From Minisyncoccota bacterium (GTDB lineage: Bacteria > Patescibacteriota > Minisyncoccia > Phycocordibacterales > UBA2100): DNA of 64,000 nucleotides. Numbering within the stretch: the first letter of the stretch is position 1; each line of letters begins with the position of its first letter. The position numbers were made by a program, and so were the translations under genes. The notes below the pieces were generated by a model, which worked only from the letters and a program-made list of their open reading frames with translations, was not told the DNA's origin and did not search any database. The stretch lies in assembly GCA_036517335.1 (NCBI GenBank), contig DATDWX010000033.1:9-64008 (forward strand). Reading direction: 5' to 3'. This document shows positions 1 through 64,000 of this stretch, piece after piece.

Positions 1-233
1 AATTGAATCAACCGTATCGATTACTCGCTGAACCGGCGCGACGTCTGCCTTAATGGCATCCCTCTTTTCCAAAGATTCTCCCGCAATACGCGCGTGCTCT
101 TTTCCATTCGGTGTTAGATTTCCAGCTTCGTCTTTTTCGGCGTGTCTGGTAAAGATGGCGTGTATCTCAACATTACGCCCAAATCTTTCTTTGGATTCAA
201 CTGCATTTTCTAGTTTTGGTTCTCTTGATTCCA
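1..233 (-). CDS. Histidine phosphatase (PGAM-like) family protein, N-terminal part; the gene continues beyond the window start
   Basis: Reverse-strand translation gives MESREPKLENAVESKERFGRNVEIHAIFTRHAEKDEAGNLTPNGKEHARIAGESL... with an RH(A)E catalytic-motif context. The ORF is open to the window edge and is absent from the ORF track because it has no stop. Confidence 0.4.
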
Positions 234-305
234 TATTTAATACCATCTTATCACCCTTGGGTTCGTTTTCACAGAGCCACCGCATAAAAATCCGAAAAGG
301 AAAAA

Positions 306-410
306 CCCGCCCGCATTCATTCCCCAGACCCCTTTCTGCGGGCGGGAGAAGAGCCGAGGTTTTGCGAAATCCTTTTCCCCAGAAAATAGTTTTCGCAAAA
401 CCGAGCCCGC
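306..410. repeat. Nested GC-rich hairpins (cccgcccgca/tgcgggcggg; gccgaggttttgcgaaa/tttcgcaaaaccgagc), related to the palindrome inside the GT2 gene
   Basis: Inverted repeats read directly from the sequence. It shares the gcgggcggg and aggttttgc blocks with the 2335-2424 element. Confidence 0.6.
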
Positions 411-450
411 ATTGAAGCCCCGCCACACTGCCCGAATACTTGGAGGGCAG

Positions 451-541
451 AACCCCAAAAAGAAAAATGTCCTTTCCTTTTTCAGAGAAAATTAGTCGCG
501 CGCAAATCCGAAAAGCAAGGAACATTTTTCTTTTTGGGGTT
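451..541. repeat. 91-bp palindrome with 24-bp arms (aaccccaaaaagaaaaatgtcctt / aaggaacatttttctttttggggtt)
   Basis: Near-perfect inverted repeat with a partly self-complementary interior. Sits in the intergenic region between two minus-strand genes. Confidence 0.6.
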
Positions 542-683
542 GCCGAGCGGAGCGAGGCGGTGGCGGGGCTTTCTCGGAGCGTATGATTTAATTTAGAGCC
601 ACCACGCGCTCCGCGCGTGCGATTAGCCATCGTTACGAATTTTTGATAAAATAGGTTCGAGTGAAGTCATAAAGACACTCACA

Positions 684-1406
684 TTATTTTTTCTTCACCG
701 GTGTCGAGGTCGCGGCTTTTTGGAGGGTTTTGAGTTGCGGGAGGATTTTTTGAATATCGTCCGTATTTTTGAGGCCGTAATACACTTTGCCATTGATCAC
801 GAGCGCTGGCAGCTTATCCTTCACGTCGTTGATCGAGATCAGCGTCTGCAGCGCTCCGATACCCAAATTGTAGTCAAAGGAGTAGACGCGGAGCTGCGGG
901 TACGTTTGTGAAAGCGAAGTCAGCACGTACCCCTGATTCTCGCAGTCCTTGCAATCGCCCTTGTTCGAATAGAAATAGAGAATAAAAACTGGCTTCAATT
1001 TGCACTTTTCCGCGAGCTGTTGCATGAGGAGATAATCCTTGATCTCGAGCAGGGAATACAGCCGCTTCAGCCGCGTGACCTCCGATAGATTGCTCTGGCC
1101 CGGCAAGCCACCACCCTGCGCTTCCATATACGAGAGCTGATTGCCGAGGGAGGCAAGCTCAGACGGAAGGATGGTATTTTCGCCGATGTCGGTGCATGAG
1201 TGCTGCGCGAGGAGATCAAACTGCGTCTCGAGTGAAAGGATGTCGGTGGAAATGGTGTCTTGCGCGGCGCGAATATCGCTGATGCGTGCGTTGTTGAAAT
1301 AGTTGGATGCGTACAGAGCAACGGCAAACATGAGCCCCGTGATGAGGAGCGCGACTATGTAGCTTCCCCAGCGGGCCGTGCGTGTGTTGATGACGGGTTG
1401 TTCCAT
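684..1406 (-). CDS. Membrane-anchored protein with a C-terminal thioredoxin-like CxxC (CKDC) domain, possibly a thiol-disulfide oxidoreductase
   Basis: N-terminal TM helix, a CKDC motif in a Trx-like context (FILYFYSNKGDCKDCENQGY), 240 aa. Confidence 0.4.
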   Translation of the reverse strand: MEQPVINTRTARWGSYIVALLITGLMFAVALYASNYFNNARISDIRAAQDTISTDILSLETQFDLLAQHSCTDIGENTILPSELASLGNQLSYMEAQGGGLPGQSNLSEVTRLKRLYSLLEIKDYLLMQQLAEKCKLKPVFILYFYSNKGDCKDCENQGYVLTSLSQTYPQLRVYSFDYNLGIGALQTLISINDVKDKLPALVINGKVYYGLKNTDDIQKILPQLKTLQKAATSTPVKKK

Positions 1407-1407
1407 A

Positions 1408-2805
1408 CTATCGCCACCGTACGCCGGTTTGAAACACCGCCCGAAAGAGGGCAGTGCCCAGCCAGAGCGGAACGAGAAAACTGTAGAAAAGTAGGAAGAG
1501 CGGTGTCGCCTTGGGCGGCAAACGCTTATTCGTGCCGATCATCGTGCCTGCGCACAGGAGCACCACGATCATCGCAACCGCCATATACACGAGGAACCAC
1601 AACGCGCTTGTATTGAAGTAAAAAAGATCGAATGATAGCTCTGGATAGATGCCGGTCGCGTATGTTCTCTCGACGACCTCCGCAATCCATCGCGTCGAAA
1701 AAAAGGCAATGCGCGCGAAGAAATAGATGCCCGCGAAGACTGAGGTGATGGCAAAAGGTAAGATGACGAGCCCGAGATTGCCGAACTCACGATTGCCGAA
1801 CATGTGGCGATAGTCTACGGCATTGCGCAGCCACCCGTATGTCCAGCGTACACGCTGGCGGAAGAGACCGCGCAATTTCGCAGGTGTCGCAGTGTGTACG
1901 ATCGCAGTAGGTACGTTGGCGATCAAGAACCCCGCATTTTGTACCCGCAGTGCCATCTCCATGTCTTCGGTGGCGTGGCCACGCCGCCAGCCGCCAAGCT
2001 CGCGCACCACTGAGGCGCGAAAGAGTGAAAATGGCCCCGGTGTGATGAAGGCGCTTCCGAGCGCCGCAAGCATGAAGCGGTTGAAGATACTCAATCGGTA
2101 TTCGACATGTTGCATGTGTTGCAGGATTGTCTTCGGGTCTTTTACGTGAATGCCGGGGGTTGCAGCGGCGACTGTTGTGTTTTCAAACACCGGTGCCATT
2201 GCGCGCAGCGCCCCAGGCTCTACGACTGAATCGGCATCCAAGCACCCAACGATATCGGCGGATGTGCGCTCAAGCGCGAAGTTCATCGCCGAATGTTTGC
2301 CACCGTTGGCTTTGTGAAATACCCTGATATGAGGGCGGGCGGGCAAGGTTTTGCCGCCTGCGGGACTTCCCGCCTGCTGGCGGGTTCGGACAAAGTCCTC
2401 GTCGGCAAAACCTTGCCCGCCCGCTACCGCGTCCTCAAATGTCTGCGCGATTTTGAGGGTATTGTCGGTCGAGCCGTCGTCCACCACAATGATCTCAAAT
2501 TTCTCGCGTGGATAATCGAGCGCGAGCAGGGAAGCTACGGTGCCCGCTATCGTTTTTTCTTCGTTGAAACACGGCACAACGATCGCGACCGTGGGTAGTG
2601 TGCCGCTTCCTTTCGCTGGCGAGCGCGTGCCTTTCAACTGCCGTTCGATGAAGGCCGCAAGCAAAAAAACCTCGAAATAGAGGGAGGCGAAAAGAAATCC
2701 ATAGACGATCCATAGGTCGGCTGTCATGGCGAACGAGTATAGCAAAAAAGCGAGGATTTTGCTATATTTTTTGGATGCGTGGCCACATCCACCCGATTTC
2801 CTCAC
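1408..2805 (-). CDS. Family 2 glycosyltransferase, processive type (PgaC/cellulose-synthase-like), multi-TM
   Basis: VVPCFNEE...VVDDGSTDNT (DxD), a Q-R-V-R-W motif (QRVRWTYGW), and flanking TM helices. Confidence 0.8.
   Translation of the reverse strand: MRKSGGCGHASKKYSKILAFLLYSFAMTADLWIVYGFLFASLYFEVFLLAAFIERQLKGTRSPAKGSGTLPTVAIVVPCFNEEKTIAGTVASLLALDYPREKFEIIVVDDGSTDNTLKIAQTFEDAVAGGQGFADEDFVRTRQQAGSPAGGKTLPARPHIRVFHKANGGKHSAMNFALERTSADIVGCLDADSVVEPGALRAMAPVFENTTVAAATPGIHVKDPKTILQHMQHVEYRLSIFNRFMLAALGSAFITPGPFSLFRASVVRELGGWRRGHATEDMEMALRVQNAGFLIANVPTAIVHTATPAKLRGLFRQRVRWTYGWLRNAVDYRHMFGNREFGNLGLVILPFAITSVFAGIYFFARIAFFSTRWIAEVVERTYATGIYPELSFDLFYFNTSALWFLVYMAVAMIVVLLCAGTMIGTNKRLPPKATPLFLLFYSFLVPLWLGTALFRAVFQTGVRWR
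2335..2424. repeat. 90-bp GC-rich palindromic element inserted in frame in the GT2 gene (22-bp arms gcgggcgggcaaggttttgccg / cggcaaaaccttgcccgcccgc)
   Basis: Perfect 22-bp inverted arms. It encodes a roughly 30-aa insertion (VAGGQGFADEDFVRTRQQAGSPAGGKTLPARP) between the DxD region and the conserved HKANGGK block of GT2 enzymes. Confidence 0.75.
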
Positions 2806-3503
2806 TCATCCGCGAGGCCAATAAGATTTTCTTCGATACGGGGTTTACCTTTGTCGAAGGACCACTCGTAGAGAGCGAATGGTACAACTTCGATGCCCTC
2901 AATGTACCCAAGGATCATCCAGCACGTGATATGCAGGACACTTTTTTCATAAAGGACGAGAAGGAAATGGTACTGCGTACGCACACCTCACCAGTGCAGG
3001 TGCGTTACATGGAATCGCAAATGAAAAAAGGAATTCTTCCGCCATATCGCATCATCGTGCCAGGCAAAGTGTTTCGCAATGAAGCAACCGACATCACACA
3101 CGAAGCCGAATTTTTCCAATTAGAGGGATTGGTTGTTTCAGACGACACGACACTGGGGCACATGAAATGGACGATCAATCATTTTCTAAAAAAGGTATTC
3201 CGCGACATCGAGGTAGAGACCAGATACCGCCCCAGCTTTTTCCCGTTCGTCGAACCAGGACTTGAAGTGGATATGCAGCTCAGGGGAGCAAAGGCGCCTG
3301 AAAAATTACGTGATCGTTGGATAGAAATGATGGGCGCGGGCATGGTGCATCCCAATGTGCTGAAAAGCGCGGGCGTCGATTCCGAAAAGTACCGCGGTTT
3401 CGCATTTGGCATGGGCCTCGATCGCCTCGCAATTCTGCGCTGGGGCATAGACGACATCCGTCTCATGCACTCCGCGGATTTACGATTCATCAACCAATTC
3501 TGA
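2775..3503 (+). CDS. pheS: Phenylalanine--tRNA ligase alpha subunit (short form, catalytic core only)
   Basis: Class II motifs (FTFVEGP, DTFF, FPFVEPG, GAGMVHP, AFGMGLDRL). 242 aa. Confidence 0.85.
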   Translation: MRGHIHPISSLIREANKIFFDTGFTFVEGPLVESEWYNFDALNVPKDHPARDMQDTFFIKDEKEMVLRTHTSPVQVRYMESQMKKGILPPYRIIVPGKVFRNEATDITHEAEFFQLEGLVVSDDTTLGHMKWTINHFLKKVFRDIEVETRYRPSFFPFVEPGLEVDMQLRGAKAPEKLRDRWIEMMGAGMVHPNVLKSAGVDSEKYRGFAFGMGLDRLAILRWGIDDIRLMHSADLRFINQF

Positions 3504-3505
3504 TT

Positions 3506-5386
3506 ATGAAAGTTTCTCGCAATTGGCTCCAACGTTTCTTCAATGAAGAACTTCCGAGTGCGGCAGCCCTCGCCGAAGCGCTCACTTTTCATGCGTTTGA
3601 GATCGAAAGTGTCGAGGCACTGTCAAAGGGGAGTCCTCGAGCTGTAAGAGGGGAGTCCTCTGACAACGGTAATGATTGGATACTTGATGTAAAGGTCACG
3701 CCCAATCGCGGGCATGATTGCCTCTCGCACCACGGAATTGCCAAGGAGTTTTCTGCCATCTTGCAATTACCGATGAAAAGCGATCCACTGCGGGAGGAAG
3801 TTTCTCTTAAGCCGCGATATAGCGATATATCGCTACATATTGAAAATGCGAATCTGTGCCCGAGGTTCGTAGCCGCATATATTGCAAGTATCAAAGTCGG
3901 CCCGTCACCCGAATGGCTTCGCAAACACCTTGAATCCATCGGACAGAAATCGGTCAACAACGTTGTCGACGCGACTAATTTCGTCATGTTCGATCTCGGC
4001 CAACCCCTCCATGCCTTTGATGCTGGCAAACTTCATAAGAAAGACAATGTGTATTCATTGATCATTAGACCTGCAAAAAGAGGAGAGACCGTTACCGGTT
4101 TGGATGACAAAACATATGCGCTAAACGAGACAATGCTTGCCATCGTTGACGGGGTCGCATCGATCGTCGCGAGTATTGCGGGCATAAAGGGCGGGAAGCC
4201 AACAGGAATAGACGAGACGACGACGGACATTATTCTCGAAGGGGCGAATTGGAATGGGGCGAATATCCGGAAAACGTCGCAAGCACTCAAGCTTCGCACC
4301 GATGCGTCATCGCGATTCGAGCAGGTGATCTCGCCGGAGCTCGCTCCATACGGCGTGCGAGCATGCGCGGATCTTATCTGTGAGATCGCAGGTGGGGAAG
4401 TCGTTGGTTTCGTCGACGAGTACCCTAATAAACAGCAGCAAACAAGCATATCGGTCGATGCAGGGCGCATCAATGCTATTCTCGGCTCGAAACTCTCCGA
4501 TGCTGAAGTTGGGGGTGCGCTCACGCGCCTCGATTTGCCTTTTACCAAATCAGGCGACGCGTTCGTGATCGAACCTCCCTTTGAGCGGCTCGATCTTACT
4601 GTCCCCGAAGATATTGCCGAGGAAGTGGGTCGCATCACAGGGTACGACAAAATTCCGCCTGTTGAGTTGCCGCCCATGTCAACCAAACCTGAAGTCAATC
4701 CGAATTTTTATGCTGCCGAGCGTGCGCGTGAGGAGTACGTCGCGAAGGGCTACTCGGAAGTCTACACATCAATATTTGCCGACGACGGCGAACGTGTCAT
4801 CGCCAACAAGGTGGACGGCGTCCGGCCGTATTTACGAACAAATCTCGATATTGGTCTTGGAATTGCACTAGAGAGAAATGTCCGCAACAAAGATCTTCTA
4901 GGGCTTAAACAAGTGAAATTGTTTGAAATAGGAACTGTATGGAAAGATAATAAAGAAACAATCGTTTTTAACAGTTATTGCGAAACACCCACCAATAAAG
5001 ATAGCGTTGTGTCGGGCGAGCGATCAGGAGATAAACCGTTGACAGATTACATTTCTGAAATTCTAAAACAGTATGATGAATTGCCGCTGTCAGAAACAAA
5101 GCGCTATGTCCCGTTTTCTAAGTATCCATTCATTGTGCGCGATATTGCATTGTGGGTTTCTGCAGGTACGAAAGAAGACGATGTGCTTGAAATAATCCGC
5201 ACTCATGCGGGCGAATTGCTCGTCCTCAGCGAATTGTTTGACACGTTCAAGAAGGGCGAGCGCACCTCACTCGCCTTCCGACTCGTCTTCCAGTCCTTCG
5301 ACCGCACGCTTACCGATTTCGATGCAAATGAGCGGATGGCGAGTATTTCAAGTGCACTAAAAGCAAAAGGATTTGAGATTCGATGA
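3506..5386 (+). CDS. pheT: Phenylalanine--tRNA ligase beta subunit (short, 626 aa)
   Basis: Starts MKVSRNWLQRFF 3 nt after the pheS stop. B3/4, B5 and FDX-ACB-like C-terminus. Confidence 0.85.
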   Translation: MKVSRNWLQRFFNEELPSAAALAEALTFHAFEIESVEALSKGSPRAVRGESSDNGNDWILDVKVTPNRGHDCLSHHGIAKEFSAILQLPMKSDPLREEVSLKPRYSDISLHIENANLCPRFVAAYIASIKVGPSPEWLRKHLESIGQKSVNNVVDATNFVMFDLGQPLHAFDAGKLHKKDNVYSLIIRPAKRGETVTGLDDKTYALNETMLAIVDGVASIVASIAGIKGGKPTGIDETTTDIILEGANWNGANIRKTSQALKLRTDASSRFEQVISPELAPYGVRACADLICEIAGGEVVGFVDEYPNKQQQTSISVDAGRINAILGSKLSDAEVGGALTRLDLPFTKSGDAFVIEPPFERLDLTVPEDIAEEVGRITGYDKIPPVELPPMSTKPEVNPNFYAAERAREEYVAKGYSEVYTSIFADDGERVIANKVDGVRPYLRTNLDIGLGIALERNVRNKDLLGLKQVKLFEIGTVWKDNKETIVFNSYCETPTNKDSVVSGERSGDKPLTDYISEILKQYDELPLSETKRYVPFSKYPFIVRDIALWVSAGTKEDDVLEIIRTHAGELLVLSELFDTFKKGERTSLAFRLVFQSFDRTLTDFDANERMASISSALKAKGFEIR

Positions 5387-5485
5387 GGGGCCTAAACGCG
5401 CCTCTATTGAGCCACATATTGGGTATTGCAGGGCTGGCAATCTGCTCCGTTTGGAGTATACTGGAGGGGCGGGACTTTTTCATTT

Positions 5486-7525
5486 ATGGCAGACAAAAAA
5501 AAGAAGAAGGCGGGTTCATACAACGCCGCGGACATCACCGTCCTCGAGGGATTGGAGGCGGTACGGAGGAGGCCGGGGATGTACATCGGCACGACCGACA
5601 CGTCGGGCTTGCATCATCTTGTCTGGGAAGTATTCGACAATTCGCGCGACGAGGCGATGGGTGGTTTTGCAAACGACATCGAAGTGGCGCTCCTTCCCGA
5701 CGGCTCGGTGCGCGTCGCCGACAATGGTCGCGGCATTCCAGTAGACGTCCATTCGAAAACAAAAGTCTCCGCGCTCGAAACGGTAATGACAAAATTGCAC
5801 GCCGGTGGCAAATTCGGTGGTGAAGGCTACAAGGTATCCGGCGGCTTGCACGGCGTGGGTGTCTCGGTCGTCAATGCGCTTTCGGATGCGGTGCGTGCGG
5901 AAGTGCATCGTGATGGCGGCGCATACGTGCAGGAATATAAAAATGGTGGCACGCCCGTGAGTAAGATCAAAAGAATGGGCTCGTCGGATCTGCACGGCAC
6001 CATCATCCGCTTTCGCCCCGATTCTTCGGTCTTTCCGGAACGCACATTCAATTGGGAGACGATCGTGGCACATATGCGCCAGCAAGCGTACCTCGTGCGC
6101 GGTTTGAGGATCTCTATCCTCGATCTGCGGCAGGTGCCCAAAGTCGACGTAGAGGACGCGTTCTATGTTCGTGAGCTGGGCATCGAAGCTCCCTCGGTGA
6201 GCTTTTATTTCGAGGGTGGTCTCCGCAGTCTCGTGGCGTTCCAGAATCGTCATCAGGAGCCCATCCACAAAACTATTTTTTACGTGGAGAAGGAAGAAGA
6301 CAACGTGCAGGTGGAGATAGCACTGCAGTATGTAGACGACATCAACGCGCGTCTTTCCGCTTTTGCAAATAATATCTACACTGCCGAAGGCGGTATGCAT
6401 GTGACCGGTTTCAAGGGCGCTCTCACCCGTTCGCTGAACGCACAAATAAAGAACGGTGGTGGCAAGGAGAGCGAGAGTTTTACCGGCGACGACTGCCTGG
6501 AGGGGATGACGGCGGTCATTTCGGTAAAGCTGCGTGAGATCCAATTTGAGGGACAAACGAAAGCCAAGCTCGGCTCGGTAGAGGCGCGCGCCGCGACGGA
6601 GGCGGTGTTTGGGGAAGCATTCAGCGCTTTTCTCGAAGAGCATCCTGACGAAGCCCGGGCAATCATCGCGAAAGTAAGCTTGGCCATGAAGGCGCGCAAG
6701 GCAGCCAAGGCCGCTAAGGATTCGATCCTGCGCAAAGGCGCCCTAGACGGCATGACACTGCCGGGCAAACTTGCCGACTGCCAAACGAAATCAGCAGAGG
6801 AATCCGAGCTGTTTATCGTCGAGGGGGATTCCGCCGGTGGCACTGCCAAAGCAGGTCGCGATCGCCGTACACAGGCGATATTGCCGCTGCGCGGAAAGAT
6901 CCTCAACATCGAGCGGGCGCGACTCGACAAAATGCTCGCCTCCGAGCAGATACGAAATCTTGTGGTCGCTCTCGGGACAGCGATAGGGGATATTTTTGAC
7001 ATTTCCAAATTGCGGTATCACAAGATCATTATCGCCACCGATGCCGACGTGGACGGCGCGCACATCCGCACGCTGCTCCTTACGCTTTTATTCCGACACT
7101 TCCGTCCGGTCATTGACGGCGGCTTTCTCTACATTGCGCAGCCGCCGCTCTACAAGATCAGAAAGGGGAAGGAAGTCGCGTATGCATACAGCGAGGCCGA
7201 AAAGGTTGGCATTGCGGGGAAAGATACCCCGATTGAAGAAGAAACATCGGGGCAAGGGGAGCCAGAGATTCAAGAGGCGACGCCTCTTGAATCTGGGAAA
7301 CGAACTCCAAAAATTTCGGTACAACGCTACAAAGGTCTGGGTGAGATGAATGCCGAGGAATTGTGGGAGACAACGATGGATCCGGCCAAACGCGTGCTTA
7401 TGCAAGTCACCATCCTCGATGCCCAAGAGGCCGACCAGGTCTTCGATATGCTCATGGGCACCGACGTCCCAGCCCGCAAGTCATTCATCCAGTCTCACGC
7501 GCGCGAAGCGACGCTGGATATTTAG
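5486..7525 (+). CDS. gyrB: DNA gyrase subunit B
   Basis: MADKKKK..YNAADITVLEGLEAVRRRPGMYIG, the GHKL ATPase, a TOPRIM (EGDSAGG) and QRYKGLGEM. Confidence 0.95.
   Translation: MADKKKKKAGSYNAADITVLEGLEAVRRRPGMYIGTTDTSGLHHLVWEVFDNSRDEAMGGFANDIEVALLPDGSVRVADNGRGIPVDVHSKTKVSALETVMTKLHAGGKFGGEGYKVSGGLHGVGVSVVNALSDAVRAEVHRDGGAYVQEYKNGGTPVSKIKRMGSSDLHGTIIRFRPDSSVFPERTFNWETIVAHMRQQAYLVRGLRISILDLRQVPKVDVEDAFYVRELGIEAPSVSFYFEGGLRSLVAFQNRHQEPIHKTIFYVEKEEDNVQVEIALQYVDDINARLSAFANNIYTAEGGMHVTGFKGALTRSLNAQIKNGGGKESESFTGDDCLEGMTAVISVKLREIQFEGQTKAKLGSVEARAATEAVFGEAFSAFLEEHPDEARAIIAKVSLAMKARKAAKAAKDSILRKGALDGMTLPGKLADCQTKSAEESELFIVEGDSAGGTAKAGRDRRTQAILPLRGKILNIERARLDKMLASEQIRNLVVALGTAIGDIFDISKLRYHKIIIATDADVDGAHIRTLLLTLLFRHFRPVIDGGFLYIAQPPLYKIRKGKEVAYAYSEAEKVGIAGKDTPIEEETSGQGEPEIQEATPLESGKRTPKISVQRYKGLGEMNAEELWETTMDPAKRVLMQVTILDAQEADQVFDMLMGTDVPARKSFIQSHAREATLDI
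7267..7293. repeat. 27-bp perfect palindrome GATTCAAGAGGCGACGCCTCTTGAATC lying in frame in gyrB (encodes IQEATPLES)
   Basis: Exact palindrome. It sits in the variable loop before QRYKGLGEM, which is about 25 aa longer than in the B. subtilis GyrB. Confidence 0.8.
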
Positions 7526-8592
7526 TACATCACGATAGCGGCTTGGTTGTTGGTCTTGATGGATTCGACTACCTGGCCGATCGGATCCACGATAACGGTG
7601 AAAGTGCCGCCACGGATCGCTTGCGAGAAGCGCAGGGTGTTGACGATATGTTCTCCAGGCGCGAGGGGAATTTGTTCTACGGACGTGTAGGTAGAGGGTG
7701 CCGGGATGGGGAGAAGCGCCTGGAAATACCAAGTGTTCGTCTTCGTGCCGCCGATATTCGCGATGTCAAACTCCACCCCGACGATGTCGTAAGGAGATGT
7801 GGGCGCGCGGTTGATGAGGGCGCCCGAAGAGGGGTCTATCACCCCGATCGCGATGATAACTACCCGCAGGTCTGCCGGCCCGCTCGCAGCATGCGCGACC
7901 AGGTTGGCGGCAGGACGTTTGGCCTTGTATGAATAGGTGGGTGCTGATTTTTTTACCACTGGCTTTGCGGGTGTTTGGGTAGCTGGCTTCTGCACGGGCA
8001 GCATGACCGCAGGCTGCGCCTGTGCCTTCGGCGCGATGACGATCGTTGCGCTGCCTTCCGCGCGCGTACCGGTCGCGCTTGGGGTGAAGAAGATTGAGAT
8101 GGGGACGGAAACAGAGTTCATGCCACTCAAAACGGGCACGAGCACCGCAGCGGTGGACGAGGCAACGTTGATCGAAGCGCCGCAGGGGACGCGGCTCACG
8201 GCCCCACCTCGTCCTTGTGTGGTGAATTCAAAACCCTTCTCGCACTTGTAGAGGAACGAGTAGGAGCCAGCCTGCGCAGCCGATCCAGCACTCGTCGGCG
8301 TGATTTTCCATGAAATGGTTATTGGCTCACTTGAAGTCGCGTTTTTCGGAGCGGTAATCTCCACTTTTGGCGCAGACCGCAGCCACGACCAAACGGAAAA
8401 ATTGGAAAGGGAAGCGATGTGCACCACGCCCCACATGATGATGAATGTCAGTATGATAAAGCCGGCAATCGCGAGTGCGTTGGACACGAAGCTCATGCTC
8501 GCGCTCTCCTGGGGGCTTGGGAGGAGCTTTTGTGGGGGTTTTGGTGCTTCAGCCATGGCGATATTTTTACAGAATAATGATCGGTGTGTCAA
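7522..8592 (-). CDS. Hypothetical N-terminally anchored extracellular protein (beta-rich)
   Basis: TM helix near the N-terminus, Thr/Ser/Pro-rich linker, beta-rich C-terminus. Confidence 0.45.
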   Translation of the reverse strand: MTHRSLFCKNIAMAEAPKPPQKLLPSPQESASMSFVSNALAIAGFIILTFIIMWGVVHIASLSNFSVWSWLRSAPKVEITAPKNATSSEPITISWKITPTSAGSAAQAGSYSFLYKCEKGFEFTTQGRGGAVSRVPCGASINVASSTAAVLVPVLSGMNSVSVPISIFFTPSATGTRAEGSATIVIAPKAQAQPAVMLPVQKPATQTPAKPVVKKSAPTYSYKAKRPAANLVAHAASGPADLRVVIIAIGVIDPSSGALINRAPTSPYDIVGVEFDIANIGGTKTNTWYFQALLPIPAPSTYTSVEQIPLAPGEHIVNTLRFSQAIRGGTFTVIVDPIGQVVESIKTNNQAAIVMY

Positions 8593-8616
8593 ATGATCGT
8601 TGGGCGGGGCACTGGG

Positions 8617-8646
8617 TTGACAAGTACCCTTATATCATGGTAATAT
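8617..8646 (+). promoter_or_regulatory. Sigma70-type promoter (TTGACA-18-TAATAT) upstream of the sortase gene
   Basis: Hexamers read directly. The ATG is 13 nt downstream of the -10 box. Confidence 0.45.
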
Positions 8647-8658
8647 CCCACTGTCAAT

Positions 8659-9342
8659 ATGACTAGACCTTCCTTACAGACTCGTCCCAAAGCACCCGCT
8701 TCTGTCTTTCTCGCCGCCACGGTGCTGATATTCTTCTTGTCGCTTTCGGCCGCTGATTCAGTGGGTTTTGTGCCGAGCTACATCGATGGCTCTTCGCCCG
8801 CTGGCGAATCGTTTGCCGCCAACGAAATTTCACTCGCTGACCTTCCACAGCTGGGAGAAGCTGATACTGCGCCAGTCAACGCGCCTGCACGCGTGGCTCT
8901 TACGGCGCTCCCCGTGCGTATCAACATCTCCTCTGTCGGCATTGACTTGCCCGTGCAAAATCCCAAAACGACCGAGGTCGGCGCACTTGATGCGCTTCTC
9001 AAGAAAGGTCCCGCGCGCTACGCCGATTCGGCGCGACTTGGCGAGAATGGCAATGTAGTCCTCTTCGCACATTCTTCACACTTGCCGATCGTCCGCAATA
9101 AAATGTACCAAGCGTTCAACAACATCCCCGACGCACAAGCGGGAGACATTGTGATCCTCACGGGCTCTGACGGCAGAGAATACATCTACAGCGTGGACTC
9201 GGTGGTCAAAGCGAGCACCAATGACGGTACGACCATCCCACTCACGGCCGCGGGCGCCAAGCTCACCTTGGTAACCTGCGACACCCTTACCGGCAAATCT
9301 GCTCGCTATATTCTGACCGCAAGCTTCGTCGGGACCGACTAA
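8659..9342 (+). CDS. Sortase family transpeptidase
   Basis: N-terminal TM anchor, catalytic His (LFAHSSH), TLVTC cysteine motif and downstream Arg. Confidence 0.8.
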   Translation: MTRPSLQTRPKAPASVFLAATVLIFFLSLSAADSVGFVPSYIDGSSPAGESFAANEISLADLPQLGEADTAPVNAPARVALTALPVRINISSVGIDLPVQNPKTTEVGALDALLKKGPARYADSARLGENGNVVLFAHSSHLPIVRNKMYQAFNNIPDAQAGDIVILTGSDGREYIYSVDSVVKASTNDGTTIPLTAAGAKLTLVTCDTLTGKSARYILTASFVGTD

Positions 9343-9645
9343 TCACTCGGTACCCAGCTGTTTTTTCAGGTCGGCGATGTGCGCCTGGTCGTCGAGTTTT
9401 CTATCCTCGACGGCAAGATCGCGCAGAGCCTGTAGTCCTTCCTGTTGCATTCGTCCAATTTCTTTCGTGGCAGCTGCCCGACTGCGCAGCGCATCTTCGA
9501 AAAAGATAAGTGTGAGGCGTTCTTGTACGTCTTCGGGGAATTCGGCGAAGTGATCTGTCAAGTAAGCGCGTGCCGCCGCTTCGTCCCCGCTCTCAACAAA
9601 ACCAAGAAAGGTTTTGTATAGTGACATCGTAGCAATCGGTTCCAT
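9343..9645 (-). CDS. Hypothetical alpha-helical protein
   Basis: ORF only. Tightly packed with the next gene. Confidence 0.35.
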   Translation of the reverse strand: MEPIATMSLYKTFLGFVESGDEAAARAYLTDHFAEFPEDVQERLTLIFFEDALRSRAAATKEIGRMQQEGLQALRDLAVEDRKLDDQAHIADLKKQLGTE

Positions 9646-9654
9646 AGATGAAGT

Positions 9655-10746
9655 TTATTTAAATCTTTTGGTCTTCAAGGCTCCACCAAATAGGAAGAGT
9701 GCAAATGCAGCCCACATGCCCGTGCCTTTTGCCGCCACCCGTTGCCTCATCGTTTCTTGGTACTCTTCTTCGAAGTGCGCTCGTTCAAGATCTTTATCGT
9801 ACTCACTCATACGACCCCAGTTTCGGATAGTCATCTTGTGATTTTGCCAGTCAGCATCCATCTGTGTCTCCGTTGGCAGAATGGTGTAAAGGTCTTTAAG
9901 CGGCATCTGGGGAGCACGTTCTGGATTTTTACCGACGATCTCAAGCATGAGAGCACGTCGAACCTCCAAATTTTCCTCCAACATCAATCCCATCAAGTTA
10001 CCCACCCCTTCAGTTCTTCGCTGTATCTCCGTTTTTGCCGTTTGGATATCTCCTCCAAGAGCCTGAAATTCTTTGAAAGTTTTTTCGCTGGTGAAAAGTC
10101 CACGCCAGAACCCAAGTTGAGAATTAATTTCAGCCCGCAACTCTTGAGTGCGTGTGTGTGGATTGGGGTCATTGAGAATGCGGACAATCGTGCTTGTATC
10201 TGGCTCTATGTGACGCTGCTTACAAATCTTTTCAAACTCTCCTTTTAATCGCGCCGATTCAGTTGCTTGCCACGCCGCTAGAGCATTTTGATCTGTTCGC
10301 ATCTCCTCAAACCTTACTGGATCGCTAATCGCTAGTTCCGACAATTGCTTCTGAATAAACGCCGTCATTTGCTTCGCGCCCCGGACCTTGATCGCATTTT
10401 GTAGCTCGGGGGAGGAGGTCGCGAGATCATCAATATTCCCCTCTGTTACCGTTTCGGCTATCTCCTTGGCGTGTGCCACCTGTTCGCCGTAAATCTCTTG
10501 TGCTCGGGCCAATTTTGCTATGTCTCCAGGTGCGACTGTTTCTGGTTGTGCCAGCAAATCAATAATGACACCAGGATCCAATCCTTCTGCACGCAAGAGG
10601 TCTCCCTGCTCAAGCATTTTAGTGAACCGCGTTTGATCTTCCGGCTTGTTTAGTATGTCAGAGAACTTCGGCTGCTCTGGTCCTGCTGGAGCCGCGGCTG
10701 CGGCGACTTCTTTATCGTGTTTGATCGACTCCTCCAAAATATCCAT
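9655..10746 (-). CDS. Hypothetical tail-anchored alpha-helical protein
   Basis: 363-aa ORF with a C-terminal TM (MWAAFALFLFGGAL) followed by KTKRFK. Confidence 0.45.
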   Translation of the reverse strand: MDILEESIKHDKEVAAAAAPAGPEQPKFSDILNKPEDQTRFTKMLEQGDLLRAEGLDPGVIIDLLAQPETVAPGDIAKLARAQEIYGEQVAHAKEIAETVTEGNIDDLATSSPELQNAIKVRGAKQMTAFIQKQLSELAISDPVRFEEMRTDQNALAAWQATESARLKGEFEKICKQRHIEPDTSTIVRILNDPNPHTRTQELRAEINSQLGFWRGLFTSEKTFKEFQALGGDIQTAKTEIQRRTEGVGNLMGLMLEENLEVRRALMLEIVGKNPERAPQMPLKDLYTILPTETQMDADWQNHKMTIRNWGRMSEYDKDLERAHFEEEYQETMRQRVAAKGTGMWAAFALFLFGGALKTKRFK

Positions 10747-10821
10747 TACAAAACTGTATCATGCACTTAACAATGGAACCAACGAGTATTGTGGGCGAGG
10801 GGTGAAAGGTGAGATTTGAGC

Positions 10822-10849
10822 TTGACAAGGCACAATAAAGTGATATAAT
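10822..10849 (+). promoter_or_regulatory. Consensus sigma70 promoter TTGACA-16-TATAAT
   Basis: Exact hexamers about 75 nt upstream of the small-peptide ATG. A GGAGAAGAAGACG RBS is present. Confidence 0.55.
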
Positions 10850-10925
10850 CCCAACTAGTCTGGCGGGAGACCGTCCTGGCCAGTCGAAACCGGCTCTGCG
10901 GAGTCATAACACGGAGAAGAAGACG

Positions 10926-11180
10926 ATGAAGACGACGATGACGGCCGCCCTGGCGCTTGTCGCGTTGTGCGGTTTGGCCTCCTCGGCGGAGGCACGCTGG
11001 GTGTGCCAGCAGTGGCATCATCGGACCTGCGTAAGGGCAGTGTGGGTGCAACCGCCCCCGCAGGCGCAAACCGTCTACGGGCCGACGACGAGGTCCGCAC
11101 CCACGAGCACGTACCAGGCGTGCTGGGTCAACGGGGTCCGACGTACGGACATCCCCGAGAGTCAGTGCCGCGCGCACTAA
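10926..11180 (+). CDS. Small secreted cysteine- and tryptophan-containing peptide (84-aa precursor, about 61-aa mature, 4 Cys)
   Basis: Signal peptide MKTTMTAALALVALCGLASSAEA. High-GC codon usage. Strong promoter and RBS. Confidence 0.5.
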   Translation: MKTTMTAALALVALCGLASSAEARWVCQQWHHRTCVRAVWVQPPPQAQTVYGPTTRSAPTSTYQACWVNGVRRTDIPESQCRAH

Positions 11181-11392
11181 CGTTCCCAAGGTGTGGCCAG
11201 CTTCGCAGTGATCTGCAGGCTGGCCCACCAATCCATTCTTTTGTTCTTTTTCGTGTTCTTTTTCGCGAAAGTCTGTTTGCGAGCAACCATCTTATTCGGT
11301 TCTCAAACAGACCTTCACGAGATGAAGGTTTCGCAACGGGACCAACCGCTGCGGTTGGTCTTTGATATCTTACCGCAAATGGGAGAAATGCG

Positions 11393-11920
11393 ATGCATGT
11401 ATCCGATATTTTTTCGCGGCATGAACGCCGCGAAGCGATGGTCACTTTTTTCGTGGAGGCCGGTGCCAGCGACGCGCAGTCCTACGGGGCGATCGTAGCC
11501 TTGATTGTTCCAATCCTTGGTCTACTCGATCCATCCCTCGAGATACGGCTCTTCGCGGCAGCCATTTTCTTCGCCATCGGGCACGTCTACTGGTGGATCG
11601 AGGCCGGATGGATCACGGCCGAAATCCAACGGCACGGCGTGCTCGACACCAACGACGTGAGTTATCAGCGTCGCACGATGTACTGGCTGTATTACGGCGT
11701 CATCTTCGCTGTCGTCGTATGGCTCCTGTCGATGGTCGGATGGTTTGCCGGAGGTTGGCCCCATTTGCACTACGGCCTTGTGGAATGGGTGATACTAATC
11801 CATACCATTATGGTTGGGAGGGGGGCAATCGGTACCATAAATCACCTCTTCGACCAGTACCTGCAGGCCACGGCGGCTCAAAAGAGGTACGAGACGGAGG
11901 AGAGGCCACCTCGGCAGTGA
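11393..11920 (+). CDS. Hypothetical 4-TM membrane protein
   Basis: ORF with four hydrophobic helices in the high-GC islet. An alternative start is at 11438 (MVTFF). Confidence 0.45.
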   Translation: MHVSDIFSRHERREAMVTFFVEAGASDAQSYGAIVALIVPILGLLDPSLEIRLFAAAIFFAIGHVYWWIEAGWITAEIQRHGVLDTNDVSYQRRTMYWLYYGVIFAVVVWLLSMVGWFAGGWPHLHYGLVEWVILIHTIMVGRGAIGTINHLFDQYLQATAAQKRYETEERPPRQ

Positions 11921-11943
11921 GATACTTGCCGGTGCAACAAAAA

Positions 11944-11972
11944 GGCGGGGACCCAACCCCGCCATTTTTCTA
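11944..11972 (+). terminator. Rho-independent terminator (ggcgggg acccaa ccccgcc atttttct)
   Basis: GC stem plus T-run directly after the 11393-11920 gene. Confidence 0.55.
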
Positions 11973-11973
11973 C

Positions 11974-12001
11974 TTGACAATTCGTATTCGTTTGTTATAA
12001 T
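11974..12001 (+). promoter_or_regulatory. Consensus sigma70 promoter TTGACA-16-TATAAT
   Basis: Exact hexamers upstream of the 12076 gene. Confidence 0.55.
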
Positions 12002-12075
12002 AGAAAGTGGACTAAGAAGCCCTCATACGACCGGGGCTTTAAAATTCGGTCGCGTTCATTGGGAGATAGATAAGC

Positions 12076-12726
12076 ATGTCCGACACCTCTGGTACGTCGC
12101 GTACCCCGCGTCGCGTTCGTCGCCACCATGTGGCGTTGGTCATCCTCGTTCTGCTTGTGGCAACCGTCGCAGGTGGTTGGGGTCTAGGCGTTTTTTCGAT
12201 CAACAAAGACAAGGCCGCCGAGATTGGCCAACGTGCGGGCATCGGTGGCGGCCCATCGGCTCCCCTCGACCCGGCTTTCAAGGTCAAGGCCGACGCGGCC
12301 GAGCAGGAAAACGCTCGCCTCAAGGCCGAGGTGGTGGAGCGGAAACGCGTCGCCAAGATCGAGGCCGAAAACGCCGAGCTCAGGGCGAAGCTGTCTGGCC
12401 AAAAGTCGCCAGCAGCGCCTGATTCGACCGCTTCGGCACCGCCAGCGGCACCAGTGCCTCCGCAGTCGACGCAGCCGCCCGCGGGAAACCCTCGCGAGCA
12501 AATGGCTGCCCGCGCCTACGAGAAGCTTGGCCCTGCTCCGGAAGGTTCGCGCCTTTACGAGCACCAGGTCAACCCTGCGCAGCCCGCCCTTAAGGCTGCA
12601 CAGAAGGTGGCCGCGACGCCGCCCGCAGGCTACACGGGCTGTGAGATTCACAGCCAGGTGGACGATCCGGTCACGCACGAGCTTCACACCCGCTGGAAGA
12701 ACTGCGTTCCCGCAAAAGGCAAATAG
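12076..12726 (+). CDS. Membrane-anchored coiled-coil, Pro/Ala-rich protein
   Basis: N-terminal TM, coiled-coil segment (ENARLKAEVVERKRVAKIEAENAELRAKL), PA-rich linker. High-GC. Confidence 0.5.
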   Translation: MSDTSGTSRTPRRVRRHHVALVILVLLVATVAGGWGLGVFSINKDKAAEIGQRAGIGGGPSAPLDPAFKVKADAAEQENARLKAEVVERKRVAKIEAENAELRAKLSGQKSPAAPDSTASAPPAAPVPPQSTQPPAGNPREQMAARAYEKLGPAPEGSRLYEHQVNPAQPALKAAQKVAATPPAGYTGCEIHSQVDDPVTHELHTRWKNCVPAKGK

Positions 12727-12740
12727 GACTTCGGTCCGGT

Positions 12741-12780
12741 GCGGGGGGTGGCTGAGCTGCCCCCCGCATTTCTCTTTTTC
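12741..12780 (+). terminator. Rho-independent terminator (gcgggggg..ccccccgc + atttctctttttc)
   Basis: 8-bp GC stem and a T-rich tail. Confidence 0.6.
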
Positions 12781-12885
12781 ACTTCAAGAAATCTTTCGTG
12801 GACGGCTGATTGTGTGCTACAAATGCACAGCCAGGCTTTCATGAAATCTGCGCACCATGCGTGGATATAGCGCAAGGAGGAAGCC

Positions 12886-13269
12886 ATGCTGATCTTTATA
12901 AGAATGGCGACGGTTTTTTCCTTCGCCACAATCATTGCCTTTACGGCTCACGCGCAGAGCTCACCGCCGCGGTGCGTTGACACTGGAAACAGTATTGACA
13001 TCCAGACACCTGACGGTAAGCCATTCCATGTTCAGATTCCGATTGGAAAGGAGCTCAAACAAGAACTCTTCTTCTCGTGGGCGTATTCGATCGATGGCAC
13101 GGGCTGCATCGAAGAACGCCCGCGCAAGGTCTGCGATAGGGAGCTCAAAAAACGCGGTCTGCCTCCGCATCGGTGGAAAAGAACCGAAACGTGCGAGCAT
13201 TTCGTCATTCCAAGCAACGCGGGACACGACCACCGGAGGGAGAACCAGCGTAGGGGCAGGAGACAATAA
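12886..13269 (+). CDS. Hypothetical secreted protein (4 Cys)
   Basis: Signal peptide (MATVFSFATIIAFTAHA). A GGAGGAAGCC RBS precedes the start. Confidence 0.45.
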   Translation: MLIFIRMATVFSFATIIAFTAHAQSSPPRCVDTGNSIDIQTPDGKPFHVQIPIGKELKQELFFSWAYSIDGTGCIEERPRKVCDRELKKRGLPPHRWKRTETCEHFVIPSNAGHDHRRENQRRGRRQ

Positions 13270-13333
13270 AGGGAGGGACGTTGGCGGAATTGTCGACGTC
13301 CCCCCACCCCCTAACTTGGGCGGAGGCGGGTAC

Positions 13334-13361
13334 TTGACAAGTCAAAAAAAAGCATTATAAT
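13334..13361 (+). promoter_or_regulatory. Consensus sigma70 promoter TTGACA-16-TATAAT
   Basis: Exact hexamers. The first in-frame ATG overlaps the -10 box, so the true start is more likely the ATG at 13402. Confidence 0.5.
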
Positions 13362-13401
13362 GGCTAAGGAACTTGAAGTTATCAAATTTATTAGAAATAT
13401 T

Positions 13402-14856
13402 ATGAAGTCAATCATGCAACGGGAAAATTCGATCGGGCTTATGTTCAGCATTGTCATGCTGTTTGCTTTGTTTGCCGTCACAGGAGTGTTTCCGATGCAG
13501 GCGCATGCCCAATTTGTTGATACGACCACTCCCTATGGTGATGGAGGCGGGTTTTTGGGTGATACGAACGGCGGATACGGAATTTTCGGCTCGCAAGGAG
13601 GTTTTGTTGATACAACTACGCCGTATGGCGGAGGTGGATACGTTGATACAACTACACCATACGATTACTCCGGTTACGTAGACACCACTACTCCTTACAA
13701 TTATGGAGGTTATGTCGATACAACTACTCCTTACGGCAGCATTACGCCGATCGGCGACACATACACTCCTGAATACAGCTACAGGCCCGGCGACACGTAC
13801 ACGCCCGAGTACAGTTACACCCCGGGCAGTACATACACGCCCGAGTACAGCTATTCGACGTATTCCCCGTACTCTTCAATTCCGTCGTACGCTTCGCAGT
13901 ACATTCCTACCTACGCGGCACAGTACATGCCGAGCTACACGATACCAACATTCACTTCGACACAGGTGCAGACACAGCGCGCGCCGACGTTTACCACGGC
14001 CGCTCCGCAGACACAGACGCAGAGTCAGTCGCAGGCGAGCACGAATACGAACGTGAATCCGAATACAAACACCAACGTCAACACCGCTTCGACAGGTGCG
14101 ATCACCATCAACAACACGGTCAACGCAGCGCCGGTCGTGCAGGCACAGCCGCAGCGCCCGATCCAGTACACGTTCCCGAGCCCTGCCTGCACCATCTACG
14201 CTTCCAACGCCTATAGCTACAACACCTACAATTACAATCAACCGATCACTCTTACGTGGTCTTCCAGCAACGCCACCAGCGCATATATCTCGCCGAACGT
14301 CGGCACCGTCAACACCTCTGGCTCGACCACGGTGTACCCGAGCGGCTACACGACCTACACGCTCACGGTCAGCGGCGCGGGCGGCACCGCGACCTGTCAG
14401 ACGACTGCCAACTATGCCTATGCTGCGCCGACCTACGTTGCTCCGACCGTCGCAACTCCCGTAGCTCCATACGTCTCGCTCACGCAGATCCCGTACACAG
14501 GCCTCGATTACGGCCCGGTGGGCAACGCGATCTACTGGCTCTCGATGCTCTCGTTTGCAGTTGCGGCCGGATATCTGATGGTCTATTATCGTGGTGGCGC
14601 CTTCGCCTTCGCTTCGAGCATGCTCGGTTCCGCCAAGGGGGGGACTCGCAATGACTCGTACGATTTCTCGGATGATGGTGGTGCTTCATCCGCTGTCGAA
14701 ACAGAAGCGTCGGCAGAAGTTGCCCCTGAAATGATAAAAAGTCCGATCACTGTAGGTATGCTTCCGACCATCGAGAACCGCCGCATCACGACCGACTCGA
14801 TGATCATTGAAAGTTCGATTGGCAGTGCACCTCGCATCGTGATTGCGCGGGGTTAA
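13402..14856 (+). CDS. Secreted low-complexity surface protein with tandem (F/Y)VDTTTPY and PEYSY repeats, Thr/Tyr/Asn-rich, with an internal TM near the C-terminus
   Basis: Signal peptide, 6x YVDTTTPY repeats, 3x TYTPEYSY repeats, an IPYTG motif followed by a hydrophobic segment. Confidence 0.6.
   Translation: MKSIMQRENSIGLMFSIVMLFALFAVTGVFPMQAHAQFVDTTTPYGDGGGFLGDTNGGYGIFGSQGGFVDTTTPYGGGGYVDTTTPYDYSGYVDTTTPYNYGGYVDTTTPYGSITPIGDTYTPEYSYRPGDTYTPEYSYTPGSTYTPEYSYSTYSPYSSIPSYASQYIPTYAAQYMPSYTIPTFTSTQVQTQRAPTFTTAAPQTQTQSQSQASTNTNVNPNTNTNVNTASTGAITINNTVNAAPVVQAQPQRPIQYTFPSPACTIYASNAYSYNTYNYNQPITLTWSSSNATSAYISPNVGTVNTSGSTTVYPSGYTTYTLTVSGAGGTATCQTTANYAYAAPTYVAPTVATPVAPYVSLTQIPYTGLDYGPVGNAIYWLSMLSFAVAAGYLMVYYRGGAFAFASSMLGSAKGGTRNDSYDFSDDGGASSAVETEASAEVAPEMIKSPITVGMLPTIENRRITTDSMIIESSIGSAPRIVIARG
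13495..13740. repeat. Tandem roughly 27-bp coding repeats (YVDTTTPYG units)
   Basis: Six degenerate direct repeats read in the DNA and in the translation. Confidence 0.7.
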
Positions 14857-14921
14857 TAAAACAATTGACGGGTGCGAGCTCTCCTGCTTCGCCAAGGCTT
14901 CGCAGGACAAGAAAGTGAACG

Positions 14922-14950
14922 AAAAACCGCCCCAAAGGCGGTTTTTCGTT
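14922..14950 (+). terminator. Rho-independent terminator (aaaaaccgcc ccaaa ggcggttttt)
   Basis: Perfect stem with a flanking T-run after the repeat-protein gene. Confidence 0.7.
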
Positions 14951-15012
14951 GTGCCCAGGGGGTGTGTAGGCAACCCTCCACGGTGGCAATGTATGGTTTA
15001 TACTGACGGGGT

Positions 15013-15387
15013 ATGGCAAAAAGGATCCTCGTGGGTGAAGACGACTCGCTGCTTTCTTCGATGATCGTGAGGCGTTTGGATGCCGAAGGGTACGACACCG
15101 AGGCCACGTACGACGGCGAACAAACGATCAAGAAGATACGAGACTGGAAGCCCGATCTCTTGCTCCTCGACATTCTCATGCCTGGTAAAAGTGGCTACGA
15201 TGTCTTGGAAGTGATGCGCGCCGAGGGCATACACGCGAGCATGCATGTCATCATTCTCTCAAACTTGAGTGCCAAAGAGGATATCGCTCGCGCGCAGAAA
15301 TATGGCGTGACCGACTTTCTCGTCAAGGCTCGAACTACGCTCGCAGAAGTGGCCGAGAAGGTAAAGAGCGTACTTTCCGCCTCCTAA
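15013..15387 (+). CDS. Stand-alone response-regulator receiver domain (CheY-like)
   Basis: ILVGEDD...DLLLLDILMPGKSGYDVL...VIILS...DFLVKA with conserved Asp and Lys positions. Confidence 0.8.
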   Translation: MAKRILVGEDDSLLSSMIVRRLDAEGYDTEATYDGEQTIKKIRDWKPDLLLLDILMPGKSGYDVLEVMRAEGIHASMHVIILSNLSAKEDIARAQKYGVTDFLVKARTTLAEVAEKVKSVLSAS

Positions 15388-15392
15388 ATTCC

Positions 15393-16508
15393 GTGGAACA
15401 GCCGATGAAGAGCAGGCTCCTCTTTTTTCCACTCTGGTTGAAACTTGTTGTCGTGATCGTGGTGGCCGCGTTGCCCCTCGCTGCGCTTACTTTGCTACTC
15501 TCGGATGTGTGGAGTTTCCTCGGTGTTTCTGGTCTCTTCGTACGTACCGACCTTACCCATATCGGGCAGTACGAAGTACCGCTGGTATATGTGGCGGGCG
15601 GTAGCGCCTTATTACTCGCCCTCTTACTCGGCCTCATCGCATCAGAAGCGCTCTTCCTCACCTCCGCCCGTCGTACTTTGCGGTGGCTTCTCGAATTGCG
15701 TCGGGGAGAATTTAAGGTCGTGCCACCGCTTGGAAGGACCGGAGCAGATGAGATCGGAGAAATAGGCCGGCAAGTGGCCTTCGCGGCGCTCACCTTCTCG
15801 CGTCAAAAAGAGCAAAGCGATGCATCCATCGAGCAGCGCTCACTCTTCCTCATGACCGCCGCACATCAGCTCCGCACACCGCTCACGGGTCTTCTGTGGA
15901 CCATCGACACGCTTCAGAATGCTGCCACATCGGAAGCGGAGCGGGCGAGATCACTGCTTGCGGTGGGCGAGAGTGTGCGGCGCATGCGGCTCGTGATCGA
16001 ACACATTCTCGCGAGCGCCAGTATCGAGGAAGGAAAGTACGGCTACGTGTTTGAACAGGCCGATATGGTCCCCGTGATCGAGGAGCTCGTATCAGAACTG
16101 AAGCCACTTTCGGAGCATCATCAGATAGACCTTGCATTCTTGCACGAGGGAAGCGTACCTGCGCACATAGATAAAGAGCGTATTTCGCTCGCGCTCTTCG
16201 ACCTGATGTCCAATGCTATTCAGTACACGCCTGCGCGCGGACACGTACGCGTGTCGCTCAATGCGGCGGGTGGGCGCGTGGAGGTAGCCATCGAAGATAC
16301 TGGTATCGGCATTTCGGAGGATGAACGCGCACTCCTTTTTAATAAATTTTATCGCGGGGAACGCGCGCGACACATGCATCCCGACGGCTCGGGCCTCGGA
16401 CTCTACCTGGCGCGCACGATCATCCAGAAACACGGATCGGACATCGCTATACAATCTGCCGAAGGAAAGGGGACCCGCATCTCTTTTTTCCTGAAGTCGA
16501 AGCGTTGA
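15393..16508 (+). CDS. Sensor histidine kinase (membrane-bound)
   Basis: H-box HQLRTPLTGL, N/G boxes (DTGIGI, GSGLGLYLA), N-terminal TM helices. Confidence 0.8.
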   Translation: MEQPMKSRLLFFPLWLKLVVVIVVAALPLAALTLLLSDVWSFLGVSGLFVRTDLTHIGQYEVPLVYVAGGSALLLALLLGLIASEALFLTSARRTLRWLLELRRGEFKVVPPLGRTGADEIGEIGRQVAFAALTFSRQKEQSDASIEQRSLFLMTAAHQLRTPLTGLLWTIDTLQNAATSEAERARSLLAVGESVRRMRLVIEHILASASIEEGKYGYVFEQADMVPVIEELVSELKPLSEHHQIDLAFLHEGSVPAHIDKERISLALFDLMSNAIQYTPARGHVRVSLNAAGGRVEVAIEDTGIGISEDERALLFNKFYRGERARHMHPDGSGLGLYLARTIIQKHGSDIAIQSAEGKGTRISFFLKSKR

Positions 16509-16511
16509 ACC

Positions 16512-17753
16512 TCACACCCTGCCCTCGATCTCGCCTTTCAGTCGCGAAATAATTTCTGGCACTGACAACTCACCTATCTTTCCACCACGCCCCTCCAGAG
16601 TCGCCGTCTGCGCACTCACTTCCTCATCGCCGACGACCAGGAGGTAGGGGACTTTTTCCACCTTTGCGCTCCGAATTTTCTTGCCGAGCGTTTCGTCGCT
16701 TTCATCTAGCTCCGCTCGAATGGAAGCCCCGCGCAATGCTTCCAAGATGCCTCGTGCGTACTCGGCGTGTTTTTCAGAGATTGGAATGACTTTCGCTTGC
16801 ACGGGTGAGAGCCAGAGGGGGAATACGCCTGCGTAGTGTTCGATGAGGAATGCAACCGTGCGCTCGATGGCACCGATAGAGGAGCGATGTACGACGAACG
16901 CGCGATGCTTTTGCCCGTCCTCGCCAATGTACGTGAGGTCGAAACGGTCGGGCATGCAAAAGTCGTACTGGACCGTAAAGGCCGTGTCTTCTTTTCCGTT
17001 CACATTTTTCACTTGGATGTCTATCTTGGGGCCGTAGAAAGCGGCTTCGTCTTTCGCCTCCACGTATTGCGCACCACGTTGCTCGAGCAATTCACGCAGC
17101 ATCTTCTCGCCTTTTTCCCATGCAGCGTCATTTTTATAATATTTTTCGCTGTTGTCCGGGTCGCCAAGCGACAAGCGGTAGTGGTAGTCGGTGCCGTACT
17201 GCAGGCCGAACACGCCCGCCGCATACTGTATGAGGTCGAGCGCCGAGCCAATCTCTTCCATCGCCTGTTCCTCGCTCGCGCAGATAATGTGCGCGTCAGA
17301 AAGGCAGAACGATCGCACGCGCTGTAAGCCCATCAGTTCGCCGGATTGTTCGTAGCGGTAGAGCTTGGCTAGTTCCGCGATGCGCATCGGCAGCTCGCGG
17401 TAGCTGCGCGGGCGCGAGAGGTAGAGCTCGAAATGGTGCGGGCAAGTCATCGGCCGCAGCATATATTCCTCGTCGTCTATGATGATGGGCGCATACATGG
17501 AATCCTTGTAGTGCGGGTAGTGGCCGCTTTTTCGGTAGAGATCGAGCTTAGCGATATCGGGGGTGCATACGTGTTGGTAGCCGCGCTTGATCTCCTCATC
17601 TACTATGAAGCGCTCAAGCTCGCGGCGTATCGTCGCGCCCTTTGGGAGCCACAGCGGGAGGCCCTTGCCCACCTCATCGGAAAACGTAAAAAGCTCCAGC
17701 TCGCGACCCAATACCTTGTGGTCATTCTCTTTCGGCTGCTTGTCGTCAGACAT
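16512..17753 (-). CDS. thrS: Threonine--tRNA ligase, truncated form (catalytic and anticodon-binding domains only, 413 aa)
   Basis: Class II ThrRS core (RGYQHVCTPDIAKLDLYRKSGHYPHY, CPHHFELY, FTVQYDF) and a C-terminal anticodon-binding domain. Confidence 0.85.
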   Translation of the reverse strand: MSDDKQPKENDHKVLGRELELFTFSDEVGKGLPLWLPKGATIRRELERFIVDEEIKRGYQHVCTPDIAKLDLYRKSGHYPHYKDSMYAPIIIDDEEYMLRPMTCPHHFELYLSRPRSYRELPMRIAELAKLYRYEQSGELMGLQRVRSFCLSDAHIICASEEQAMEEIGSALDLIQYAAGVFGLQYGTDYHYRLSLGDPDNSEKYYKNDAAWEKGEKMLRELLEQRGAQYVEAKDEAAFYGPKIDIQVKNVNGKEDTAFTVQYDFCMPDRFDLTYIGEDGQKHRAFVVHRSSIGAIERTVAFLIEHYAGVFPLWLSPVQAKVIPISEKHAEYARGILEALRGASIRAELDESDETLGKKIRSAKVEKVPYLLVVGDEEVSAQTATLEGRGGKIGELSVPEIISRLKGEIEGRV

Positions 17754-17774
17754 GGGGAGATGATAACAACTTTA

Positions 17775-17822
17775 GTGGTAGGTGTAAAAGTAAACACGCC
17801 CCATAAAAGGAGGCGTGTTCCC
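17775..17822 (-). terminator. Intrinsic terminator on the minus strand (acacgcc...ggcgtgt stem, T-rich tail on minus)
   Basis: Hairpin plus tttacttttac on the minus strand, downstream of the 17862-18305 gene. Confidence 0.4.
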
Positions 17823-17861
17823 GCGAGCGAGCCGCGGGCAAAGTTCGTTGTCGCTTACAGA

Positions 17862-18305
17862 TCAGCTTGCGGCCTCGGAATCCTGGGATTGGCGAGGCAG
17901 CACTTCCAACAGCTCCATCCGCATCGCGATGCAGATTTCGGCGGCACGTTCGCGTCGAGGTGCGTCCCTGTCGATGCGAAGCTTCTTGGGGCGTCGAGAG
18001 AATGTCTGCATAGCTCTAATCCAGCCCCACAGCTCGCCATAGATGTGGTCCAACTTGGCTGTGCCGAGCGGGTTGCAAACCTTCTTCCAGCCCCCGATCA
18101 GAACGTCACAATCGCCAGCTCCACCCATCCCATGCTCGCGCACGAACACGGCCTGCTCTTTGCCAATGATCGAGCTTGCGATATGGGCGCATCTGGCGAT
18201 ACTCCCATAATCGACATTTGGGTTTTGCCGATTGAGTTCGCGGAGTGCATTGGCCGCATCCCCCAGTGCTGCGACCGCGGTCCTATCAAACAGAACAAGC
18301 GTCAT
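17862..18305 (-). CDS. Hypothetical protein (147 aa)
   Basis: ORF with an upstream promoter-like TTGACT. No confident family. Confidence 0.4.
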   Translation of the reverse strand: MTLVLFDRTAVAALGDAANALRELNRQNPNVDYGSIARCAHIASSIIGKEQAVFVREHGMGGAGDCDVLIGGWKKVCNPLGTAKLDHIYGELWGWIRAMQTFSRRPKKLRIDRDAPRRERAAEICIAMRMELLEVLPRQSQDSEAAS

Positions 18306-18453
18306 CTCGCGTTTCCCCTTTTAGCGTAACCTTGGCCTCTCAGGACCAACTTCAAAATACCTCCACTTTTGCAAACAGTCAATCACAAAGCTTTCGCTTT
18401 TTCCACAACCCCGAACCAAAGCAAAGCTTGGTACGGGGCAGGCAAAACTCGGC

Positions 18454-21400
18454 TTACAGTGCTTTCGCTCGCTCTACGACAAAGCTGGGCTCGCCGTTTC
18501 TTTCAGAAATTCTGCCTTTCAGCATGACGCAGGTGCCGGGGGCGAGGAGGGCTTCGTGTTCTTTTAAGATGCGGGGAAACGCGACGGCTTCGATGCCACC
18601 GGAGAGGTCGGCGAGTTTGAGGAAGAGCATACGCTCGCCGTTTTTCGTTAGGATATACTGCACGCTTTCGATGAATCCGGCGATGACCGTCTCGACGCCG
18701 CGCAGATTTTCTTTGGCATGCTGGATGGTTGTTTTCTGATTCGCCAATTTTTCTTTGTGCTTATCGAGCGGGTGACCGGAAATATAGAGGCCGAGCAATT
18801 CCTTTTCCCACACCAACCGTTGATCCATCGTCGCCGGAGGTGCGGGCGGCAACTTCAGCGCCGCAGGCGCTGAAGTTGCCGCTCCGAACAAAGAACCCTG
18901 ATCGGTCGGCGCCTTCATGTGTTCGCGATGATAGGTGAGGAGCAGTTCAACGTTGGCAAAAAGCGCTCCGCGCTCTCCCAGATCATCTAATGCACCACAT
19001 TGGATCAGCGCCTCAAGGGACTTCTTGTTCAAGTTCTTATCGGGGATACGGGAGATAAAGTCGGCAATATCTTTGAACGCGCCGCCCGACTCTCTGGCGG
19101 CAATGATCGAATCCCCCACTCCTGTGCCGAAATTTTTGATGGAGTAAAGACCAAAGCGGATATTCGTCTGATCTACCACAGTAAACACGCCACCACTCTC
19201 ATTGACTGAAGGCGGCCACACGTGGATACCCATTCGTTTGCATTCCGCGACCGCTTCAGCGATTTTTTCCACGTCGCCGGCGTCAGCTGTTAGCACCGCA
19301 GCCATATAGTCCACAGGGAAGTTGGCCTTCATGTACGCCGTTTTGTACGCGAGCGAGCCGTAAGAAGCCGCATGGGCTTTGTTGAATCCGTATGCAGCGA
19401 ATGTCTCTATTTGCTCCCATAATTTTTTTGCTGCATCTGGCTTCATGCCGTTATGTATACAGCCAGTAGTAAAACGCTCTTTCTGTGCCGCCATTTCTTT
19501 CGGCACTTTCTTTCCCATTGCTTTGCGGAATTTGTCGGCCTCGCCCCATGAGTACCCTGCGAGCTGCACAGCTATCATCATCACGTCGTCCTGATAAATG
19601 AGGACGCCATACGTAGGCTTCAAGATTTCCTCCAGACGCGGATCGAGATAGCGCACGCGTGCTGGATTTTTCTTGCGCTCAATGTATTCAGGGATGAAGG
19701 CCATGGGGCCTGGCCGGTAGAGAGCGACCATCGCATTCAAGTCATGGATGACGGTCGGCTTTAGCTCTTTGAGATACGACGTCATACCGCCACCCGCCAT
19801 TTGAAAGACGCCGAGGGTTTCGCCGCGGGTGAGCATCTCGTACACTTTCCCATCGTCGAGCGGAATGCGATCGAGATCCACTTCTTGCCCGAGCCGCGCG
19901 CTCACGCGCGCGACGGAGTCGGCGAGGACCGACAGGTTGGTGAGTCCGAGGAAGTCGAATTTGAGAAGGCCCACGCCGCCATATTCGTCGGCGATAGAGT
20001 ACATGTCGTACTGGGTGATCATTTTGCCACCTTTCGGGTCCATTTGGATCGGCGAGTAGTTGACCACAGGCTCCGGCGCGAGGATCACACCCGCCGCGTG
20101 CACACCGACATGCCGCGCGTTGCCCTCTATCTTTTGCGCAAAGTCAATAATTTCTCGCGCGTCGGGATCATTCTCATACACTTGTTTGAGTTCTGGCACG
20201 CTCTCTAGTGATCCCGCAATAGAGACAGGGAAGCCCTGCTTGCCGAAGGGGATCATTTTGGCCAGAGAATCGCCCTTGCCGTAGGAGTGCCCGAGTGCTC
20301 GCGAGACATCCCGCACTGCAGCGCGCGCCATCATCGTGCCGAACGTGCCGATCTGTACCACTTTGTTCTCGCCGTACTTTTCTCGCGCGTACTCTATTAG
20401 TTCGTCGCGGCGAAAGGCGTCGATATCCATGTCGATATCCGGCGCGCTCGGCCTCTCGGGATTGAGGAAGCGCTCGAAGGGCATGTTGAACTCGAGGGGA
20501 TTGACGCTCGTGATGCCGCAGAGATAGGAGACCAAGGAGCCAGCTGCGGAGCCGCGCGTATTAGTGAAAATGCCTCTCCCCCGTGCCCACGCGAGGAGAT
20601 CAGCGACGATGAGGAAGTACGATGCGTAGCCCTTTTGCCTGATAATGTCGAGTTCATAATTGACCCGCGCCCACATCTCGTGCGATTCCGTGAGTTCGCG
20701 CTCTTTGATGCCGCGCTCAGTGAGCACTCGCAGCTCATGATCGTCCGTGGACCCTGGGGGAATGGGGAAGTTGGGAAAAATGACCTTGCCCAGCGTGAGC
20801 TTGAGGTCGCAGAGATCGGTGATTTTTTGTGCATTTTCGAGCGCCTCGGGCGTGTCGGCGAAAAGTTCAGCAGCGCGTTCGCTTGTAATGAATGAAAAAT
20901 CCGGGCCACTGCCCGCCGATTCACGATCAAGCGTACCCCCCGTGCGTATCTTGATGACGAGCTCGCGCGCGGCCGCGTCCTCTTTCTGCATATAGTAAAC
21001 GTCGTGCGCCGCCACCAATTCGACAAGCTCATGGCGAGCTAGTGTGACAATACGGCGCATCTTTTCCTCGTGTCCTTCGACTTCCGGGTGGTGGGTGATT
21101 TCGATGAAATATTTTTCTCCATACAATTTTTTGTACCACGCCAGGATTTCTTTCGCACGTTCGACATTCCCGTCCGCCAAAGCGCGGGCATGCTCACCCG
21201 AAAAGCTGGGCAGTATCGCAATCAATCCATCGCGGTGTTGCTCCATCAATTCCCTATCAATGCGCGGGCGATAATAAAATCCTTCGAGATACGATTTTGA
21301 TACGAGCTGGAGAAGATTGTGATACCCCGCCTCATTCGCCGCGAGCAACACAAGCCGCGAGTGTCTATCGTCCACCCGGTGCTCTTTATCGCGCCGCGTG

Positions 21401-21645
21401 CGCGGCGCAACATAAAAATCCACGCCGATGATGGGCTTGATTTTCTGCTCCTTGCACTCTTTGTAGAATTCAATGGCGCCGTACAGATTGCCATTATCCG
21501 TCAAAGCCAAAGCCGTTTGTCCATCAGCTTTGGCCGCCGCAACCAGCTCCGGAATTTTCGGCAGCGCTTCGAGCAAGGAATAATGCGAATGGACATGCAA
21601 ATGGACAAAGCCGCGCGCGCTCATGCCAGCAGTATAGCTCATCGA
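18454..21645 (-). CDS. dnaE: DNA polymerase III alpha subunit (compact, about 1064 aa)
   Basis: PHP domain (FVHLHVHSHYSLLEA), palm/fingers (GVHAAGVI, FDFLGL) and a C-terminal OB fold. Confidence 0.9.
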   Translation of the reverse strand, partial: SMSYTAGMSARGFVHLHVHSHYSLLEALPKIPELVAAAKADGQTALALTDNGNLYGAIEFYKECKEQKIKPIIGVDFYVAPRTRRDKEHRVDDRHSRLVLLAANEAGYHNLLQLVSKSYLEGFYYRPRIDRELMEQHRDGLIAILPSFSGEHARALADGNVERAKEILAWYKKLYGEKYFIEITHHPEVEGHEEKMRRIVTLARHELVELVAAHDVYYMQKEDAAARELVIKIRTGGTLDRESAGSGPDFSFITSERAAELFADTPEALENAQKITDLCDLKLTLGKVIFPNFPIPPGSTDDHELRVLTERGIKERELTESHEMWARVNYELDIIRQKGYASYFLIVADLLAWARGRGIFTNTRGSAAGSLVSYLCGITSVNPLEFNMPFERFLNPERPSAPDIDMDIDAFRRDELIEYAREKYGENKVVQIGTFGTMMARAAVRDVSRALGHSYGKGDSLAKMIPFGKQGFPVSIAGSLESVPELKQVYENDPDAREIIDFAQKIEGNARHVGVHAAGVILAPEPVVNYSPIQMDPKGGKMITQYDMYSIADEYGGVGLLKFDFLGLTNLSVLADSVARVSARLGQEVDLDRIPLDDGKVYEMLTRGETLGVFQMAGGGMTSYLKELKPTVIHDLNAMVALYRPGPMAFIPEYIERKKNPARVRYLDPRLEEILKPTYGVLIYQDDVMMIAVQLAGYSWGEADKFRKAMGKKVPKEMAAQKERFTTGCIHNGMKPDAAKKLWEQIETFAAYGFNKAHAASYGSLAYKTAYMKANFPVDYMAAVLTADAGDVEKIAEAVAECKRMGIHVWPPSVNESGGVFTVVDQTNIRFGLYSIKNFGTGVGDSIIAARESGGAFKDIADFISRIPDKNLNKKSLEALIQCGALDDLGERGALFANVELLLTYHREHMKAPTDQGSLFGAATSAPAALKLPPAPPATMDQRLVWEKELLGLYISGHPLDKHKEKLANQKTTIQHAKENLRGVETVIAGFIESVQYILTKNGERMLFLKLADLSGGIEAVAFPRILKEHEALLAPGTCVMLKGRISERNGEPSFVVERAKAL

Positions 21646-21722
21646 CATTACTCGATTTTTCTTGCAGCGTGGTTCGCGAGCAGCCTCCTTCATTTTGCCT
21701 GCCTGCCAGTGGGCAGGATACT

Positions 21723-22337
21723 ATGGAACAGATGAAATACCTCATCGGCATCGACGAGGCGGGGCGGGGGCCTTTGGCTGGGCCGGTTGCCGTGGGGGCG
21801 GTTGTTGTTCCTCGGAATTTTGATTGGAAGCTCGTCGCTGGTGCCAAGGATTCCAAGCAGATGACCCCGGCGGGGCGGGAGAGCTTGTACTCCACGATGA
21901 GCGAATTGCGCAAGGAGGGAAAACTCGATTTTGTCGTTGCATTTTCCTACCCAGCCATGATTGATCGGCAGGGCATTGTTCCGGCGATCCAAAGCGCCCT
22001 CAACCGAGCCCTGAGCAAAATTCAAGAGGCGTCGCCTCTTGAATGCGAGGTGCGGCTCGACGGGAATCTCAAGGCTCCCTCCGAGTTCGTTCATCAAACC
22101 ACTATCATCCGCGGCGACGAGTCGGAGTCTGTCATTTCCCTAGCCTCGATCGCTGCCAAGGTGGAGCGTGATCTCCTGATGGCGCGGCTTGCTACGAAGT
22201 ATCCGGCGTACAGATTTGAAAAACACAAGGGGTACGGCACCGCAGAGCACAGGCGGAACATCCGGGAGTTTGGGCTCTGCAAAATTCACCGGGCCACATT
22301 TTGCACACGTTTGCTTCTTGGCTCAAATGCAGTATAA
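21723..22337 (+). CDS. rnhB: Ribonuclease HII
   Basis: IGIDEAGRGPLAGPV, DSKQ, the LDGN..., KGY motifs. Confidence 0.85.
   Translation: MEQMKYLIGIDEAGRGPLAGPVAVGAVVVPRNFDWKLVAGAKDSKQMTPAGRESLYSTMSELRKEGKLDFVVAFSYPAMIDRQGIVPAIQSALNRALSKIQEASPLECEVRLDGNLKAPSEFVHQTTIIRGDESESVISLASIAAKVERDLLMARLATKYPAYRFEKHKGYGTAEHRRNIREFGLCKIHRATFCTRLLLGSNAV
22020..22044. repeat. 25-bp perfect palindrome ATTCAAGAGGCGTCGCCTCTTGAAT in frame in rnhB (encodes KIQEASPLE)
   Basis: Exact palindrome. Same family and same coding phase as the gyrB and tsaD copies. Confidence 0.8.
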
Positions 22338-22345
22338 TCGCGGCG

Positions 22346-22612
22346 ATGGTAGTACGAATGCGGGCCAATCGCTCGAAGACTGGTATGCGCCGCTCCCATG
22401 CGGCTGTTTTGGCCAGTCGGGCAGCTCTGTGCAGCTGCGGCGCTTTGCGCCTCGCACACCGCGCGTGTCCTTCATGCGGAAAATACAATGGCAGGGTTAT
22501 CATTGATATTGTGGCACGCACCAAGCGTGATCAGCGTCGCACCAAACGGCGCGAAAAGGCGCTGCGCGAGAGCGGTCAGATTACAGAATCTAAAGAACAA
22601 GTAAAAACCTGA
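22346..22612 (+). CDS. rpmF: 50S ribosomal protein L32 with a basic C-terminal extension
   Basis: MVVRMRANRSKTGMRRSHAA...CPSCG zinc-ribbon. Confidence 0.7.
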   Translation: MVVRMRANRSKTGMRRSHAAVLASRAALCSCGALRLAHRACPSCGKYNGRVIIDIVARTKRDQRRTKRREKALRESGQITESKEQVKT

Positions 22613-22677
22613 TATCCACATGATTGTCCGTTGCTCTTTCTGTTTGCTGTAAACTGTTCACTGTTCACTTGCTCTTT

Positions 22678-23757
22678 ATGTCCAACAGACACCTCGCTCG
22701 CTCCGTCGTCCTCCAAGTCCTCTTTGAGAGGGATCAATCCGCCAGCACCAAGAGTCTCGATGAATGCATCGGCCGCCTCGCAGAGTATGCGAGCGAATTT
22801 GGAGCGCGCGAGAGCGACATGCCGTTTATGAAGCAATTACTCCAAACGGCAATCGCGAAACAAAAAGAAATAGACGAAGTGATCATAAAAGCGGCGCCTG
22901 AGTGGCCGCTCGAAAGAATAGCCGCGATCGATCGCAATATCTTGCGGGTCGGGCTCACGGAGCTCCTCTTCGCCGACCGCGCGCACGTACCGGCGAAAGT
23001 GGCGATCAACGAAGCGATCGAGCTCGCCAAATCATTCGGTGGTAGCTCCTCTAGCAGGTTTGTCAACGGCGTCCTCGGAGCCGTGTATATTGAGCTTGGC
23101 GAGCCTGGTAAGGACGAAGGTACGGCGCGTAAAAAAGGTGGGACAAATCCGAGCAAAATGCCGACCGAGCATTTGGCTGGCGCGGTCGTGTACGCGCGGA
23201 GCGAAGGTGAGACATATCTGGCTTTCGTACACGATATTTTTGGACACTGGACCATCTCGAAAGGCAAAATAGAGAATGGGGAAGACGTAGCGGCGGGAGC
23301 CATTCGCGAGATCAAAGAGGAAATGGGGCTCGATATGAAGATCGTGCAAGAATTGGGGGTCAATGAATACATCGCCAACGATTCCAAGATCGAGGGTGGC
23401 AAAAAGCGGAAACGCGTGACCTATTTTTTGGCGGAGTCACCATTCTCCGAGCTCCGGCTCGGGCCCTCGGGCGGCCTCGACGACGCCCAGTGGTTTCCGC
23501 TCTCCTCGGTGGGTGATCTCAATTTCTATGACGATACGCTCAAGATCATCATTCCGGCTATTAATGCGCTTGCTCGTAGGAGCGATGATCCTCAAGTGCA
23601 GAAAGAGCGGGAGCAGAAAAAAGAAGATCAAGAGCGCATTGAAAATCAGAAGCGATTGGAAGACGAAGAGGAGGTAGAGGAAGAGGAAAAAACGGAAAAC
23701 CGCGAGGAGACCGTAGAATCAAGAGTAGAAAGGAGAGGGGGGAGGAGGAGGCGTTGA
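22678..23757 (+). CDS. Fusion of a NusB-like antitermination domain, a NUDIX hydrolase and an acidic/basic low-complexity tail
   Basis: N-terminal NusB family (HLARSVVLQVLFE...PAKVAINEAIELAK). NUDIX box GKIENGEDVAAGAIREIKEEMGL. C-terminal EDEEEVEEEEK...RRGGRRRR. Confidence 0.7.
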   Translation: MSNRHLARSVVLQVLFERDQSASTKSLDECIGRLAEYASEFGARESDMPFMKQLLQTAIAKQKEIDEVIIKAAPEWPLERIAAIDRNILRVGLTELLFADRAHVPAKVAINEAIELAKSFGGSSSSRFVNGVLGAVYIELGEPGKDEGTARKKGGTNPSKMPTEHLAGAVVYARSEGETYLAFVHDIFGHWTISKGKIENGEDVAAGAIREIKEEMGLDMKIVQELGVNEYIANDSKIEGGKKRKRVTYFLAESPFSELRLGPSGGLDDAQWFPLSSVGDLNFYDDTLKIIIPAINALARRSDDPQVQKEREQKKEDQERIENQKRLEDEEEVEEEEKTENREETVESRVERRGGRRRR

Positions 23758-23777
23758 AGTGAGACGTTCTTTTTGCT

Positions 23778-24464
23778 ATGGATTTCAAACCGTTTGAAAA
23801 AAAAATTGGCCGGAAGTTTAAGGATAAAGGTTTGCTGGAACAAGCCTTCACGCACCGCTCCTACCTCAATGAGAATCGGCAATCCGGCCGTGAGCATAAT
23901 GAGCGTCTCGAATTTTTGGGCGATGCGGTGCTTGAGCTAGTCGTGACGGAATTCTTGTTTGCGAAGTATCCCGAAAAGGCAGAAGGGGAATTGACCGCAG
24001 TGCGCGCGGCACTGGTCAACACCACATCTATATCGGCCGCGGCTGTGGCGCTCGGTATGAATGAGTACCTCTTACTCTCCCGTGGCGAAGCCAAGGACAC
24101 CGGCCGCGCGCGCGCCATCATTCTCGCGAATGCCTTCGAGGCGCTTATCGGTGCCATTTATCTCGATGCCGGTTACAAGCCTGCAAGGGACTTCATCGCC
24201 GAGCAGCTCTTCGGCATGGCCGACGAAGTGGTAGCAAAAAAATTGTGGCAGGATGGGAAGAGCAAATTCCAAGAGCTCGCGCAAGAGAAAACCGGCATTA
24301 CGCCGTCGTACCAAATGCTCCAGCAGTCGGGGCCCGATCATGACAAACGATTTGTGGTGGGCGTCTTCATCGGGCAAGAAAAGGTAGCCCAAGGCGATGG
24401 CCGCTCCAAGCAAGAGGCGGAGCAGGCTGCCGCAGAGAAAGGCCTTGCAGCAAAAGGCTGGTAA
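23778..24464 (+). CDS. rnc: Ribonuclease III
   Basis: ERLEFLGDAVLELVV signature and a C-terminal dsRBD. Confidence 0.9.
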   Translation: MDFKPFEKKIGRKFKDKGLLEQAFTHRSYLNENRQSGREHNERLEFLGDAVLELVVTEFLFAKYPEKAEGELTAVRAALVNTTSISAAAVALGMNEYLLLSRGEAKDTGRARAIILANAFEALIGAIYLDAGYKPARDFIAEQLFGMADEVVAKKLWQDGKSKFQELAQEKTGITPSYQMLQQSGPDHDKRFVVGVFIGQEKVAQGDGRSKQEAEQAAAEKGLAAKGW

Positions 24465-24475
24465 AATAAAGAGCG

Positions 24476-26671
24476 ATGTATCTAAAGTCGATAGAGCTCG
24501 CGGGGTTTAAATCATTTGGGAAGAAGACCGAACTGGTTTTTGGCAGCGCTATTGCCGCGATCGTGGGGCCCAACGGGAGTGGCAAGAGCAATGTGGCTGA
24601 TGGTTTCCGATTTGTACTTGGCGAGCAGTCTATGAAGAGCATGCGTGGCAAGCGCGGCGAGGACATGATATGGGGTGGCTCACCTGCGCTTGCACGCATG
24701 AATAGGGCGTCGGTCAAATTGGTATTCGATAATTCAAAGCGACTGCTTGATATTGATTTCAAAGAAGTAGTGATTGAGCGCGTGGTGTATCGCGACGGGC
24801 AGAATGAATACGTGCTGAACGGCACCGTTGTACGGCTCAAAGACGTGATACGACTCTTGGCGGGAGCCAATATCGGCGGCTCGGGATACCAGATCATCTC
24901 GCAGGGTGAAGCCGATCGGATATTAAATGCGTCGCCCAAAGAACGGCGCGAGATGGTGGAAGATGCGCTGGGATTAAAATTGTACCAGCACAAAAAAGCC
25001 GAGAGCGAGAGAAAGCTCGAGGAGACGGCGGTCAATATCGACAAGACAAAATCGCTCCGGCGCGAGATCGCACCTCATATCCATTTTCTGCGCGTGCAAG
25101 TGGAAAAAATCGAGAAAGCGCGGGAAATGAAAGAAGAACTGGCTGCGAAATTGGCCGAGTACCTCGCGCGTGAGGATGCGTGGATCACAGCGGAAAACGC
25201 GCGGCTCCTGCAAGACGCACATGCACATGAAGAAGAGATCGCGGGGCTCAAACTGCGGCTCTTGGATACGCGATCCACCAGCAGTGGGGGCTACACTACA
25301 CGGGTTACTGATCTCCAAGTGAGTTTGAATGACGCGGAAGCGAAAGCGAGTGTGCTGCGCAGAGAAAGTGCTGAATTATCGCGCGATTTGGGGCGCGCCG
25401 AGGGCGCGCTTGAGGCCAATACGGTGACGGTGGAGCAGATCGTGGCTGTGCCGCATGTGCGACAATTTGCACGGGAGATCGAGGGAGTGCTCGCCGAAGC
25501 AGAAAAAGGTGAAGATGTTGTGGCGCTCCGGGGCGTTCTTATGCATGTGCGAGGGCGCATCCGTTCGTTCGTCGAGGGTTTGACGGGCGCTGCACCCGTC
25601 ACTTCGCACGAAGCGAAAGCGCACGTGGATGAGCTGGGCGCGAAACTCGAAAGGAAGCGCAAAGAGGAAGAAGTGTCGGCGGAAGCGATTGTCCAGCTTC
25701 GCAAAGAGATCGCGCATGCCCGCGAAGCGGGATTTGCCGCTCAGCGCGATGTTGTCGAGCTCGAAGGGCAGATTCGTGCCTTGCAGGCTACGCTCGCCTC
25801 GGTGAATACTGCGCGCGCTGGTGTGGCTGCGCTGCGCACCAGATTTGAGGAGGAAGTACGGGAGGGGATTGTGCTCTTGGGCGCGGCCATACACAACTGG
25901 AAAAGGGAGCAGATGCCGCAGGGTGCGCTCTCCGAAGACCGAAATGAACAGGAGAAGCGGAGGCGCGCGATCGAGCGGCTCAAGATCAAGATCGAAGAGT
26001 CGGGGATCGGCAACGGCGACGCAGTGGTGAAAGAATTTACACAGACAAAAGAGCGCGACGAATTTCTGGCACGCGAATTAGCCGATCTCGAGGCATCTGC
26101 CAAATCACTGAAAGACATGATTGCCGATCTCGAAAAAACTATCGATGAGCGGTTCAAAGAAGGCCTCCACCTCATCAACGCGGCCCTCAAGGAATTCTTC
26201 GCCAAGCTCTTTGGGGGTGGAGAGGCCAAGCTCACCATTGAGACGCCTCGGCGCTCGAAGCAAGATCTTGATGAAGGGGAAGAAAGGGAGGAATGGGAGG
26301 AAAGGGACGAATTATACGCGGGCCTCTCCGTATCTGTGCATCTGCCACGGAAGAAAGTGCACGGATTGGAAGTGCTCTCCGGCGGCGAGCGCGCGCTCAC
26401 CTCGATTGCCCTCATCTTTTCCATGAGCCAGGTGAATCCCCCGCCATTTCTTATTCTCGATGAGACCGATGCTGCGCTCGACGAGGCCAATAGCAAACGC
26501 TACGCCGACATGATCGAAGGCTTAGGCAAGAAGAGCCAACTCATCGTCATCACCCACAATAGGGCCACCATGGCCGCCGCGGGCGAGCTCTACGGAGTCA
26601 CGATGGGGCAGGATGGGGTTTCCAAATTGTTGTCGGTCAAACTGGAGGAAGCAGAGCGGGTAGCAAAGTAG
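24476..26671 (+). CDS. smc: SMC-family ATPase, unusually short (731 aa) with no recognisable hinge
   Basis: Walker A GPNGSGKSN, C-terminal LSGGERALTSIAL signature and Walker B LILDETDAALD. Canonical rnc-smc synteny. Confidence 0.75.
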   Translation: MYLKSIELAGFKSFGKKTELVFGSAIAAIVGPNGSGKSNVADGFRFVLGEQSMKSMRGKRGEDMIWGGSPALARMNRASVKLVFDNSKRLLDIDFKEVVIERVVYRDGQNEYVLNGTVVRLKDVIRLLAGANIGGSGYQIISQGEADRILNASPKERREMVEDALGLKLYQHKKAESERKLEETAVNIDKTKSLRREIAPHIHFLRVQVEKIEKAREMKEELAAKLAEYLAREDAWITAENARLLQDAHAHEEEIAGLKLRLLDTRSTSSGGYTTRVTDLQVSLNDAEAKASVLRRESAELSRDLGRAEGALEANTVTVEQIVAVPHVRQFAREIEGVLAEAEKGEDVVALRGVLMHVRGRIRSFVEGLTGAAPVTSHEAKAHVDELGAKLERKRKEEEVSAEAIVQLRKEIAHAREAGFAAQRDVVELEGQIRALQATLASVNTARAGVAALRTRFEEEVREGIVLLGAAIHNWKREQMPQGALSEDRNEQEKRRRAIERLKIKIEESGIGNGDAVVKEFTQTKERDEFLARELADLEASAKSLKDMIADLEKTIDERFKEGLHLINAALKEFFAKLFGGGEAKLTIETPRRSKQDLDEGEEREEWEERDELYAGLSVSVHLPRKKVHGLEVLSGGERALTSIALIFSMSQVNPPPFLILDETDAALDEANSKRYADMIEGLGKKSQLIVITHNRATMAAAGELYGVTMGQDGVSKLLSVKLEEAERVAK

Positions 26672-26725
26672 TTGCTTTCTATAAAGTTCAAGTATAGAGT
26701 CCTTCTTCAGAAGAGGGAGGTGCAC

Positions 26726-27049
26726 ATGGCCGACATTTCCGCAAGGGCCGGGGGATATTGGCTCCTGGCGACGCAAGGCGATCCCCTCGGAGCAAAGACT
26801 TTGGGCGTATACTTGTTGAACCCGACCAAGCTAGTGTACGTGGTATGGTTTAGGCGCAAACATCCGGTGATACCCTGGAATTTGGTACCGATCGCCGAGT
26901 ATGGCACTGAGCCGTACATTATCGATGGGGCCCTAACGAGCAATTTCCGGAGCGTCAAGGACGTTTATAAATTCGGTTCGGATTCGGAGGTGCGCGAAGC
27001 CGTTCTCAACGCTCGCATAACCATCAAAGGCACCTCTATTCTTGACTAG
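26726..27049 (+). CDS. Hypothetical protein
   Basis: ORF only. Confidence 0.3.
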   Translation: MADISARAGGYWLLATQGDPLGAKTLGVYLLNPTKLVYVVWFRRKHPVIPWNLVPIAEYGTEPYIIDGALTSNFRSVKDVYKFGSDSEVREAVLNARITIKGTSILD

Positions 27050-27119
27050 TGCAAGACTGGCCGGCGTGGGAATCCTCCTGCTTGAAACTTTATAGATTCC
27101 TGATACAGTGCTCCGACAT

Positions 27120-27578
27120 ATGTTGAAAATCCGGATGCAGCGGACAGGGCGTATTAATATGCCCTCGTATCGCATTGTCGTCATCGAGCACGCCCGGAGC
27201 CCCCAAGCAGGCAAATACCTCGAGCGGCTAGGCTCTTACGACCCCAAGAGCAAACAGCGCGTCCTCTCCGAAGAGCGCATCAAATACTGGATGTCGGTCG
27301 GTGCCAAGCCCTCGGACACGGTACATAATATGCTCGTCTCCGCCGGTATTTTGAGTGCTAAAAAGATCAATGTGTTGCCGGCGTTTAAGGCGCCAACGAA
27401 ACCCGCCGACGCGGAAGGCTCTGGCGTGGCGAAGGAAGAATCCGCTGTCGAAATACCCGTCGAAGCCGCGCTTGCGATCGAGGCAGCCGCTTCCGTCGAA
27501 GACTCCGGCGAGCCGAAGGCTGGCGAAGCGCCTGCGGAAGCCGCTCCCGAGCCATCCCCCGAAAAAGTCACAGAGTAG
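27120..27578 (+). CDS. rpsP: 30S ribosomal protein S16 with an Ala/Glu/Pro-rich C-terminal extension
   Basis: MLKIRMQRTGRINMPSYRIVV... Confidence 0.85.
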   Translation: MLKIRMQRTGRINMPSYRIVVIEHARSPQAGKYLERLGSYDPKSKQRVLSEERIKYWMSVGAKPSDTVHNMLVSAGILSAKKINVLPAFKAPTKPADAEGSGVAKEESAVEIPVEAALAIEAAASVEDSGEPKAGEAPAEAAPEPSPEKVTE

Positions 27579-27616
27579 TTGACACTTTCTTCATACCCAA
27601 GCAAACTGCTCATAAT

Positions 27617-27991
27617 ATGGAACAAGATCAGACATTTCTGGAATACGTGGTCAAAGCGCTGGTAGACAACCCGGTGGATGTGAAGATCGTGCGCACGCTC
27701 GACGAGATGGGAGTCTTGCTCACACTCACGGTGCACAAAGATGACATGGGCAAGGTCATCGGCCGCTCGGGTGCCACCGCCAAGGCCATCCGCACCATCC
27801 TGCGCGTGGTGGGTATGAAGCACGATGCGCGTGTAAATCTCAAGATAGAAGAGCCGGAAGGCAGCGAGCCCCGTGAGGCTCGTAGTATGACCGGCGAGCG
27901 CACGAGCACCGTCACTATGGAAAGGCCACCACGCGCTGCCTCGCGCGATCGCTCGGTGGACGATGTCATTGATGAGTTGAAGACAGATTGA
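27617..27991 (+). CDS. KH-domain RNA-binding protein (YlqC/UPF0109-like) with a C-terminal extension
   Basis: VKIVRTLDEMGVLLTLTVHKDDMGKVIGRSGATAKAIRTIL. Conserved position between rpsP and trmD. Confidence 0.7.
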   Translation: MEQDQTFLEYVVKALVDNPVDVKIVRTLDEMGVLLTLTVHKDDMGKVIGRSGATAKAIRTILRVVGMKHDARVNLKIEEPEGSEPREARSMTGERTSTVTMERPPRAASRDRSVDDVIDELKTD

Positions 27992-28665
27992 TGTTGCATT
28001 TTCACGTCATTACTCTCTTTCCTGAATCAATCGAGCCATACCTGAAAAGCTCGATCATCGGCCGCGCGCAGCAAGCGAAGAAAATTAAGATTTCTTATTA
28101 CGATCCGAAGAAGTTCACTCGCGACAAATACGGCAGGGTAGATCGCCGCCCGTATGGAGGAGGGCCGGGGATGGTGTTGGAAGCTGATGCAATGCTCCGC
28201 GCGGTTGATGCCGCTCTCAAAAAAGGTAAAAAGCCGCAAGGCGACACCTTGCTGGTTTTCTTCTCGACTGACGGGAAACAGTTTGATGAAGCGATGGCAA
28301 AGAAAATGGCAGGAAATTCGAGAGGTGTCGCCTCTCGGAAACACATCGTACTGATCTGCGGGCATTATGAGGGGGTGGATGCGCGAGTGCAGAAAATACT
28401 CAGGGCGAAGAAAGTTTCCGTGGGACCGTATGTGCTCACGGGTGGAGAATTACCGGCGGCAACGGTGATAGACGCCGTAGCCCGCTTCGTACCGGGCGTA
28501 CTCGGAAAGAGCGAATCCCTCGAAGCCTCTCGAGTCTCCAGCCCGGAGGTCTACACGCGCCCGGAAATCTTGGTATGGAAAAAGAAAAAGTATCGCGTAC
28601 CAAAAGTTCTCCTCACTGGCCATCATGCGAAGATCGAAGAGTGGAAAAAGAAACGACGGAAATAG
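27988..28665 (+). CDS. trmD: tRNA (guanine37-N1)-methyltransferase
   Basis: HFHVITLFPE...YGGGPGMVL...ICGHYEGVDARV. Confidence 0.9.
   Translation: MMLHFHVITLFPESIEPYLKSSIIGRAQQAKKIKISYYDPKKFTRDKYGRVDRRPYGGGPGMVLEADAMLRAVDAALKKGKKPQGDTLLVFFSTDGKQFDEAMAKKMAGNSRGVASRKHIVLICGHYEGVDARVQKILRAKKVSVGPYVLTGGELPAATVIDAVARFVPGVLGKSESLEASRVSSPEVYTRPEILVWKKKKYRVPKVLLTGHHAKIEEWKKKRRK
28317..28340. repeat. 24-bp palindrome TTCGAGAGGTGTCGCCTCTCGGAA in frame in trmD (encodes NSRGVASRK, about an 8-aa insertion relative to the E. coli TrmD)
   Basis: Inverted repeat with 7-9 bp arms. A divergent member of the TTCAAGAGGCG family, in a different coding phase. Confidence 0.6.
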
Positions 28666-28713
28666 TTCGATATGACAGCATAACTCGCACCTGCGTATAA
28701 AAGTGTCATATCG

Positions 28714-28763
28714 GCATCATGCGAAGATCGAGGAGTGGAAGAAAAAGAAACGCTCGAAATAAA
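28714..28763 (+). repeat. Near-identical duplicate of the trmD 3' end (HHAKIEEWKKK...*), 50 bp downstream of the real stop
   Basis: 28618-28665 versus 28714-28763. The intervening 48 bp carry a 9-bp terminal inverted repeat (gatatgaca/tgtcatatc). Confidence 0.6.
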
Positions 28764-28783
28764 AAGAAAGCGCCCCCTCCGTC

Positions 28784-28814
28784 GCGAAACGAAGAGGTTG
28801 CTTCTTCGTTTCGC
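28784..28814 (+). terminator. Hairpin (gcgaaacgaaga ggttgc tcttcgtttcgc), a possible terminator lacking a U-tract
   Basis: 12-bp perfect stem downstream of the trmD duplicate. Confidence 0.35.
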
Positions 28815-28827
28815 CCGGAAAGGGGCG

Positions 28828-29076
28828 TTAGCAGCGGCGTGTAAGGGCCGCGAGGAGTTGTTGCGTGTGCTGACCACCTGTGGTCAACAGGTCGGCGCCA
28901 ACGGCGATACAAGCGACGGCACCGAAGAACCACATCGTGGTTTCGCCGTCGCTCGGCGCGCTGATTTGACGCTGATACGACGGGGTGCCGAAGCTTTTCG
29001 CACCCCACGCGGCTGCAAAGCCAAGGCCGGTGCCGACGAGCAGGAGGGCAGACCCTCCAATCAGTTGACCAAACAT
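28828..29076 (-). CDS. Hypothetical small 2-TM membrane protein
   Basis: 82-aa ORF with a GGAG about 10 nt upstream. Weak support. Confidence 0.3.
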   Translation of the reverse strand: MFGQLIGGSALLLVGTGLGFAAAWGAKSFGTPSYQRQISAPSDGETTMWFFGAVACIAVGADLLTTGGQHTQQLLAALTRRC

Positions 29077-29138
29077 GGTTTTCTTGCTCCCAAAGTTAAC
29101 CTCTTGGAGTGTAGCATATATATATCACCATGTCAAGG

Positions 29139-29166
29139 TTGACGACAAGGCCTTTACTGATACAAT
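29139..29166 (+). promoter_or_regulatory. Sigma70-type promoter TTGACG-16-TACAAT upstream of rpoB
   Basis: Hexamers read directly. Confidence 0.5.
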
Positions 29167-29322
29167 GCCGCCACATTTGCTCGCATGCCGAATGAGTTGC
29201 GGTTGCGCCTTCGAGTGAAGAATCGTTAGTGTGGGGTGGAAGCCATGCTGACATTTTTAATAATCCAACTCATATAGATCGACGCTCTGCGCCTCGACGT
29301 TTTGCGTTTGACTACATACAAA

Positions 29323-32300
29323 ATGGCGAAAACCAAAGCGGTGCGACCGCAGAAATTCTTCGGCAAGTTTCGCGAGCCTCTCGTGAAAATGCCAAATCTC
29401 GTGGACAGCCAGCTGGCCAGCTTCCGCGAGTTCATCGAAGGTGGCGCGGAGCGCGTTTTTAAAGAGTTCTCGCCGATATCGGACCACGCCGGAAAGAAAT
29501 TTGAATTGAAACTCGTCAAATTCACCTTTGGTGATGTGCGCTGGGACGAGCACTACGCCAAGCGGACGATGCGCACGTATGAAGCGCCGCTCTCGATGGT
29601 GGTGAAATTGAAGAACAAAACGACGGGCGAGGAAAAGGAGCAGGAAATTTTCTTGGCGGATTTTCCGTGGATGACGGCGCACGGCTCGTTCATCATCAAC
29701 GGCGTTGAGCGTGTCGTCGTGTCGCAGCTCGCTCGCTCGTACGGCGTCTTTTTTGAAGCGGTGCCGATAAAGGGCAAAACATATTTCGCGGCAAAAATAA
29801 TCCCCGCTCGCGGCGTGTGGATCGAGATCGAGAGCGATCCGGATGGCGGCATGTACGTGAAGGTAGATCGCAAACGCCGCTTCCCTATCACTACTCTCCT
29901 GCGCTGCCTCGGGCTCACGACCGATTCGGAGATCCAAGGTCATTTTTCCCAATCAGCCCCCGCCTGCGACGCTGTGAACGCAACTTTGCAACACGACACC
30001 GCGAAGACGCCGGAAGAGGCGTTTGTAGAGATCTACCGCCGATTGCGCGATGGTGACATCGCCACAGCCGACAACGCGCGTGATCACGTGCAGACCATCC
30101 TCTCGGGAGAGCGCTATGATCTTTCGAAAGTGGGCCGTTTTCACTTCAATCGCCGCTTCGGTTTGCCTACCGGAGAGAAAGAGCTCACTGGTTCGACTCT
30201 CACGCAGGGCGACGTCGTCCGGATCGTGACACATATCGCTGAACTAAACGCCGATCCAAAAGCAGAAGGCGACGACATCGACCACCTCGGCTTCCGTCGC
30301 GTGCGATTCGTCGGCGAGTTGCTTGAGCAGCGGATGCGCGTGGGACTCTCGCGCATGAAGCGCAATATCCAAGACAGGATGGCGATGGTGGACGCGGAGA
30401 CGTCGAGTCCGGTTTCTATGATCAATCCTCGCCCCTTCCAGGCCGCGATACGCGAATTCTTCACCACCGACCAGCTATCGCAGCTCATGCAGCAGTACAA
30501 CACACTCGATGAGATAGAACACCTCCGCATTCTCTCCACGCTCGGCCGGGGCGGCCTCACCTCGGAGCGCGCTGGTCTTGAGGTGCGCGACGTGCACTCG
30601 TCGCACTACGGCAGGGTTTGCCCCATTCACACACCAGAAGGCAAGAACATCGGCCTCGTCTTGCACCTTTCGCTCTACGCGAGACCCAACGAGTTTGGCA
30701 TCATCGAGACCCCGTATGCCAAAGTGGAAAAGGCCGTCGTAAGCGACAAGATCCTGTATTTGAACGCATTCGAGGAAGAACAGTACGCGATCGCGCACGC
30801 AGCGACCGCGCGCGACGAACACGGCAAGATCATCGAAAAAATGGTCGAGGCGCGCAAGGGCGGCAAACCGACCCTCGTCCCGCGCGACGAAGTAGATTTT
30901 ATGGAAGTGGCCACCAACCAGCCGTTCTCGGTCGCGACGTCCCTCATCCCATTCGTCGAGAATGACGACGCGAACCGTGCGCTCATGGGTTCCAACATGC
31001 AAAAGCAAGCAGTGCCTCTGGTCGTCCCCGAGGCGCCCGTGGTCGCAACAGGTGTTGAAGCGGCCGCCGCGCACGACTCTGGTCGCCTCGTCCTTGCAGA
31101 CGAAGCAGGAGAAATCGTGTACGCCGATGCGCGGATGGTCAAGGTGAAAAATCAGGACGGTAAGACCAAGCAATATGATCTCGTAACCTTTTTGCGCACC
31201 AATGGCTTCACGACGCTCAATCAACGCCCAGCCGTTCGAGCAGGAGATCGCGTCAAGCGCGGAGACATACTCGCCGATATGTCTACATCGGTCGGCGGCC
31301 AGCTCTCGATCGGGCAAAACGTCCGGGTAGCATTCTTGCCGTGGTTTGGCGCTAATTACGAAGACGCAATCGTCATTTCAGAGCGTCTCGCGAAGACGGC
31401 GAAATTTACCTCCATCCACATGGAAGAATTCGTCTCCGTCGTGCGCGACACGAAGCTCGGTCCTGAAGTCACGACGCACGACATTTCCAATGTATCCGAA
31501 TTCAAGCTCCGCAATCTCGATGAGGACGGGATCGTGCGCATTGGCGCCGAGGTGCGTCCCGGCGATATTTTGGTAGGCAAAGTAACGCCCAAGGGCGAGA
31601 CGCAGCTGACTCCCGAAGAGCGGCTTTTGCACGCGATATTCGGCGAGAAAGCAAAGGACGTGAAAGACACTTCACTGCGTATGGAAGGCGGCAAGCGCGG
31701 CCGCGTCATCGGGGTCAAGGTGTTTTCGCGCGAGTCTGGCGACAATTTGGAGAGCGGCGTTATCAAACGCGTGCATGTGGAGGTGGCGCAGCTGCGCGCG
31801 ATCTCGGTGGGCGATAAGCTTGCCGGCCGTCACGGCAACAAGGGTGTCATATCGCGCGTCCTGCCGGAAGAAGACATGCCGTTCGACGAAGACGGCAACC
31901 CCGTGGATATTATTCTTACGCCACTTGGCGTGCCGAGCCGCATGAATCTCGGGCAAATTTTGGAGTTGCACCTTGGGCTCGCGGCAGGTGCCCTCGGATA
32001 CCAAGCAGTGGTGCCGTCATTCGCCGGTGCGACCGAAGTCGAGATCAGGGAAGAATTGAAAAAGGCCGGTTTCCATGAGAGCGGTAAGCGCAAGCTCTTC
32101 GACGGTCGCACCGGCGAAGCGTTTGCGCAGCCGGTATCGGTGGGCGTGATGTACATGCTGAAGTTGCACCACATGGTGGAAGACAAGATCCACATGCGCT
32201 CAATCGGTCCGTATTCGCTCACGACACAGCAACCTCTCGGCGGCAAAGCGCAAAACGGCGGCCAGCGGGTGGGGGAAATGGAAGTCTGGGCGTTCCTCGG

Positions 32301-32502
32301 CTACGGCGCCGCATACTCACTGCGTGAGATCCTCACGATCAAATCCGACGACATTCTCGGCCGCTCCGCCGCCTTCGATGCAATCGTTAGTGGCAAACGC
32401 ATTGTGGAGAGCAATACGCCCGCGACCTTCAATGTGCTCGTGCGGCACCTGCGCGGACTTGGCATTGATATGGAGTTTATGAGCGAATCAGCGAACCAAT
32501 AA
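29323..32502 (+). CDS. rpoB: DNA-directed RNA polymerase beta subunit (compact)
   Basis: MAKTKAVRPQKFFGK..., NADFDGD-adjacent regions and GEMEVWA. Confidence 0.95.
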   Translation: MAKTKAVRPQKFFGKFREPLVKMPNLVDSQLASFREFIEGGAERVFKEFSPISDHAGKKFELKLVKFTFGDVRWDEHYAKRTMRTYEAPLSMVVKLKNKTTGEEKEQEIFLADFPWMTAHGSFIINGVERVVVSQLARSYGVFFEAVPIKGKTYFAAKIIPARGVWIEIESDPDGGMYVKVDRKRRFPITTLLRCLGLTTDSEIQGHFSQSAPACDAVNATLQHDTAKTPEEAFVEIYRRLRDGDIATADNARDHVQTILSGERYDLSKVGRFHFNRRFGLPTGEKELTGSTLTQGDVVRIVTHIAELNADPKAEGDDIDHLGFRRVRFVGELLEQRMRVGLSRMKRNIQDRMAMVDAETSSPVSMINPRPFQAAIREFFTTDQLSQLMQQYNTLDEIEHLRILSTLGRGGLTSERAGLEVRDVHSSHYGRVCPIHTPEGKNIGLVLHLSLYARPNEFGIIETPYAKVEKAVVSDKILYLNAFEEEQYAIAHAATARDEHGKIIEKMVEARKGGKPTLVPRDEVDFMEVATNQPFSVATSLIPFVENDDANRALMGSNMQKQAVPLVVPEAPVVATGVEAAAAHDSGRLVLADEAGEIVYADARMVKVKNQDGKTKQYDLVTFLRTNGFTTLNQRPAVRAGDRVKRGDILADMSTSVGGQLSIGQNVRVAFLPWFGANYEDAIVISERLAKTAKFTSIHMEEFVSVVRDTKLGPEVTTHDISNVSEFKLRNLDEDGIVRIGAEVRPGDILVGKVTPKGETQLTPEERLLHAIFGEKAKDVKDTSLRMEGGKRGRVIGVKVFSRESGDNLESGVIKRVHVEVAQLRAISVGDKLAGRHGNKGVISRVLPEEDMPFDEDGNPVDIILTPLGVPSRMNLGQILELHLGLAAGALGYQAVVPSFAGATEVEIREELKKAGFHESGKRKLFDGRTGEAFAQPVSVGVMYMLKLHHMVEDKIHMRSIGPYSLTTQQPLGGKAQNGGQRVGEMEVWAFLGYGAAYSLREILTIKSDDILGRSAAFDAIVSGKRIVESNTPATFNVLVRHLRGLGIDMEFMSESANQ

Positions 32503-32506
32503 TAGT

Positions 32507-35500
32507 ATGGCTGCTCCAAAAAGAAAAGACATGATCCCGCAAGAATTCGATGCCGTGACGATGAGGCTTGCCTCACCCGAGCGCATGCTCGAGTGGTCGC
32601 ACGGAGAGATCACGAAGCCGGAAACCATCAACTACCGCACCCAGCGGCCCGAGAAAAACGGTCTCTTCGATGAACGTGTCTTCGGTCCCGAAAAAGACTA
32701 CGAATGTTATTGCGGTAAATACCGCGGCATCCGCTTCCGCGGCATCATTTGTGAGAAGTGCGGCGTGGAGATCACGCGTGCCATTGTACGGCGCGAGCGC
32801 ATGGGCCACATTGATCTCGCAACTCCCGTGACCCACATCTGGTTCCTCCGGGGAATCCCTTCGAGGATCGCGCTCATGCTTGGCCTTTCTGCCGCAGAGG
32901 TGGAGAAAGTCGTCTATTTCGCTGGGTACATTGTCACATCGGTGGCAGAAGCAGAGCGGACGCGCCTCTTGAAAGACCTTGAGCAGGAGTTCCAGATGAA
33001 AACGAAGTCAGCTGCGAACGCAGAAGAGAAGACGCGGCTCAAGGATCTTGCGCAAAAAGCAAAGAAGGAAATTGAATCAATCAAGGAAGGTTCTGTTCTC
33101 GATGAGGCATCGTACCACCTTTTTGCCGTCAAGTACGGCGCAATGTTCCGTGCCGCGATCGGTGCCGAGGCCCTGTTCAATATAATGAAACATCTCGATC
33201 TTAAGGCGTTCATCAAGCGGCTGAAAGGAGAGCAGGGGACGGCGGGAGCGGCCGAGCGCGAAAAATTGCGCAAGCGCCTCGCGCTCGCCGAGTCTTTGCA
33301 GCGAGCAGGCGTGCGACCGGAGTGGATGTTTATCACGCGCCTGCCCGTCGTGCCGCCAGCCTTGCGACCCATGGTCGCCCTCGAAGGCGGCCGCCACGCG
33401 TCGTCGGATCTCAACGATCTCTACCGTCGTGTCATCAATCGCAACAACCGCCTCAAGCGACTGCAACAGATCAATGCACCCGAGGTCATTTTGCGCAATG
33501 AAAAGCGTATTTTGCAGGAAGCTGTGGACGCACTTCTCGACAACTCTATGCGCCGCGGAGCGGGCATTTCCGGCATTTTGGGCGGCCGAAGGCGTGCCTT
33601 GAAATCTCTGGCAGATTATTTGAAAGGCAAACACGGCTATCTTCGGCAAAATTTGCTCGGCAAGCGCGTAGATTATTCGGGCCGCTCCGTCATTGTGGTC
33701 GGCCCCGACCTCGCGCTCGACCAGTGCGGATTGCCCAAGCACATGGTCTTGGAGCTCTTCCGCCCCTTCGTTATTCAAGGGCTTCTCGCACGCGAGCTCG
33801 CCTACAACATCCGTGGCGCCGGACGCCTCATCGAAGACGAATCACCGGATGTGTGGCCGATCCTCGAAGAGGCGATCGAAAATAAGTACGTCCTCTTAAA
33901 CCGCGCGCCGACACTCCACCGTCAATCCATTCAGGCGTTCCGGCCCGTATTGATCGAAGGCAACGCGATCCAGGTGCACCCATTGGTGTGCCCCGCATAC
34001 AATGCCGACTTCGACGGGGACGCCATGGCGGTGCACGTGCCACTGACGGAGGCTGCGCAGCTCGAGGCGGCGCAGATCATGTCTGCCAACAAAAACATTT
34101 TGAAGCCGGGAAGCGGCGACGTGGTTGTTGCATCGAAGCTCCTCGACATCGTCCTTGGCTGCTACTGGATGACGAAGTCGGTGGACAAAATGAAAGGCGA
34201 AGGCACTGCCTTCCCTTCCACCAACGCCGCAATAACAGCCTTCGATTTCGGCGCGATCGATCTGCGCGCGAAGATAAAAGTCTTGCCGAGTACCAATAAA
34301 AAATATGCACAATTCAAGGGCGCGATCTTCGAGACCACGGTCGGGCGGCTCCTCTTCAACTCCGTCCTGCCCAATGTTTTCCCGTACCTTAATGAAGAGA
34401 TCACCAACAAGCGTATGCTTGCCCTGGTGCAGAATCTAGTCACCGAATACAAGCTGGACGGCATTCCGGCGATACTCGACAAGATCAAGACCTTCGGTTT
34501 TCGCTACGCGACGCACGCGGGCATTACGTGGTCCATCTCCGACGTTGTTGTTCCCGACATCAAGAAAGAATTGGTCGCAGGAGGTCAGGCGCACGCAGCG
34601 CGCGAACAAGAAAATTACCGGGACGGACTCCTCACGGAAGAGGAGCGTAAGCGAATGACGATCGAGATCTGGGCCAAAGTATCTGCCGACCTGCGCAAGT
34701 ACGTCGTCGAGTCACTCGACCCCAACGGCTCCGTACACGACATGATCCAGTCCGGCGCTCGTGGCTCCGTCGTGCAATTGCACCAGATGGTCGGCATGAA
34801 GGGACTCATCACCAACCCGCGTGGCGAGATCATTGAGTTCCCCGTCCGTTCGTCCCTGAAAGAAGGTCTTACTCCGATCGAATACTTCATCTCGACACAC
34901 GGCGCTAGGAAGGGTCTTGCCGACACGGCTCTTAATACAGCGCGCGCTGGCTACCTCACGCGCCGTCTCTTCGACGTCGCGCATGACGTTGTCATTTTAG
35001 AGCCCGATTGTGGCGTCAAAGACGGTATCGCGATCGCACGGCCGGGCAAGGAAAACATCGGCGAGAGTTTTGCGGACCGCCTTGCGGGGCGGGTGCTTGC
35101 CGAGGACATCGATGGAAGCTTCTCCGCCTCCGGCGGGAAGCGAGGCCGTCTTCTCACGCGGGACGACGCGCAGGCTATAGAAGATAATTCAAAGATCAAG
35201 GAGGCTGTCGTGCGCTCCCCCATGCACTGCAAAGTTGCTCGCGGCGTGTGCCAAAAATGCTATGGCGTGGATCTGGCAAGCGGCGAGCTTGTGGATCTCG
35301 GCGAGGCTGTGGGGGTGATTGCGGCGCAAGCGATCGGGGAGCCGGGTACGCAGCTCACGATGCGTACCTTCCACACAGGAGGCGTGGCACAAAGTGGTGG
35401 CGACATCACGATGGGCTTGCCGCGCGTCGAGGAAATATTCGAATGTCGCATGCCAAAATCGCCTGCCCTTCTCGCGCGCGTATCGGGCGTCGTCTCTGAT

Positions 35501-36202
35501 ATTACTCGCGATGGCGAAGAGCACGTGATCACCATTGTCCCCGAGGTCGCCAGCACCAAAACAGCCAAGGCTGCAAAGAAAGAGACCGAATACAGAGCCA
35601 CCGCTTTCCGCCAAATCGTCGTGAAAGTAGGGCATAGTGTGGTGAAGGGCGACTACCTAACAGACGGCTCGGCAGACCTCGACGAGCTCTACATGCTCGC
35701 GGGCAAAGAGCGCGCGCAAAATTACATCATCAGTGAAGTCACTCGCATCTACGAACTGCAGGGCGTGTCGACCGCGCGCAAACACTTGGAAATTATCGTG
35801 AAGCAAATGTTTAGCCGCGTATCGGTCGTCTCTCCCGGCGATACGGGGGTTTCCGCGGGAGAAATTCTTGCCGACTTCAAATATGAGCAGCTCAATGAGA
35901 GTGCAAAGGAAACGGGCAGCGAGAAAGCGGTGGGTAAGCAGCTGCTTCTCGGCATCACCGAAGTGTCGCTCACCAGGGCGTCGTTCCTCTCCGCGATCTC
36001 ATTCCAAAACACACCGCGCAAGCTCGCAGAAGCCGCCGTCTCGGGTGCCGTGGACCGACTCGTCGGTCTCAAAGAAAACGTGATCATCGGCCGCCTCATC
36101 CCCGCAGGCACGGGCTTCCCGGGCAGCAAGAAGCACAAAATGATCGAAGATATGGAAACAAGCCTCGCGGCGAGTGTTCCAGCGGAAGCGGAAGGGGCGT
36201 AA
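32507..36202 (+). CDS. rpoC: DNA-directed RNA polymerase beta-prime subunit
   Basis: Zn-finger CEKCGVEIT and NADFDGDAMAVHVP. Confidence 0.95.
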   Translation: MAAPKRKDMIPQEFDAVTMRLASPERMLEWSHGEITKPETINYRTQRPEKNGLFDERVFGPEKDYECYCGKYRGIRFRGIICEKCGVEITRAIVRRERMGHIDLATPVTHIWFLRGIPSRIALMLGLSAAEVEKVVYFAGYIVTSVAEAERTRLLKDLEQEFQMKTKSAANAEEKTRLKDLAQKAKKEIESIKEGSVLDEASYHLFAVKYGAMFRAAIGAEALFNIMKHLDLKAFIKRLKGEQGTAGAAEREKLRKRLALAESLQRAGVRPEWMFITRLPVVPPALRPMVALEGGRHASSDLNDLYRRVINRNNRLKRLQQINAPEVILRNEKRILQEAVDALLDNSMRRGAGISGILGGRRRALKSLADYLKGKHGYLRQNLLGKRVDYSGRSVIVVGPDLALDQCGLPKHMVLELFRPFVIQGLLARELAYNIRGAGRLIEDESPDVWPILEEAIENKYVLLNRAPTLHRQSIQAFRPVLIEGNAIQVHPLVCPAYNADFDGDAMAVHVPLTEAAQLEAAQIMSANKNILKPGSGDVVVASKLLDIVLGCYWMTKSVDKMKGEGTAFPSTNAAITAFDFGAIDLRAKIKVLPSTNKKYAQFKGAIFETTVGRLLFNSVLPNVFPYLNEEITNKRMLALVQNLVTEYKLDGIPAILDKIKTFGFRYATHAGITWSISDVVVPDIKKELVAGGQAHAAREQENYRDGLLTEEERKRMTIEIWAKVSADLRKYVVESLDPNGSVHDMIQSGARGSVVQLHQMVGMKGLITNPRGEIIEFPVRSSLKEGLTPIEYFISTHGARKGLADTALNTARAGYLTRRLFDVAHDVVILEPDCGVKDGIAIARPGKENIGESFADRLAGRVLAEDIDGSFSASGGKRGRLLTRDDAQAIEDNSKIKEAVVRSPMHCKVARGVCQKCYGVDLASGELVDLGEAVGVIAAQAIGEPGTQLTMRTFHTGGVAQSGGDITMGLPRVEEIFECRMPKSPALLARVSGVVSDITRDGEEHVITIVPEVASTKTAKAAKKETEYRATAFRQIVVKVGHSVVKGDYLTDGSADLDELYMLAGKERAQNYIISEVTRIYELQGVSTARKHLEIIVKQMFSRVSVVSPGDTGVSAGEILADFKYEQLNESAKETGSEKAVGKQLLLGITEVSLTRASFLSAISFQNTPRKLAEAAVSGAVDRLVGLKENVIIGRLIPAGTGFPGSKKHKMIEDMETSLAASVPAEAEGA

Positions 36203-36276
36203 GGTTGATTCAGTTCACATTGTCTTGTATTGTTGATTTGGACTGCGGGCAACAACGCCTGCAGAAAGGAGGCGTA

Positions 36277-36534
36277 ATGCCGTCGCAAGATACCGACAGT
36301 TTGCACGTTTGGGCGTCGCGCCAGCGTGCCGAGACTGAGATCGAAGGCGCCGAGCTGACAGAAAAATTCAAAGGCTACCCGCACATTCTGCGGTGGATCA
36401 AGCTCTGGATCTTGGTCAGACCATCGGGTATCGAATTTTTGGAAAAGATGGATTTCGACAATCCGCCGTTCGATTTGCGCCATCTTGATAATATCTTGAA
36501 GGTTTTCGTCTTCGATGTCTTGCCACCGCTTTAG
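36277..36534 (+). CDS. Hypothetical small protein
   Basis: Strong RBS AAAGGAGG 7 nt upstream of the ATG. Confidence 0.4.
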   Translation: MPSQDTDSLHVWASRQRAETEIEGAELTEKFKGYPHILRWIKLWILVRPSGIEFLEKMDFDNPPFDLRHLDNILKVFVFDVLPPL

Positions 36535-36581
36535 GATGCGGCCAACCTCGGAAGGGCCTACTCGTGCGGCTAAGGAAGAAA

Positions 36582-36623
36582 CCCCGGTCGGCGAATTAAT
36601 CTGCCGACCGGGGTTCGCTTTCC
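36582..36623 (+). terminator. Rho-independent terminator (ccccggtcggc gaattaatct gccgaccgggg ttcgctttcc)
   Basis: 11-bp perfect stem and a T-rich tail, ending the rpoBC transcription unit. Confidence 0.75.
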
Positions 36624-36642
36624 GGTCTTATGGCCTGACGTA

Positions 36643-36673
36643 AATATTAGTGGTTTACGAAACCACTAATATT
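36643..36673. repeat. REP-like 31-bp palindrome AATATTAGTGGTTTACGAAACCACTAATATT overlapping the RAYT1 stop codon
   Basis: 14-bp perfect arms. Copy 1 of 3 of this family. Confidence 0.75.
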
Positions 36674-37328
36674 CCAGGCGGTACTCCTTGAGAGAGCTTG
36701 CTTGGTTGGATCGCAAGAATGACGAGATTTCTTTTTTGTAGTCCTTAAAGACGTCGGAGAAGAGTTCGGTTGTCAGAATTGATGGAAAATTGTGTGTCCC
36801 CGTGTAGTCGAGGTAGCTGCTCCACTTATATTTTTCAAGAGTTTGCAATGCAGCTGTAGCACTCTGCAAACCATGTTGCCGCCATTCCTTGCCGCCGCGA
36901 GAAAAGTCGAGTGGATTACTATGAATGTAATTGAGAATGTGCAAAAAATGTGCGTCGGTATGGATGTGAACCTTCTTGCTGCGTCCCTGAAAAAGCGTGC
37001 CTTGCCGTTTATATCGCTCGTTAAAGTAATTGGCATATCCCACGTTCAGGCGACGAATAAACTTTGTAAGGCCGCCGTCTATCCGTTCAGATATGAGAAG
37101 GTGATAGTGATTTCCCATAAGACACCATGCATGCAGATCAACGATCCGCTCCTTTGCCATATAGTGGTTTCGTAAACCACTAATATCAGACGCGCGATGC
37201 CAAACATTTTTTGCGTCTTCAACGTCATTGAATTCCCACATGTCGTGTACGAACCGGGCCCTGTCCTTGTCATCAAGGAATAATGATCGCTTATCAACGC
37301 CGCGATTCAAAACGTGGTACAGCTCCAT
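36666..37328 (-). CDS. REP-associated tyrosine transposase (RAYT) / IS200-like HUH-Y1 transposase, copy 1
   Basis: HUH motif (AWCLMGNHYHLLI) and a Y1 motif (LNYIHSNPL; compare YIYINPV in E. coli RayT). 220 aa, flanked by REP-like palindromes. Confidence 0.8.
   Translation of the reverse strand: MELYHVLNRGVDKRSLFLDDKDRARFVHDMWEFNDVEDAKNVWHRASDISGLRNHYMAKERIVDLHAWCLMGNHYHLLISERIDGGLTKFIRRLNVGYANYFNERYKRQGTLFQGRSKKVHIHTDAHFLHILNYIHSNPLDFSRGGKEWRQHGLQSATAALQTLEKYKWSSYLDYTGTHNFPSILTTELFSDVFKDYKKEISSFLRSNQASSLKEYRLEY
37159..37186. repeat. REP-like palindrome (ATATAGTGGTTTCGTAAACCACTAATAT) inside the RAYT1 coding sequence (encodes DISGLRNHY)
   Basis: Same arms as the flanking copies with a complementary centre. 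Confidence 0.7.
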
Positions 37329-37337
37329 ACCATCATT

Positions 37338-37369
37338 ATATATTAGTGGTTTACGAAACCCCTAATATT
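37338..37369. repeat. REP-like palindrome ATATATTAGTGGTTTACGAAACCCCTAATATT immediately upstream of the RAYT1 start
   Basis: One mismatch relative to copy 1. Confidence 0.7.
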
Positions 37370-37518
37370 CGGGCGGGGTTGATTGTCGAACGCTGATCAT
37401 GCCCAAAGGGGCGACCCGTTCGCCCTTTTTGTTTTCCGGATGAGAGGAGCCCCACAGGGGAACTGCTGTTTGTATTCAATCGCTTCGCGCTCGGACAAAG
37501 AGGGAGCATAATGGGCGC

Positions 37519-39300
37519 ATGTCAGATACTGTGCAGCAAATTAAGGATAGGTTGTCTATTACGGATGTGGTCAGCCAGTACGTGAAATTGGAACGAGCGG
37601 GCTCGACACTCCGCGCCCGTTGCCCTTTCCACGCCGAGAAAACACCCTCCTTTTTCGTCTCGCCCGAACGCGGCACCTACCACTGCTTCGGTTGCAATGT
37701 GGGCGGCGACATATTCTCGTTCGTCGAGCAGATCGAGGGACTGGATTTTAAAGGGGCGCTGAAGATTCTTGCAGAAAAAGCCGGCGTGGAGATCGTGTAC
37801 CGGGGCAAGGGTGAGTCTCGGGAGGGCAGGGATGAACGCGACCGATTATTTGCGCTTATGGAAACGGCCGCGATCTTTTATGCGTCGCGCTTGAGCGACG
37901 GGGCGCGGAGTTATTTACAGGGACGCGGCGTCGAAGACGCCACCGTACACGCTTTTCGTATTGGCTGGGCAGGCAATGAGTGGAGCGAGGCGTCGGATTA
38001 TCTGAAAGGCAAAAGGTTTACCGACAAAGAAATGATTGACGCCGGTATTGCAAAGAAAAACGAACGTGGCAACCTGACCGACAAATTCCGCAACCGCATC
38101 ATGTTTCCTATTGCGGATTCAGCCGGGCGCGTGGTGGCTTTTTCTGGTAGAATTTTTGGTGAGCACGCCTCTCCCGAGGCACCCAAATATTTGAATAGCC
38201 CCGAGACGCAGCTGTATCACAAATCCCGGATACTCTACGCATTCGACCGCGCCAAAATGGCTATCCGCAAGGCTGCTTGCGCGGTCTTGGTGGAAGGACA
38301 GATGGATCTCATTATGAGTCACCAAGCAGGATGGACCAACACCGTTGCCGTTTCGGGTACCGCCTTCACGCAGGAGCACGCAGCGCTTATTCGGCGGATG
38401 ACGGATAATCTCGTGCTTGCCCTCGACGCTGATCAGGCGGGTATAAAAGCAGCGGGTCGCGCTGCCCGGGTGGCCCTGCAGGGCGGACTCAATGTGAAAG
38501 TAGCCCAGTTGCCCGAGAATATGGACCCCGCCGACCTCATCGCGAAGCGCGGCATTGATGCGTGGAAAACAGCAATTCGTGAGGCTAAAGACATCATCAC
38601 CTTTTTGCTTGATGTGCTCGAGAAGCACCTGCCTGCGCAGGCAGGTGCCCAGCACAGCGACCGATTTCGCCGTGCGGTGGAGACGGTCGTACTGCCGTTT
38701 GTGGTGGATGTGGGAAGCCCGATTGCGCGTGAGCAGTATATGCGGCAAATCGCAGGGCGCCTCGGCGTCTCGGAGAGCGCAGTCGCAGAGGCGCTGAAGC
38801 GCGTGCCGACCGAGTCTCTCACGACAGGCACCAAGGGAATGGTGGCACCGCCTGAAAGTGGGACAACCACACTGAAGGGTCTCGATAGGGTACAGCCCTC
38901 CTTCGCCAAAGGTTTCGAGAGGACGCGGCATGGATATGCCTTGCTCCTTCTGCAAACTTCGATGCCAAAACCGGACATTGATATTGTGCAATACGCGCGA
39001 GAGCTTGAGGTCGCAATAGGCAAAGAGGCATTCAAAGCTCTCGAAGCCTTGAGCGAATCCGAAAAGGAAGTCCTTCGTTTTTCTGCCGAACGCTTGTACA
39101 GTGCGAGCAAGAATGTAGTGCGTGACGCCCATGAGCTCGTGAAGATCCTCCACGAGGAACGATTGCGGCGCGAACTTGCCGAAGTGGTCAAACTGCAGCA
39201 AAAGGCCGAACGCGCAGGTGGCAAGGCCGAACTGGCCACGCTGGAGAAGCGATCGAAGGTGTTGATAGCCAAGATTGCACAATTGCACGGAAAGGGATAG
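37519..39300 (+). CDS. dnaG: DNA primase
   Basis: Zn-ribbon CPFHAEKTPSF...CFGC and a TOPRIM (VEGQMD, DADQAG). Confidence 0.9.
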   Translation: MSDTVQQIKDRLSITDVVSQYVKLERAGSTLRARCPFHAEKTPSFFVSPERGTYHCFGCNVGGDIFSFVEQIEGLDFKGALKILAEKAGVEIVYRGKGESREGRDERDRLFALMETAAIFYASRLSDGARSYLQGRGVEDATVHAFRIGWAGNEWSEASDYLKGKRFTDKEMIDAGIAKKNERGNLTDKFRNRIMFPIADSAGRVVAFSGRIFGEHASPEAPKYLNSPETQLYHKSRILYAFDRAKMAIRKAACAVLVEGQMDLIMSHQAGWTNTVAVSGTAFTQEHAALIRRMTDNLVLALDADQAGIKAAGRAARVALQGGLNVKVAQLPENMDPADLIAKRGIDAWKTAIREAKDIITFLLDVLEKHLPAQAGAQHSDRFRRAVETVVLPFVVDVGSPIAREQYMRQIAGRLGVSESAVAEALKRVPTESLTTGTKGMVAPPESGTTTLKGLDRVQPSFAKGFERTRHGYALLLLQTSMPKPDIDIVQYARELEVAIGKEAFKALEALSESEKEVLRFSAERLYSASKNVVRDAHELVKILHEERLRRELAEVVKLQQKAERAGGKAELATLEKRSKVLIAKIAQLHGKG

Positions 39301-39441
39301 AATGGTCCTTCACGCTCGATTCATCCGATTTTGAAATAAAAGGGGGTGTGAGGAGCGTATCATAGGCGTAAGCAGCCCTTCTCGAAGAGGGGGTTGCCGC
39401 TTTGTCTGTATTTTTTATTACATCCAGTCCCACCTCATAAT

Positions 39442-40767
39442 ATGGCAGCAAAAAAATCAAAGAAAACAGGCAAGCGCAAACAGGTGAGCCGCCCAAGGCG
39501 CGCGAAGCTTTCGAGGGTCAAGCCGCGCGCGCGGCGTCGCTCCAGCTCCGCACAAACGGCGATGCGCCGAAGGGCTGCCCGCGTGCGGGCTGCGCGTGCT
39601 TCACGTGTACGCGCTCCTTTACCCGCCAAAAAATCCACGGCGACCAAGCCCCTGCCGGGTGAGAGGATCTTCGGCGGAGAGGCAGGACAGCGCAAATACC
39701 AGACTAAAGTCGAGGGGCTCATCCGCCTCGGACGCGAACGCGGCTACGTGACCTATGATGAAATTCTTCGCGAATTTCCCACGATCGAGGAAAACGTTCT
39801 TTTGCTCGAAGAAATGTACGAGCGCTTCGGATCGGCGGGCATCGATGTCTTAGAAGGAGGGGGCATGCTCGGAGATACGACGGCCGACGAAATATTGGAG
39901 AAGAAAAAATTGCAGCACCGCCGCGCGGACGCTGGCTTCGATTCAGTGCAGATGTATCTGCGCGAGATCGGCCAGTACCCGCTCTTGAACGGCGATCAGG
40001 AAAAAACGCTCGCGAAGCGCATTGTGGAAGGTGATCAAGAAGCGCGCGGCATTCTCGCCCGCTCCAACCTTCGTCTGGTCGTATCGATCGCCAAGAAATA
40101 CGTGAATCGCTCGCCCGACCTCACACTCCTCGACCTCATTCAGGAGGGCAATCTCGGCCTTTTCAAGGCGGTGGACAAATTCGATTGGACCAAGGGCTAC
40201 AAATTCTCCACCTATGCGACTTGGTGGATCCGCCAAGCCATCACCCGCGCGCTGGCCGATCAGAGCCGCACCATCCGCATCCCCGTCCACATGGTCGAGA
40301 CCATCGCCAAGTACAAGCAAAAGGTGCGCGAGCTTTCCCAGCACCTGGGGCGCGACCCGCTGCCGGAGGAGATCGCGGCGGAAATGGGCATCGAGATCGA
40401 GAAGATCTACACCATCCAGAAGATCAACCAAGACACCGTGTCTCTCGAGAGCCCGGTGGGTGAAGACGACGACGAGCGCTCCACCTTGGGCAGCTTCATT
40501 GCCGACGACACCATCGCGAGCCCCGATATGGACGCTTCGCGCCGCATCCTCGGCGAGCAAATGATGGACATTCTCGAAGAGCTCTCACCGAAGGAGCGCA
40601 AGATACTCGAAATGCGCAATGGTCTCACCGACGACGGCGTCTGCTCCACCCTCGAAGAAGTAGGCCGAGAATTCGGCGTGACGCGCGAAAGAATTAGGCA
40701 AATTGAGGCAAAGGCGCTAGAGAGAATAAGGTTCCACGAACGCGCAAAACAGCTCCGGAGCTACTAA
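39442..40767 (+). CDS. rpoD: RNA polymerase sigma factor RpoD with a basic N-terminal extension
   Basis: Regions 1.2-4 ([44 protein letters not shown]). Confidence 0.9.
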
Positions 40768-40864
40768 TTTTAGAGTGTACGTACCGTTGGGAGTTAAGGT
40801 GAGATAGTGTATATTGCTGGGTATGGCTTGGTTTGGATACAAAAAGGATACAGAAACAGAAACA

Positions 40865-41149
40865 ATGCAGATGGCGGTAGACCTGCCAGTATCTTTTATT
40901 GAAGAGGGTAATTCTGTTATTGCCTACACGCCAGCCCTCGATCTGTCGACCTGCGGAAGCACTCATGAAGAAGCCAAACAAATGTTTGACGAAATAGTTA
41001 AAATTTTCTTTAAAGACTTAGTTGAGAACAATACAACTGATGAGGTGCTGTCTTCCTTGGGGTGGACCAAAAAGACCCAGACGGCAAACTGGATGCCGCC
41101 TAAAATTTCACAAGAATCTATCGGGGTCCAAGTTCCGATCCCTGCCTGA
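40865..41149 (+). CDS. hicB: HicB-like antitoxin (UPF0150 fold)
   Basis: VIAYTPALDLSTCGSTHEEAKQMFDEIVKIFF matches the HicB N-terminal domain pattern. Immediately followed by a HicA-like gene. Confidence 0.55.
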   Translation: MQMAVDLPVSFIEEGNSVIAYTPALDLSTCGSTHEEAKQMFDEIVKIFFKDLVENNTTDEVLSSLGWTKKTQTANWMPPKISQESIGVQVPIPA

Positions 41150-41157
41150 CTTCCCGT

Positions 41158-41391
41158 ATGAAGGGGGTCGGTAAGATAAGTTGGCAGAGGTTTGAAAAAT
41201 TTCTCCTCGCGATTGGTTGCGAACTTAAAAGCCAAGAAGCCAGTCATCGCAAATACAAAAAGGCCGGAATTCTAAGGCCGATCATTGTTCCATGCTACAA
41301 AGAAATTCCAGATTTTGTCATTCTTAATAATTTGAGAACGCTCGGGATCTCAAGGGAGTACTTTGAGAAAACGATTAAAAGTTTCCGCTAG
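41158..41391 (+). CDS. hicA: HicA-like mRNA interferase toxin (YcfA family)
   Basis: FEKFLLAIGCELKSQEASHRKYKK...IVPCYKEIPDFVILNNLRTLGISREYF matches the HicA family pattern. Confidence 0.6.
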   Translation: MKGVGKISWQRFEKFLLAIGCELKSQEASHRKYKKAGILRPIIVPCYKEIPDFVILNNLRTLGISREYFEKTIKSFR

Positions 41392-41460
41392 ACAAGAGAG
41401 AATTCTCGCACTCATCCGCCAGACCTGCCCCGTTAGAGGCGAATGCTCTCTAACGGAGTC

Positions 41461-41523
41461 GAAGCCAAAGCCCTCGAACGCATCCGCTTTCACGAACGTG
41501 CCAAGCAACTGCGGAGCTATTAA
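41461..41523 (+). repeat. Synonymously recoded duplicate of the last 20 codons plus stop of rpoD ([20 protein letters not shown])
   Basis: Identical peptide to 40705-40767, but almost every codon differs at the third position or in Arg codon choice. Preceded by the hairpin cgttagag..ctctaacg. Confidence 0.75.
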
Positions 41524-41528
41524 AAATG

Positions 41529-42548
41529 TTAGTGCACCCCTATATTAAAAAGAATATAAGTTACAGCCCCTGCGAGAACTACGTTGATAAAGGTGTTCAC
41601 ATAGGCAGTCAGATTTTGCCAGAAGTTTGATCGCTTGCTCACTGCAAAATCCAAAAGGCTTTTAACTGACGCAATCGGATAGTTTCTGAAATTGCGGCGC
41701 GCATTGTCGTTGTATTCCCGCAGATACTCTCGCGGAGGGTTATAAGTATCCTCAAACCGATCATTGATAAGGTGCGGCAACAACACAGAATCTGATTCAA
41801 ACTCAATCAACTGCTCCATAACTTCAGCAATGTGATCGTTCAGGATGAACCACTTAGCACTTTGTCCAGCGACGAGCAGATTTTTTTCCTCAATATTTGA
41901 CCACTTTTTAACTCGTGACGCCTCGATTTCGCGCATCATATAAAAGAGATTCAGCTCAGACCTGAGCTCTTCAAATATCTGATCCTTGATGTCGAGAAAT
42001 TTGAGCTTATCTACGAATACCTGAACGCGGTCATATCCAGATTGCTTCTCTATCTCCACACCAAAGAAATTGGTTGGGATTACGAAGAAGTCGGCGTGAA
42101 AAGGAGAGGGACCAATTACTTCCAATTCGAAATTACTTCGAAGGTATTTCCGAATGTATCCACGCACCTTTACAATTCCCGTGCTGGGATCTGCGGAGGT
42201 GGTGAGGGGAAAAACGAGCGTAACTGGCGTGTCGTATTCCGATTGGGTCCATAAACTGTACCGGGTATCCGATCCACGAAAATTATGATCAGAGCTCAGA
42301 TCAATATGAAATGAGAAATTCAAAAACCTGAGAGGATGTGTTCCTTCGAGAAGAGCTGGCGGTGCATCAAGATCAGCCTCTATGTGAAGGTTTGATAGAC
42401 CTGGTATATTCCTCAACGCTTCAGAAAGGTTGAGTATTTGTTCCTCCAAAGTTATTGGCACTGCAGATGTTATTTGAAAAAAGAACGAACCTATACCAAA
42501 TGAAAAATTAGTACCTACTGGCAAATTTTCTTTATTCACAAAGCGCAT
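41529..42548 (-). CDS. Hypothetical protein with a C-terminal TM; markedly AT-rich gene
   Basis: 339-aa ORF. Local GC is well below the window average. Convergent with hicA. Confidence 0.5.
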   Translation of the reverse strand: MRFVNKENLPVGTNFSFGIGSFFFQITSAVPITLEEQILNLSEALRNIPGLSNLHIEADLDAPPALLEGTHPLRFLNFSFHIDLSSDHNFRGSDTRYSLWTQSEYDTPVTLVFPLTTSADPSTGIVKVRGYIRKYLRSNFELEVIGPSPFHADFFVIPTNFFGVEIEKQSGYDRVQVFVDKLKFLDIKDQIFEELRSELNLFYMMREIEASRVKKWSNIEEKNLLVAGQSAKWFILNDHIAEVMEQLIEFESDSVLLPHLINDRFEDTYNPPREYLREYNDNARRNFRNYPIASVKSLLDFAVSKRSNFWQNLTAYVNTFINVVLAGAVTYILFNIGVH

Positions 42549-42615
42549 GCTACTCCTTCATGATTGGCTTGTCCAAAACGAGAGACCCGTACCGGCGACG
42601 ATGTGGCGGTACGGG

Positions 42616-43074
42616 TCAGTGTTTCGACCTATTATTGTTGAGGAGGAATTTCCGAGTCCATTGCCAGCCGGAACGATGAGCGAGGTTTCGAGCCGCTAAG
42701 TTGACGAATAGACTGGTCGAACCGCTGAGCGCCGTTGGCGCAAAGCAGCTCCACAAGAATTCCGGTGTCCCATTCAGAAAGTGAGCGAGAGCAACGAAGA
42801 CGAGAGTCATTGCTGCAGGCACCGCGCTGCCCCAAAAATAGGCAGGAAGAGGCTTTTGTATCTTGCAGGAAATGAGCTGTGCGACACCTGCGGTCACTCC
42901 CGTTAGTAGAGCGGATACTGGTGCCTGCGATCCACCGGCCCGAAGGTATTCTATGATGCCGTGGTCCCAGTTGATCAGGGCAACCATAACTCCCTGGAAA
43001 ATGCCCGAGACCAAAGCAAGCTTCCAGTTAAAGACGTCGCGGCAGAAAGCCACGACGTTGCTGAGCAACTTCAT
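42616..43074 (-). CDS. Hypothetical 4-TM membrane protein
   Basis: ORF. A GGAGG RBS 6 nt upstream of the ATG on the minus strand. Confidence 0.45.
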   Translation of the reverse strand: MKLLSNVVAFCRDVFNWKLALVSGIFQGVMVALINWDHGIIEYLRAGGSQAPVSALLTGVTAGVAQLISCKIQKPLPAYFWGSAVPAAMTLVFVALAHFLNGTPEFLWSCFAPTALSGSTSLFVNLAARNLAHRSGWQWTRKFLLNNNRSKH

Positions 43075-43250
43075 GACTTCCTCCCAAAATGCGATTCGAG
43101 GAACAGGCCGACCGGAATCCTACACCCCGCCGCGGGCTTGTCCAAATACTTATGGTATTTGTTAATTCCCTTCTCCGCCAAGGCTACGAAAGGGCACGGC
43201 AAACGAATAAGCAAATACAGTTCATCAAAAACGAAGCGGCCGGTTCCTTT
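43075..43250 (-). promoter_or_regulatory. Conserved roughly 150-nt 5' leader (copy 1 of 2) upstream of the 42616-43074 gene
   Basis: Shares blocks (gtatttgcttatt..tgccg.gccctttc.tagcc..gcggagaa.ggaattaacaaatacca...tatttggac...ggtgtaggatt.cgg) with 43717-43995. Confidence 0.5.
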
Positions 43251-43287
43251 GGCGGGGAACTCGGCCTTCTTGCTCGTAATGTCCGAG

Positions 43288-43716
43288 CTAGTCGGACGGA
43301 GCGGTTGGGTGTTGCGATGCCCAGCGATCGCAGACTGCGCAATAAATCACATCGCCTAGCACTTGGACACCCAGGGCTTCGAACTCAAGGATAAGGTGGC
43401 CGAGCTTCAGACTATCTGCGAGCACAACGCTGGGCTGAGCAGGATGCGCCGCGAGAGCTTTGGCGAGCTTCGCACAACCTTCCCGCATATACCCCGTATA
43501 CAGCTGGTATTCATCGGAGATGTACACCAACTGCAGAGACGGATGCTCTTGAATATAGCTGACTGCATCGTGAAAGAGCGTTCGGCAGCTGACAGTGGAG
43601 GACCACACGCCGGGCTCGGTGGTCTCCAAGCAGAAGTGAAGCATTCCTTCCAAATGGTGACGCCCCATACTGCTCGCCGCCACCATGAGGATGTGTGTGG
43701 CCTTCATCGGAGCCAT
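43288..43716 (-). CDS. Hypothetical small alpha/beta protein, paralogue A (DUF134/NifX-like or DsrE-like; unassigned)
   Basis: Start chosen at the ATG preceded by AGGAGG. Paralogous to the 44042-44434 gene (LVYISDEY...VVLADSLKLG versus FVFIGNEY...VVFANEGLHD). Confidence 0.4.
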   Translation of the reverse strand: MAPMKATHILMVAASSMGRHHLEGMLHFCLETTEPGVWSSTVSCRTLFHDAVSYIQEHPSLQLVYISDEYQLYTGYMREGCAKLAKALAAHPAQPSVVLADSLKLGHLILEFEALGVQVLGDVIYCAVCDRWASQHPTAPSD

Positions 43717-43995
43717 GAGGTTCCTCCTGAGAAGAGCGGACGTTCTCCAGCCGGAGCTATTCCGCCGCAATCCTACACCACGCCTCGAGTTTGCCAAGCC
43801 CCCGTAGCTCCGCCGGAGGCTGATGGTACCGGGGTCCAAATATTATTTTGGTATTTGTTAATTCCTTTCTCCGCCCGGGCTATGAAAGGGCGCGGCAATC
43901 AAATAAGCAAATACGGTTGGTCCAAAATCGGATTTTCAATTCTCTAATTCGCGCGAATAAGCGAATAGTTTGAAATGTCCAAAAATGAAGCGGTC
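43717..43995 (-). promoter_or_regulatory. Conserved 5' leader (copy 2) upstream of paralogue A, with a roughly 70-nt insertion relative to copy 1
   Basis: Blockwise similarity to 43075-43250 seen in the sequence. Confidence 0.5.
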
Positions 43996-44041
43996 GGATC
44001 TTCCCCTTTGATCCGGCCGTTTTATAGTTTGCCGCGTACCG

Positions 44042-44434
44042 TCATGCAGCGTGCCCGTCTTGCGCCCACCCAGCGACCACGACGAGTTCGGAGAGATTGC
44101 GAGCGACTTGCGCGCCTGCGAAGATCGGCGCGTAGAGGTCATGAAGTCCTTCGTTGGCGAACACGACCCGTGGATGCGGCCTGGCCCCCGCTACGGCTTT
44201 AGCGATACCTTGGCAAAACATTTCCATAATATGGGTGTCCACAACTCCATACTCGTTCCCGATGAATACGAAATGGAGGATTCCAGCTCCCTGTATCGCC
44301 GCAGGAGCGTTTGCAAGGTTCTTAAGGTGGTCTAGATCGGGCACCAAACCTTCTCGCAGCTCGACCGCCATCTTCAGAAGAACGGTGTCGCGCGTTTCTC
44401 GTCCCACGCCAATAAGCAAACCACGAACAACCAT
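44042..44434 (-). CDS. Hypothetical small alpha/beta protein, paralogue B
   Basis: Paralogous to 43288-43716. The start is uncertain. Confidence 0.35.
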   Translation of the reverse strand: MVVRGLLIGVGRETRDTVLLKMAVELREGLVPDLDHLKNLANAPAAIQGAGILHFVFIGNEYGVVDTHIMEMFCQGIAKAVAGARPHPRVVFANEGLHDLYAPIFAGAQVARNLSELVVVAGWAQDGHAA

Positions 44435-44569
44435 GTGACTCCCTCCGGAAGGACCGGCAGGACATCTCCCACCAGGCATCAACTCAACACATGCTACACC
44501 CGTTCCCGATTTGTCAAAACGAAGAGGCCGGTCCTCCGGGGGAGGGCCGGCTGCCTGGATGCTGCGAAT

Positions 44570-44914
44570 TTAGGCGGCGTAGGATTTTTCGGCCTCTTGC
44601 TCGAAGACGAAGGTACGGGCTCCTGGGGTGGGCGGGGCGATGGGGATAGTTATCTGGTATTTCGACAACTCTCTTTCGAGCTCGTTCTTTTCTGCCTCAA
44701 GCTTTTTCACCAGGCTTTCGCTGCGATACACGGTGGGGAGGAGCCCAAGCAGTGTCGCAATTACAGCGACGCCGATCACGCAGAGGAGCACGAAGGCGAG
44801 CGGTGCGCTGAAGTGCCAGGCAAGGAGGCTCACGCTCGCAAGAGTAGCGTTTTGGAGGGTAAAGACGGTGAGGCCTGCGCCGAGAATAATGCCCAATATT
44901 AAAGCCAATATCAT
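44570..44914 (-). CDS. LapA/DUF1049-like small membrane protein (2 TM plus coiled coil)
   Basis: Two N-terminal TM helices then a KKLEAEKNELERELSKYQ coiled coil. Confidence 0.4.
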   Translation of the reverse strand: MILALILGIILGAGLTVFTLQNATLASVSLLAWHFSAPLAFVLLCVIGVAVIATLLGLLPTVYRSESLVKKLEAEKNELERELSKYQITIPIAPPTPGARTFVFEQEAEKSYAA

Positions 44915-45031
44915 ATGTGCAATTGTTATCTGCTAATATGTGCATGCCTTAAGACGTATGACAGGCGCAAGTATTTCAGAATGATGGAGTTTGTCCAAAG
45001 CGGGACACCATAGTACGATTTCGACAATATT

Positions 45032-46087
45032 ATGACGGGCACAATAGATTTAGTGAAATTCATACTCGATCGCAACAAGGCGCAGAGCAAGGAATTTTGC
45101 ACGCCCGGCAGCCAGCTCGGCCGCCGCCTCTACCGCGCCCAGCATCCGAGCGAGATAATCGCGCTCAAATGCATGGACGGTCGGCTGAATCTTTCGGTCA
45201 TGACGAATACGCCGCAGGGCATCATCAAACCGTACCGAAATATCGGCGGCAAGTTCGATCTCGGCTGGCCATTCTTCGGGCGATTGATGCTTGAGGATAT
45301 CGAGTTTGCCGTATCGAGAGGTCGGACGACGATCGTGCTTTCCACATACCACTTTTCAAAAGGCGATCAGCATCGCAGTTGCGCTGGCTATGCGTATGAC
45401 AGCGATGCCGCGCGCGCGGGCGCTACCGCACTGTGTGATCAATTCACACGAGCGTTCGGGGGCAACCATGTGGCTGTCTTTCCCATAGTTGTGGGTATCG
45501 AGACCGATGAAGGCGGACTTGTATTCCATGGAGGAGGGAAACGTACCTTTAACATTGCGAATCATGTCGGCGCCAACGCGGAAAATCTGCGAAGCGAATT
45601 GCGGCATATGTATGCAGACATGCCCGAGCACATCATTGATGACCTTATGCCGCTCGTCGTGGGCAATCAGCATTACGTGATCGCTATTCGCGCGCAGAAG
45701 CGGCCGGTGGAAGATATGGAACACAAGGAGCAGATAATCGCCGTGGGGCGCGGATTTGATTGGCTGCATTTGCCGAATCGCGCCCTCATCATCGGGCCGT
45801 ATGACCCGCGCTGGGAAGACGCTGTTGCTACCGCTGGCGCGATCGTGCTGGGCAACATGAAGGCAAAAAGAATTCCGGAGGAAAGCGGCGTATTGCTTCT
45901 CGTTACTGCGCCGTACCGTACCGTGGGGGCCGATCAGGGCGTTGCTGAAGAAAAGGCGCTTTTCCTCGCTCGCGAAGCCGACCGCATTTTCAAGGAGCGC
46001 GTGCCAGCCATACTGGAAAAACTGAAGGTGCTCGTCGGTATTGTTGATCTGAACACAAGGAATTTCAACGTGTTAAAAAAAGCCTAA
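45032..46087 (+). CDS. Hypothetical protein with divergent beta-carbonic-anhydrase-like Cys/His motifs (C-M-D-G-R ... H-R-S-C-A-G)
   Basis: Motif resemblance only. Assignment is weak. Confidence 0.3.
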   Translation: MTGTIDLVKFILDRNKAQSKEFCTPGSQLGRRLYRAQHPSEIIALKCMDGRLNLSVMTNTPQGIIKPYRNIGGKFDLGWPFFGRLMLEDIEFAVSRGRTTIVLSTYHFSKGDQHRSCAGYAYDSDAARAGATALCDQFTRAFGGNHVAVFPIVVGIETDEGGLVFHGGGKRTFNIANHVGANAENLRSELRHMYADMPEHIIDDLMPLVVGNQHYVIAIRAQKRPVEDMEHKEQIIAVGRGFDWLHLPNRALIIGPYDPRWEDAVATAGAIVLGNMKAKRIPEESGVLLLVTAPYRTVGADQGVAEEKALFLAREADRIFKERVPAILEKLKVLVGIVDLNTRNFNVLKKA

Positions 46088-46183
46088 ATCTTGCTATAAC
46101 GGTGGTCCCTCTTTTTTGATGATGTAAAGGCGGGGACGTTCGAGGAGGTTTGTCGGGTGTGAGATACTCGATATACTCGCCTC

Positions 46184-47038
46184 ATGGCGAGGAAAAAAAC
46201 GGCATTGCCCATAACCCACTGGAGCTACTCCTCGTTAATGTCTTATTTGCGCAATCCTTTGGCTTGGTACAAGCGCTACGTAGAGCACGTGTACGACACG
46301 CCTTCGTCGCCCGCGGGTATCATTGGCCGGGCGGGGCATGTGGCCTTGCAACATTTCTACAGCGGGATAGCGAAGGAGGGCGCGATTGATCTAGGATTGG
46401 AATATTTGCGCAGCGTGCCGGACTTTGAGATCAATTTTGGCAAGCTAAAGTCCCTGCCTGCCGGCAGGCAGGGTGCCGCGCAAAGGAGAAAGCGCCAGCT
46501 GATGGGACGCGAATACCTGCAGGCGGTCGCTTTCTACTTGGAGAAGCCGCCACGCTACGATGTCTTGGGCGTGGAGGTCAGGGCCGACGCACTAGTACAA
46601 GGATTGCCCCTGCCGATACGTGCGGTATCCGATCTCGTCGTGCGGTCAAAGGGGGAGCGGGATGCGCTTGATGTCGTAGATCACAAATTTGTGGATTCTT
46701 TCAGCGCGCTCGGCGCTGGCAAGACGCTCTTCGTCATCCAAGCCATCTTCAACTACTACACCGTCTCACAGATGTACGATAGACCTGTACGCCGCTTCAT
46801 TCTGCAGGAGTGCAAAAAAAGAAAAAACGCCGACGGCTCACCCCAAATGCGCAAATATGTAATCAACTTCGACGAACGAGCCGAAGATTTCGCCCTCTTC
46901 CACCGTTTAATCAAGGAAACAACGGCCGATCTCGCAAAGCGACAACACTTCCTCCCCAATCCATCTGATATGTTCGAAGGCGAGAATTCCTTTGATATTT
47001 ATCGGCTTGGATTGACTGGTAAAAATCACACGTTATAA
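46184..47038 (+). CDS. PD-(D/E)XK nuclease superfamily protein (RecB/Cas4-like N-terminus, no Cys cluster)
   Basis: N-terminal HWSYSSLMSYLRNPLAWYKRYV and a D...D-x-K-like motif (ALDVVDHKF). Confidence 0.5.
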   Translation: MARKKTALPITHWSYSSLMSYLRNPLAWYKRYVEHVYDTPSSPAGIIGRAGHVALQHFYSGIAKEGAIDLGLEYLRSVPDFEINFGKLKSLPAGRQGAAQRRKRQLMGREYLQAVAFYLEKPPRYDVLGVEVRADALVQGLPLPIRAVSDLVVRSKGERDALDVVDHKFVDSFSALGAGKTLFVIQAIFNYYTVSQMYDRPVRRFILQECKKRKNADGSPQMRKYVINFDERAEDFALFHRLIKETTADLAKRQHFLPNPSDMFEGENSFDIYRLGLTGKNHTL

Positions 47039-47151
47039 CGCGTACGGTAGCAAATTCGCTATCGCTTGAAAAAGGACGCTAGCTTTGCAAAGACGGGGAG
47101 GATATACTGCCAGCAGAATGAACCGGGAGTTTATTTATAATTTTATCTATC

Positions 47152-50100
47152 ATGCAAAGCTCAATACACACGAATGTCGGGCGCGTTTTTAGGGTCGGTT
47201 TTATTACTTTGATCATCCTTGCTGCAGTGGCTTTGGTGAGCGTTCCATCGGCGGACGCAGCCGTGGCGTACCGCGCTTCGGCCGCGACCTGCAACGCGAC
47301 AGCGAATACTTCCGTGAGCGTTCCTTCTGGCACGATAAACGGCGATGTGATGCTCATGGTCATCAATTCCAAAGACAATGCGGTGCAAGCCACATCTACC
47401 GGCTGGACACGGATCGGTACCCAGCTCAACAACGGCAGCTCGCTGACGACAAGCATCTTCTATCGCGTCGCAAGTAGCGAACCAGCGAGTTACTCGCCTG
47501 CCACGACGGCAGTGTCGCACTGTCTTAGCATCTCATCTTTTAGCGGCGCAGACGCGACTTCTCCCATCAATGCTTCAAGTCAGCGCGCCAACGCATCTTC
47601 TATCACTGTTACCGCAAATGCAATTACGCCAAGTATCGCCGATACACAAATAGTATTTATTTCCGGGTACGGAGACAACAGTACCCATAGCAGTTATAGC
47701 GGAACCAACCCCACCTTTACCGAGCGTTTTGATGTACGTACATCGCTGGGCACGGATAATGCCATTGCGCTTGCATCGGGCGCAAAAACAGACACGACGA
47801 GCACCGGCAACAGGACGGCGGTCGCCACGTCTCCTGCCGCAGTCAACAACGGCTACCTTATCGCCCTTGCGCCGGGAGCGCCCTCGACACTAAGCATCTC
47901 GGGCACCTGTAAGCAGCACGACAACATCACCAACTGTACCGACACGGGGACGGTGCGTGTGGCCGTTGACGGCGTCTTACAGGGGCAAACGCAAGCCACC
48001 GTCGCTGGCTCATGGACCATCTCGGGCGTGACCGCCTCTGCCGGTGCCGTGATTACGGTGTTTATCGACGGCGTCGCCTCGAGCGAAGAGCGCGCAGTAG
48101 CCGTCACCACGTATGTAGGCAGCGGTGACGTGGCAGGGCTCGAGCTCATCGAAGGAGCGCTCAGCCTCGGCAGCAGCGAAAACCGCACCCTCACTAATGC
48201 CAACATCGCGCAGTATGACAATTCGGTATCCGGAGATGCTGATATATTCGACGACGTAAATGCGGGCAACGACCTCACCGTCGATGCCAATAGCTCGATA
48301 ACCGGCGAATTGCTGTACGTAAAAAGCGGCAATACGTACCGCCCCGACAGCACGAGCTCCGGATTCATGACGACGCACGACCTCGAAAACCGAGGAACAC
48401 TTCAGACAGACGGTAATACCATTACGCTCGACGGCTCGTGGAAAAATAGCGGCACGTTTACGGCAAACACTTCGCTGGTCACGTTCAATTCTGCTGTCGG
48501 CGGAACAGTGAGCGGCACCTTAAGCGGCACGTCTGCGTTCAACAAAGTACTATTTGATGGCGGCGGCGCATGGACGATTCAAAATGCTATGAAAGTATCG
48601 GCTGCAAATGCTACTGACACATTTGTGATCAAAAACGGCACGACCACCATCGGCGATTCGAGTGGCGACAATTTGGAAGTAAATGGCAAACTCGTCATCG
48701 CAGGAACCGCCGGAGAAATGGGTACGTTGCAAACTGCGGCCCTCCCACAAGGTAGCACCATCACGATCGACCTCAACAACAACACATCTCCCGCTACATG
48801 CGCCAACTGCATCATTTCTGTCGGTGCTTCTTCTGGCGCTGGCGCTGGCAGCTTGAAGCTGAAGAAAAACACGATTTTGAGGCTCAATCCTCGATCGACG
48901 GCAACAGCATCAGATACCGGTGTCGAAGTACAGTCGACTGGGTATCTGGAGATCCTCGGCAGCCAGGAGGCCACCAACACGGTCGCCTCCCTTACACAAA
49001 ATACATCGGGCACCACGATCACCGTAGCCGGTACGCCGTTTTCTTCTGGCCAGTGGGACGGTATGGCGGTTCGCTTCACGTCTTCGAGCACGCCAAGCTT
49101 CGGCAAAATATACACGGCAACCAGCACGGCAAGCAGCAGTATCACCATCACCGCCGTGACTTCTCCCACCGATTCAGATGCACAGGTACGGGGCGCTGAC
49201 ACGGCCTGTGCAGGAAGCGGCAACTGCACGGTCGATGTTGCGGATACGCTTTTTAGTGCAACCGGTCAGTATGTCGGCAGCTATCTCCACAACATTACCG
49301 ACGACAAGTACTACCTCATAGCAAGTACGACCGAGGCGACCACCGACTCGGTACGCATCGTCAGCAACTCACCGGACGATTTTGCGACGATGAACGATGG
49401 TGACGATGTCGAGATTACCGACGGTATCCGCTCTGGTGATGCGTTCGAGGTCATTGACTACGCCCACGTTACCGCCGAGAGCGGTACCGCATGCACCTCA
49501 GCCATCAATCAGGGCGGTGAGGCGTACATCGCTGGAAAGGCGGGTTCAGAAACAGTGATTCGCTATGCCGATATGTGCAATCTCGGCAAGGGTGTCACAA
49601 GCAAGTTCGGACTTACCTTCGAGAGCGTGAATGGCGCGGGTGCAGGAGAAGGCGTCACGGTCGACGACTCGCGAATACGTAAGGGCATGCGCGGTATCGC
49701 GCTCATCAGTTCGTCGGGGAATAGCGGAGGGAAGGGTATAACCAACAACACTATCGAGAATAGTTTTGATTATGGCCTGCACCTCAACGCCAGTTCCAAT
49801 AATGCCATTTCGTCTAACCTCAGCTCCGATAACCTGGTCGGTATGCTCCTCGAGGCTAGCAGCAACAGCAATACGGTAGCAAGCAACAAGGTGTCTCGCA
49901 GCACCGCACACGGCGTCGCCCTCGTTACCTCTTCGGGTAACTCGGTTACGGATAACAGCATCTTCCACAATGGCACCGTCTACGAAAGTCACCACGGCCT
50001 CTTTTTGCTCGGTACTTCCAACAACAACGTACTTGATGGAAACAAGGTGTACGACAACATCACCTGGGGCGTCGCACTCTTCAACGGCGCATCAAACAAC

Positions 50101-51474
50101 ACCGTCTCCAACAACGACGCGCACAACAATCGCAAATCGGGCATTGTCATCGGAGAATATGACAACACGATTTTCAGCAACCAAAGCTTCAATAACGGCT
50201 ATCACGGCATGACACAAGTCTGCCCCAATGCTGACAACCTCAATACCATTCTCTTCAACAATTCGTTCTACCAGAACGATAAGCTCGGCCTCATGCTCGA
50301 GAGCGGTTTCGATTGTCTCGCTACCGTCATCCATGACAACTACGGCGGGCAGGGCGCCAACGCCGTAGCCGATCTCTGGATGGCCGCCGCAGGAGCGCCA
50401 ACACCGGGAGATCACAAGATGGTGCTGTACGACACGACGCTCGCCTCTCCGACCGAGTCCAACTTTACCGAGGTGGCGAACGTAAACGCGTACGCGATAT
50501 CAAAGAAGCACGACGGGGCAAGCGGCGCTACGCAAATCTGGGGTAAGTACGCGGTACCGGCAAATGATTCCGAAACGCCGCAAAATGAAAGCATCGCAGC
50601 GTACAATTATGCAAACAATCTCTGGGAGAAGAGCGCATCGCCCCACGGCTACGCGGGTACGGGAACCGAAGACAGCAATCTCAACTACGATCTCTCTACT
50701 GCAACGCTCTCTGGAGGTCCCTACCACTACCGAGCCACAGTCAAGACCGCCGGCAGTGCAAACTGCGCGACCGCAGCCGAGTTTGACGTATATCGCAACA
50801 ATGTAGACGTGGGCGATGCTACGTGCGGCAGCACCTTTACCGACGCCACGACCGGGGTATCGTTCAAGATCGACGGCGGAGCGACCGGGTACGCAGTCGG
50901 CGATTCGTACACGTTTACCGCATGGGACGCTTCAGGCGACAGCAGCACACAAAAGACCGTGACCATGATGCAGGATAAGGACACCTTCACCACTCCTGTG
51001 TCCACAACACTAGAACTGAAAGGTGAATCTGCCAGCCTCAATCCTACACTCATTACTCGCGGCGGCACCGGCGGGTACCAGTTTGCAATTAACGGTACGC
51101 TCGATGCCGATAGCTACCAATTCGACTACCTCGGCGGTACCGGGCAGAGCGCCGGACTGCTCCTCAACAGCGGCTCGACGATTGCCTCGCTCGATAACGG
51201 CAGCTTCGACAACTTCGGGGTAGGCAGCGGCAGCGCCGATGCCTTTGTCCAAGTGGCCAGCTCGCTCATCGGCTCGAGTACGCCCGCCCTCCTTATCTCT
51301 GGCACAAACTTCGCAAATTCCGGCTCAAATGCGGAGTGTAACCTCAATGCAAGTGGGTCAGCAGCGGGCTACTGGGAATTCCAGAGCTTCACGGGAGCGT
51401 TCGCGGGAGAGAACTTCGATTGTCAAAACGGCTCAGCCGATTCCGACCCGGGCAACTTCGTCTGGACACCGTAG
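47152..51474 (+). CDS. Giant secreted/anchored right-handed beta-helix (PbH1 repeat) surface protein, 1440 aa
   Basis: Signal/TM at the N-terminus. Numerous N-x-[IV]-x-x-N parallel beta-helix repeats (NNTIENSFDYGLHLNASSNNAISSN...). Confidence 0.7.
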   Translation: MQSSIHTNVGRVFRVGFITLIILAAVALVSVPSADAAVAYRASAATCNATANTSVSVPSGTINGDVMLMVINSKDNAVQATSTGWTRIGTQLNNGSSLTTSIFYRVASSEPASYSPATTAVSHCLSISSFSGADATSPINASSQRANASSITVTANAITPSIADTQIVFISGYGDNSTHSSYSGTNPTFTERFDVRTSLGTDNAIALASGAKTDTTSTGNRTAVATSPAAVNNGYLIALAPGAPSTLSISGTCKQHDNITNCTDTGTVRVAVDGVLQGQTQATVAGSWTISGVTASAGAVITVFIDGVASSEERAVAVTTYVGSGDVAGLELIEGALSLGSSENRTLTNANIAQYDNSVSGDADIFDDVNAGNDLTVDANSSITGELLYVKSGNTYRPDSTSSGFMTTHDLENRGTLQTDGNTITLDGSWKNSGTFTANTSLVTFNSAVGGTVSGTLSGTSAFNKVLFDGGGAWTIQNAMKVSAANATDTFVIKNGTTTIGDSSGDNLEVNGKLVIAGTAGEMGTLQTAALPQGSTITIDLNNNTSPATCANCIISVGASSGAGAGSLKLKKNTILRLNPRSTATASDTGVEVQSTGYLEILGSQEATNTVASLTQNTSGTTITVAGTPFSSGQWDGMAVRFTSSSTPSFGKIYTATSTASSSITITAVTSPTDSDAQVRGADTACAGSGNCTVDVADTLFSATGQYVGSYLHNITDDKYYLIASTTEATTDSVRIVSNSPDDFATMNDGDDVEITDGIRSGDAFEVIDYAHVTAESGTACTSAINQGGEAYIAGKAGSETVIRYADMCNLGKGVTSKFGLTFESVNGAGAGEGVTVDDSRIRKGMRGIALISSSGNSGGKGITNNTIENSFDYGLHLNASSNNAISSNLSSDNLVGMLLEASSNSNTVASNKVSRSTAHGVALVTSSGNSVTDNSIFHNGTVYESHHGLFLLGTSNNNVLDGNKVYDNITWGVALFNGASNNTVSNNDAHNNRKSGIVIGEYDNTIFSNQSFNNGYHGMTQVCPNADNLNTILFNNSFYQNDKLGLMLESGFDCLATVIHDNYGGQGANAVADLWMAAAGAPTPGDHKMVLYDTTLASPTESNFTEVANVNAYAISKKHDGASGATQIWGKYAVPANDSETPQNESIAAYNYANNLWEKSASPHGYAGTGTEDSNLNYDLSTATLSGGPYHYRATVKTAGSANCATAAEFDVYRNNVDVGDATCGSTFTDATTGVSFKIDGGATGYAVGDSYTFTAWDASGDSSTQKTVTMMQDKDTFTTPVSTTLELKGESASLNPTLITRGGTGGYQFAINGTLDADSYQFDYLGGTGQSAGLLLNSGSTIASLDNGSFDNFGVGSGSADAFVQVASSLIGSSTPALLISGTNFANSGSNAECNLNASGSAAGYWEFQSFTGAFAGENFDCQNGSADSDPGNFVWTP

Positions 51475-51616
51475 AAAGACCCTGAGGTTTGAAAAGACGC
51501 AGCAACTCATTTCCGCGAACCCTCGAAAATGGAGGGTAGATACGTAGAATGGAACTGGAGCCCACGACACTCGACAATTGTCTTCTTCACTTTCTTTACT
51601 GCGTTCGCACCTTTAG

Positions 51617-51673
51617 CAGGTCACACCACTTCCTCCCCAACCCGTCAGATATGTTCGAAGGAGAGAACAGTTT
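51617..51673 (+). repeat. Synonymously recoded duplicate of the PD-(D/E)XK nuclease 3' end (HFLPNPSDMFEGENSFDI*)
   Basis: Same peptide as 46946-46999 with synonymous substitutions (tcc to agt Ser, ttt to ttc, gat to gac, and others). Lies 4.6 kb downstream, after the giant gene and immediately before REP-B/RAYT2. Confidence 0.7.
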
Positions 51674-51707
51674 CGACATTTAACGTCTTGGGTTATTGGA
51701 AAAATAA

Positions 51708-51744
51708 TGAAAGACATCGGATGTTGGACATCCGATGTCTTTCA
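51708..51744. repeat. REP-like palindrome TGAAAGACATCGGATG-ttgga-CATCCGATGTCTTTCA upstream of RAYT2
   Basis: 16-bp perfect arms. Shares the GACATCCGATGTC core with 52426-52452. Confidence 0.7.
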
Positions 51745-51759
51745 TGGTATCATTGGGGT

Positions 51760-52422
51760 ATGGATCTGTACCACATTTGCAATCGGGGTGTCGATAAGCG
51801 AGAGGTGTTTCTTGATGATGGCGATCGCACACGATTCGTTCATGACCTGTATGTAATGAACGATGTGCATTCGGTGCCGAATCACGGCCGTCATGAGCTA
51901 GGCAACATATCAGATGCAGGACACGAACGAGAGCCACTTGTTCATTTGTACGCATGGTGTCTCATGCCCAACCATTACCACCTACTCCTGTCCCCGGTCG
52001 ACGATGAGCCCGCGAATCTGTCTTTGTTTGCGCAGAAAGTGGGCATGGGCTACTCGAAGTTTTTCAATAAAAAATACAAACGATCCGGTGCCCTTTGGCA
52101 GGGGAAACATAAAAAGGTGCATATACAACGAGACGCTCATTTCCTCTATATTCCGTTCTATATCCATCTTAATCCTCTCGACCTATCGATTCCGGAATGG
52201 CGTCACGGGCGGGTGAAGGATGTGGACAAGGCCTTGGAACAACTAAGCGGCTATCGCTGGAGCAGTTTTCTCGACTATACTGGAGTAAAAAATTTCCCGT
52301 CCCTTATCGACAAACCTCTGCTTACAGATATGCTCGGTTCGCGCAAGAAACAAAGCAAGATAATAGCGGATATCATCGGCGACGGAATATTGGCAAATTC
52401 CAGCTGGGCATTAGAGATGTAG
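51760..52422 (+). CDS. REP-associated tyrosine transposase (RAYT) / IS200-like HUH-Y1 transposase, copy 2
   Basis: AWCLMPNHYHLLL (HUH) and FYIHLNPLD (Y1). 220 aa, a paralogue of 36666-37328. Confidence 0.8.
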   Translation: MDLYHICNRGVDKREVFLDDGDRTRFVHDLYVMNDVHSVPNHGRHELGNISDAGHEREPLVHLYAWCLMPNHYHLLLSPVDDEPANLSLFAQKVGMGYSKFFNKKYKRSGALWQGKHKKVHIQRDAHFLYIPFYIHLNPLDLSIPEWRHGRVKDVDKALEQLSGYRWSSFLDYTGVKNFPSLIDKPLLTDMLGSRKKQSKIIADIIGDGILANSSWALEM

Positions 52423-52425
52423 AAC

Positions 52426-52452
52426 AATGAGGGACATCCGATGTCCTTCATT
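52426..52452. repeat. REP-like palindrome AATGAGGGACATCCGATGTCCTTCATT immediately downstream of RAYT2
   Basis: 13-bp arms with one mismatch. Confidence 0.65.
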
Positions 52453-52464
52453 GGTAAAGGATTG

Positions 52465-52782
52465 TTACTGGATTAAATGCGGCGCGAATATCAGGGCGAA
52501 TGTAAAAAAGAGTAGAAAAAGCCACAATGGGGAAGTTAATACGACAAGAATTACCCATCTTCGTTTGATGAACGTATCGGTGACCCGATTGCTTAAACTG
52601 GATGAGTCAGGTCTAGCCTTGAATGCGAAAAGGATAGAAGCACCTATGGCTATGCTAGTTAACCCAACAAGACGGACCATTCCTTCATCGCACTGTCCTG
52701 AACCTGCTCCACAGGGCGCCAAACTAATTAAGAGAATGATAAAACCAATCGCAAAGAAAACGGCTGCGGAAAGTGCCCTCAT
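52465..52782 (-). CDS. Hypothetical 3-TM membrane protein
   Basis: ORF only. Confidence 0.3.
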   Translation of the reverse strand: MRALSAAVFFAIGFIILLISLAPCGAGSGQCDEGMVRLVGLTSIAIGASILFAFKARPDSSSLSNRVTDTFIKRRWVILVVLTSPLWLFLLFFTFALIFAPHLIQ

Positions 52783-52792
52783 GATACATCGT

Positions 52793-53296
52793 TTACCGAG
52801 CGCGGACTTTGAGTTTGGTCTGCCGAGCCTTATTGATCTTTGGCAGGCGGATCATGAGGATGCCGTGCTTTTCACTAGCTTCGGCCAGGTCCACGTCTAC
52901 TTCTTCGGGGAGGAGGATGGTGCGGGAAAATGAGCCCCAGTAGAGCTCCTTTTGATAGTAGTTGTCTTCCTCGACTTCTTTTTCATCCTGCCTTGTGCCC
53001 GATACGGTCAGCGTCTCACGCGTGAGAGAAATGTCTACAGAATTTGGCTGCACGCCAGCAATGAGCGCTTTCACCACGATGGCGTCCGGCGTCTGGTATA
53101 CGTCTACCGCTAATTCCCCAGCCACATCATCACCCGCTTCCTTCGGCCAGCTTTCGCCCTTGGTACTGATATGCGCGTGGCGCTCGCCGCCTGCCCCATG
53201 GAAAACGGCCGGCGTGCCAGCTGCAAAAGTGTCATCGGAATAATCATCATCGCTACCGCCCGCGAGCCTTGAGAAAAAAGATTGTTTTTTCACCAT
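52793..53296 (-). CDS. Small heat-shock protein (Hsp20/alpha-crystallin family)
   Basis: Alpha-crystallin domain (LAVDVYQTPDAIVVKALIAGV...SFSRTILLPEEVDVDLAEASEKHGILMIRLPK). Confidence 0.75.
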   Translation of the reverse strand: MVKKQSFFSRLAGGSDDDYSDDTFAAGTPAVFHGAGGERHAHISTKGESWPKEAGDDVAGELAVDVYQTPDAIVVKALIAGVQPNSVDISLTRETLTVSGTRQDEKEVEEDNYYQKELYWGSFSRTILLPEEVDVDLAEASEKHGILMIRLPKINKARQTKLKVRAR

Positions 53297-53327
53297 ATAT
53301 TCGTTTCCATTATACACTAGCTACACA

Positions 53328-54017
53328 CTACCGATGTCGCGGAATGCGTTTGATGAATTCCAACAAGGCGAGGAGCGCTATGAGACCGAGCCACACGAAT
53401 GCAAAGGTGCGGATCATATGCTCCGGCGCCGTGTTCATTATGAGGAAGTTGAAGAGACCATGCAAGAGAATGGAGAGGATAACTCCGGCAAGGAGATAAC
53501 GGACGCGGATACGCCACGGTCTGTAGAACGAAAACGCGAGCGAAGCGCCGATCGCAGAGGAGGCAAGTACATGCAAGAGCGTCGCGCCGACGAACCGAAA
53601 GTCTCCGGTAATAATCGTTTGGCTAAGCGAAATGCCGGAGAGCGGGGAGAGGAGAAAGAGGGTGTTTTCTGCTGCAGCAAATCCGAGCGCGACGGCAAGC
53701 ATGTAAATGATGGGATCGATCGGCTCGTCGTTTTCCCTCCTGCGTAGTACCGTGATCCACGCCACGGCAAATTTCATCAATTCTTCGATCGCCGACCAAG
53801 CGACGAAGATGAGCGTTTGGCTGACAAGGAGGCCAGCGACCCACTGCTCGATGGGGATCACCAGCCCCACTGCCACCATTCCTGCCAAGAACGCAAGGGC
53901 GATCAGCTTGCGCGGCTCAGGATGTTTGGAATCCTCGCGCAGCCAAAACCACAGCCACAAGAAGGTGGGCAATACGCCGCCGCCGGCCGCGATGAGAAAA
54001 GGAAAAGCTTCGTCCAC
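53328..54017 (-). CDS. Multi-TM protein, possibly a PrsW-family intramembrane protease
   Basis: E-E-x-x-K (IEELMK), F-x-x-x-H...H (FRFVGATLLH, HGLFNF) in TM segments. Confidence 0.45.
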   Translation of the reverse strand: MDEAFPFLIAAGGGVLPTFLWLWFWLREDSKHPEPRKLIALAFLAGMVAVGLVIPIEQWVAGLLVSQTLIFVAWSAIEELMKFAVAWITVLRRRENDEPIDPIIYMLAVALGFAAAENTLFLLSPLSGISLSQTIITGDFRFVGATLLHVLASSAIGASLAFSFYRPWRIRVRYLLAGVILSILLHGLFNFLIMNTAPEHMIRTFAFVWLGLIALLALLEFIKRIPRHR

Positions 54018-54024
54018 TTCCGAA

Positions 54025-56148
54025 TTATTGCACAGTTGGCCATTTTGCGACCATCAGCAATCCACACTCTTTCTCCGGCAGCTCTTGCCAGATCGCTTCG
54101 GTGACGAAGGGCATGAAGGGGTGGAGGAGTTTTAGAATTACAATCAGCGATTGATATAATGCAACTGCACGGGACTGAACCGTCTCGGGATTGTTTAAGA
54201 TGGACTTGCTTTCTTCTATGACCTGGCTCGCGAAATAATCCCAAACATATGGGTATAAAATGCCGATTGCCATGTCGAATCGATATTTTTCAATCTGCGC
54301 AGTAACTTCCGCGGCCTTTTGATAAGCCTCGTCTACAATTTGTTTGTCTTGTCCTCTAAGTTCTACTTCTGAAGAAACATAATGATCAAGAATAAATCGC
54401 GTTATATTCCATAATTTGTTTGCGAACTTTTTGTAGGCGATAGTTTTTCTTGTATCAAGATTGAGATCGGTGCCTGGCGTGTTGCCCACGATGAGCCCCA
54501 TGCGCAATGCATCGGTACCGAATTCTTTCGATACCTCCAGAGGAGAAATAACGTTGCCCCTTGATTTGCTCATCTTTTGTCCTTTTGCATCTCGCACGAG
54601 ACCGTGGAGGTAGACGTGTTTGAACGGAACCTCGCCCGTGACATAGAGGCCGAGCATGATCATGCGCGCCACCCAGAAAAAGAGAATGTCGGCGCCCGTT
54701 TCCATCACACTTGTCGGATAGAATGCTTTGAAATCTTCACCGTCTGGCCAACTCAGCGTGATGAATGGCCACTGACCCGATGAGAACCACGTGTCGAAGG
54801 TGTCGGGGTCCTTGGTCCAGCCATCGCCGGGAGAATTTTCTTGGATCTTCCACTCATCGTTTTTTTGCCATGCAGGGATAGGTATACCCCAGACGATCTG
54901 GCGCGAAATGTTCCAGTCTTGGATGTTCTCTAGCCAGTGCAACAATATTTTCTCGTGCGACTCGGTGAGTATCTTGACACCGCCCTCTTTGACCGCTGCT
55001 ATCGCCCGCTCGGCAAGCGGCTGCATTTTGACGAACCACTGCGCCTTCACCTGCGGCTCTATTTCGCGAGCGCATTTATAGCACACGGGCACCTCGTGCT
55101 CGTATTTTTCGTCGATTTTTACCAAAAGTCCCTTCTGTTCCAAATTCGCGACGATTTTTTCTCGCGCCTCTTTGATATTCATTCCGGCAAATTCGCCAGC
55201 TATGGGGAGTAGCTTCCCGCGCCAGTCAATGATTTGTTCAAACGGAAGATTGTGCCGCTGCGCTATCTCAAAATCAATTGGATCGTGCCAGGGCGTGATC
55301 GTCATAACGCCGCTTCCGAGCTCCATGTCGATAGCCTCATCCTTGACCACGGTCGCGGTAATTTTCCCGTTGATCCATTCCACCTCGAATTGCTGGCCTT
55401 CTTTGTACTCCGCGTAGCGCTCGTCCGCCGGATGCATCACGACGTATTTGTCGCCGAACTTAGTCTCCGGTCGTGCGGTCGCGATGACGAACGGGCCGTA
55501 TTGGAGGTAGTAGAATTTGTCGGTACGCGTCTGTCGCTCGGTCTCGAGATTCGAAAGTGAGGTCTGATGCTTGGGGCACCAATTGACGATGCGGGAGCCT
55601 CGGTAGAGAAGCCCATCATCCGAAAGTTTTTGAAATGTTGCATACACTGTCTTGACCACACGTTCATCAAGTGTGAAAAGTTCGCGCGACCAATCACACG
55701 AAGCGCCGAGCGCTCGCAGCTGGCCTCCCATAAACGATTTATTTTCTAGCGTGAAGGTCAATATTTCCTTGTATAGTTCCTCCGGTTCCATGTCGAAGCG
55801 CGAACGGCCCTCTTTTTCAAGCTTTTTTTCGTACACCACCTGCGTCTCGAATCCCGCATGATCCGCACCCGGAAGCCATAGCGCCTTCTTGCCACGCATG
55901 CGCTGGTAGCGAATCATAATGTCTTCTAGTGTCACGAAAAGTGCGTGGCCGGCATGCAAAGAACCATTCGCATTGGGCGGCGGCATTATGATCGTGAATG
56001 GTTCACGATCACCCTGAGCGGAGTCGAAGGGTTGTACCTTGTCGGGGTTAAAGTAGCCGCTGCGCTCCCAGCGGGTGTATACCGCGCTTTCGTGGTCGGC
56101 TGGATTATATGGCTTGAGAAAAATCTCGGGGGCTTTAGATGGCTCCAT
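54025..56148 (-). CDS. valS: Valine--tRNA ligase (compact, 707 aa)
   Basis: PPPNANGSLHAGHA (HIGH), KMSKS, WLPGADHAGFETQ. Confidence 0.85.
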   Translation of the reverse strand: MEPSKAPEIFLKPYNPADHESAVYTRWERSGYFNPDKVQPFDSAQGDREPFTIIMPPPNANGSLHAGHALFVTLEDIMIRYQRMRGKKALWLPGADHAGFETQVVYEKKLEKEGRSRFDMEPEELYKEILTFTLENKSFMGGQLRALGASCDWSRELFTLDERVVKTVYATFQKLSDDGLLYRGSRIVNWCPKHQTSLSNLETERQTRTDKFYYLQYGPFVIATARPETKFGDKYVVMHPADERYAEYKEGQQFEVEWINGKITATVVKDEAIDMELGSGVMTITPWHDPIDFEIAQRHNLPFEQIIDWRGKLLPIAGEFAGMNIKEAREKIVANLEQKGLLVKIDEKYEHEVPVCYKCAREIEPQVKAQWFVKMQPLAERAIAAVKEGGVKILTESHEKILLHWLENIQDWNISRQIVWGIPIPAWQKNDEWKIQENSPGDGWTKDPDTFDTWFSSGQWPFITLSWPDGEDFKAFYPTSVMETGADILFFWVARMIMLGLYVTGEVPFKHVYLHGLVRDAKGQKMSKSRGNVISPLEVSKEFGTDALRMGLIVGNTPGTDLNLDTRKTIAYKKFANKLWNITRFILDHYVSSEVELRGQDKQIVDEAYQKAAEVTAQIEKYRFDMAIGILYPYVWDYFASQVIEESKSILNNPETVQSRAVALYQSLIVILKLLHPFMPFVTEAIWQELPEKECGLLMVAKWPTVQ

Positions 56149-56595
56149 CTCGCCATCCTAGCAGGAAGATGAACCATTTTCGAGGACTAAGCGCGACCCA
56201 ACCGCGTGTACCGATGGAATCTATCTCTACATGCAAAAAAAACGCAGCGACAGGTATAAGCTGCCGCTGCAAGTGTTGGCTGTCAAACGGAATGACCCTT
56301 GTTAAGCTTTGGGGCGTACCCATTTTCGTATGGTCTTGTCCCATACGAGCATGGGCAGCCCGCTCGAGGCAGTTCTTGGATCGGGGCACTGGGTAACACC
56401 CCGCTCTAGGAGGAAGCGCTCTATTACTCCGAGTTCTTCCGCGCGGGGCGGCGAGTTCCGCACGGGAGAGGACTTGGTCCGCGGTTGCGGATTGGCAACA
56501 TGTGGACGCGGAGCCGGCAACGAGGTTCTCCGCACTCCCCGCTCCAGCGCAGGCGTGCGATCTGCTCCAGACGCGCGGTCCGTTTCTTCGGTTGG
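56149..56595 (-). promoter_or_regulatory. Roughly 450-nt structured, GC-rich 5' leader of valS with an internal intrinsic terminator (candidate T-box or attenuator)
   Basis: Non-coding. A terminator sits about 75 nt upstream of the valS ATG. AGUAAUAGAG and AGGGU...CCG blocks are present, but there is no clean T-box consensus. Confidence 0.4.
56236..56271 (-). terminator. Rho-independent terminator on the minus strand (gcagcggcag cttatac ctgtcgctgc + UUUUUUUU)
   Basis: 10-bp stem and 8 U. Located inside the valS leader. Confidence 0.65.
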
Positions 56596-57078
56596 TTACG
56601 ATTCGGCTACAATGCCAGAAATAATGTACCCCTGGCCCCATTGCCCCTCGATCTTTGCCGGCGTCAACTGACGCCGCAACTTTGCCATGAGCCCGCGCAC
56701 CGCCGTCTGCCCAGGAGGAGGGTTATTACCGTACAGATGCCGGAGCAATTGCGCGTGCGGGACAAGTTGTCCCGGCGTCCTTGCCAGACGCTGCAACGCA
56801 CGACTTTCCTTGGGCGTTAAGTTCACTCGCTTACCATCGACGGCTGCATTTCCCTCCGCGTCGACATAAACCACATGCTGGTCGTCCAGGGGTGTTGGAG
56901 TAAGCTCGAAGCCCAGCCCCGCCGCCCATTTGACGAGCTCGTCTGCCGAAGGCTGTTGGCCGCCGCTCTCCCATGCCATCAGCACGTCTGCACTGACACC
57001 ACATTTTTTGCTGGTCGCCTGCACCAATTGACCGGTTTGTTCGCGCAGCTCGCGCAACTTAAGGATCAGCGAATTCAT
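56596..57078 (-). CDS. Transcriptional regulator: XRE-type HTH fused to an OmpR/PhoB-type winged-helix DNA-binding domain (no receiver)
   Basis: N-terminus LILKLRELREQTGQLVQATSKKCGVSADVLMAWESG (HTH_XRE). C-terminus LTPKESRALQRLARTPGQLVPHAQLLRHLYG...VRGLMAKLRRQL...GQGYII (trans_reg_C). Confidence 0.55.
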   Translation of the reverse strand: MNSLILKLRELREQTGQLVQATSKKCGVSADVLMAWESGGQQPSADELVKWAAGLGFELTPTPLDDQHVVYVDAEGNAAVDGKRVNLTPKESRALQRLARTPGQLVPHAQLLRHLYGNNPPPGQTAVRGLMAKLRRQLTPAKIEGQWGQGYIISGIVAES

Positions 57079-57182
57079 CGTCCGTCTCCTCTCCTGTCTC
57101 CCGAATTCGTGGGTCTCGGAACATCCTACACCTTCATGATTGAGATCAAAAGGTCGCATTTATCATTAATTGCTCACCGCGC

Positions 57183-58385
57183 TTACACGTTTGCCAGCCT
57201 TAAATTCCCACTGGCGCGAAGAGATGCCGGATCGGCGAATTCTTTTTTGAGAGCGTGGAAATAGCCGGCTAGCGCGATCATGAGGGCGTTGTCGGTGGCC
57301 CATTCGGGTGCGGGGATGAGGAGTTGGACATCCTGTTCATCGAGTGCTTCTTTGAGCCGTTGTTTGATATGCGTGTTGGCCGAGACGCCGCCGCCAACTA
57401 AGACCGTTTGTGCGCCATGTTCCTCCACGGCTCGCAGGGTTTTCGCGACGAGCACGTCGGCGGCGGCGTCTTCAAATTCGCGCGCGATTTCTATTTTCTT
57501 TGCATACGTGAGCGTTCGACCGCCGATCACATTGCGCACTGCTGTTTTCAATCCCGAGAATGAAAAGTCGTAAGATTCATCCTTCATCATCGGCCGCGGC
57601 AATTCAAGAGGCGACACCTCTTGAATCTGACGCGAGCGAGAGGCAAGCCGTGCGATCTCCGGCCCGCCAGGATAGGGAAGTCCCATCATCCGCGCAATTT
57701 TATCAAACGCTTCGCCCACCGCATCGTCGCGCGTCTCACCAATCGTTTTAAACTTTGGCCATTCAGTAATCAAATCCAATTCCGTGTGCCCACCCGAGAT
57801 GAGTAGCGCAATGGCGGGGAATCCGGACTCGTCGATTCTTAATCCCGATACTTCGTTATATAACGAAGTATCGGGATTTGAGACTATCGCCATGGCAATA
57901 TGACCCTCCAGGTGGTTCACAGGTACGATCGGAATATTCCATACTGCGCTCAGCGCTTTTGCAAAATTTACCCCGACCCACAGCGCGGGCTCAAGGCCGG
58001 GGCCGTGCGTCACCGCGATCGCATCAATATCAGGCCTCCCATGTGTTTTTAAAAATTCTTCGAGCGCCTGAAAAAGTTCCGGTTCTCGCACCAGCAATTC
58101 CCGGATGTTCAAGGACCGTCCTTGAACCAATTGGATCAAGGACGGTCCTTGAACAGCTTGAGCGGACTGTGCGAGTACTTCACTTAGAAGCGGGACGAGA
58201 TTTTTTGCATGCTCGCGCTTGGCGAGATTGGGAAAGATGCCGCCGTAGGGGGCATGAGTCGCGATTTGTGAGTGGAGTGCGTTGCCCAGCACTTGAAATT
58301 TGAACGATGCGCCAAATGATCCTTCGGCCTCGATCAAACAAACAGCGGTTTCATCGCACGAGGTCTCTATCCCTAAAATCTTCAT
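57183..58385 (-). CDS. tsaD: tRNA N6-adenosine threonylcarbamoyltransferase TsaD (400 aa, about 55 aa longer than typical)
   Basis: MKILGIETSCDETAV, HLEGHI, GGVSAN. Carries two in-frame palindromic insertions. Confidence 0.85.
   Translation of the reverse strand: MKILGIETSCDETAVCLIEAEGSFGASFKFQVLGNALHSQIATHAPYGGIFPNLAKREHAKNLVPLLSEVLAQSAQAVQGPSLIQLVQGRSLNIRELLVREPELFQALEEFLKTHGRPDIDAIAVTHGPGLEPALWVGVNFAKALSAVWNIPIVPVNHLEGHIAMAIVSNPDTSLYNEVSGLRIDESGFPAIALLISGGHTELDLITEWPKFKTIGETRDDAVGEAFDKIARMMGLPYPGGPEIARLASRSRQIQEVSPLELPRPMMKDESYDFSFSGLKTAVRNVIGGRTLTYAKKIEIAREFEDAAADVLVAKTLRAVEEHGAQTVLVGGGVSANTHIKQRLKEALDEQDVQLLIPAPEWATDNALMIALAGYFHALKKEFADPASLRASGNLRLANV
57602..57626. repeat. Palindrome ATTCAAGAGGCGACACCTCTTGAAT in frame in tsaD (encodes QIQEVSPLE on the minus strand)
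   Basis: 10-bp arms. Same family and phase as the gyrB and rnhB copies. Confidence 0.75.
58107..58154. repeat. 48-bp compound palindrome GTTCAAGGACCGTCCTTGAAC-CAATTG-GATCAAGGACGGTCCTTGAAC in frame in tsaD
   Basis: Two 21-bp palindromes in inverted orientation around CAATTG. Encodes VQGPSLIQLVQGRSLNI. Confidence 0.75.
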
Positions 58386-58451
58386 ATATTAAGCTACAGA
58401 ATAGCGCAAAGCGAGGATTTACGCTAGAATAAAGTAATCATCTTCCCCTTT

Positions 58452-60236
58452 ATGACAACGAATACAGACATGTGGCGCAGTGACATCCCCATCGGCAAAA
58501 GTCCGTGGCGTTTTTTCCTTTTCTCGTCGCGTCCACATTGGAGGGCCGCCGTTCTCGCCATCGCGCTCGCTGGTGCCGCTGCTGCCGTCTCTGCCAGCGT
58601 CGCCTATGTATTCAAGCTCATTGCGAACGCTGCGATCGCGATCCGTGTGGGCGGTTCGTTCGACGCACTCTTTCTCTGGTGTGGCGTCTCGATCGCGCTC
58701 CTCGCGGTGGCCAAAATATTCTGGCGCGCCGGGGGATTCGCTGCGGCTCGCTGGGCGACGGGTGCCTCCGCTACTGCCCGCTTTGCGCTGATCTCCTATG
58801 TGACGCTCCATAGCCGCGCATATTTCTCGGACCGCTTTGCCGGCTCCATCATGAACAAGATCCGGCACGCCGCAACCGGCATGCGCGAGGTCGTCGACAT
58901 CTTCCTCTGGGAGTTTCTCGAGCTGGGCGTCAACGTGATCGCGAGCTTCGTTATCGTGTTTATCGTGAGTCCTCTTGTAGCATGGATCTTCCTCGGGTGG
59001 GTGGTGCTGATACTCGCGATCAACGCCTACATGGGCCTCAAGCGCGTGCCGCTCGCGATCGAAGCGCACAATATCGAGACACTCATCAACGGCGCTACAG
59101 TGGATCTCCTGACCAACGTCTCGGCGATGCAGGAGTACGCGCGCCGTGAGTACGAGATCGAGCGCCTGCGAAGCACGACAGAAAGGCGGCGCTACGCGCA
59201 TTTGCGCAGTTGGTATTTTGGCGAGTGGACGCGGGTTATCAATAGCGCTCTTCTCGTCATCTTCGGTACGGCGATGGTGTTTACCACGGTCGCGCTGGCT
59301 CAAGGTGGGTTCGTGTCGCTCGGCGACGTACTCTTGGTCGTGACCATCATCTTCCGCATCGAGGGGCTTTTGCAGTCGCTTGGCTCCAATTTTAATAAAT
59401 TTGCAGAAACATGGGGCGAGATACAGGAGAGTCTGGAAGAGATCATTGAGCCGCACGAGATACCTGACGCCCCAGAGGCCGCCGCGCTTCAGGTACCAGC
59501 GGGCGAGATCGATCTGCGTGACGTGTCATTCTCGTACGGCGGGCACCATGTGTTTGATACCATGAATCTGCATATTCCTGCACAGCAGCGCGTGGGACTC
59601 GTCGGTCGCTCGGGAGCCGGGAAATCCACACTCATGCGCCTCCTGCTTCACCACCACGATCTGCAGGCAGGCACGATCACGATAGACGGGCAGAATATCG
59701 CAGGCGTGACGCAGGAAAGTTTGCGGGAATCGATCGCGATCGTGCCGCAGGAGCCGCTGCTCTTCCACCGCACCATCAGTGAGAATATTGCGTACGGTAA
59801 TCCTAAGGCGACGCAAGAAGATGTAGAAAAGGCTGCAAAGCTCGCACAGGCGCATGAATTCATCTTACGTCTGCAGCAGGGATACGAATCCTTGGTCGGC
59901 GAGCGCGGGGTCAAGCTCTCCGGCGGCGAGCGCCAGCGGGTGGCTATAGCGCGCGCGATACTAAAGAACGCTCCCATCCTCCTACTAGATGAAGCCACCT
60001 CCTCGCTCGACAGCGAGAGCGAAGTTGCTATCCAAAAAGCGCTCGCGGAGTTGATGAAAGGGAAAACGGTAATAGCGATTGCCCACCGCCTCTCTACTCT
60101 GCGTGGTATGGACCGTCTCATCGTTCTCGATCGCGGCAAGATCATCGAAGAAGGCACACATGAAGAGTTGGTCGCACGTGGCGGCACTTATGCCGAGCTC
60201 TGGCGCCACCAGGCCGGCGGCTTCTTGCAGGATTAG
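58452..60236 (+). CDS. ABC transporter, fused permease/ATPase (MsbA-like exporter)
   Basis: 6 TM, Walker A GRSGAGKST, signature LSGGERQRVAIARA, Walker B ILLLDEATSSLD. Confidence 0.8.
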   Translation: MTTNTDMWRSDIPIGKSPWRFFLFSSRPHWRAAVLAIALAGAAAAVSASVAYVFKLIANAAIAIRVGGSFDALFLWCGVSIALLAVAKIFWRAGGFAAARWATGASATARFALISYVTLHSRAYFSDRFAGSIMNKIRHAATGMREVVDIFLWEFLELGVNVIASFVIVFIVSPLVAWIFLGWVVLILAINAYMGLKRVPLAIEAHNIETLINGATVDLLTNVSAMQEYARREYEIERLRSTTERRRYAHLRSWYFGEWTRVINSALLVIFGTAMVFTTVALAQGGFVSLGDVLLVVTIIFRIEGLLQSLGSNFNKFAETWGEIQESLEEIIEPHEIPDAPEAAALQVPAGEIDLRDVSFSYGGHHVFDTMNLHIPAQQRVGLVGRSGAGKSTLMRLLLHHHDLQAGTITIDGQNIAGVTQESLRESIAIVPQEPLLFHRTISENIAYGNPKATQEDVEKAAKLAQAHEFILRLQQGYESLVGERGVKLSGGERQRVAIARAILKNAPILLLDEATSSLDSESEVAIQKALAELMKGKTVIAIAHRLSTLRGMDRLIVLDRGKIIEEGTHEELVARGGTYAELWRHQAGGFLQD

Positions 60237-60316
60237 GCATGTTTCGGTTATGCACAGTCTCCTTGTCCCTTCTCCCTTGCCTTCTATGTCGCCAGTGTTA
60301 TCCTGAACCCATCGTT

Positions 60317-60838
60317 ATGGTGAAGAAAATCTGCTCGGGAGCAACCGCACTTCTTTTTCTGGCGTCACCCTCATTTTCCCTCGCCGCCATCCAATCATTT
60401 CCCTCTGCATGCCCCACCCTCGCACGCACGCTCGCGCGCGGTGCCCGCGGAGCCGATGTTTCCGCACTCCAAACGTTTCTCATCGCCCGGGGACTCCTTG
60501 CCAGCGATTCTGCTACGGGATTCTTCGGCGCGCTCACACAGACAGCAGTACAAAAGTTCCAAGCATCACAAGCAATCGTCTCGTCAGGGACTCCCGCCTC
60601 GACCGGCTACGGCTTGGTGGGCAAAAAGACACGCGCTGCAATCGGCCTTGCATGTACGCATACCAATTACTCCATGAACTCTGCCTCCAGCTCTGCACCC
60701 AAAGCCGCTCCTCCATCATCGCTGCAACCAGAGTGTCCTCTCGTCGCACTCCCTATCGGCAAGTCATGCAGCGGCTCATGGAAAGAAGTGAAAGACACCA
60801 AAGGCTGCACGGCTTCGTGGCAGTGTGTTGCTCAATAA
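60317..60838 (+). CDS. Secreted protein with a peptidoglycan-binding (PG_binding_1) domain
   Basis: Signal peptide. DVSALQTFLIARGLL...GFFGALTQTAVQKFQ. Confidence 0.6.
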   Translation: MVKKICSGATALLFLASPSFSLAAIQSFPSACPTLARTLARGARGADVSALQTFLIARGLLASDSATGFFGALTQTAVQKFQASQAIVSSGTPASTGYGLVGKKTRAAIGLACTHTNYSMNSASSSAPKAAPPSSLQPECPLVALPIGKSCSGSWKEVKDTKGCTASWQCVAQ

Positions 60839-60840
60839 AT

Positions 60841-63800
60841 ATGGATACACTAAAACATATAAAGCGACTCCAGATGTACACTCTTCTTTTTCTTCTTGCT
60901 GTTGCGTGTATGTTTGCACTTCTTCGTCCAACTACAGCATCCGCTGCGTGCGGGACATTGGCGAGCGGCGCCTCGCTCACACCAGGGCAATCCATAGTTT
61001 CCTGCAACGGTGCATACACCCTTGCTTTCCAAACCGACGGCAACGTCGTGCTCTATGTAGGAAAAGTATTCACCCCAGAGTACGCGCTCTGGAGCACCAA
61101 GACAAATGGCGAAGCAGCAACCCTCTTTGCCATGGAAACCGACGGCAATCTTGTCCTTTACAAAACAGGATCGCAGACCAACGACAATGCGCTCTGGGCG
61201 TCCGGATCAACACCACCAACGTTGAAGTCTGGCGGTGGGACATTCGGTAAGCCTGGTTATCTTGCCGTGCAAGACGATGGCAATCTCGTTGTCTATGCGA
61301 CGTCTGACGCCTCTGTTCTGTGGGCATCAAACACAGTACCGCGAGTGCTGAAAGAAGCGTGTGAGGTCAATTTGCCGCTGGATGGATATACGTGTTCACA
61401 CATAGCCCCTCCTTCAGCCTCTTCTCTCACGATGGACGATCTGCAGGCGATCTTAGAGGAGCAGGGACCGAATACCCCCTACGTCGAACTCTATGGAGCT
61501 TCGGCTGATGGCATTGGAATGGACGGCCTCAAAATTGTTGAAACACCCATCGGAAGCACCTATCCGTATCTTGGAGTGTTCCACCAATTGGTGGGTAGTG
61601 CTTTTGACACCTATGCCGCATATTCGACCGATCTCAAGACGTGGCACCTCCTCGGAACAATCAGGGGCGGTACTTCCGGCCAACCAGATATCCGCATTTT
61701 ACCAGACAAGTCGGTCTTGGTGGCGTACGAAATGCCATCCTTCTTTACATCGCACATTACCGTCAAATATTACTCATCGGTCGATTCATTCATCACAAAT
61801 CCGTCGGGTGCGACCGCCACCATTGATCTGCCGATGGTACCGGGCAACCAAAACAACGGAACTCCCGTCTTTGGCACGATTATTTACAATGGCAATATCT
61901 ATGATTCCACGATACAGATCACGCATCACTGGAGGAATCAACGCAGTATGGATCAGGTCGCCATTGGATACCTGACCAATTTCAGCAGCTGGACATCTTC
62001 CTCCGATAATGCAGTCAACAACAAGCTTGCCGCGCTCGGGCGCCTTCAGGTAGGCGATCGTGACGTATTTCAGGTCGGCGACACGGTTTATGAGATAGTC
62101 GAGGCCAACGCCCATGAGCCTATAGGAAATTCGGGCTGGGATACCTGGCGTAACTACCTTATCAACAGAGGATCTTCAGGTTTGGAGGTCCTGGATACGC
62201 GCAAGCTCGTGCCGATAATCCCGGGAGGTGCCTACTCGCTCGGCAATCCCACCGCTTCATTTCTCCATCTGCCAGATGGTCGCCCAGCCCTCGCATTCAC
62301 ACACTACTTATTTTATCAAGGAGCAGCCAACACACCGGCCGGTCCGCACTTGTATGTGTACCCACTCAGCACTTCCTACATTGCCCCCACATCCACCACC
62401 CCAACCCCTCTCCCTCTCCGCACCGGCGCTCTCACCGTCACACTCACCGCCAACGGAGTCACTAACCCCACCGTCGCCGAAGGTGATTCACACACTCTGG
62501 AGTGGTACAGTGCCAATGCCTCATCTTGTACGCTCTCCTACTCGCTGCCAGGCGTAAGCACCATAGGAACTATCTCACTAATACCAAATGCAGCAGGGAG
62601 CGGGACATCGCAGGCCGGCGGTACGCGGACTATCACCTGCATCGGTACCTACGGCACGACTATCACAAAGACCATAACGATCACGGTAACCCCCCCCATT
62701 ACCGCAACTTCAAACTACCCCCGCGGCTACATCGAATCCTCAACCTACGCGACTATCACCGGCTGGGCGCAGGACCAAGACATCCCGGACTCACCGATCG
62801 ATGTCCACTTCTACATCGACAAGCCACCCACAGACACCGACTTCTCTGGCTACGCGGGAATGGTGAGTGCCAAAGACTACCGAGCCGATCTGTGTAACGA
62901 AATCGGCTCCTGCAACCACGCTTTCTTATTTACTGTTCCTGCAAAATTCAAAGACGGCCTAGCGCACACAGTCTATGCTTACGGTATGGATGAAGACGGT
63001 GTCGGCGCTCACAACCTGGCACTCATACCATACGCAAGCACATCCAACATATTCCAATACCTCGCTGCTACCACGACCACATCCACCGCCACCCTCACCG
63101 CAGGTAAGCAGTCCGTAGTCTCGGGCGAGACTGTCATCCTCGTATGGGAATCCACCAACACCTCATCGTGCACTGGAACCAACTTCTATACGGGAGGAAA
63201 GAGGTTCGGGTTAGCGGGCCCCTATCCGAAAGCTACTACCACCTACTCCATCACCTGCGCTGGGAACGACGACACCTCGCCTACAGCGAGCGTGACCGTG
63301 GGGGTCGGCGCCGCAACCACCAACATATTTTATCCCCGCGGCTACATCGAATCCTCAAACTACGCGACTATCACCGGCTGGGCACAAGACCGAGACATTC
63401 CCGACTCTCCGATCGACGTCCATATTTACATCGACAAGCCACCCACCGCCACCGACTTCTCTGGCTACGTGGGAATGGTGAGTGCCAAAGACTACCGGAG
63501 CGATCTGTGTACTAACGCCGGTTCCTGCAACCACGCTTTCACATTTACTACTCCCACAAAATACCAAGACGGTATTCTGCACACCGTCTACGCCTACGGC
63601 ATGGATGAAGACGGTGTCGGCGCGCACAACTCGGCACTCACCCCATATTCAAGCACCTCCAACACATTCAAATACCTCGCTGTTACCACCAGTGCCCCCA
63701 CCATCACCTCCATCTCACCCTCCTCCGGCTCCGGTAGCGTCCCCATCACCATTACGGGCACGGGCTTCAACGCCACCCAGAACCTCGTCTTCCTAGGAGG

Positions 63801-64000
63801 AATCGGCGGCCTGTGCGGTCTCTCGTACCTCACCTCGACCGCAAGCGGCACCAGTATCGCCTGCACGCTCGGCCTCGGCGGCTGGTCAGCAGGCACCTAC
63901 TCGCTCACCGTCAAGAACGTGACGACCGGCCTTACCTCCACCGGAGTGAACTTCACTGTCAGCGCGCCGAGAGTCCTCTCGATTACCACTGTCTCTCCGA
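60841..64000 (+). CDS. Giant secreted protein: N-terminal triple bulb-type (mannose-binding) lectin, central domain, two 220-aa internal repeats and Ig/TIG-like modules; 3' end beyond the window
   Basis: Continuous ORF read by hand from the ATG at 60841 to the window end (absent from the ORF track because it has no stop). QxDxNxVxY-like bulb-lectin repeats (AFQTDGNVVLY, AMETDGNLVLY, AVQDDGNLVVY). Confidence 0.7.
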   Translation, partial: MDTLKHIKRLQMYTLLFLLAVACMFALLRPTTASAACGTLASGASLTPGQSIVSCNGAYTLAFQTDGNVVLYVGKVFTPEYALWSTKTNGEAATLFAMETDGNLVLYKTGSQTNDNALWASGSTPPTLKSGGGTFGKPGYLAVQDDGNLVVYATSDASVLWASNTVPRVLKEACEVNLPLDGYTCSHIAPPSASSLTMDDLQAILEEQGPNTPYVELYGASADGIGMDGLKIVETPIGSTYPYLGVFHQLVGSAFDTYAAYSTDLKTWHLLGTIRGGTSGQPDIRILPDKSVLVAYEMPSFFTSHITVKYYSSVDSFITNPSGATATIDLPMVPGNQNNGTPVFGTIIYNGNIYDSTIQITHHWRNQRSMDQVAIGYLTNFSSWTSSSDNAVNNKLAALGRLQVGDRDVFQVGDTVYEIVEANAHEPIGNSGWDTWRNYLINRGSSGLEVLDTRKLVPIIPGGAYSLGNPTASFLHLPDGRPALAFTHYLFYQGAANTPAGPHLYVYPLSTSYIAPTSTTPTPLPLRTGALTVTLTANGVTNPTVAEGDSHTLEWYSANASSCTLSYSLPGVSTIGTISLIPNAAGSGTSQAGGTRTITCIGTYGTTITKTITITVTPPITATSNYPRGYIESSTYATITGWAQDQDIPDSPIDVHFYIDKPPTDTDFSGYAGMVSAKDYRADLCNEIGSCNHAFLFTVPAKFKDGLAHTVYAYGMDEDGVGAHNLALIPYASTSNIFQYLAATTTTSTATLTAGKQSVVSGETVILVWESTNTSSCTGTNFYTGGKRFGLAGPYPKATTTYSITCAGNDDTSPTASVTVGVGAATTNIFYPRGYIESSNYATITGWAQDRDIPDSPIDVHIYIDKPPTATDFSGYVGMVSAKDYRSDLCTNAGSCNHAFTFTTPTKYQDGILHTVYAYGMDEDGVGAHNSALTPYSSTSNTFKYLAVTTSAPTITSISPSSGSGSVPITITGTGFNATQNLVFLGGIGGLCGLSYLTSTASGTSIACTLGLGGWSAGTYSLTVKNVTTGLTSTGVNFTVSAPRVLSITTVSP
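62700..63700 (+). repeat. Two roughly 380-bp direct repeats (62700-63090 and 63330-63700, about 90% identical) inside the lectin-protein gene
   Basis: Both encode YPRGYIESS.YATITGWAQD.DIPDSPIDVH.YIDKPPT.TDFSGY.GMVSAKDYR.DLC... Confidence 0.7.

What the first reader, a model, noticed from the sequence alone, without database searches (positions are those of the whole stretch)
2335..2424. 90-bp GC-rich palindromic element inserted in frame in a GT2 glycosyltransferase gene, with relatives in the 250-680 intergenic region
Perfect 22-bp inverted arms (gcgggcgggcaaggttttgccg / cggcaaaaccttgcccgcccgc) enclose a 46-bp interior with further self-complementarity. The element is exactly 90 bp and encodes a 30-aa Gly/Ala/Arg-rich loop. 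The loop lies between the DxD region and the conserved H-K-x-N-G-G-K block, where other PgaC-like enzymes have no such segment. The hairpin cluster at 306-410 shares gcgggcggg and aggttttgc blocks. A further large palindrome with 24-bp arms lies at 451-541. This looks like a MITE-like or RPE-like palindromic element family able to insert in frame.
Basis: seen in the sequence. Interest (0 to 1): 0.7.

Follow-up and report, generated by a model that had tools for sequence, protein, structure and literature searches.

The report
Hairpin repeat translated inside a glycosyltransferase
A 90-base DNA hairpin sits in frame inside a sugar-transferase gene of an uncultured Paceibacterota (CPR) bacterium; it belongs to a small dispersed family of hairpin repeats, resembles the REP and Rickettsia-type palindromic elements known elsewhere, and has stayed self-complementary across very old species splits.

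Summary
Window 2335-2356 and 2403-2424 are perfect 22-nt inverted arms around a 46-nt centre (DNA fold z = -8.5). The 90 bp lie in frame in a GT2 gene (1408-2727, minus strand) and encode a low-confidence surface loop.

- The centre recurs in hairpins at about 6 unrelated, mostly intergenic places in Kaiserbacteria/Paceibacterota DNA, so a dispersed family exists.
- The window holds two RAYT-like Y1 transposase genes, each flanked by palindromes of other families.
- The GT2 copy is not a private recent insertion. Eight other orthologues of 120 (57-70% identical) carry a long hairpin at the same codon; five clearly keep the same centre, in the same orientation and frame. Sister orthologues are empty or keep remnants.
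- Among six GT2 copies the arms are no more alike than saturated four-fold sites (39% vs 38%). Across 15 family copies they remain 96% Watson-Crick paired, with no G-T excess. The centre is 68% conserved and is inverted between orthologous intergenic loci.

Best reading: an old REP/RPE-like insertion, translated, repeatedly lost, with arms kept complementary by a DNA-level process such as template switching. I found no target duplication, no second coding target, and only a weak link to the 306-410 hairpins.

The parts
1408..2727 (-). GT2 (PgaC/cellulose-synthase-like) glycosyltransferase gene, 439 aa, host of the element
   Evidence: ORF. Pfam Glyco_tranf_2_3, Glycos_transf_2 and Glyco_trans_2_3. 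100% identical to P0001, 'MAG TPA: glycosyltransferase, Candidatus Paceibacterota'. AF2 model mean pLDDT 87.
2335..2424 (-). 90-bp hairpin element, in frame, encoding residues about 102-131 (AGGQGFADEDFVRTRQQAGSPAGGKTLPAR). The centre reads in the sense direction on the minus strand.
   Evidence: Covariance model R1 scores 77.6 bits on the minus strand and 34.4 on the plus strand. pLDDT is 50-69 over residues 101-130, against >90 on both sides.
2335..2356 (.). Arm on the window + strand (the 3' arm in gene orientation), GCGGGCGGGCAAGGTTTTGCCG
   Evidence: 22/22 complementary to 2403-2424. Resembles the arms of intergenic copies L014, L016, L021 and L023.
2357..2402 (-). Asymmetric conserved centre. 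Gene strand: ACGAGGAC TTTGTCCGAA [CCCGCCAGCAGGCGGG] AAGTCC CGCAGG. The nested apical hairpin is at 2369-2384.
   Evidence: Aligned with 9 other copies (A1). Centre identity among GT2 copies is 68%, against 38-39% for four-fold sites and arms.
2403..2424 (.). Second arm, CGGCAAAACCTTGCCCGCCCGC. In gene orientation this arm is preceded by GGTA, which with its first G reads GTAG.
306..346 (.). Intergenic hairpin CCCGCCCGC / GCGGGCGGG with a 23-nt loop, followed on the minus strand by TTTTTCCTTTT. Possible terminator; shares only the 9-mer with the element.
358..402 (.). Intergenic hairpin GGTTTTGCGAAA / TTTCGCAAAACC. It shares the GGTTTTGC..GCAAAACC stem base with the element but has a different loop.
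   Evidence: R1 gives only 9.3 bits, E = 5.8. It differs from a 99%-identical strain by a paired G:C to C:G swap.
451..541 (.). Unrelated large intergenic palindrome: 31-nt arms at 90%, 20 nt perfect
   Evidence: No match in any fetched locus.
36643..37364 (-). RAYT-like Y1/HUH transposase gene (36669-37328, 220 aa; HYH motif and YIHSNP). Three copies of the palindrome ATATTAGTGGTTT(ACG/CGT)AAACCACTAATAT sit at 36643-36673 (contains the stop codon), 37162-37186 (in frame inside the gene) and 37340-37364 (just upstream of the start).
   Evidence: Pfam Y1_Tnp 33.3 bits, cutoff 23. NCBIfam best hit is REP-associated tyrosine transposase, 39.8 bits, below its cutoff of 80. Sequence.
51707..52452 (+). 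Second RAYT-like gene (51760-52422; 48.5% identical to the first) flanked by its own palindromes: ATGAAAGACATCGGATGT TGG ACATCCGATGTCTTTCAT at 51707-51745, and 52426-52452.
   Evidence: tblastn E = 4e-60. Sequence and pattern search. Pfam Y1_Tnp is weak, 19.8 bits.

Best explanation
The 90-bp palindrome is one copy of a low-copy, dispersed family of hairpin repeats found in Kaiserbacteria-like Paceibacterota. Each copy has long GC-rich complementary arms around a conserved asymmetric centre.

Shown:
- The family exists in several unrelated genomic contexts.
- The GT2 copy is in frame and lies in a surface loop.
- Orthologous copies sit at the same codon in distant species.
- The arms are no more alike than saturated neutral sites, yet remain almost perfectly Watson-Crick complementary.
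- The centre can be inverted between orthologous loci.

Inferred:
- One element entered the helix-strand loop of the GT2 gene in an ancestor of this clade. An 8-17-nt addition at the hairpin tip made it readable, with the left half in one frame and the right half in another.
- It has since been inherited vertically and translated as a disordered loop of about 30 aa.
- It was repeatedly lost by deletion, leaving remnants.
- The arms are kept complementary by a DNA-level copying process, namely intrastrand template switching or hairpin-directed conversion. That process also explains the inversion of the centre.
- The family originally spread as single-stranded hairpins handled by a Y1/HUH (RAYT-like) transposase. 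Two such genes, each with palindromes of other families, lie in the same window.
For: Family in other contexts:
- The pattern CGAGRACN{10,40}ARTYCCGCAGNCGRMAAAA found hairpin-embedded copies in genome contigs and metagenome contigs.
- These lie in the infC/rpmI-rplT spacer (L012, L022, L016/L020, L015/L029), downstream of a hybrid histidine kinase (L014/L030, L021), upstream of a DEAD-box helicase (L018), and at L011, L023 and L027.
- L014 and L015 come from the same MAG.
- Hits without a hairpin (L013, L019, L024-L026, L028) match the few chance matches expected.

Same site in orthologues:
- 9 of 120 closest homologues carry a long insert between FExD and PRVRVF.
- DNA of all of them folds into a long hairpin, always in frame. 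Synteny pheS-GT2-~236-aa gene is kept.
- L001, L004, L005 and L006 share the apical addition GCG(G/A)AGC(G/T) and the frame arrangement FxxED...ASPAGGK.

Loss:
- P0047, sister of P0018, keeps only ACGCGGCAAGGC-AAG-GCCTTGCCGCGT.
- P0002, sister of the query, keeps TLPPG.
- P0005 is empty.

Age and constraint:
- Among 6 GT2 copies: amino-acid identity 63%, four-fold third positions 38%, outer arms 39%, centre 68%.
- Pairing in the arms of 15 copies: 311/324 Watson-Crick; mismatches G-T 4, A-C 5, other 4.
- Covariation: 41 cells changed on both sides against 15.6 in shuffles, 0/500 reaching the observed value. 13 of 25 pairs show compensatory changes.

Inversion: L012/L022 and L020 share both flanks, but the centre is reverse-complemented.

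Compensatory change at strain level: a G:C to C:G swap in hairpin 358-402 between the window and L034, which are about 99% identical there.

Template switching is documented to create perfect stems, make multi-base compensatory changes and invert loops (PMC8794818).

Surface loop: pLDDT is 50-69 only over the insert.

RAYT-like genes with flanking palindromes. Intragenic REPs, REPs supplying TAG stop codons and in-frame RPEs are known (PMC3733652; PMC10969869).
Against: - No second copy of the family was found in the 64-kb window or elsewhere in the fetched loci beyond the matches that brought them in, so copy number looks low.
- There is no target-site duplication.
- No RAYT-like gene was found next to a copy of this family. 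The two in the window are flanked by other palindromes.
- The window's arms look like those of intergenic copies in other genomes, while other GT2 copies have unrelated arms. In addition, the centres of L002 and L006 resemble intergenic L011 and L018 more than they resemble L001 and L004. Both points fit re-insertion or conversion from other copies better than simple vertical descent.
- Conservation of the centre in old, presumably immobile GT2 copies is not explained by selfish mobility alone.
- Translation of the loop is inferred from frame and intact downstream motifs, not observed.
Confidence: 0.55

Rival explanations
1. Recurrent site-specific insertion or conversion. The same loop of the GT2 gene was hit several times by elements from each genome's own pool, or the resident copy was overwritten by gene conversion from them, rather than descending from one ancient insertion.
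For: - Insert-bearing orthologues are scattered among empty ones in the NJ tree.
- The window's arms match intergenic copies L014, L016, L021 and L023 from other genomes, although neutral sites are saturated.
- The centre variant TGTYTGAG..GAGTTCCGCAG is shared by GT2 copies L002 and L006 and intergenic copies L011 and L018.
- L009 carries an unrelated palindrome at the same site.
Against: - All GT2 copies with a recognisable centre have the same orientation, the same frame switch and an addition at the same apical point, although the flipped orientation would also stay open.
- Remnants in sister lineages fit loss.
- The flanks of different copies share no target motif.
- The NJ tree has no support values.
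Confidence: 0.2
2. A palindrome made in place. Replication template switching created and extended a hairpin within a variable loop, with no mobile element involved. This would be part of a general tendency of this genome to accumulate perfect palindromes in coding DNA.
For: - The window has about 14 perfect inverted repeats with arms of 12 nt or more, where well under 1 is expected.
- Several lie in variable parts of genes: gyrB 7266-7294, dnaE 18846-18882, tsaD 57841-57878 and 58106-58155, dnaG 38625-38648.
- The gyrB palindrome is not a net insertion relative to orthologues.
- There is no target duplication.
Against: The same 29-46-nt centre, and in several cases the same arms, occur at unrelated loci and in different genomes. 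Local template switching cannot produce that.
Confidence: 0.08
3. A selected nucleic-acid structure. The hairpin with its conserved unpaired nucleotides would be a functional RNA or DNA site, such as a protein-binding site, a processing site or a translational pause, kept by the host in the GT2 mRNA and in intergenic transcripts.
For: - The centre is conserved (68%) where neutral sites are saturated, in both coding and non-coding copies.
- Covariation in the stems is strong.
- A second hairpin family (L015 287-384, L007 8015-8107) also has conserved junction nucleotides and covarying inner stems.
- Most copies are sense to the flanking genes.
Against: - There is no excess of G-T over A-C mismatches (4 against 5), and the 17-26-bp arms are nearly perfect, more than RNA function needs.
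- The centre is inverted between orthologous infC-rpmI spacers.
- L023 is antisense to its upstream gene.
- No Rfam family matches.
- Most orthologues do without the hairpin.
Confidence: 0.12
4. Assembly or sequencing artefact, such as a fold-back chimera.
For: Hairpins do disturb sequencing. In contig L034 of the same species the hairpin is replaced by poly-G noise.
Against: - The identical protein is on 4 contigs from NCBI and ENA.
- Eight other species have in-frame hairpins at the same codon in independent assemblies.
- The reading frame is intact.
Confidence: 0.01

Closest known systems
Rickettsia palindromic elements (RPE)
   Same: Palindromic repeats of about 100-150 bp that sit in frame inside genes, are translated as extra surface segments compatible with the fold, also occur between genes, and are found at the same position in orthologues of related species (PMC10969869; PMC3733652).
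   Different: RPEs hit dozens of unrelated genes per genome (44 insertions in R. conorii) and encode a conserved peptide along their whole length. Here only one coding target was found, copy number looks low, the arms are not conserved, and the host is a CPR bacterium. Sequence homology to RPEs was not tested.
REP / REPIN elements with RAYT (Y1/HUH) transposases
   Same: - GC-rich hairpins, often just after stop codons and sometimes supplying TAG. For example, L014 follows a TAG, and the palindrome of RAYT-like gene 1 contains its stop codon.
- They are sometimes intragenic, and inverted doublets form long hairpins.
- RAYT-like genes flanked by their own palindromes are present in this window.
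- A GTAG tag precedes the arm in 3 of 15 copies, including the window's.
   Different: REPs are 20-40 nt with 5-13-bp stems and are usually abundant. In REPINs the arms are the conserved part and the spacer varies, which is the opposite of this family. No RAYT-like gene flanked by this family has been seen.
MITEs (for example Correia/NEMIS, ERIC)
   Same: Small non-autonomous inverted-repeat elements, found between genes and occasionally within them, able to create in-frame fusions.
   Different: There is no target-site duplication, no parent IS with the same ends, and the complementarity runs along almost the whole element rather than only the termini.
Template-switch (quasi-palindrome) mutation as maker and keeper of perfect hairpins
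   Same: Perfect stems, multi-base compensatory change and loop inversion are the documented footprints (PMC8794818). All three are seen here.
   Different: This is a mutational process, not an element. It explains maintenance and inversion but not the presence of the same centre at unrelated loci.

Membership tests
RPE (Rickettsia palindromic elements) | Palindromic repeat inserted in frame in a protein-coding gene and compatible with the fold | tested here: met
   In frame with no stop. Low-pLDDT loop between helix 90-102 and strand 133-138.
RPE (Rickettsia palindromic elements) | Many in-frame insertions in unrelated genes of one genome | tested here: not met
   GT2 is the only coding context among about 14 true pattern hits. 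No other copy in the 64-kb window. A six-frame peptide query found nothing at E <= 10. Sensitivity is limited.
RPE (Rickettsia palindromic elements) | Sequence membership in an RPE family, with a CGTC terminal tag | not tested
   No RPE consensus was compared. CGTC occurs on the window + strand just before the arm at 2403 (CTCGTCGGCAAAACC), but this was not evaluated statistically.
REP / REPIN (GTAG superfamily) | Terminal GTAG tetranucleotide outside the stem | tested here: inconclusive
   Exact GTAG at one end in 3 of 15 copies (window, L016, L023). Degenerate forms (ATAG, CTAG, ATAAG, CCAG, ACAG) in others. Rough chance estimate P of about 0.01.
REP / REPIN (GTAG superfamily) | Short unit (20-40 nt, stem 5-13 bp) in tens to thousands of copies | tested here: not met
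   Elements are 65-101 nt with 17-26-bp arms. One copy per 64-kb window and 2 strict-pattern copies in one MAG. Whole genomes could not be scanned.
REP / REPIN (GTAG superfamily) | A cognate RAYT gene flanked by the same repeats (REPtron) | tested here: not met
   Two RAYT-like genes are in the window, but they are flanked by other palindromes. tblastn found none in the loci that carry this family. Only a few kb around each copy were available.
MITE | Target-site duplication flanking terminal inverted repeats | tested here: not met
   No direct repeat of 3 nt or more at the two flanks of any of the 15 copies.
MITE | Parent autonomous IS with the same termini | not testable with these tools
No transposase lies adjacent to any copy in the fetched loci.
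Known structured RNA (Rfam) | Match to a curated covariance model | tested here: not met
   Only sub-threshold miRNA-like hairpin hits (26.8 bits against a gathering score of 78), and nothing in L011, L012, L014 or L015.
Template-switch-maintained hairpin | Near-perfect Watson-Crick stems, compensatory changes and loop inversion without strand bias | tested here: met
   311/324 Watson-Crick pairs with G-T 4 against A-C 5. 0/500 shuffles reach the observed covariation. Centre inverted between orthologous loci. Paired swap between strains.

The most novel reading that the evidence does not exclude
The hairpin may not be mere selfish DNA. It could be a structure-specific site, with conserved unpaired nucleotides on a sequence-free stem, that a hairpin-binding protein recognises, for example a RAYT-like HUH enzyme. 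On this reading the CPR lineage has kept it inside an essential-looking envelope glycosyltransferase gene for a very long time. Inversion of its centre, which keeps the frame open in all four copies tested, would then switch the peptide displayed in the enzyme's surface loop. More broadly, Paceibacterota would carry a previously undescribed class of hairpin elements with a conserved centre and free arms, several of them translated.
Probability: 0.15. Interest if true: 0.75.

Novelty: new variant of a known kind. Interest (0 to 1): 0.5.

Why it matters
Protein-coding palindromes are best known from Rickettsia, with scattered intragenic REPs elsewhere. Two full-text searches here turned up nothing comparable for the Candidate Phyla Radiation.

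This case adds a natural experiment. The same hairpin has sat at the same codon across species so diverged that silent sites are saturated. Its arms have drifted freely in sequence and yet stayed almost perfectly complementary on both strands. That is direct comparative evidence for a DNA-level mechanism that keeps hairpins perfect. It bears on how long palindromes persist in small genomes, how new protein loops arise, and how REP-like elements and Y1 transposases behave in CPR bacteria.

There is also a practical warning. The hairpin wrecked base calling in one public assembly, producing a false Gly-rich protein variant.

Tried and rejected
- Rfam scans of window 200-2800 and of four loci gave only sub-threshold miRNA-like hairpin hits.
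- Covariance model R1 on the window and on all loci: no further significant copy. Window 352-407 scored only 9.3 bits.
- Viral contigs hold no copy of the centre.
- A protein search with the six-frame translation of the canonical element, and another with a profile of the GT2 insert peptides, both returned nothing at E <= 10. The queries were too short to be sensitive.
- Searches of the loci for the 451-541 arm and for GGTTTTGCS..SGCAAAACC found none.
- Target-site duplications: none.
- The consensus terminator/promoter scan was not informative, because its loop limit excludes these hairpins.
- The apparent allelic variant P0122 (GGGGGGGWGGEGG...) was rejected as a poly-G sequencing artefact, since the rest of the gene is identical.
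- The idea that the centre in the infC-rpmI spacer is an L20 leader was rejected, because it is inverted in L016/L020 and Rfam finds no L20 leader.
- The idea that the arms are copies of native GT2 flanks found no support in the codon comparison.
- I could not obtain the rest of the window organism's genome. Its own GT2 copy fits the pattern but was not returned by either collection scan.
Full report
**1. The observation**

Window 2335-2356 and 2403-2424 are perfect 22-nt inverted arms with 46 nt between them. The arm has no other match in the 64 kb even with 3 mismatches (expected 0.01). As single-stranded DNA the region folds at -46.6 kcal/mol, z = -8.5 against shuffles.

The 90 bp are in frame in a GT2 glycosyltransferase gene on the minus strand (1408-2727, 439 aa). 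That protein is 100% identical to one from a 'Candidatus Paceibacterota' MAG. The insert lies after the DDGS motif and its helix and before the strand leading to HKANGGK; the DxD motif (LDADS) is further downstream. An AlphaFold2 model is confident overall (mean pLDDT 87, pTM 0.85). It drops to 50-69 only over residues about 101-130, between helix 90-102 and strand 133-138. The segment is therefore a surface loop.

**2. Orthologues**

Of the 120 best homologues, most are 405-416 aa and have nothing at this site. Nine, counting the window's own protein, carry a 21-45-aa insert at exactly the same place: P0001, P0004, P0016, P0018, P0023, P0024, P0043, P0093 and P0117. Several others carry 2-9 extra residues.

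I fetched the DNA of all eight foreign inserts. Synteny (pheS, GT2, a ~236-aa gene) shows that they are orthologues. Every insert is a long hairpin and every one is in frame.
- In five of them (L001, L002, L004, L005, L006) the centre of the hairpin is clearly homologous to the window's: CGAGGAC..TTGT.CGAA..AGTCCCGCAGGCGGAAAA.
- L007 and L008 keep part of the centre.
- L009 has an unrelated palindrome.

The outer arms share no sequence between species, yet each pair is complementary.

An NJ tree scatters insert-bearing genes among empty ones. Sister genes show decay:
- P0047 keeps only a 12-bp stem with a 3-nt loop at the site.
- P0002, the closest relative of the window gene, keeps TLPPG.
- P0005 is cleanly empty (FEQD|PRVRIF).

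**3. A dispersed family**

I scanned for a degenerate pattern of the centre in 185,579 species genomes and in JGI metagenomes. Besides GT2 copies, the scans returned hairpin-embedded copies in other places:
- the spacer between infC and rpmI-rplT (L012, L022, L016/L020, L015/L029);
- directly after a hybrid histidine-kinase gene and before a cold-shock gene (L014/L030, L021);
- overlapping the stop codon of an ORF upstream of a DEAD-box helicase (L018);
- L011, L023 and L027.

L014 and L015 come from one Kaiserbacteria MAG. A handful of hits without any hairpin are the expected chance matches.

The basic intergenic form is about 73 nt: GGCGGCGGGCGGGATTTTGCCG ACGAGGACATTGTGCGAAAGTCCCGCAGG CGGCAAAATCCCGCCCGCCGCC. 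The GT2 copies carry 8-17 extra nt at the hairpin tip. With that addition the left half is read in one frame (F-A/F-D/G-E-D) and the right half in another (S-P-A-G-G-K), and the total length keeps the gene in frame.

The window's arms resemble those of several intergenic copies (L014, L016, L021, L023). No Rfam family matches. A covariance model built from ten copies finds all known copies. It finds no second one in the window and none elsewhere in the fetched loci. Viral contigs have none.

**4. How the hairpin evolves**

Among six GT2 copies, amino-acid identity averages 63%. Four-fold degenerate third positions average 38%, which is saturation. Outer arms average 39% and the centre 68%. The arms are thus free in sequence.

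Over 15 copies, 311 of 324 arm positions are Watson-Crick pairs. The 13 mismatches are G-T 4, A-C 5 and other 4. Covariation is far above shuffled and slid controls.

The absence of a G-T excess and the near-perfection of 17-26-bp arms argue for a process acting on DNA, symmetric for both strands, rather than selection on an mRNA fold. Two further footprints fit this:
- The centre is reverse-complemented between L012/L022 and L020, although both flanks are homologous.
- In a strain about 99% identical to the window in this region (L034), the neighbouring hairpin 358-402 differs by a paired G:C to C:G swap.

Replication template switching is documented to create perfect stems, make multi-base compensatory changes and invert loops (PMC8794818). 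Inverting the centre would keep the GT2 frame open in the four copies tested. Even so, all GT2 copies with a recognisable centre have the same orientation, which fits common descent.

**5. Context in the window**

Two paralogous Y1/HUH transposase-like genes of the RAYT type lie in the window.
- 36669-37328 (minus strand): Pfam Y1_Tnp above threshold; the best NCBIfam hit is 'REP-associated tyrosine transposase', below its cutoff; it has an HYH motif and YIHSNP.
- 51760-52422 (plus strand): 48.5% identical to the first.

Each is flanked by its own palindrome family. One copy of the first family lies in frame inside the gene itself, and another contains its stop codon. In the closest relative's contig (L031), an inverted doublet of that same palindrome centre (GGGGTTTACGAAACCCC) is in frame in pheT.

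The window also has perfect palindromes in variable parts of gyrB, dnaE, tsaD (two) and dnaG. L001 has a palindromic in-frame insert in gyrB. Translated palindromes are therefore a recurrent trait of this lineage, as in Rickettsia (PMC10969869). Intragenic REPs in other bacteria are similar (PMC3733652).

A GTAG tag precedes the arm in the window copy and in two others. This is suggestive of the GTAG REP superfamily but not conclusive.

**6.

306-346 and 358-402 share GCGGGCGGG and GGTTTTGC..GCAAAACC with the element, but they have other loops (both contain TTCCCCAGA). The family model does not recognise them (E = 5.8). 451-541 is unrelated. Comparison with strain L034 shows that synteny between two strains of this species ends inside this hairpin cluster, near position 350.

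**7. Verdict**

The palindrome is real, and it is a copy of a hairpin-repeat family that works like REP/REPIN/RPE elements. It fails the defining tests of a MITE (no target duplication). It fails those of a classical REP (size, copy number, conserved arms, cognate RAYT). It also fails that of an RPE (many coding targets).

The GT2 copy is most likely an old insertion, translated as a disordered loop and often lost. Its arms are kept complementary by template switching or a similar DNA-level conversion. Re-insertion or conversion from other copies cannot be excluded. A host function for the conserved centre also remains possible.

P0122, an apparent Gly-rich allele, is a poly-G sequencing artefact at the hairpin.

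Noticed in passing
window 36643-37364: RAYT-like Y1/HUH transposase gene (36669-37328, minus strand) with three copies of ATATTAGTGGTTT(ACG/CGT)AAACCACTAATAT. One contains its stop codon, one is in frame inside the gene (residues DISGLRNHY), and one is just upstream of the start. This is a REPtron-like arrangement in a CPR genome.
   Followed up: partly
window 51707-52452: Second RAYT-like gene (51760-52422, 48.5% identical to the first). It is flanked by a different palindrome: an 18-nt-arm doublet at 51707-51745 and a single unit at 52426-52452.
   Followed up: partly
L031 1298-1344: In the closest relative's contig, an inverted doublet AAGGGGTTTACGAAACCCCTT / AAAGGGGTTTCGTAAACCCCTT lies in frame in pheT (peptide EKGFTKPLSERGFVNPL). 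It has the same centre as the palindromes around the window's first RAYT-like gene. The window's pheT lacks it.
   Followed up: partly
window 7266-7294 and 22020-22044: Two copies of the palindrome ATTCAAGAGGCG-N-CGCCTCTTGAAT. One is in frame in the variable acidic linker of gyrB (PEIQEATPLES) and is not a net insertion relative to orthologues. The other is in an unannotated 149-codon ORF.
   Followed up: partly
window 57841-57878 and 58106-58155: Two long palindromes, 38 nt with no spacer and 50 nt, in frame inside tsaD (peptides NPDTSLYNEVSGL and AVQGPSLIQLVQGRSLNI).
   Followed up: no
window 18846-18882: Perfect palindrome with 17-nt arms and a 3-nt loop in the variable linker of dnaE (AATSAPAALKLPP).
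   Followed up: no
window 38625-38648 and 46452-46473: Related palindromes GCACCTGCCTGC|GCAGGCAGGTGC (in dnaG) and CCCTGCCTGCC|GGCAGGCAGGG (in a PD-(D/E)XK nuclease gene).
   Followed up: no
window 32020-32035 / 32103-32118: Perfect 16-nt inverted repeat inside conserved rpoB coding sequence (FAGAT ... GRTGE). This is improbable by chance (about 0.003 per window) and may be a quasi-palindrome made perfect.
   Followed up: no
L034 10300-10410: In a contig of the same species (99.97% identical over 10.3 kb), the GT2 hairpin is replaced by poly-G-rich sequence. This yields a false protein variant (P0122, GGGGGGGWGGEGG...), a base-calling artefact caused by the hairpin.
   Followed up: yes
window about 345-355 against L034 about 12393: Synteny between two strains of the species ends inside the hairpin cluster, and the downstream genes differ. 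In addition, hairpin 358-402 differs between the strains by a paired G:C to C:G swap.
   Followed up: partly
L015 287-384 and L007 8015-8107: A second hairpin family has variable outer arms ending in TTTGCCG/CGGCAAA. It has conserved junctions (GTCGCTATCTG, CAGCGCT, CTGCGAA) and two inner stems that covary between the two copies. In L007 it lies between pheS and the GT2 gene.
   Followed up: no
L001 1593-1642: A 50-nt palindrome (20-nt arms) forms an in-frame insert in gyrB of another Paceibacterota genome, at a site where other orthologues have shorter, different inserts.
   Followed up: partly
L009 3328-3369: At the same GT2 codon site, P0024 carries an unrelated palindrome (ACTTGGGAGCTTAACT ... 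AGTTAAGCTCCCAAGT) with no trace of the family centre.
   Followed up: no
window 1-666 (minus strand): The reading frame of the downstream gene stays open for 222 codons, through the whole hairpin cluster upstream of its likely start (MVLNMES at 247). The upstream part does not look like protein and was not examined further.
   Followed up: no

Follow-up and report, generated by a model that had tools for sequence, protein, structure and literature searches.

A family of short palindromes in housekeeping genes of a CPR bacterium and its probable association with a RAYT-like transposase lineage

Palindromes in the genes of the window and in related contigs

The window (the whole 64-kb stretch of DNA that was analysed) includes gyrB (5486..7525, plus strand), which has Pfam DNA_gyraseB, Toprim, HATPase_c and DNA_gyraseB_C domains, and the Pfam-supported genes rnhB (21723..22337, plus strand; HEY4517110.1), trmD (27991..28665, plus strand) and tsaD (57183..58385, minus strand; HEY4517141.1). 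The consensus ATTCAAGAGGCG-N-CGCCTCTTGAAT, here called REP-A, is present in gyrB, rnhB and tsaD, and the peptide that it encodes is IQE[AV][TS]PLE in all three. The pattern TTCAAGAGGCG-N-CGCCTCTTGAA, which has a 1-nt centre, matches the window at 7269-7291 and 22021-22043 with no mismatch and at 57603-57625 with one, against 0 matches expected from 100 shuffles; the version with a 3-nt spacer has no match in the window; the centre is one nucleotide. The matches at all three sites bear out an earlier note on this DNA, which described near-identical perfect palindromes in these genes, except that perfection is limited to two of the three close copies. The gyrB copy (7266..7294; no strand is assigned to this or the following palindromes) is a 29-bp perfect palindrome, AGATTCAAGAGGCGACGCCTCTTGAATCT, with 14-bp arms, read in frame as E-IQEATPLE-S, and the rnhB copy (22020..22044) is a 25-bp perfect palindrome with 12-bp arms, read in frame as IQEASPLE, whereas the tsaD copy (57602..57626), read in frame on the minus strand as IQEVSPLE, has one C.A / G.T position. 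The centre of the latter, GGCG-A-CACC, is the asymmetric centre usual for the REP-A family, and it reads ..EATP.. one way and ..EVSP.. the other; the expectation that both orientations would be tolerated is upheld. REP-A elements thus measure 25-29 bp with arms of 11-14 bp, as the short stem-loops of REPs do, and the copies fold as single-stranded DNA hairpins with energies of -9.4 to -12.8 kcal/mol, the z-scores being roughly -7 to -8. Identical DNA (100%) is present in five independent assemblies, and the copies in the window are therefore not an assembly artefact. An Rfam search of the whole window matched no family.

The trmD gene contains a divergent variant, REP-A2 (28317..28339; TTCGAGAGGTG-T-CGCCTCTCGGA), with nine Watson-Crick pairs and two G.T pairs, in which CGG replaces the TGA of the standard element with pairing preserved. 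It is read in frame 3 as NSRGVASRK, so the constant codon phase that had been claimed holds for the gyrB, rnhB and tsaD copies, all of which start at codon position 2, but not for trmD. A variant of the trmD type makes up, in the identical frame, the C-terminus of RAYT-A, a RAYT-like protein of contig L028 (see below). Within genes, the standard element has been found in frame 1 only (IQE[AV][TS]PLE). Frame 3, which contains TGA, occurs either where the element ends a protein and provides its stop, or internally where paired substitutions have removed the stop, and frame 2 (FKRRRLLN) is absent among the copies found. An ORF of L014 reads REP-A DNA in a frame other than frame 1. In AlphaFold models the TsaD copy is predicted to be the coil after helix 240-253 and the RnhB copy the loop between helix 86-98 and the LDG-motif strand, in agreement with the loop placement for which a mapping onto structures had been proposed.

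Palindromes with arms of at least 9 bp number 14 in the window, against 1.7 in shuffles. A G-type palindrome in trmD (28229..28259; AAAAGCCGCAAGGCGACACCTTGCTGGTTTT) has the AGGCGACACCT centre of REP-A and other arms, and tsaD carries two further palindromes at 57841-57878 and 58106-58155. A-type and G-type palindromes, whose arms differ, lie 85-110 bp apart in three loci; that they form one composite element was rejected, as the spacers are unequal in length and not alignable.

The additional copies that the earlier note anticipated exist, at no fewer than ten further independent sites in related contigs. Frame-1 copies lie in purD, rsmH, a gene for an M16 peptidase and a gyrB orthologue, and outside coding sequence copies were located in the rplU-recR interval, downstream of ftsA and of a phosphatase gene, and upstream of RAYT-A/alaS. 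These non-coding copies occupy the 3' ends of genes, whose stop codons can come from the element itself or from its flanking sequence, and one of them is the entire 25-bp gap between two convergent genes. Eight related copies are found in 85 kb (part of the genome only), of which the 64-kb window holds five and L028, over 20.7 kb, the other three; six of these are in host genes (four REP-A proper, the G-type palindrome in trmD and the M16 variant), one is in the last codons of the RAYT gene and one is intergenic. The tally of copies is a lower bound, since the metagenome scan missed the three copies of the window itself and is for that reason unusable for counts. Matches in L008, L009 and L015 were set aside, as were the only two matches of a one-genome-per-species scan, one to a Clostridia MAG and one to an alphaproteobacterial MAG. 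That scan produced no match to the source genome, and by our estimate about two matches are expected by chance. The long ORFs that seem to contain the L012/L016 copy, ahead of the alaS start, and the window palindrome at 51707, ahead of the start of the second transposase gene, are read-through of non-coding DNA, and neither palindrome is counted as coding.

RAYT-like genes and their flanking palindromes

The window carries genes for two RAYT-like Y1 transposases. The first (36666..37328, minus strand; HEY4517123.1) is accompanied by a REP family of its own, ATATTAGTGGTTTACGAAACCACTAATAT, with members at 36643-36673 and 37340-37368 and another, in frame, inside the gene at 37162-37182, and the second (51760..52422, plus strand; HEY4517136.1, VJG64_04290) has its own palindromes, GACATCGGATGT..ACATCCGATGTC, at 51707-51745 and 52425-52453. 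With a window RAYT as query, tblastn found paralogues at window positions 51760-52353, in L012/L028 and in L022. All four RAYT-like proteins have HUH (HYH/HFH) and YIHxNP motifs, and their best and only NCBIfam match is REP_Tyr_transpos, with scores of 24-40 bits against a cut-off of 80; the Pfam Y1_Tnp scores are 19-33 bits against a cut-off of 23, three of the four proteins being under threshold. Scores under the family cut-offs indicate that these proteins are distant relatives.

The RAYT-A gene (10001-10711 of L028) has ATTCAAGAGGCGACGCCTCTTGAAT 18 bp upstream of its ATG and AATCCGAGAGGAGTCGCCTCTCGGATT within its last codons. Its orthologues in L031, L032 and L033 (71%, 63% and 57% identity) have AATCCAAGAGGTGTCACCTCTTGGATT, AATCCTAGAGGCGACGCCTCTAGGATT and AACTAGGAGGCGTCGCCTCCTAGTT, respectively, on both flanks; these palindromes keep the REP-A core, and their outer arms co-vary by genome in the three other genomes. 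All four RAYT-A orthologues examined (L028, L031, L032 and L033) are thus flanked on both sides by their lineage's own version of the palindrome. The other three RAYT paralogues are flanked by palindrome families of their own. Within the genome, every RAYT paralogue has hairpin-forming palindromes of 21-39 bp on its flanks, with a separate family for each. Because RAYT-A and its orthologues are flanked by co-varying palindromes of the same core, we consider it likely that the palindromes in the housekeeping genes are the REP family of one RAYT-like HUH/Y1 lineage in Kaiserbacteria/Paceibacterota (CPR). The RAYT-A contig and the window very probably belong to one genome, a Candidatus Paceibacterota MAG, judging from the accessions (HEY4517110, 7123, 7136 (VJG64_04290) and 7141 in the window, HEY4516322-24 on the RAYT-A contig), the same samples and the similar GC content. 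The earlier note had set the family apart from the two REP families that flank the RAYT genes of the window; a separation from REP/RAYT systems altogether is not supported, as REP-A appears to belong, as its REP family, to a third RAYT-like gene, which is carried by a different contig but very probably by the same genome.

Conservation of the palindromes and other possible origins

The intragenic copies are ancient, vertically inherited and maintained as palindromes in DNA, being common to orthologues that are 64-85% identical and lying there at the same codon; a recent origin is contradicted by this sharing. Where amino acids are identical, the codon is also the same in 102 of 110 pairwise cases within the element, compared with a fraction of 0.48-0.53 over the remainder of the genes, and in four independent orthologue pairs 28/28 codons are the same inside the element against about 50% elsewhere. 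Double changes are found in 9 of 13 stem pairs; cells with a change on both sides number 44, where shuffles give 11.7 (0/500). The orthologous gyrB copy of L018 has a compensatory change, and rnhB has orthologous copies in L024, L025, L027, L034 and L035; at this single rnhB site the arms are TTCAAGAGG, TCCGAGAGG or TCCCAAAGG according to lineage, each of them palindromic, and the peptide varies (IQEATPLE, IREATPLG, IPKASPLG) while the palindrome stays. In TsaD different REP families occupy the same loops across lineages.

These observations bear on the likeness to the in-frame coding palindromes of Rickettsia (RPE type) that had been pointed out, a comparison that is apt. If the copies were neutral selfish passengers of that kind, that is, recent in-frame insertions of ~24-27 bp in surface loops whose DNA is thereafter unconstrained, each should lengthen its host protein, and two of them may have done so. 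Measured against H. influenzae TrmD, the trmD copy adds seven residues, which coincide exactly with SRGVASR, and the GyrB element sits in a linker that is about 24 aa longer than that of S. aureus GyrB; the earlier claims of about eight and about 25 aa are upheld. Other palindrome families nearby show clean presence/absence insertions, a 30-bp palindrome family being present in rsmH of L023 and absent from L019, and the 38-bp tsaD palindrome being absent in P0010, P0024, P0031 and P0064. However, simple cut-or-copy-and-paste predicts a gain of 8-9 aa, and four of six sites gain 0-3 aa only: compared with close relatives, the eight element codons leave the length of tsaD unchanged (0 aa); compared with the clade outgroup, rnhB gains 1 aa; and the net change lies between -1 and +3 aa in rsmH and is +2/3 aa in purD. 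"Inserted" is thus only partly right, fitting the trmD copy better than those in tsaD, rnhB, rsmH and purD. Since the shared codons, the frozen synonymous sites and the compensating paired arm substitutions also speak against unconstrained DNA, passengers of this type are very unlikely in general, and for the rnhB, gyrB, purD and rsmH copies the idea is largely refuted.

The small length changes would suit a site that evolved in place, through point mutations wherever the host protein can bear them, and is recognised as a duplex by some other dimeric protein, for instance a chromosome-organisation factor (parS/matS/NBS type), or a DNA-uptake signal, the adjacency to RAYT genes then being incidental. 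The perfect dyad with its odd centre, the conserved orthologous positions and the frozen synonymous sites are in accord with this, as is the fact that in rnhB and rsmH the element is in register with native [IVL]-x-E-A-x-P residues; in RnhB relatives without the element, the orthologous site is the best match to the element peptide in 37 of 113 and among the top three in 61. The TsaD loop of relatives, on the other hand, is without such similarity (0/36), so that the notion of an element always landing on a similar native peptide, true for RnhB and (by eye) RsmH, is not general. Incidental adjacency fits poorly with four of four RAYT-A orthologues and the other three paralogues each being flanked by their own families, and the G.T-tolerant position and the covariation of the arms suit a hairpin. 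Known sites of the parS/matS/NBS type are far shorter than 25-29 bp with 11-14 bp arms, and REP-A, with roughly one copy in 10-20 kb, is not dense enough to be an uptake signal. The Neisseria DUS and Pasteurellaceae USS do resemble REP-A as DNA motifs within genes that have preferred frames and tolerant positions and leave length unchanged, but uptake sequences have 9-12 bp cores with about one occurrence per kb, are not palindromic in their own right and are not known to be linked to a transposase. We therefore regard a duplex-binding or uptake site as very improbable.

Local de novo creation of palindromes by template switching (quasi-palindrome correction) at unrelated sites would alter sequence without altering length, and the coding DNA of the window has unique long perfect palindromes, such as that in dnaE (18844-18884), of which an orthologue has the same peptide in non-palindromic DNA with only +1 aa difference. 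Such a process cannot, however, yield the same 25-mer with centre GGCG-A-CACC at ten or more unrelated coding and non-coding loci, nor put it on either side of a transposase gene; this multi-locus identity refutes template switching as the source of the family, a role in which it is hardly credible, but it may help keep the arms perfect once a copy exists. Finally, protein-level selection of a conserved peptide IQEAxPLE with the palindrome as a by-product, for which the same peptide in six proteins and the similar native residues of RnhB and RsmH might be cited, is refuted and has virtually no probability, given the frozen synonymous positions, the non-coding copies, the other frame used in trmD, RAYT-A and the L014 ORF, and the changing peptide but constant palindrome at the rnhB site; the earlier proposal of a DNA element lying in frame in unrelated housekeeping genes, rather than a conserved protein motif, is thereby supported.

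Relation to known REP systems and possible maintenance of the hairpins

Most of the REP/RAYT systems on record come from Proteobacteria, and they are regarded as extragenic. Like the E. coli REP-BIME with TnpA-REP and the Pseudomonas REPINs, the REP-A system consists of 20-40 bp hairpin-forming palindromes that recur within the 85 kb of the genome covered, with each family tied to a single-copy Y1/HUH gene flanked by that family's palindromes, with several RAYT-REP pairs per genome, and with extragenic copies at gene 3' ends and between convergent genes. It differs in its distant and longer transposases (220-236 aa), in its CPR host, in a modest apparent copy number and in that most copies found are intragenic, the mainly extragenic location of REPs being the reverse of what is seen in the 85 kb, where six of eight related copies are within host genes. 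No inverted doublets at a fixed distance, of the REPIN type, were found, all REP-A copies being single units, and the A-type/G-type pairs at three loci are not REPIN-like, with unconserved spacers and different arms. An end tetranucleotide GTAG (or CGTC) belongs to the definition of REPs given in PMC3733652; an alignment of 25 REP-A copies, AAATTCAAGAGG..., has neither tag at either end.

The Rickettsia palindromic elements are likewise in-frame palindromic repeats in housekeeping genes of a small genome, tolerated in surface regions; compared by size and description, REP-A differs in being 25 bp long, encoding 8 aa and having a cognate RAYT-like gene. An RPE-1 element has a length of roughly 100-150 bp and contributes 30-50 aa, and the Rickettsia RPE-4/6 are CGTC REPs. 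According to the passages of PMC3733652 that concern them, CGTC REPs have no known dedicated transposase. In IS200/IS605 elements, too, an HUH/Y1 enzyme gene is flanked by hairpins, and by analogy the chemistry presumably acts on single-stranded hairpins; those elements are, however, multi-copy gene-bearing units with differing left and right ends, whereas the REP-A system has a single-copy gene per family and the dispersed unit is the bare hairpin.

Intragenic REPs as such have been described (Di Nocera 2013). The relevant passages of PMC3733652 report many of them in replication and repair genes, with REP ends giving stop codons, and those of Opitutus terrae, Thioalkalivibrio and others resemble REP-A in lying in frame in dnaE, uvrA and other replication/repair and tRNA-modification genes; they differ in being insertions, often dimers encoding 20-30 aa, and a minority of their family. 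These same passages make no mention of orthologous conservation, synonymous freezing, arm co-variation or near-zero length change, and relative to the REPs described there, what is new here appears to be the mostly intragenic location and the exact DNA kept across species. A literature search of limited reach found no paper combining RAYT or REPIN with CPR or Patescibacteria.

If REP-A is the REP family of the RAYT-A lineage, the enzyme would, by analogy with characterised RAYTs and IS200/IS605 TnpA, recognise the hairpin in single-stranded DNA, and this recognition would be what dispersed the copies. They lie at gene 3' ends or in permissive loops within genes, and the maintenance of the intragenic ones would be due either to selection on the hairpin or to RAYT-dependent homogenisation or replacement of resident hairpins. 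Hairpin replacement would also account for what is seen at most sites, where the element takes the place of loop codons and does not simply lengthen the loop. We tentatively raise the possibility that the intragenic hairpins are maintained features which the RAYT system or selection corrects or replaces in place, in concert with transposase specificity; such in-place replacement would account for the rnhB arm variants, the frozen synonymous sites, the substitution of codons and the different REP families in the TsaD loops. If true, this would be a REP-for-hairpin replacement, a homing-like mode undescribed for RAYTs, in a genome almost without intergenic space.

A CPR bacterium with at least three RAYT-REP pairs, one family of which has its found copies mostly inside essential genes, offers a natural system in which to ask whether REP hairpins are kept by selection or by the transposase itself, as the coding context provides in its synonymous sites a built-in neutral expectation that intergenic REPs do not have. 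The copies also mean that lineage-specific loop segments arise in GyrB, TsaD, RnhB, TrmD and RsmH, universal markers that are used in CPR phylogeny and structure prediction. We note that the host is an ultra-small groundwater bacterium of the CPR, and that the coding fraction of its genome is about 92%.

REP-A copies in the window and in related contigs

The 23-mer TTCAAGAGGCG-N-CGCCTCTTGAA, which has a one-base centre, occurs exactly at 7269–7291 and 22021–22043 in the window and with one mismatch at 57603–57625, where none are expected from 100 shuffles; the same pattern with a 3-nt centre has no match in the window. The full palindromes of this REP-A family lie at 7266–7294 (14-bp arms), 22020–22044 (12-bp arms) and 57602–57626, in genes assigned by Pfam as gyrB, rnhB and tsaD, and they encode the peptides IQEATPLE, IQEASPLE and IQEVSPLE, respectively. 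The earlier note held that codon phase is always the same; this is true of these three copies, all of which start at codon position 2, and not of the REP-A variant in trmD (28317–28339), which is in another frame and gives NSRGVASRK. The rnhB-bearing stretch (~11.7–32.3 kb) is 100% identical across five independent assemblies (ENA, JGI and Logan). In all, the window has 14 perfect palindromes whose arms reach 9 bp or more (1.7 in shuffles), and Rfam gave no family match across its whole length.

A scan of one genome per species returned only two matches, about the estimated chance expectation for that pattern, and a metagenome scan found 16 loci. Thirteen of these are from two groundwater metagenomes, with contig prefixes Ga0209542 and C687J35174; one of the two (JGI 3300002502) also contains a contig that is the same, base for base, as a stretch of the window. 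Additional in-frame copies are present in purD (loci L010 and L021), rsmH (L013, L019 and L023), an M16 peptidase gene (L012) and a gyrB orthologue (L018), all in the IQE/TQE..PLE frame. Non-coding copies lie upstream of alaS, directly 3' of ftsA, 8 bp downstream of a phosphatase gene, and between convergent rplU and recR, where the palindrome is the entire 25-bp gap and is overlapped by the rplU TAA. In L014 a 112-aa ORF ends ...NSRGVAS-TGA, using the element's third frame and the element's own TGA as its stop. Most copies have in common the asymmetry GGCG-A-CACC (GGTG-T-CGCC on the opposite strand), so they are copies of a single master sequence, and the two orientations of this asymmetric centre account for the peptides ..EATP.. 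and ..EVSP...

At three unrelated loci an A-type (REP-A) palindrome lies 85–110 bp from a G-type palindrome (AAAACCNGCAAGGCGACRCCTTGCNGGTTTT), which has different arms and the common centre AGGCGACACCT: 28229–28259 with 28317–28339 in the window, 10050–10076 with 10162–10196 in L011, and 11009–11033 with 11115–11147 in L022. The spacer sequence is not conserved between them. We note that the L022 G-type palindrome has A/T runs on either side, resembling a bidirectional terminator.

The nearest TsaD and RnhB sequences belong to groundwater CPR bacteria, Candidatus Kaiserbacteria / Paceibacterota, and window proteins are deposited at NCBI as HEY4517110, HEY4517123, HEY4517136 (VJG64_04290) and HEY4517141 of a Candidatus Paceibacterota MAG. 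Gene number 858 of the genome falls in the window, and the called genes of contig L001 cover 92% of its DNA.

RAYT-like genes bordered by palindromes

The window's RAYT1 gene (36666–37328) has paralogues at 51760–52353 (within RAYT2), in L012/L028 (RAYT-A) and in L022. All four proteins match NCBIfam REP_Tyr_transpos and Pfam Y1_Tnp weakly and carry the HUH and YIHxNP motifs, and each gene is bordered by its own palindrome family: ATATTAGTGGTTTACGAAACCACTAATAT at RAYT1, GACATCGGATGT..ACATCCGATGTC at RAYT2 and AGGACTCCCCTCTTACA at the L022 gene. At RAYT-A the 5' palindrome, 18 bp before the ATG, is ATTCAAGAGGCGACGCCTCTTGAAT, and the last codons contain AATCCGAGAGGAGTCGCCTCTCGGATT (..LNPRGVASRID), the same variant and frame as in trmD. 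RAYT-A orthologues from other samples (71%, 63% and 57% identity) have palindromes on both flanks (TCCAAGAGG, TCCTAGAGG and ACTAGGAGG), in which the REP-A core is kept and the outer arms are altered yet complementary; in L033 the gene's stop codon is the element's TAG. REP-A or an arm variant of it thus flanks RAYT-A and each of these orthologues, which ties it to REP/RAYT systems, and we class the family as REP-like and RAYT-associated. The RAYT-A contig proteins (HEY4516322-24) are numbered ~815 accessions below those of the window, and both contigs come from the same samples, so the two are taken to be one genome.

Di Nocera et al. 2013 (PMC3733652) describe REPs within genes of several species, many of them replication/repair genes, and stop codons supplied by REP ends; the GTAG and CGTC tag definitions are also theirs. 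REP-A differs from the REPs so tagged in having neither tag; it is seen as single units and is part of a RAYT lineage of CPR that is only distantly related. Among the papers searched, none links RAYT or REPIN with CPR.

Several further features were seen around these genes. RAYT1 contains one of its own REPs in frame at 37162–37182 (TAGTGGTTTCGTAAACCACTA, peptide ..DISGLRNHY..). On either side of the RAYT-A cassette lies the alaS 5'-end in antisense (L028 ~9895–9955 and ~10725–10790; L012 ~1905–1960 and ~2750–2810), one copy with the real start MNINEIRTKYLEFFEK and the other a degenerate duplicate, MQTNEIRSKYLEFF, followed by a stop. A 72-nt direct repeat (46942–47013 and 51623–51694; 81% identity) is likewise a duplication of the 3' end of the PD-(D/E)XK gene, with the second copy directly before the first palindrome of RAYT2 and the gene itself, paralleling the alaS duplication.

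Insertion, replacement and constraint on the DNA

The elements had been described as inserted, and by net length change this is established for trmD only, where the protein is 7 aa longer than H. influenzae TrmD exactly over SRGVASR; at the other sites REP-A replaces loop codons. At the tsaD site the net gain is 4 aa over E. coli TsaD and 5 aa over a second PDB TsaD (chain 8iey_A), with no difference from close relatives that do not have the element (ARQ-SDVHSSEK-LPRPM vs SRQ-IQEVSPLE-LPRPM). RnhB gains 3 aa relative to Thermotoga and 1 aa relative to the majority type KL-EADPxECEV (60 of 121 aligned sequences), RsmH −1 to +3 aa relative to three solved orthologues, and PurD 2 or 3 aa relative to solved orthologues; the GyrB linker is ~24 aa longer than that of S. 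aureus. Aligned with the RsmH element, E. coli RsmH (3tka) has VAAATPVK and MraW chain 1m6y has VREALPSYE. Of 113 RnhB relatives without the element, 37 match IQEASPLE best at the orthologous site, and in 61 that site ranks among the top three; among TsaD relatives the corresponding site is never the best match to the element peptide (0/36). AlphaFold models place the TsaD copy in the coil following helix 240–253 and the RnhB copy in the loop preceding the LDG strand.

In rnhB orthologues from four other samples (~73% aa identity) ATT CAA GAG GCG ACA CCT CTT GAA is present at identical codons, and the flanking codons vary freely. Where amino acids are identical in rnhB, gyrB, purD and rsmH, the codon is also shared in 102 of 110 cases inside the element, compared with 48–53% outside; four independent pairs give 28/28 inside (binomial p ~4e-9 at 0.5). 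The same rnhB site has ATCCGAGAGGCGACACCTCTCGGAT (IREATPLG) in L034 and ATCCCAAAGGCCTCGCCTTTGGGGT (IPKASPLG) in L035, which differ by paired changes, and the palindrome is absent from the outgroup L036 (LEADPAE). Across 25 copies, pairing holds in 92% of cells, double changes occur at 9 of 13 stem pairs, and both sides are changed in 44 cells, compared with 11.7 in shuffles (0/500 reached the observed value). Pairing falls to 36–49% when the register is slid, indicating that the true register is specific, and computed folding gives stable hairpins for REP-A as single-stranded DNA.

Other palindromes and repeats

Other palindromes occupy the three variable TsaD loops, both here and in other lineages. 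One, a perfect 38-bp palindrome at 57841–57878 (AATCCCGATACTTCGTTATATAACGAAGTATCGGGATT, no spacer, peptide NPDTSLYNEVSGL), makes TsaD 14 aa longer there than in E. coli. TsaD relatives P0001–P0008 have it, P0048, which is more distant, has a similar form, and P0010, P0024, P0031 and P0064 lack it. Relatives have a different element in this loop (..SNILQN..), and by back-translation a perfect palindrome of 30 bp can encode its peptide HSNILQNVGM. A 50-bp palindrome at 58106–58155, two copies of GTTCAAGGACCGTCCTTGAAC, lies within a 43–47 aa segment (aa 75–118) that is absent from E. coli TsaD and has ..PRG[SL]TS.. in many relatives. KGFTKPL and RGLRNP are two frames of the REP1-like hairpin AAAGGGGTTTACGAAACCCCTTT, which is found in L017 and L022; these peptides lie in TsaD loops of P0004, P0011 (three sites), P0022 (two sites) and P0074. 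At the IQEVSPLE loop itself (alignment columns 325–375), P0006, P0009, P0016, P0018, P0019 and P0028 have 25–40 aa inserts of the type ..ADQTQIVADRNLRKSASNLR.., which probably encode yet another repeat family.

A 30-bp zero-spacer family, TCCGCCGGAGGCGGATCCGCCTCCGGCGGA, is found at L010 4233–4262, L017 2047–2076 and L023 1355–1384; it adds SARGGSASGG to the L023 rsmH and is absent from the L019 orthologue, a clean in-frame presence/absence. The dnaE gene has a near-perfect 41-bp palindrome at 18844–18884 (17–18 bp arms, peptide AATSAPAALKLPP), and its L026 orthologue encodes nearly the same peptide (ATSPSAVLKLPA), only 1 aa shorter, in non-palindromic DNA; either the L026 copy decayed or the window copy was palindromised in place. 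Zero-spacer palindromes in dnaG (38625–38648, GCACCTGCCTGCGCAGGCAGGTGC) and the PD-(D/E)XK nuclease gene (46452–46473, CCCTGCCTGCCGGCAGGCAGGG) have CCTGCCTGC/GCAGGCAGG in common and may be another small intragenic family.

The last ~50 bp of trmD (..HHAKIEEWKKKRRK; 28615–28664) are repeated 94 bp downstream at 28709–28761, followed by a further palindrome at 28784–28814. Tandem paralogous genes probably account for two repeats: a 300-nt direct repeat (62716–63015 and 63331–63630; 615 bp apart, 86% identity) and one of 82 nt (43150–43231 and 43846–43927; 696 bp apart, 85% identity).

Follow-up and report, generated by a model that had tools for sequence, protein, structure and literature searches.

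Sec-dependent class II bacteriocin operons of the enterocin P type combine a structural gene with a gene for a small membrane immunity protein. Stalk-and-knob proteins, anchored in the membrane and carrying Pro-rich spacers, have a TonB-like architecture, and type IV pilins possess a C-terminal disulfide loop, the D-region. In CPR bacteria, sortases and fast-evolving Pro/Thr-rich surface proteins have been reported, and surface-protein loci of the Gram-positive type with a sortase and LPXTG substrates are reported to be common (PMC6851277); our literature searches yielded nothing specific on CPR promoters or on small Cys-rich secreted proteins of CPR.

The locus described here is part of the chromosome of a member of Candidatus Paceibacterota (CPR), an uncultured groundwater bacterium; NCBI lists proteins identical to ORF175 and ORF216 under 'Candidatus Paceibacterota bacterium'. 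The stretch analysed (64,000 nucleotides; hereafter, the window) contains compact rpoB, rpoC, dnaE, gyrB, pheT and SMC as well as a sortase, and a sequence-only reading had singled out positions 10750–12800 within it. On balance, we consider that this segment (10.75–12.8 kb) is the core of a native, vertically inherited envelope/surface cluster extending over about 8.6–14.9 kb of the window.

The cluster resembles several described systems, each in part. Its 84-aa precursor, ORF84, is like Sec-dependent class II bacteriocins in being small, cationic and disulfide-containing, with a Sec signal peptide and rapid divergence, and its gene is followed, as in their operons, by a hairpin and a gene for a small multi-helix membrane protein, ORF175. 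Unlike class II bacteriocins, it lacks family similarity and a YGNGV box and has a Pro-rich spacer between its Cys-stapled hairpins; moreover, its homologue P0010 is membrane-anchored, and the cluster is chromosomal, probably vertically inherited and placed among genes for surface proteins. The sortase gene (8659–9342), located about 1.5 kb upstream, the Pro/Thr-rich, fast-evolving products and the IPYTG motif of ORF498, with a hydrophobic segment behind it, recall Gram-positive-type sortase loci. However, ORF84, ORF175 and ORF216 lack an LPXTG-like sorting signal, and the ORF498 tail beyond the hydrophobic segment comprises about 85 residues instead of being short and basic. ORF84, P0010 and ORF216 share with TonB-like proteins and the pilin D-region an anchor or signal, a Pro-rich spacer and a disulfide-closed C-terminal module, although no TonB_C domain, class III signal or N-methylation site was found in them and no profile matched. 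Finally, a leader of about 130 nt, located between co-oriented cistrons and directly before a ribosome-binding site, resembles structured intercistronic or 5'-leader RNAs (attenuators, RNase III hairpins and riboswitch-like elements), but it matches no Rfam family and is known in three sequence variants.

Promoters and gene order

Three independent versions of the locus were compared, those of the window and of the divergent relatives L003 and L004; L001, L002 and L005–L012 are 100% identical to the window over their overlap with the region and thus provide no comparative information. Both relatives keep the same gene order: ORF363, a small secreted 4-Cys protein, ORF175, a TM-coiled-coil protein, a small secreted protein and a repeat protein. 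Amino acid identity with L004 reaches 59% for ORF363, 41% for ORF84, 49% for ORF175 and 52% for ORF498, while ORF216 and ORF127 are not alignable. The promoters, 5' UTRs and terminators of the cluster are nearly constant, whereas divergence in the exposed parts of the proteins is far more rapid than in ORF175 or in the genes on either side.

Perfect TTGACA-16-TATAAT promoters occur three times in the 64 kb, always within the cluster (shuffled sequences are expected to contain 0), and all four matches of at least 11/12 positions lie at 8.6–13.4 kb. P1 (10822–10849, + strand), with a TGn extended -10, precedes ORF84; P2 (11974–12001, +), also with an extended -10, precedes ORF216; and P3 (13334–13361, +), just beyond the flagged range, precedes ORF498. 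At the same position as P1, L003 scores 12/12 and L004 11/12; P2 scores 12/12 in both relatives and P3 12/12 in L004. With both boxes, a spacing within the expected 16–18 nt, a gene downstream and conservation in orthologous loci, the cluster promoters have the features of sigma-70 consensus promoters. Judged by their match to the consensus, they would be the strongest in the window, and the cluster is predicted to be highly expressed.

The sequence-only reading had placed each gene under a consensus promoter, which is correct for ORF84 and ORF216 but not for ORF175, as none of the three loci has a consensus promoter of its own for this gene. A TTGCGA/TTCTCA pair in the spacer was rejected (its spacing changes from 17 to 9 nt between loci and its -10 is poor); a weak non-consensus promoter may still lie inside the spacer. 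The cluster would form three transcription units: ORF84, hairpin, leader, ORF175 and terminator; ORF216, terminator and ORF127; and the repeat-rich ORF498. Every product bears a signal peptide or a membrane anchor.

A secreted disulfide peptide and its membrane neighbour

ORF84 (10926–11180, +) has a Sec-type signal peptide at residues 1–23 with cleavage at AEA/R (MKTTMTAALALVALCGLASSAEA, followed by RW), and an A-x-A site is present in the precursors of all three versions. At its N-terminus the L004 precursor is longer by about 80 residues, which include two hydrophobic segments, and its processing may therefore differ. A lipoprotein assignment was discarded, since VALC does not conform to the canonical lipobox and the signal peptides of L003 and L004 lack the Cys. 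The mature peptide of 61 aa is cationic (7 Arg/Lys, 2 Asp/Glu), with a Pro-rich middle, Cys at 27, 35, 66 and 81 and a C-terminal loop of the form Y-x-[AG]-C-[WR]-VNGV-x4-IP-x3-C. The precursor length, signal peptide, mature part, four Cys and perfect promoter are thus as read at first from the DNA; the mature part has four Trp, however, and not five, and the ribosome-binding site described as strong is a moderate GGAG, 9 nt ahead of the ATG and not exceptional. The 5' UTR (10857–10925, +; about 70 nt) contains a 5'-proximal hairpin that folds in all three loci, with weak support because its z-scores are only -0.3 to -2.1. In a low-confidence AF2 model (pLDDT 55.3), ORF84 forms two beta-hairpins around the Cys pairs, with pLDDT values of 68–76 in the C-terminal block.

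A HMMER scan of 1.84 billion representatives recovered two homologues, P0006 (E = 4e-19) and P0010 (E = 3.7e-4); the repeat proteins P0007–P0009 from the same scan were discarded as compositional matches. Among 5.8 billion proteins searched by word index, ORF84 itself was the sole match, and neither the family profile among viral contigs nor P0010 among plasmids found relatives. P0010 is anchored in the membrane at its N-terminus, and the conserved Cys loop sits behind a Pro-rich stalk. It is encoded in L014, the sole other carrier of the Cys loop, without an ORF175-like neighbour. Searches of the cluster proteins against Pfam, NCBIfam, PADLOC and PDB gave nothing above noise and no curated family.

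ORF175 (11393–11920, +) is a predicted integral membrane protein without Cys; of its four long helices, three are clearly hydrophobic. Conserved polar residues occupy the helices (H64, E70, E77, R93, E131, H137, R143, N150 and D154). The gene ends at an intrinsic terminator (11944–11963, +) of seven G-C pairs and a T-run, kept in L004 and L003 with compensatory stem changes, which confirms the 4-TM protein with its own terminator proposed from the sequence. Its homologues P0003 (61% identity) and P0004 (49%) are each encoded downstream of a gene for a small secreted 4-Cys protein. No relative was detected in Pfam, NCBIfam or PADLOC at E ≤ 0.1 or in PDB; EntA_Immun, CPBP/Abi and related profiles did not match, and the ORF175 profile found no relatives among GTDB genomes and IMG/VR viral contigs. 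The AlphaFold model is of low confidence (pLDDT 53.5). The general structure described earlier, a small Sec-exported Cys peptide with adjacent membrane proteins, consensus-strong promoters and terminators, holds, and the peptide gene is linked to the gene for the four-helix membrane protein in three of three independent versions. This conserved adjacency may reflect a functional link between ORF84 and ORF175.

Hairpin and probably structured leader

Downstream of ORF84 lies a very stable hairpin (11190–11229, +) of about 17 bp with a 4-nt loop, and a U-rich tract begins about 8 nt further on. Its fold has a free energy of -30.8 kcal/mol (z = -4.9), and it is near-identical in L004, with an equivalent hairpin in L003. 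The terminator scan did not score it as a canonical terminator, and we read it as a leaky terminator or 3' stabiliser.

The hairpin is followed by a conserved non-coding leader of ORF175 (11262–11392, +; about 130 nt), with a long hairpin of 20 bp (arms 11263–11282 and 11301–11320), a second helix region at about 11325–11370 and then the GGGAG ribosome-binding site. Its conservation exceeds that of the flanking coding DNA, and indels disrupt all reading frames. The fold (z = -4.2) and the RNAalifold and pair counts, with 93% of positions paired vs 35–46% in slid controls, suggest that the leader is probably structured. In three pairs both partners have changed; with only three sequences, however, scores as high as the observed one arise in 37 of 500 shuffles, and the covariation is thin because the searched collections hold only three independent versions of the locus. 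An Rfam 15 scan gave no family at gathering thresholds and, at E ≤ 10, chance-level eukaryotic lncRNA models (E = 2–5). The core of the leader occurs once in the 64-kb window and was not found in a scan of GTDB genomes. A match in the JGI metagenome scan (L013) lies inside an unrelated 596-aa ORF and was rejected as chance.

Neighbouring surface proteins

ORF216 (12076–12726, +) consists of an Arg-rich cytoplasmic N-terminus, one TM helix (residues 19–37), a coiled-coil-like segment, a Pro/Ala spacer (22 Pro and 36 Ala in the protein) and a C-x20-C loop formed by the C-terminal Cys pair. An intrinsic terminator with a 15-pair stem and a T-run follows (12738–12770, +). The earlier description of a membrane-anchored, Pro/Ala-rich coiled-coil protein with its own promoter and terminator agrees with these features, the coiled coil being a heptad-like charged stretch at about residues 70–106 judged by eye. 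Compared directly, ORF216 and its L004 counterpart show no significant similarity; their orthology is traced through L003 (window–L003, E = 2.9e-4; L003–L004, E = 1.4e-11 over the N-terminal part), and promoter and 5' UTR are about 84% identical to those of L004 while the proteins cannot be aligned.

ORF127 (12886–13269, +), whose ribosome-binding site is AAGGAGG, encodes a small secreted protein that has four Cys and a signal peptide (AHA/Q); its L004 counterpart, of 108 aa, has the same design and is not alignable. ORF498 (13402–14856, +; annotated start 13360, likely true start 13402) is a repeat-rich Thr/Pro/Tyr surface protein with a signal peptide and YVDTTTPY and GDTYTPEYSY repeats. Further downstream are a receiver-only response regulator (15013–15387) and a HisKA-type histidine kinase (15393–16508).

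Function of the peptide and its partner

We propose that ORF84 crosses the membrane through Sec and that cleavage by signal peptidase I behind the conserved A-x-A yields an abundant cationic peptide of 61 aa with two disulfide-stapled hairpins and a Pro-rich spacer between them. The hairpin after ORF84 would halt or protect most transcripts, and those that read through would include the leader, presumably structured, which may serve in processing or attenuation and would keep ORF175 at a low level. The latter would act as the membrane partner of the peptide, whether receptor, anchor, chaperone or self-protection. Given that the exposed parts evolve fast, contact with something external is suggested, be it a host cell, a phage or a competitor, and the anchor–spacer–Cys loop design shared by the neighbours suggests surface display.

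A weaker rival, which we regard as rather unlikely, takes ORF84 for a bacteriocin-like peptide or toxin that depends on Sec and is produced in excess from P1, with ORF175 as its immunity protein expressed by read-through. The peptide, small, cationic, Trp-rich, with four Cys and a Sec signal peptide, would suit such a role, as would its fast-evolving sequence and the arrangement seen in each of the three loci, where the structural gene is followed by a hairpin and a gene for a small multi-helix membrane protein. However, no bacteriocin, immunity, CPBP/Abi, ABC-exporter, transporter or defence family was matched. Regarding class IIa, the YGNGV motif is absent, only CWVNGV occurs near the C-terminus, and neither Bacteriocin_II nor any other Pfam or NCBIfam profile matched. 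Regarding class II in general, the leader is of the Sec type (A-x-A) and not double-glycine, and the cluster contains no transporter gene, although Sec-dependent exceptions exist, and these absences are thus compatible with a bacteriocin-like function. Against a diffusible toxin, the Cys loop is also carried by the membrane-anchored P0010, which fits a displayed module better, and conservation is higher in the putative immunity protein than in the peptide.

A further reading, which we consider speculative and improbable, is that the leader is a previously undescribed structured regulatory RNA specific to a Paceibacterota lineage (working by attenuation, by processing or by response to a ligand or protein) that would set the ratio of an extremely abundant secreted disulfide peptide to its membrane partner. 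The peptide and its fast-evolving stalk-and-Cys-loop neighbours would then be host contact or effector molecules of an ultrasmall episymbiont.

It is very unlikely that ORF84 serves as a secreted signal for the two-component system nearby, which the L003 and L004 contigs end too early to cover. The kinase, about 4 kb downstream and in the same orientation, does have two TM segments in its N-terminal part, one on either side of a short external loop, but it is not a polytopic sensor of the AgrC/ComD-like type, and the regulator lacks a DNA-binding domain. A processing/export gene is absent, and constitutive consensus promoters are unlike what an autoinduction loop predicts.

Base composition and origin

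The region had been described as an islet of about 66% GC between flanks of about 57%, horizontally acquired, possibly from a high-GC, actinobacterial-like donor. These values are overstated: GC is 58.4% for 10750–12800 vs a window mean of 54.4%, which ranks the 2-kb region in the top 1.5% of windows by raw GC. The rise is restricted to ORF84 (67.5%) and ORF216 (64.8%), while ORF175 has 56.8% and the spacers 46–50%; L003 and L004 show the same gene-by-gene pattern. GC3 is 0.70 in ORF175 and 0.71 in ORF216, equal to rpoB (0.71) and rpoC (0.69), and 0.835 in ORF84. In ORF216, the surplus GC lies in codon positions 1 and 2 and hence mirrors amino acid composition. The elevated GC of both genes would be a by-product of their Pro/Ala/Arg/Gly-rich make-up and of GC3-rich codons common to rpoB and rpoC.

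A recent acquisition is largely refuted, and we consider it highly improbable. ORF84 and ORF216 are indeed among the highest-GC stretches of the window, ORF84 has its high GC3, and the Cys-loop module also occurs in L014, an integrase-bearing element from an organism of 55–65% GC. Nevertheless, the tetranucleotide comparison that had been suggested as a check finds the region ordinary (r = 0.744 vs a window mean of 0.789 ± 0.117, with 27% of windows at least as deviant), and its synonymous codon usage matches that of core genes, as native as other genes. Together with the GC3 values, the low-GC spacers also argue against a foreign islet. No tRNA was found anywhere in the 64-kb window, nor any integrase, transposase or flanking repeat at the borders of the cluster, whose neighbours are the sortase, orphan proteins and the two-component system. 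Presence is not patchy: the cluster occurs in both available relatives, where gene order, promoters and GC pattern are conserved although the orthologues are only 41–61% identical. Local high GC arising from Pro/Ala/Arg-rich secreted proteins and GC3-rich codons mimics a foreign islet, and the error is an easy one.

Codon-level composition also bears on whether ORF84 is a gene. Relative to its L004 homologue, 30 of 57 substitutions affect the third codon position and 15 of the codon changes are synonymous, and read in the frame of an antisense 154-aa ORF (10767–11231, minus strand) the same substitutions land on position 1; by this substitution pattern, ORF84 is the true coding frame. That the antisense ORF, annotated by JGI, or nothing real lies here, most public annotations showing no ORF84 and several assemblies calling nothing from ORF363 to ORF175, can practically be dismissed, given the substitution pattern and GC3 periodicity that fit the + frame, the conserved + strand promoter, Shine-Dalgarno, signal peptide and terminator, and the protein homologue at E = 4e-19.

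Implications for Patescibacteria

CPR/Patescibacteria genomes are rich in orphan genes, and host contact by these ultrasmall bacteria is poorly understood. The cluster singles out orphan secreted and membrane proteins whose genes, judged by their promoters, probably rank with the most strongly transcribed ones of the organism. Fast evolution of the exposed parts, combined with fixed expression signals, makes these proteins sensible candidates to consider first for a role in the envelope or in host contact. The cluster also supplies ready promoters, strong by consensus, and terminators for a CPR lineage. A regulatory role of the leader RNA, if real, would place it among the few cis-regulatory RNAs that are specific to CPR.

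Genomic setting and the ORF84 peptide

The window is a segment of bacterial chromosome with compact housekeeping genes, including rpoB (1066 aa), rpoC (1231 aa), dnaE, gyrB, pheT and a gene for a 731-aa SMC protein, as well as class I tRNA synthetases and a sortase. At least 10 groundwater-type metagenome assemblies, a Rifle-aquifer data set among them, contain the DNA of positions 10750-12800, 100% identical over each contig's overlap with this region, and NCBI labels the proteins identical to ORF175 and ORF216 as hypothetical, from a 'Candidatus Paceibacterota bacterium' MAG. Rifle-type groundwater samples in which the population occurs are ERZ4903055, ERZ27254845, JGI 3300002502, SRR2090153 and SRR3989338. 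The reading best supported by the sequence is that of a native, vertically inherited envelope or surface gene cluster, predicted to be transcribed from the window's strongest sigma-70-type promoters, whose products would be exported or membrane-anchored, their outward parts evolving quickly while the expression signals stay fixed. The sequence-only reading placed the three ORFs of the region correctly. Its observation is confirmed in part and its interpretation supported in part: the features it described are mostly real, the foreign islet it suggested is not.

ORF84 (10926-11180, + strand) begins with the signal peptide MKTTMTAALALVALCGLASSAEA, followed by RW, and has, as proposed, a 61-aa mature part with 4 Cys; 4 Trp rather than 5 were counted there, along with 6 Pro, 7 Arg/Lys and 2 Asp/Glu. 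Public annotations of this population mostly call no gene at this position. A JGI assembly calls an overlapping antisense ORF of 154 aa (10767-11231, - strand; 8414-8878 on contig L006). The possibility that ORF84 is an annotation artefact was rejected on the codon-position substitution pattern: compared with the homologue on L004, a contig carrying a divergent relative's version of the locus, there are 57 nucleotide differences, of which 30 lie at codon position 3, and 15 of the codon changes are synonymous; the same differences land on position 1 when read in the antisense frame. Together with the oriented promoter, Shine-Dalgarno sequence, signal peptide and downstream hairpin, this pattern identifies ORF84 (GC 0.58, 0.61 and 0.84 at the three codon positions) as the real gene. 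Since the substitutions fit the ORF84 frame, the antisense ORF is, on this comparison, a by-product of high GC.

A word-indexed search of 5.8 billion proteins matched ORF84 to itself alone, and HMMER, run in full over 1.84 billion representatives, added two relatives. The first, P0006, is the L004 protein (E = 4e-19); it shares with ORF84 the blocks AEA followed by [RH]WVCQQWH.RTCVR.VWV, and TVYGPTT...Y.[AG]C[WR]VNGV....IP...C, separated by a Pro/Tyr/Gly-rich spacer that is longer in P0006. The second, P0010 (E = 3.7e-4 to ORF84 and 6e-9 to P0006), has the same C-terminal Cys loop, YDGCRVNGVLHPEIPESQCR. This protein of 115 aa is anchored in the membrane by its N-terminus and has a Pro/Thr-rich stalk (contig L014, 2145-2492; ENA ERZ25039495 contig_107542). 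Its gene lies inside an integrative element with a P4-type integrase, an excisionase-like HTH_17 protein, DUF932 and a Replic_Relax-like protein, hosted by an organism of 55-65% GC; the Cys loop is thus a module common to a CPR chromosome and another bacterium's mobile element. On L003, the contig of a second divergent relative, the protein at the ORF84 position has a signal peptide ending AQA before N and a Cys pair, Pro-rich spacer and Cys pair, yet no significant similarity to ORF84 despite the same design. AlphaFold modelled ORF84 poorly (overall pLDDT 55), the C-terminal loop being the best part (68-76); at this low confidence, each Cys pair spans a beta-hairpin. The expected disulfides are C27-C35 and C66-C81.

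Neighbouring proteins

ORF175 (11393-11920, + strand), described as a four-TM protein, has three clearly hydrophobic segments and, in an AlphaFold model of low confidence, four long helices. Its divergent homologues P0003 (on L003) and P0004 (on L004) are 61% and 49% identical to it, and a PDB sequence search returned no relative of either ORF175 or ORF84. ORF216 (12076-12726, + strand) has a single TM helix at the N-terminus, a heptad-like charged stretch judged by eye alone, 22 Pro, 36 Ala and a C-terminal C-x20-C. It follows the same theme, with an anchor, a coiled-coil-like segment, a Pro/Ala spacer and a Cys loop at the C-terminus. The gene for the repeat-rich protein ORF498 (13360-14856) encodes YVDTTTPY and GDTYTPEYSY tandem repeats, an Asn/Thr/Gln-rich region, and IPYTG followed by a hydrophobic segment and an unusual tail of ~85 residues; with a sortase gene 4 kb upstream (8659-9342), its product may be an atypical sortase substrate. 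Searches of Pfam, NCBIfam and PADLOC gave nothing above noise for ORF84, ORF175, ORF216, ORF498 or the neighbours ORF127 (12886-13269) and ORF363 (minus strand).

The ORF84-ORF175 gene pair has the look of a Sec-dependent bacteriocin with its membrane immunity protein. We consider this possible but rather unlikely: no family match supports it, and both the similar design of the neighbours and the occurrence of the Cys loop on a homologue that is membrane-anchored point to display rather than release. The neighbourhood is consistent with a Gram-positive-type surface-protein locus in its sortase, its IPYTG-bearing repeat protein and its weakly CARDB-like protein. Sortases are reportedly common in CPR bacteria, in which a hypervariable Pro/Thr-rich surface protein has also been described (PMC6851277).

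Promoters and a candidate structured leader

Perfect TTGACA-16-TATAAT promoters with a TGn occur in the 64 kb only at 10822, 11974 and 13334, ahead of ORF84 (P1), ORF216 (P2) and ORF498 (P3), where shuffled sequences lead one to expect none. Of the consensus promoters claimed for each gene, those of ORF84 and ORF216 thus stand, and ORF175 has none of its own. In ORF finders and public annotations ORF498 starts at ATG 13360, which the -10 box of P3 (13356-13361) overlaps; the true start is probably ATG 13402, giving a 5' UTR of ~35 nt and a protein beginning MKSIMQRENS with a signal peptide ending AHA before Q. Relaxing the match to 11/12 yields one extra promoter (8629-8657, - strand), which faces a 356-aa membrane-anchored protein with a weak CARDB match (7522-8592). 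A span of 5 kb thus contains all four best matches; each of them faces a surface-type gene, and rpoB and rpoC have none ahead of them.

The orthologous promoters match the consensus at 11/12, 12/12 and 12/12 positions in L004 and at 12/12 and 12/12 in the stretch covered by L003. P2 and the 5' UTR behind it share ~84% identity with their L004 counterparts, though the downstream proteins cannot be aligned. This UTR (window 12002-12075, L004 2137-2211) contains a CGACCG...CGGTCG hairpin and differs in L003; its fold z-scores are not significant. The terminators reported behind ORF175 (11944-11963) and ORF216 (12738-12770) are present, and the stem of the former is preserved by compensatory changes.

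Downstream of ORF84 lies a very stable hairpin (-30.8 kcal/mol, z = -4.9) with a near-identical copy in L004 and an equivalent in L003; it is not a canonical terminator, as its U-tract begins ~8 nt past the stem. The ~130-nt spacer from this hairpin to ORF175 is conserved better than the coding DNA on both sides, and indels break all its reading frames. This leader contains an inverted repeat with 20-nt arms (11263-11282 and 11301-11320) and folds with z = -4.2. RNAalifold predicted 28 pairs, with 93% of cells paired against 35-46% when the partners were slid, and three pairs are altered on both sides, such as a G-C pair of the main stem that becomes U-A. The covariation score, drawn from three sequences, was reached by 37 of 500 shuffles, so the structure is suggestive and short of proven. 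Rfam holds nothing comparable; the core 21-mer of the leader occurs once in the window, gave only a chance match in a scan of JGI metagenomes and was not found in a scan of GTDB genomes.

Divergence and origin of the cluster

Gene order in L003 and L004 is that of the window. A minus-strand ORF363 homologue comes first, then the genes for a small secreted Pro-rich protein with 4 Cys and for the ORF175 homologue; these are followed by the genes for a protein with a TM segment and a coiled coil, for another small secreted protein and for a repeat-rich protein of ~500 aa. Identity to L004 is 59% for ORF363, 41% for ORF84, 49% for ORF175 and 52% for ORF498, and ORF216 and ORF127 show no significant similarity to their L004 counterparts. 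The ORF216 homologues connect through their N-terminal parts (L003 versus L004, E = 1.4e-11; window versus L003, E = 2.9e-4), which indicates that the exposed parts diverge very fast and that the genes have not been replaced.

Horizontal acquisition of the stretch was suggested from a GC of about 66%. Recent acquisition is largely refuted by these comparisons and by composition, and we regard it as highly improbable. GC is 58.4%, not 66%, over the region (window mean 54.4%), ranging from 67.5% in ORF84 and 64.8% in ORF216 to 56.8% in ORF175 and 46-50% in the spacers. GC3 is native (ORF175 0.70, ORF216 0.71; rpoB 0.71, rpoC 0.69), and the excess in ORF216, at codon positions 1 and 2, stems from its Ala/Pro/Gly/Arg content. 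Synonymous codon usage of ORF84, ORF175 and ORF216 matches core genes as well as that of other native genes does. The tetranucleotide correlation of 10750-12800 with the window (r = 0.744) is ordinary, 2-kb windows averaging 0.789 +/- 0.117 and 27% of them being at least as deviant. No tRNA, adjoining mobility gene or flanking repeats were found at the region. The relatives repeat the per-gene GC pattern (peptide gene 0.64 and 0.60, ORF216 homologue 0.62 and 0.64, ORF363 homologue 0.49), and, taken with the native composition, this suggests that high GC is a long-standing, composition-driven trait of these genes in the lineage.

The most deviant composition in the window is at 40500-42600 and 61000-62000 (GC 44-48%, tetranucleotide r 0.30-0.45), which by this measure are better candidates for foreign DNA; their ORFs, e.g. 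one of 339 aa at 41529-42548 (- strand), have no Pfam match. A 220-aa ORF (36666-37328, - strand) with a Y1 transposase domain of the IS200-like kind (E = 5e-8) comes immediately after rpoC, in a stretch whose GC is low (46%).

Proposed function

ORF84 would be an abundant cationic peptide, Sec-exported, processed by signal peptidase I and disulfide-stapled, with ORF175 as its low-abundance membrane partner. ORF175 would be expressed through read-through from P1, the hairpin and leader setting a high ratio of peptide to membrane protein, whether through attenuation, through processing or through differences in stability; ORF175 may instead have a weak internal promoter. Beyond a bidirectional terminator (14918-14950) lie two-component genes (15013-16508), before which the L004 contig stops; the kinase has an external loop of ~30 residues. 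That this system senses ORF84 as a peptide signal is very unlikely, the regulator being receiver-only and the kinase of the 2-TM HisKA type.

The evolutionary pattern of the surface gene cluster would fit roles in host contact, phage interaction or competition. What is new here is of ordinary kinds: uncharacterized orphan proteins of a CPR bacterium, secreted or in the membrane, strong promoters, and a leader that may be structured. A more remote and more interesting possibility is that this leader represents a novel regulatory RNA specific to CPR bacteria, with the peptide serving as an effector or in host contact.
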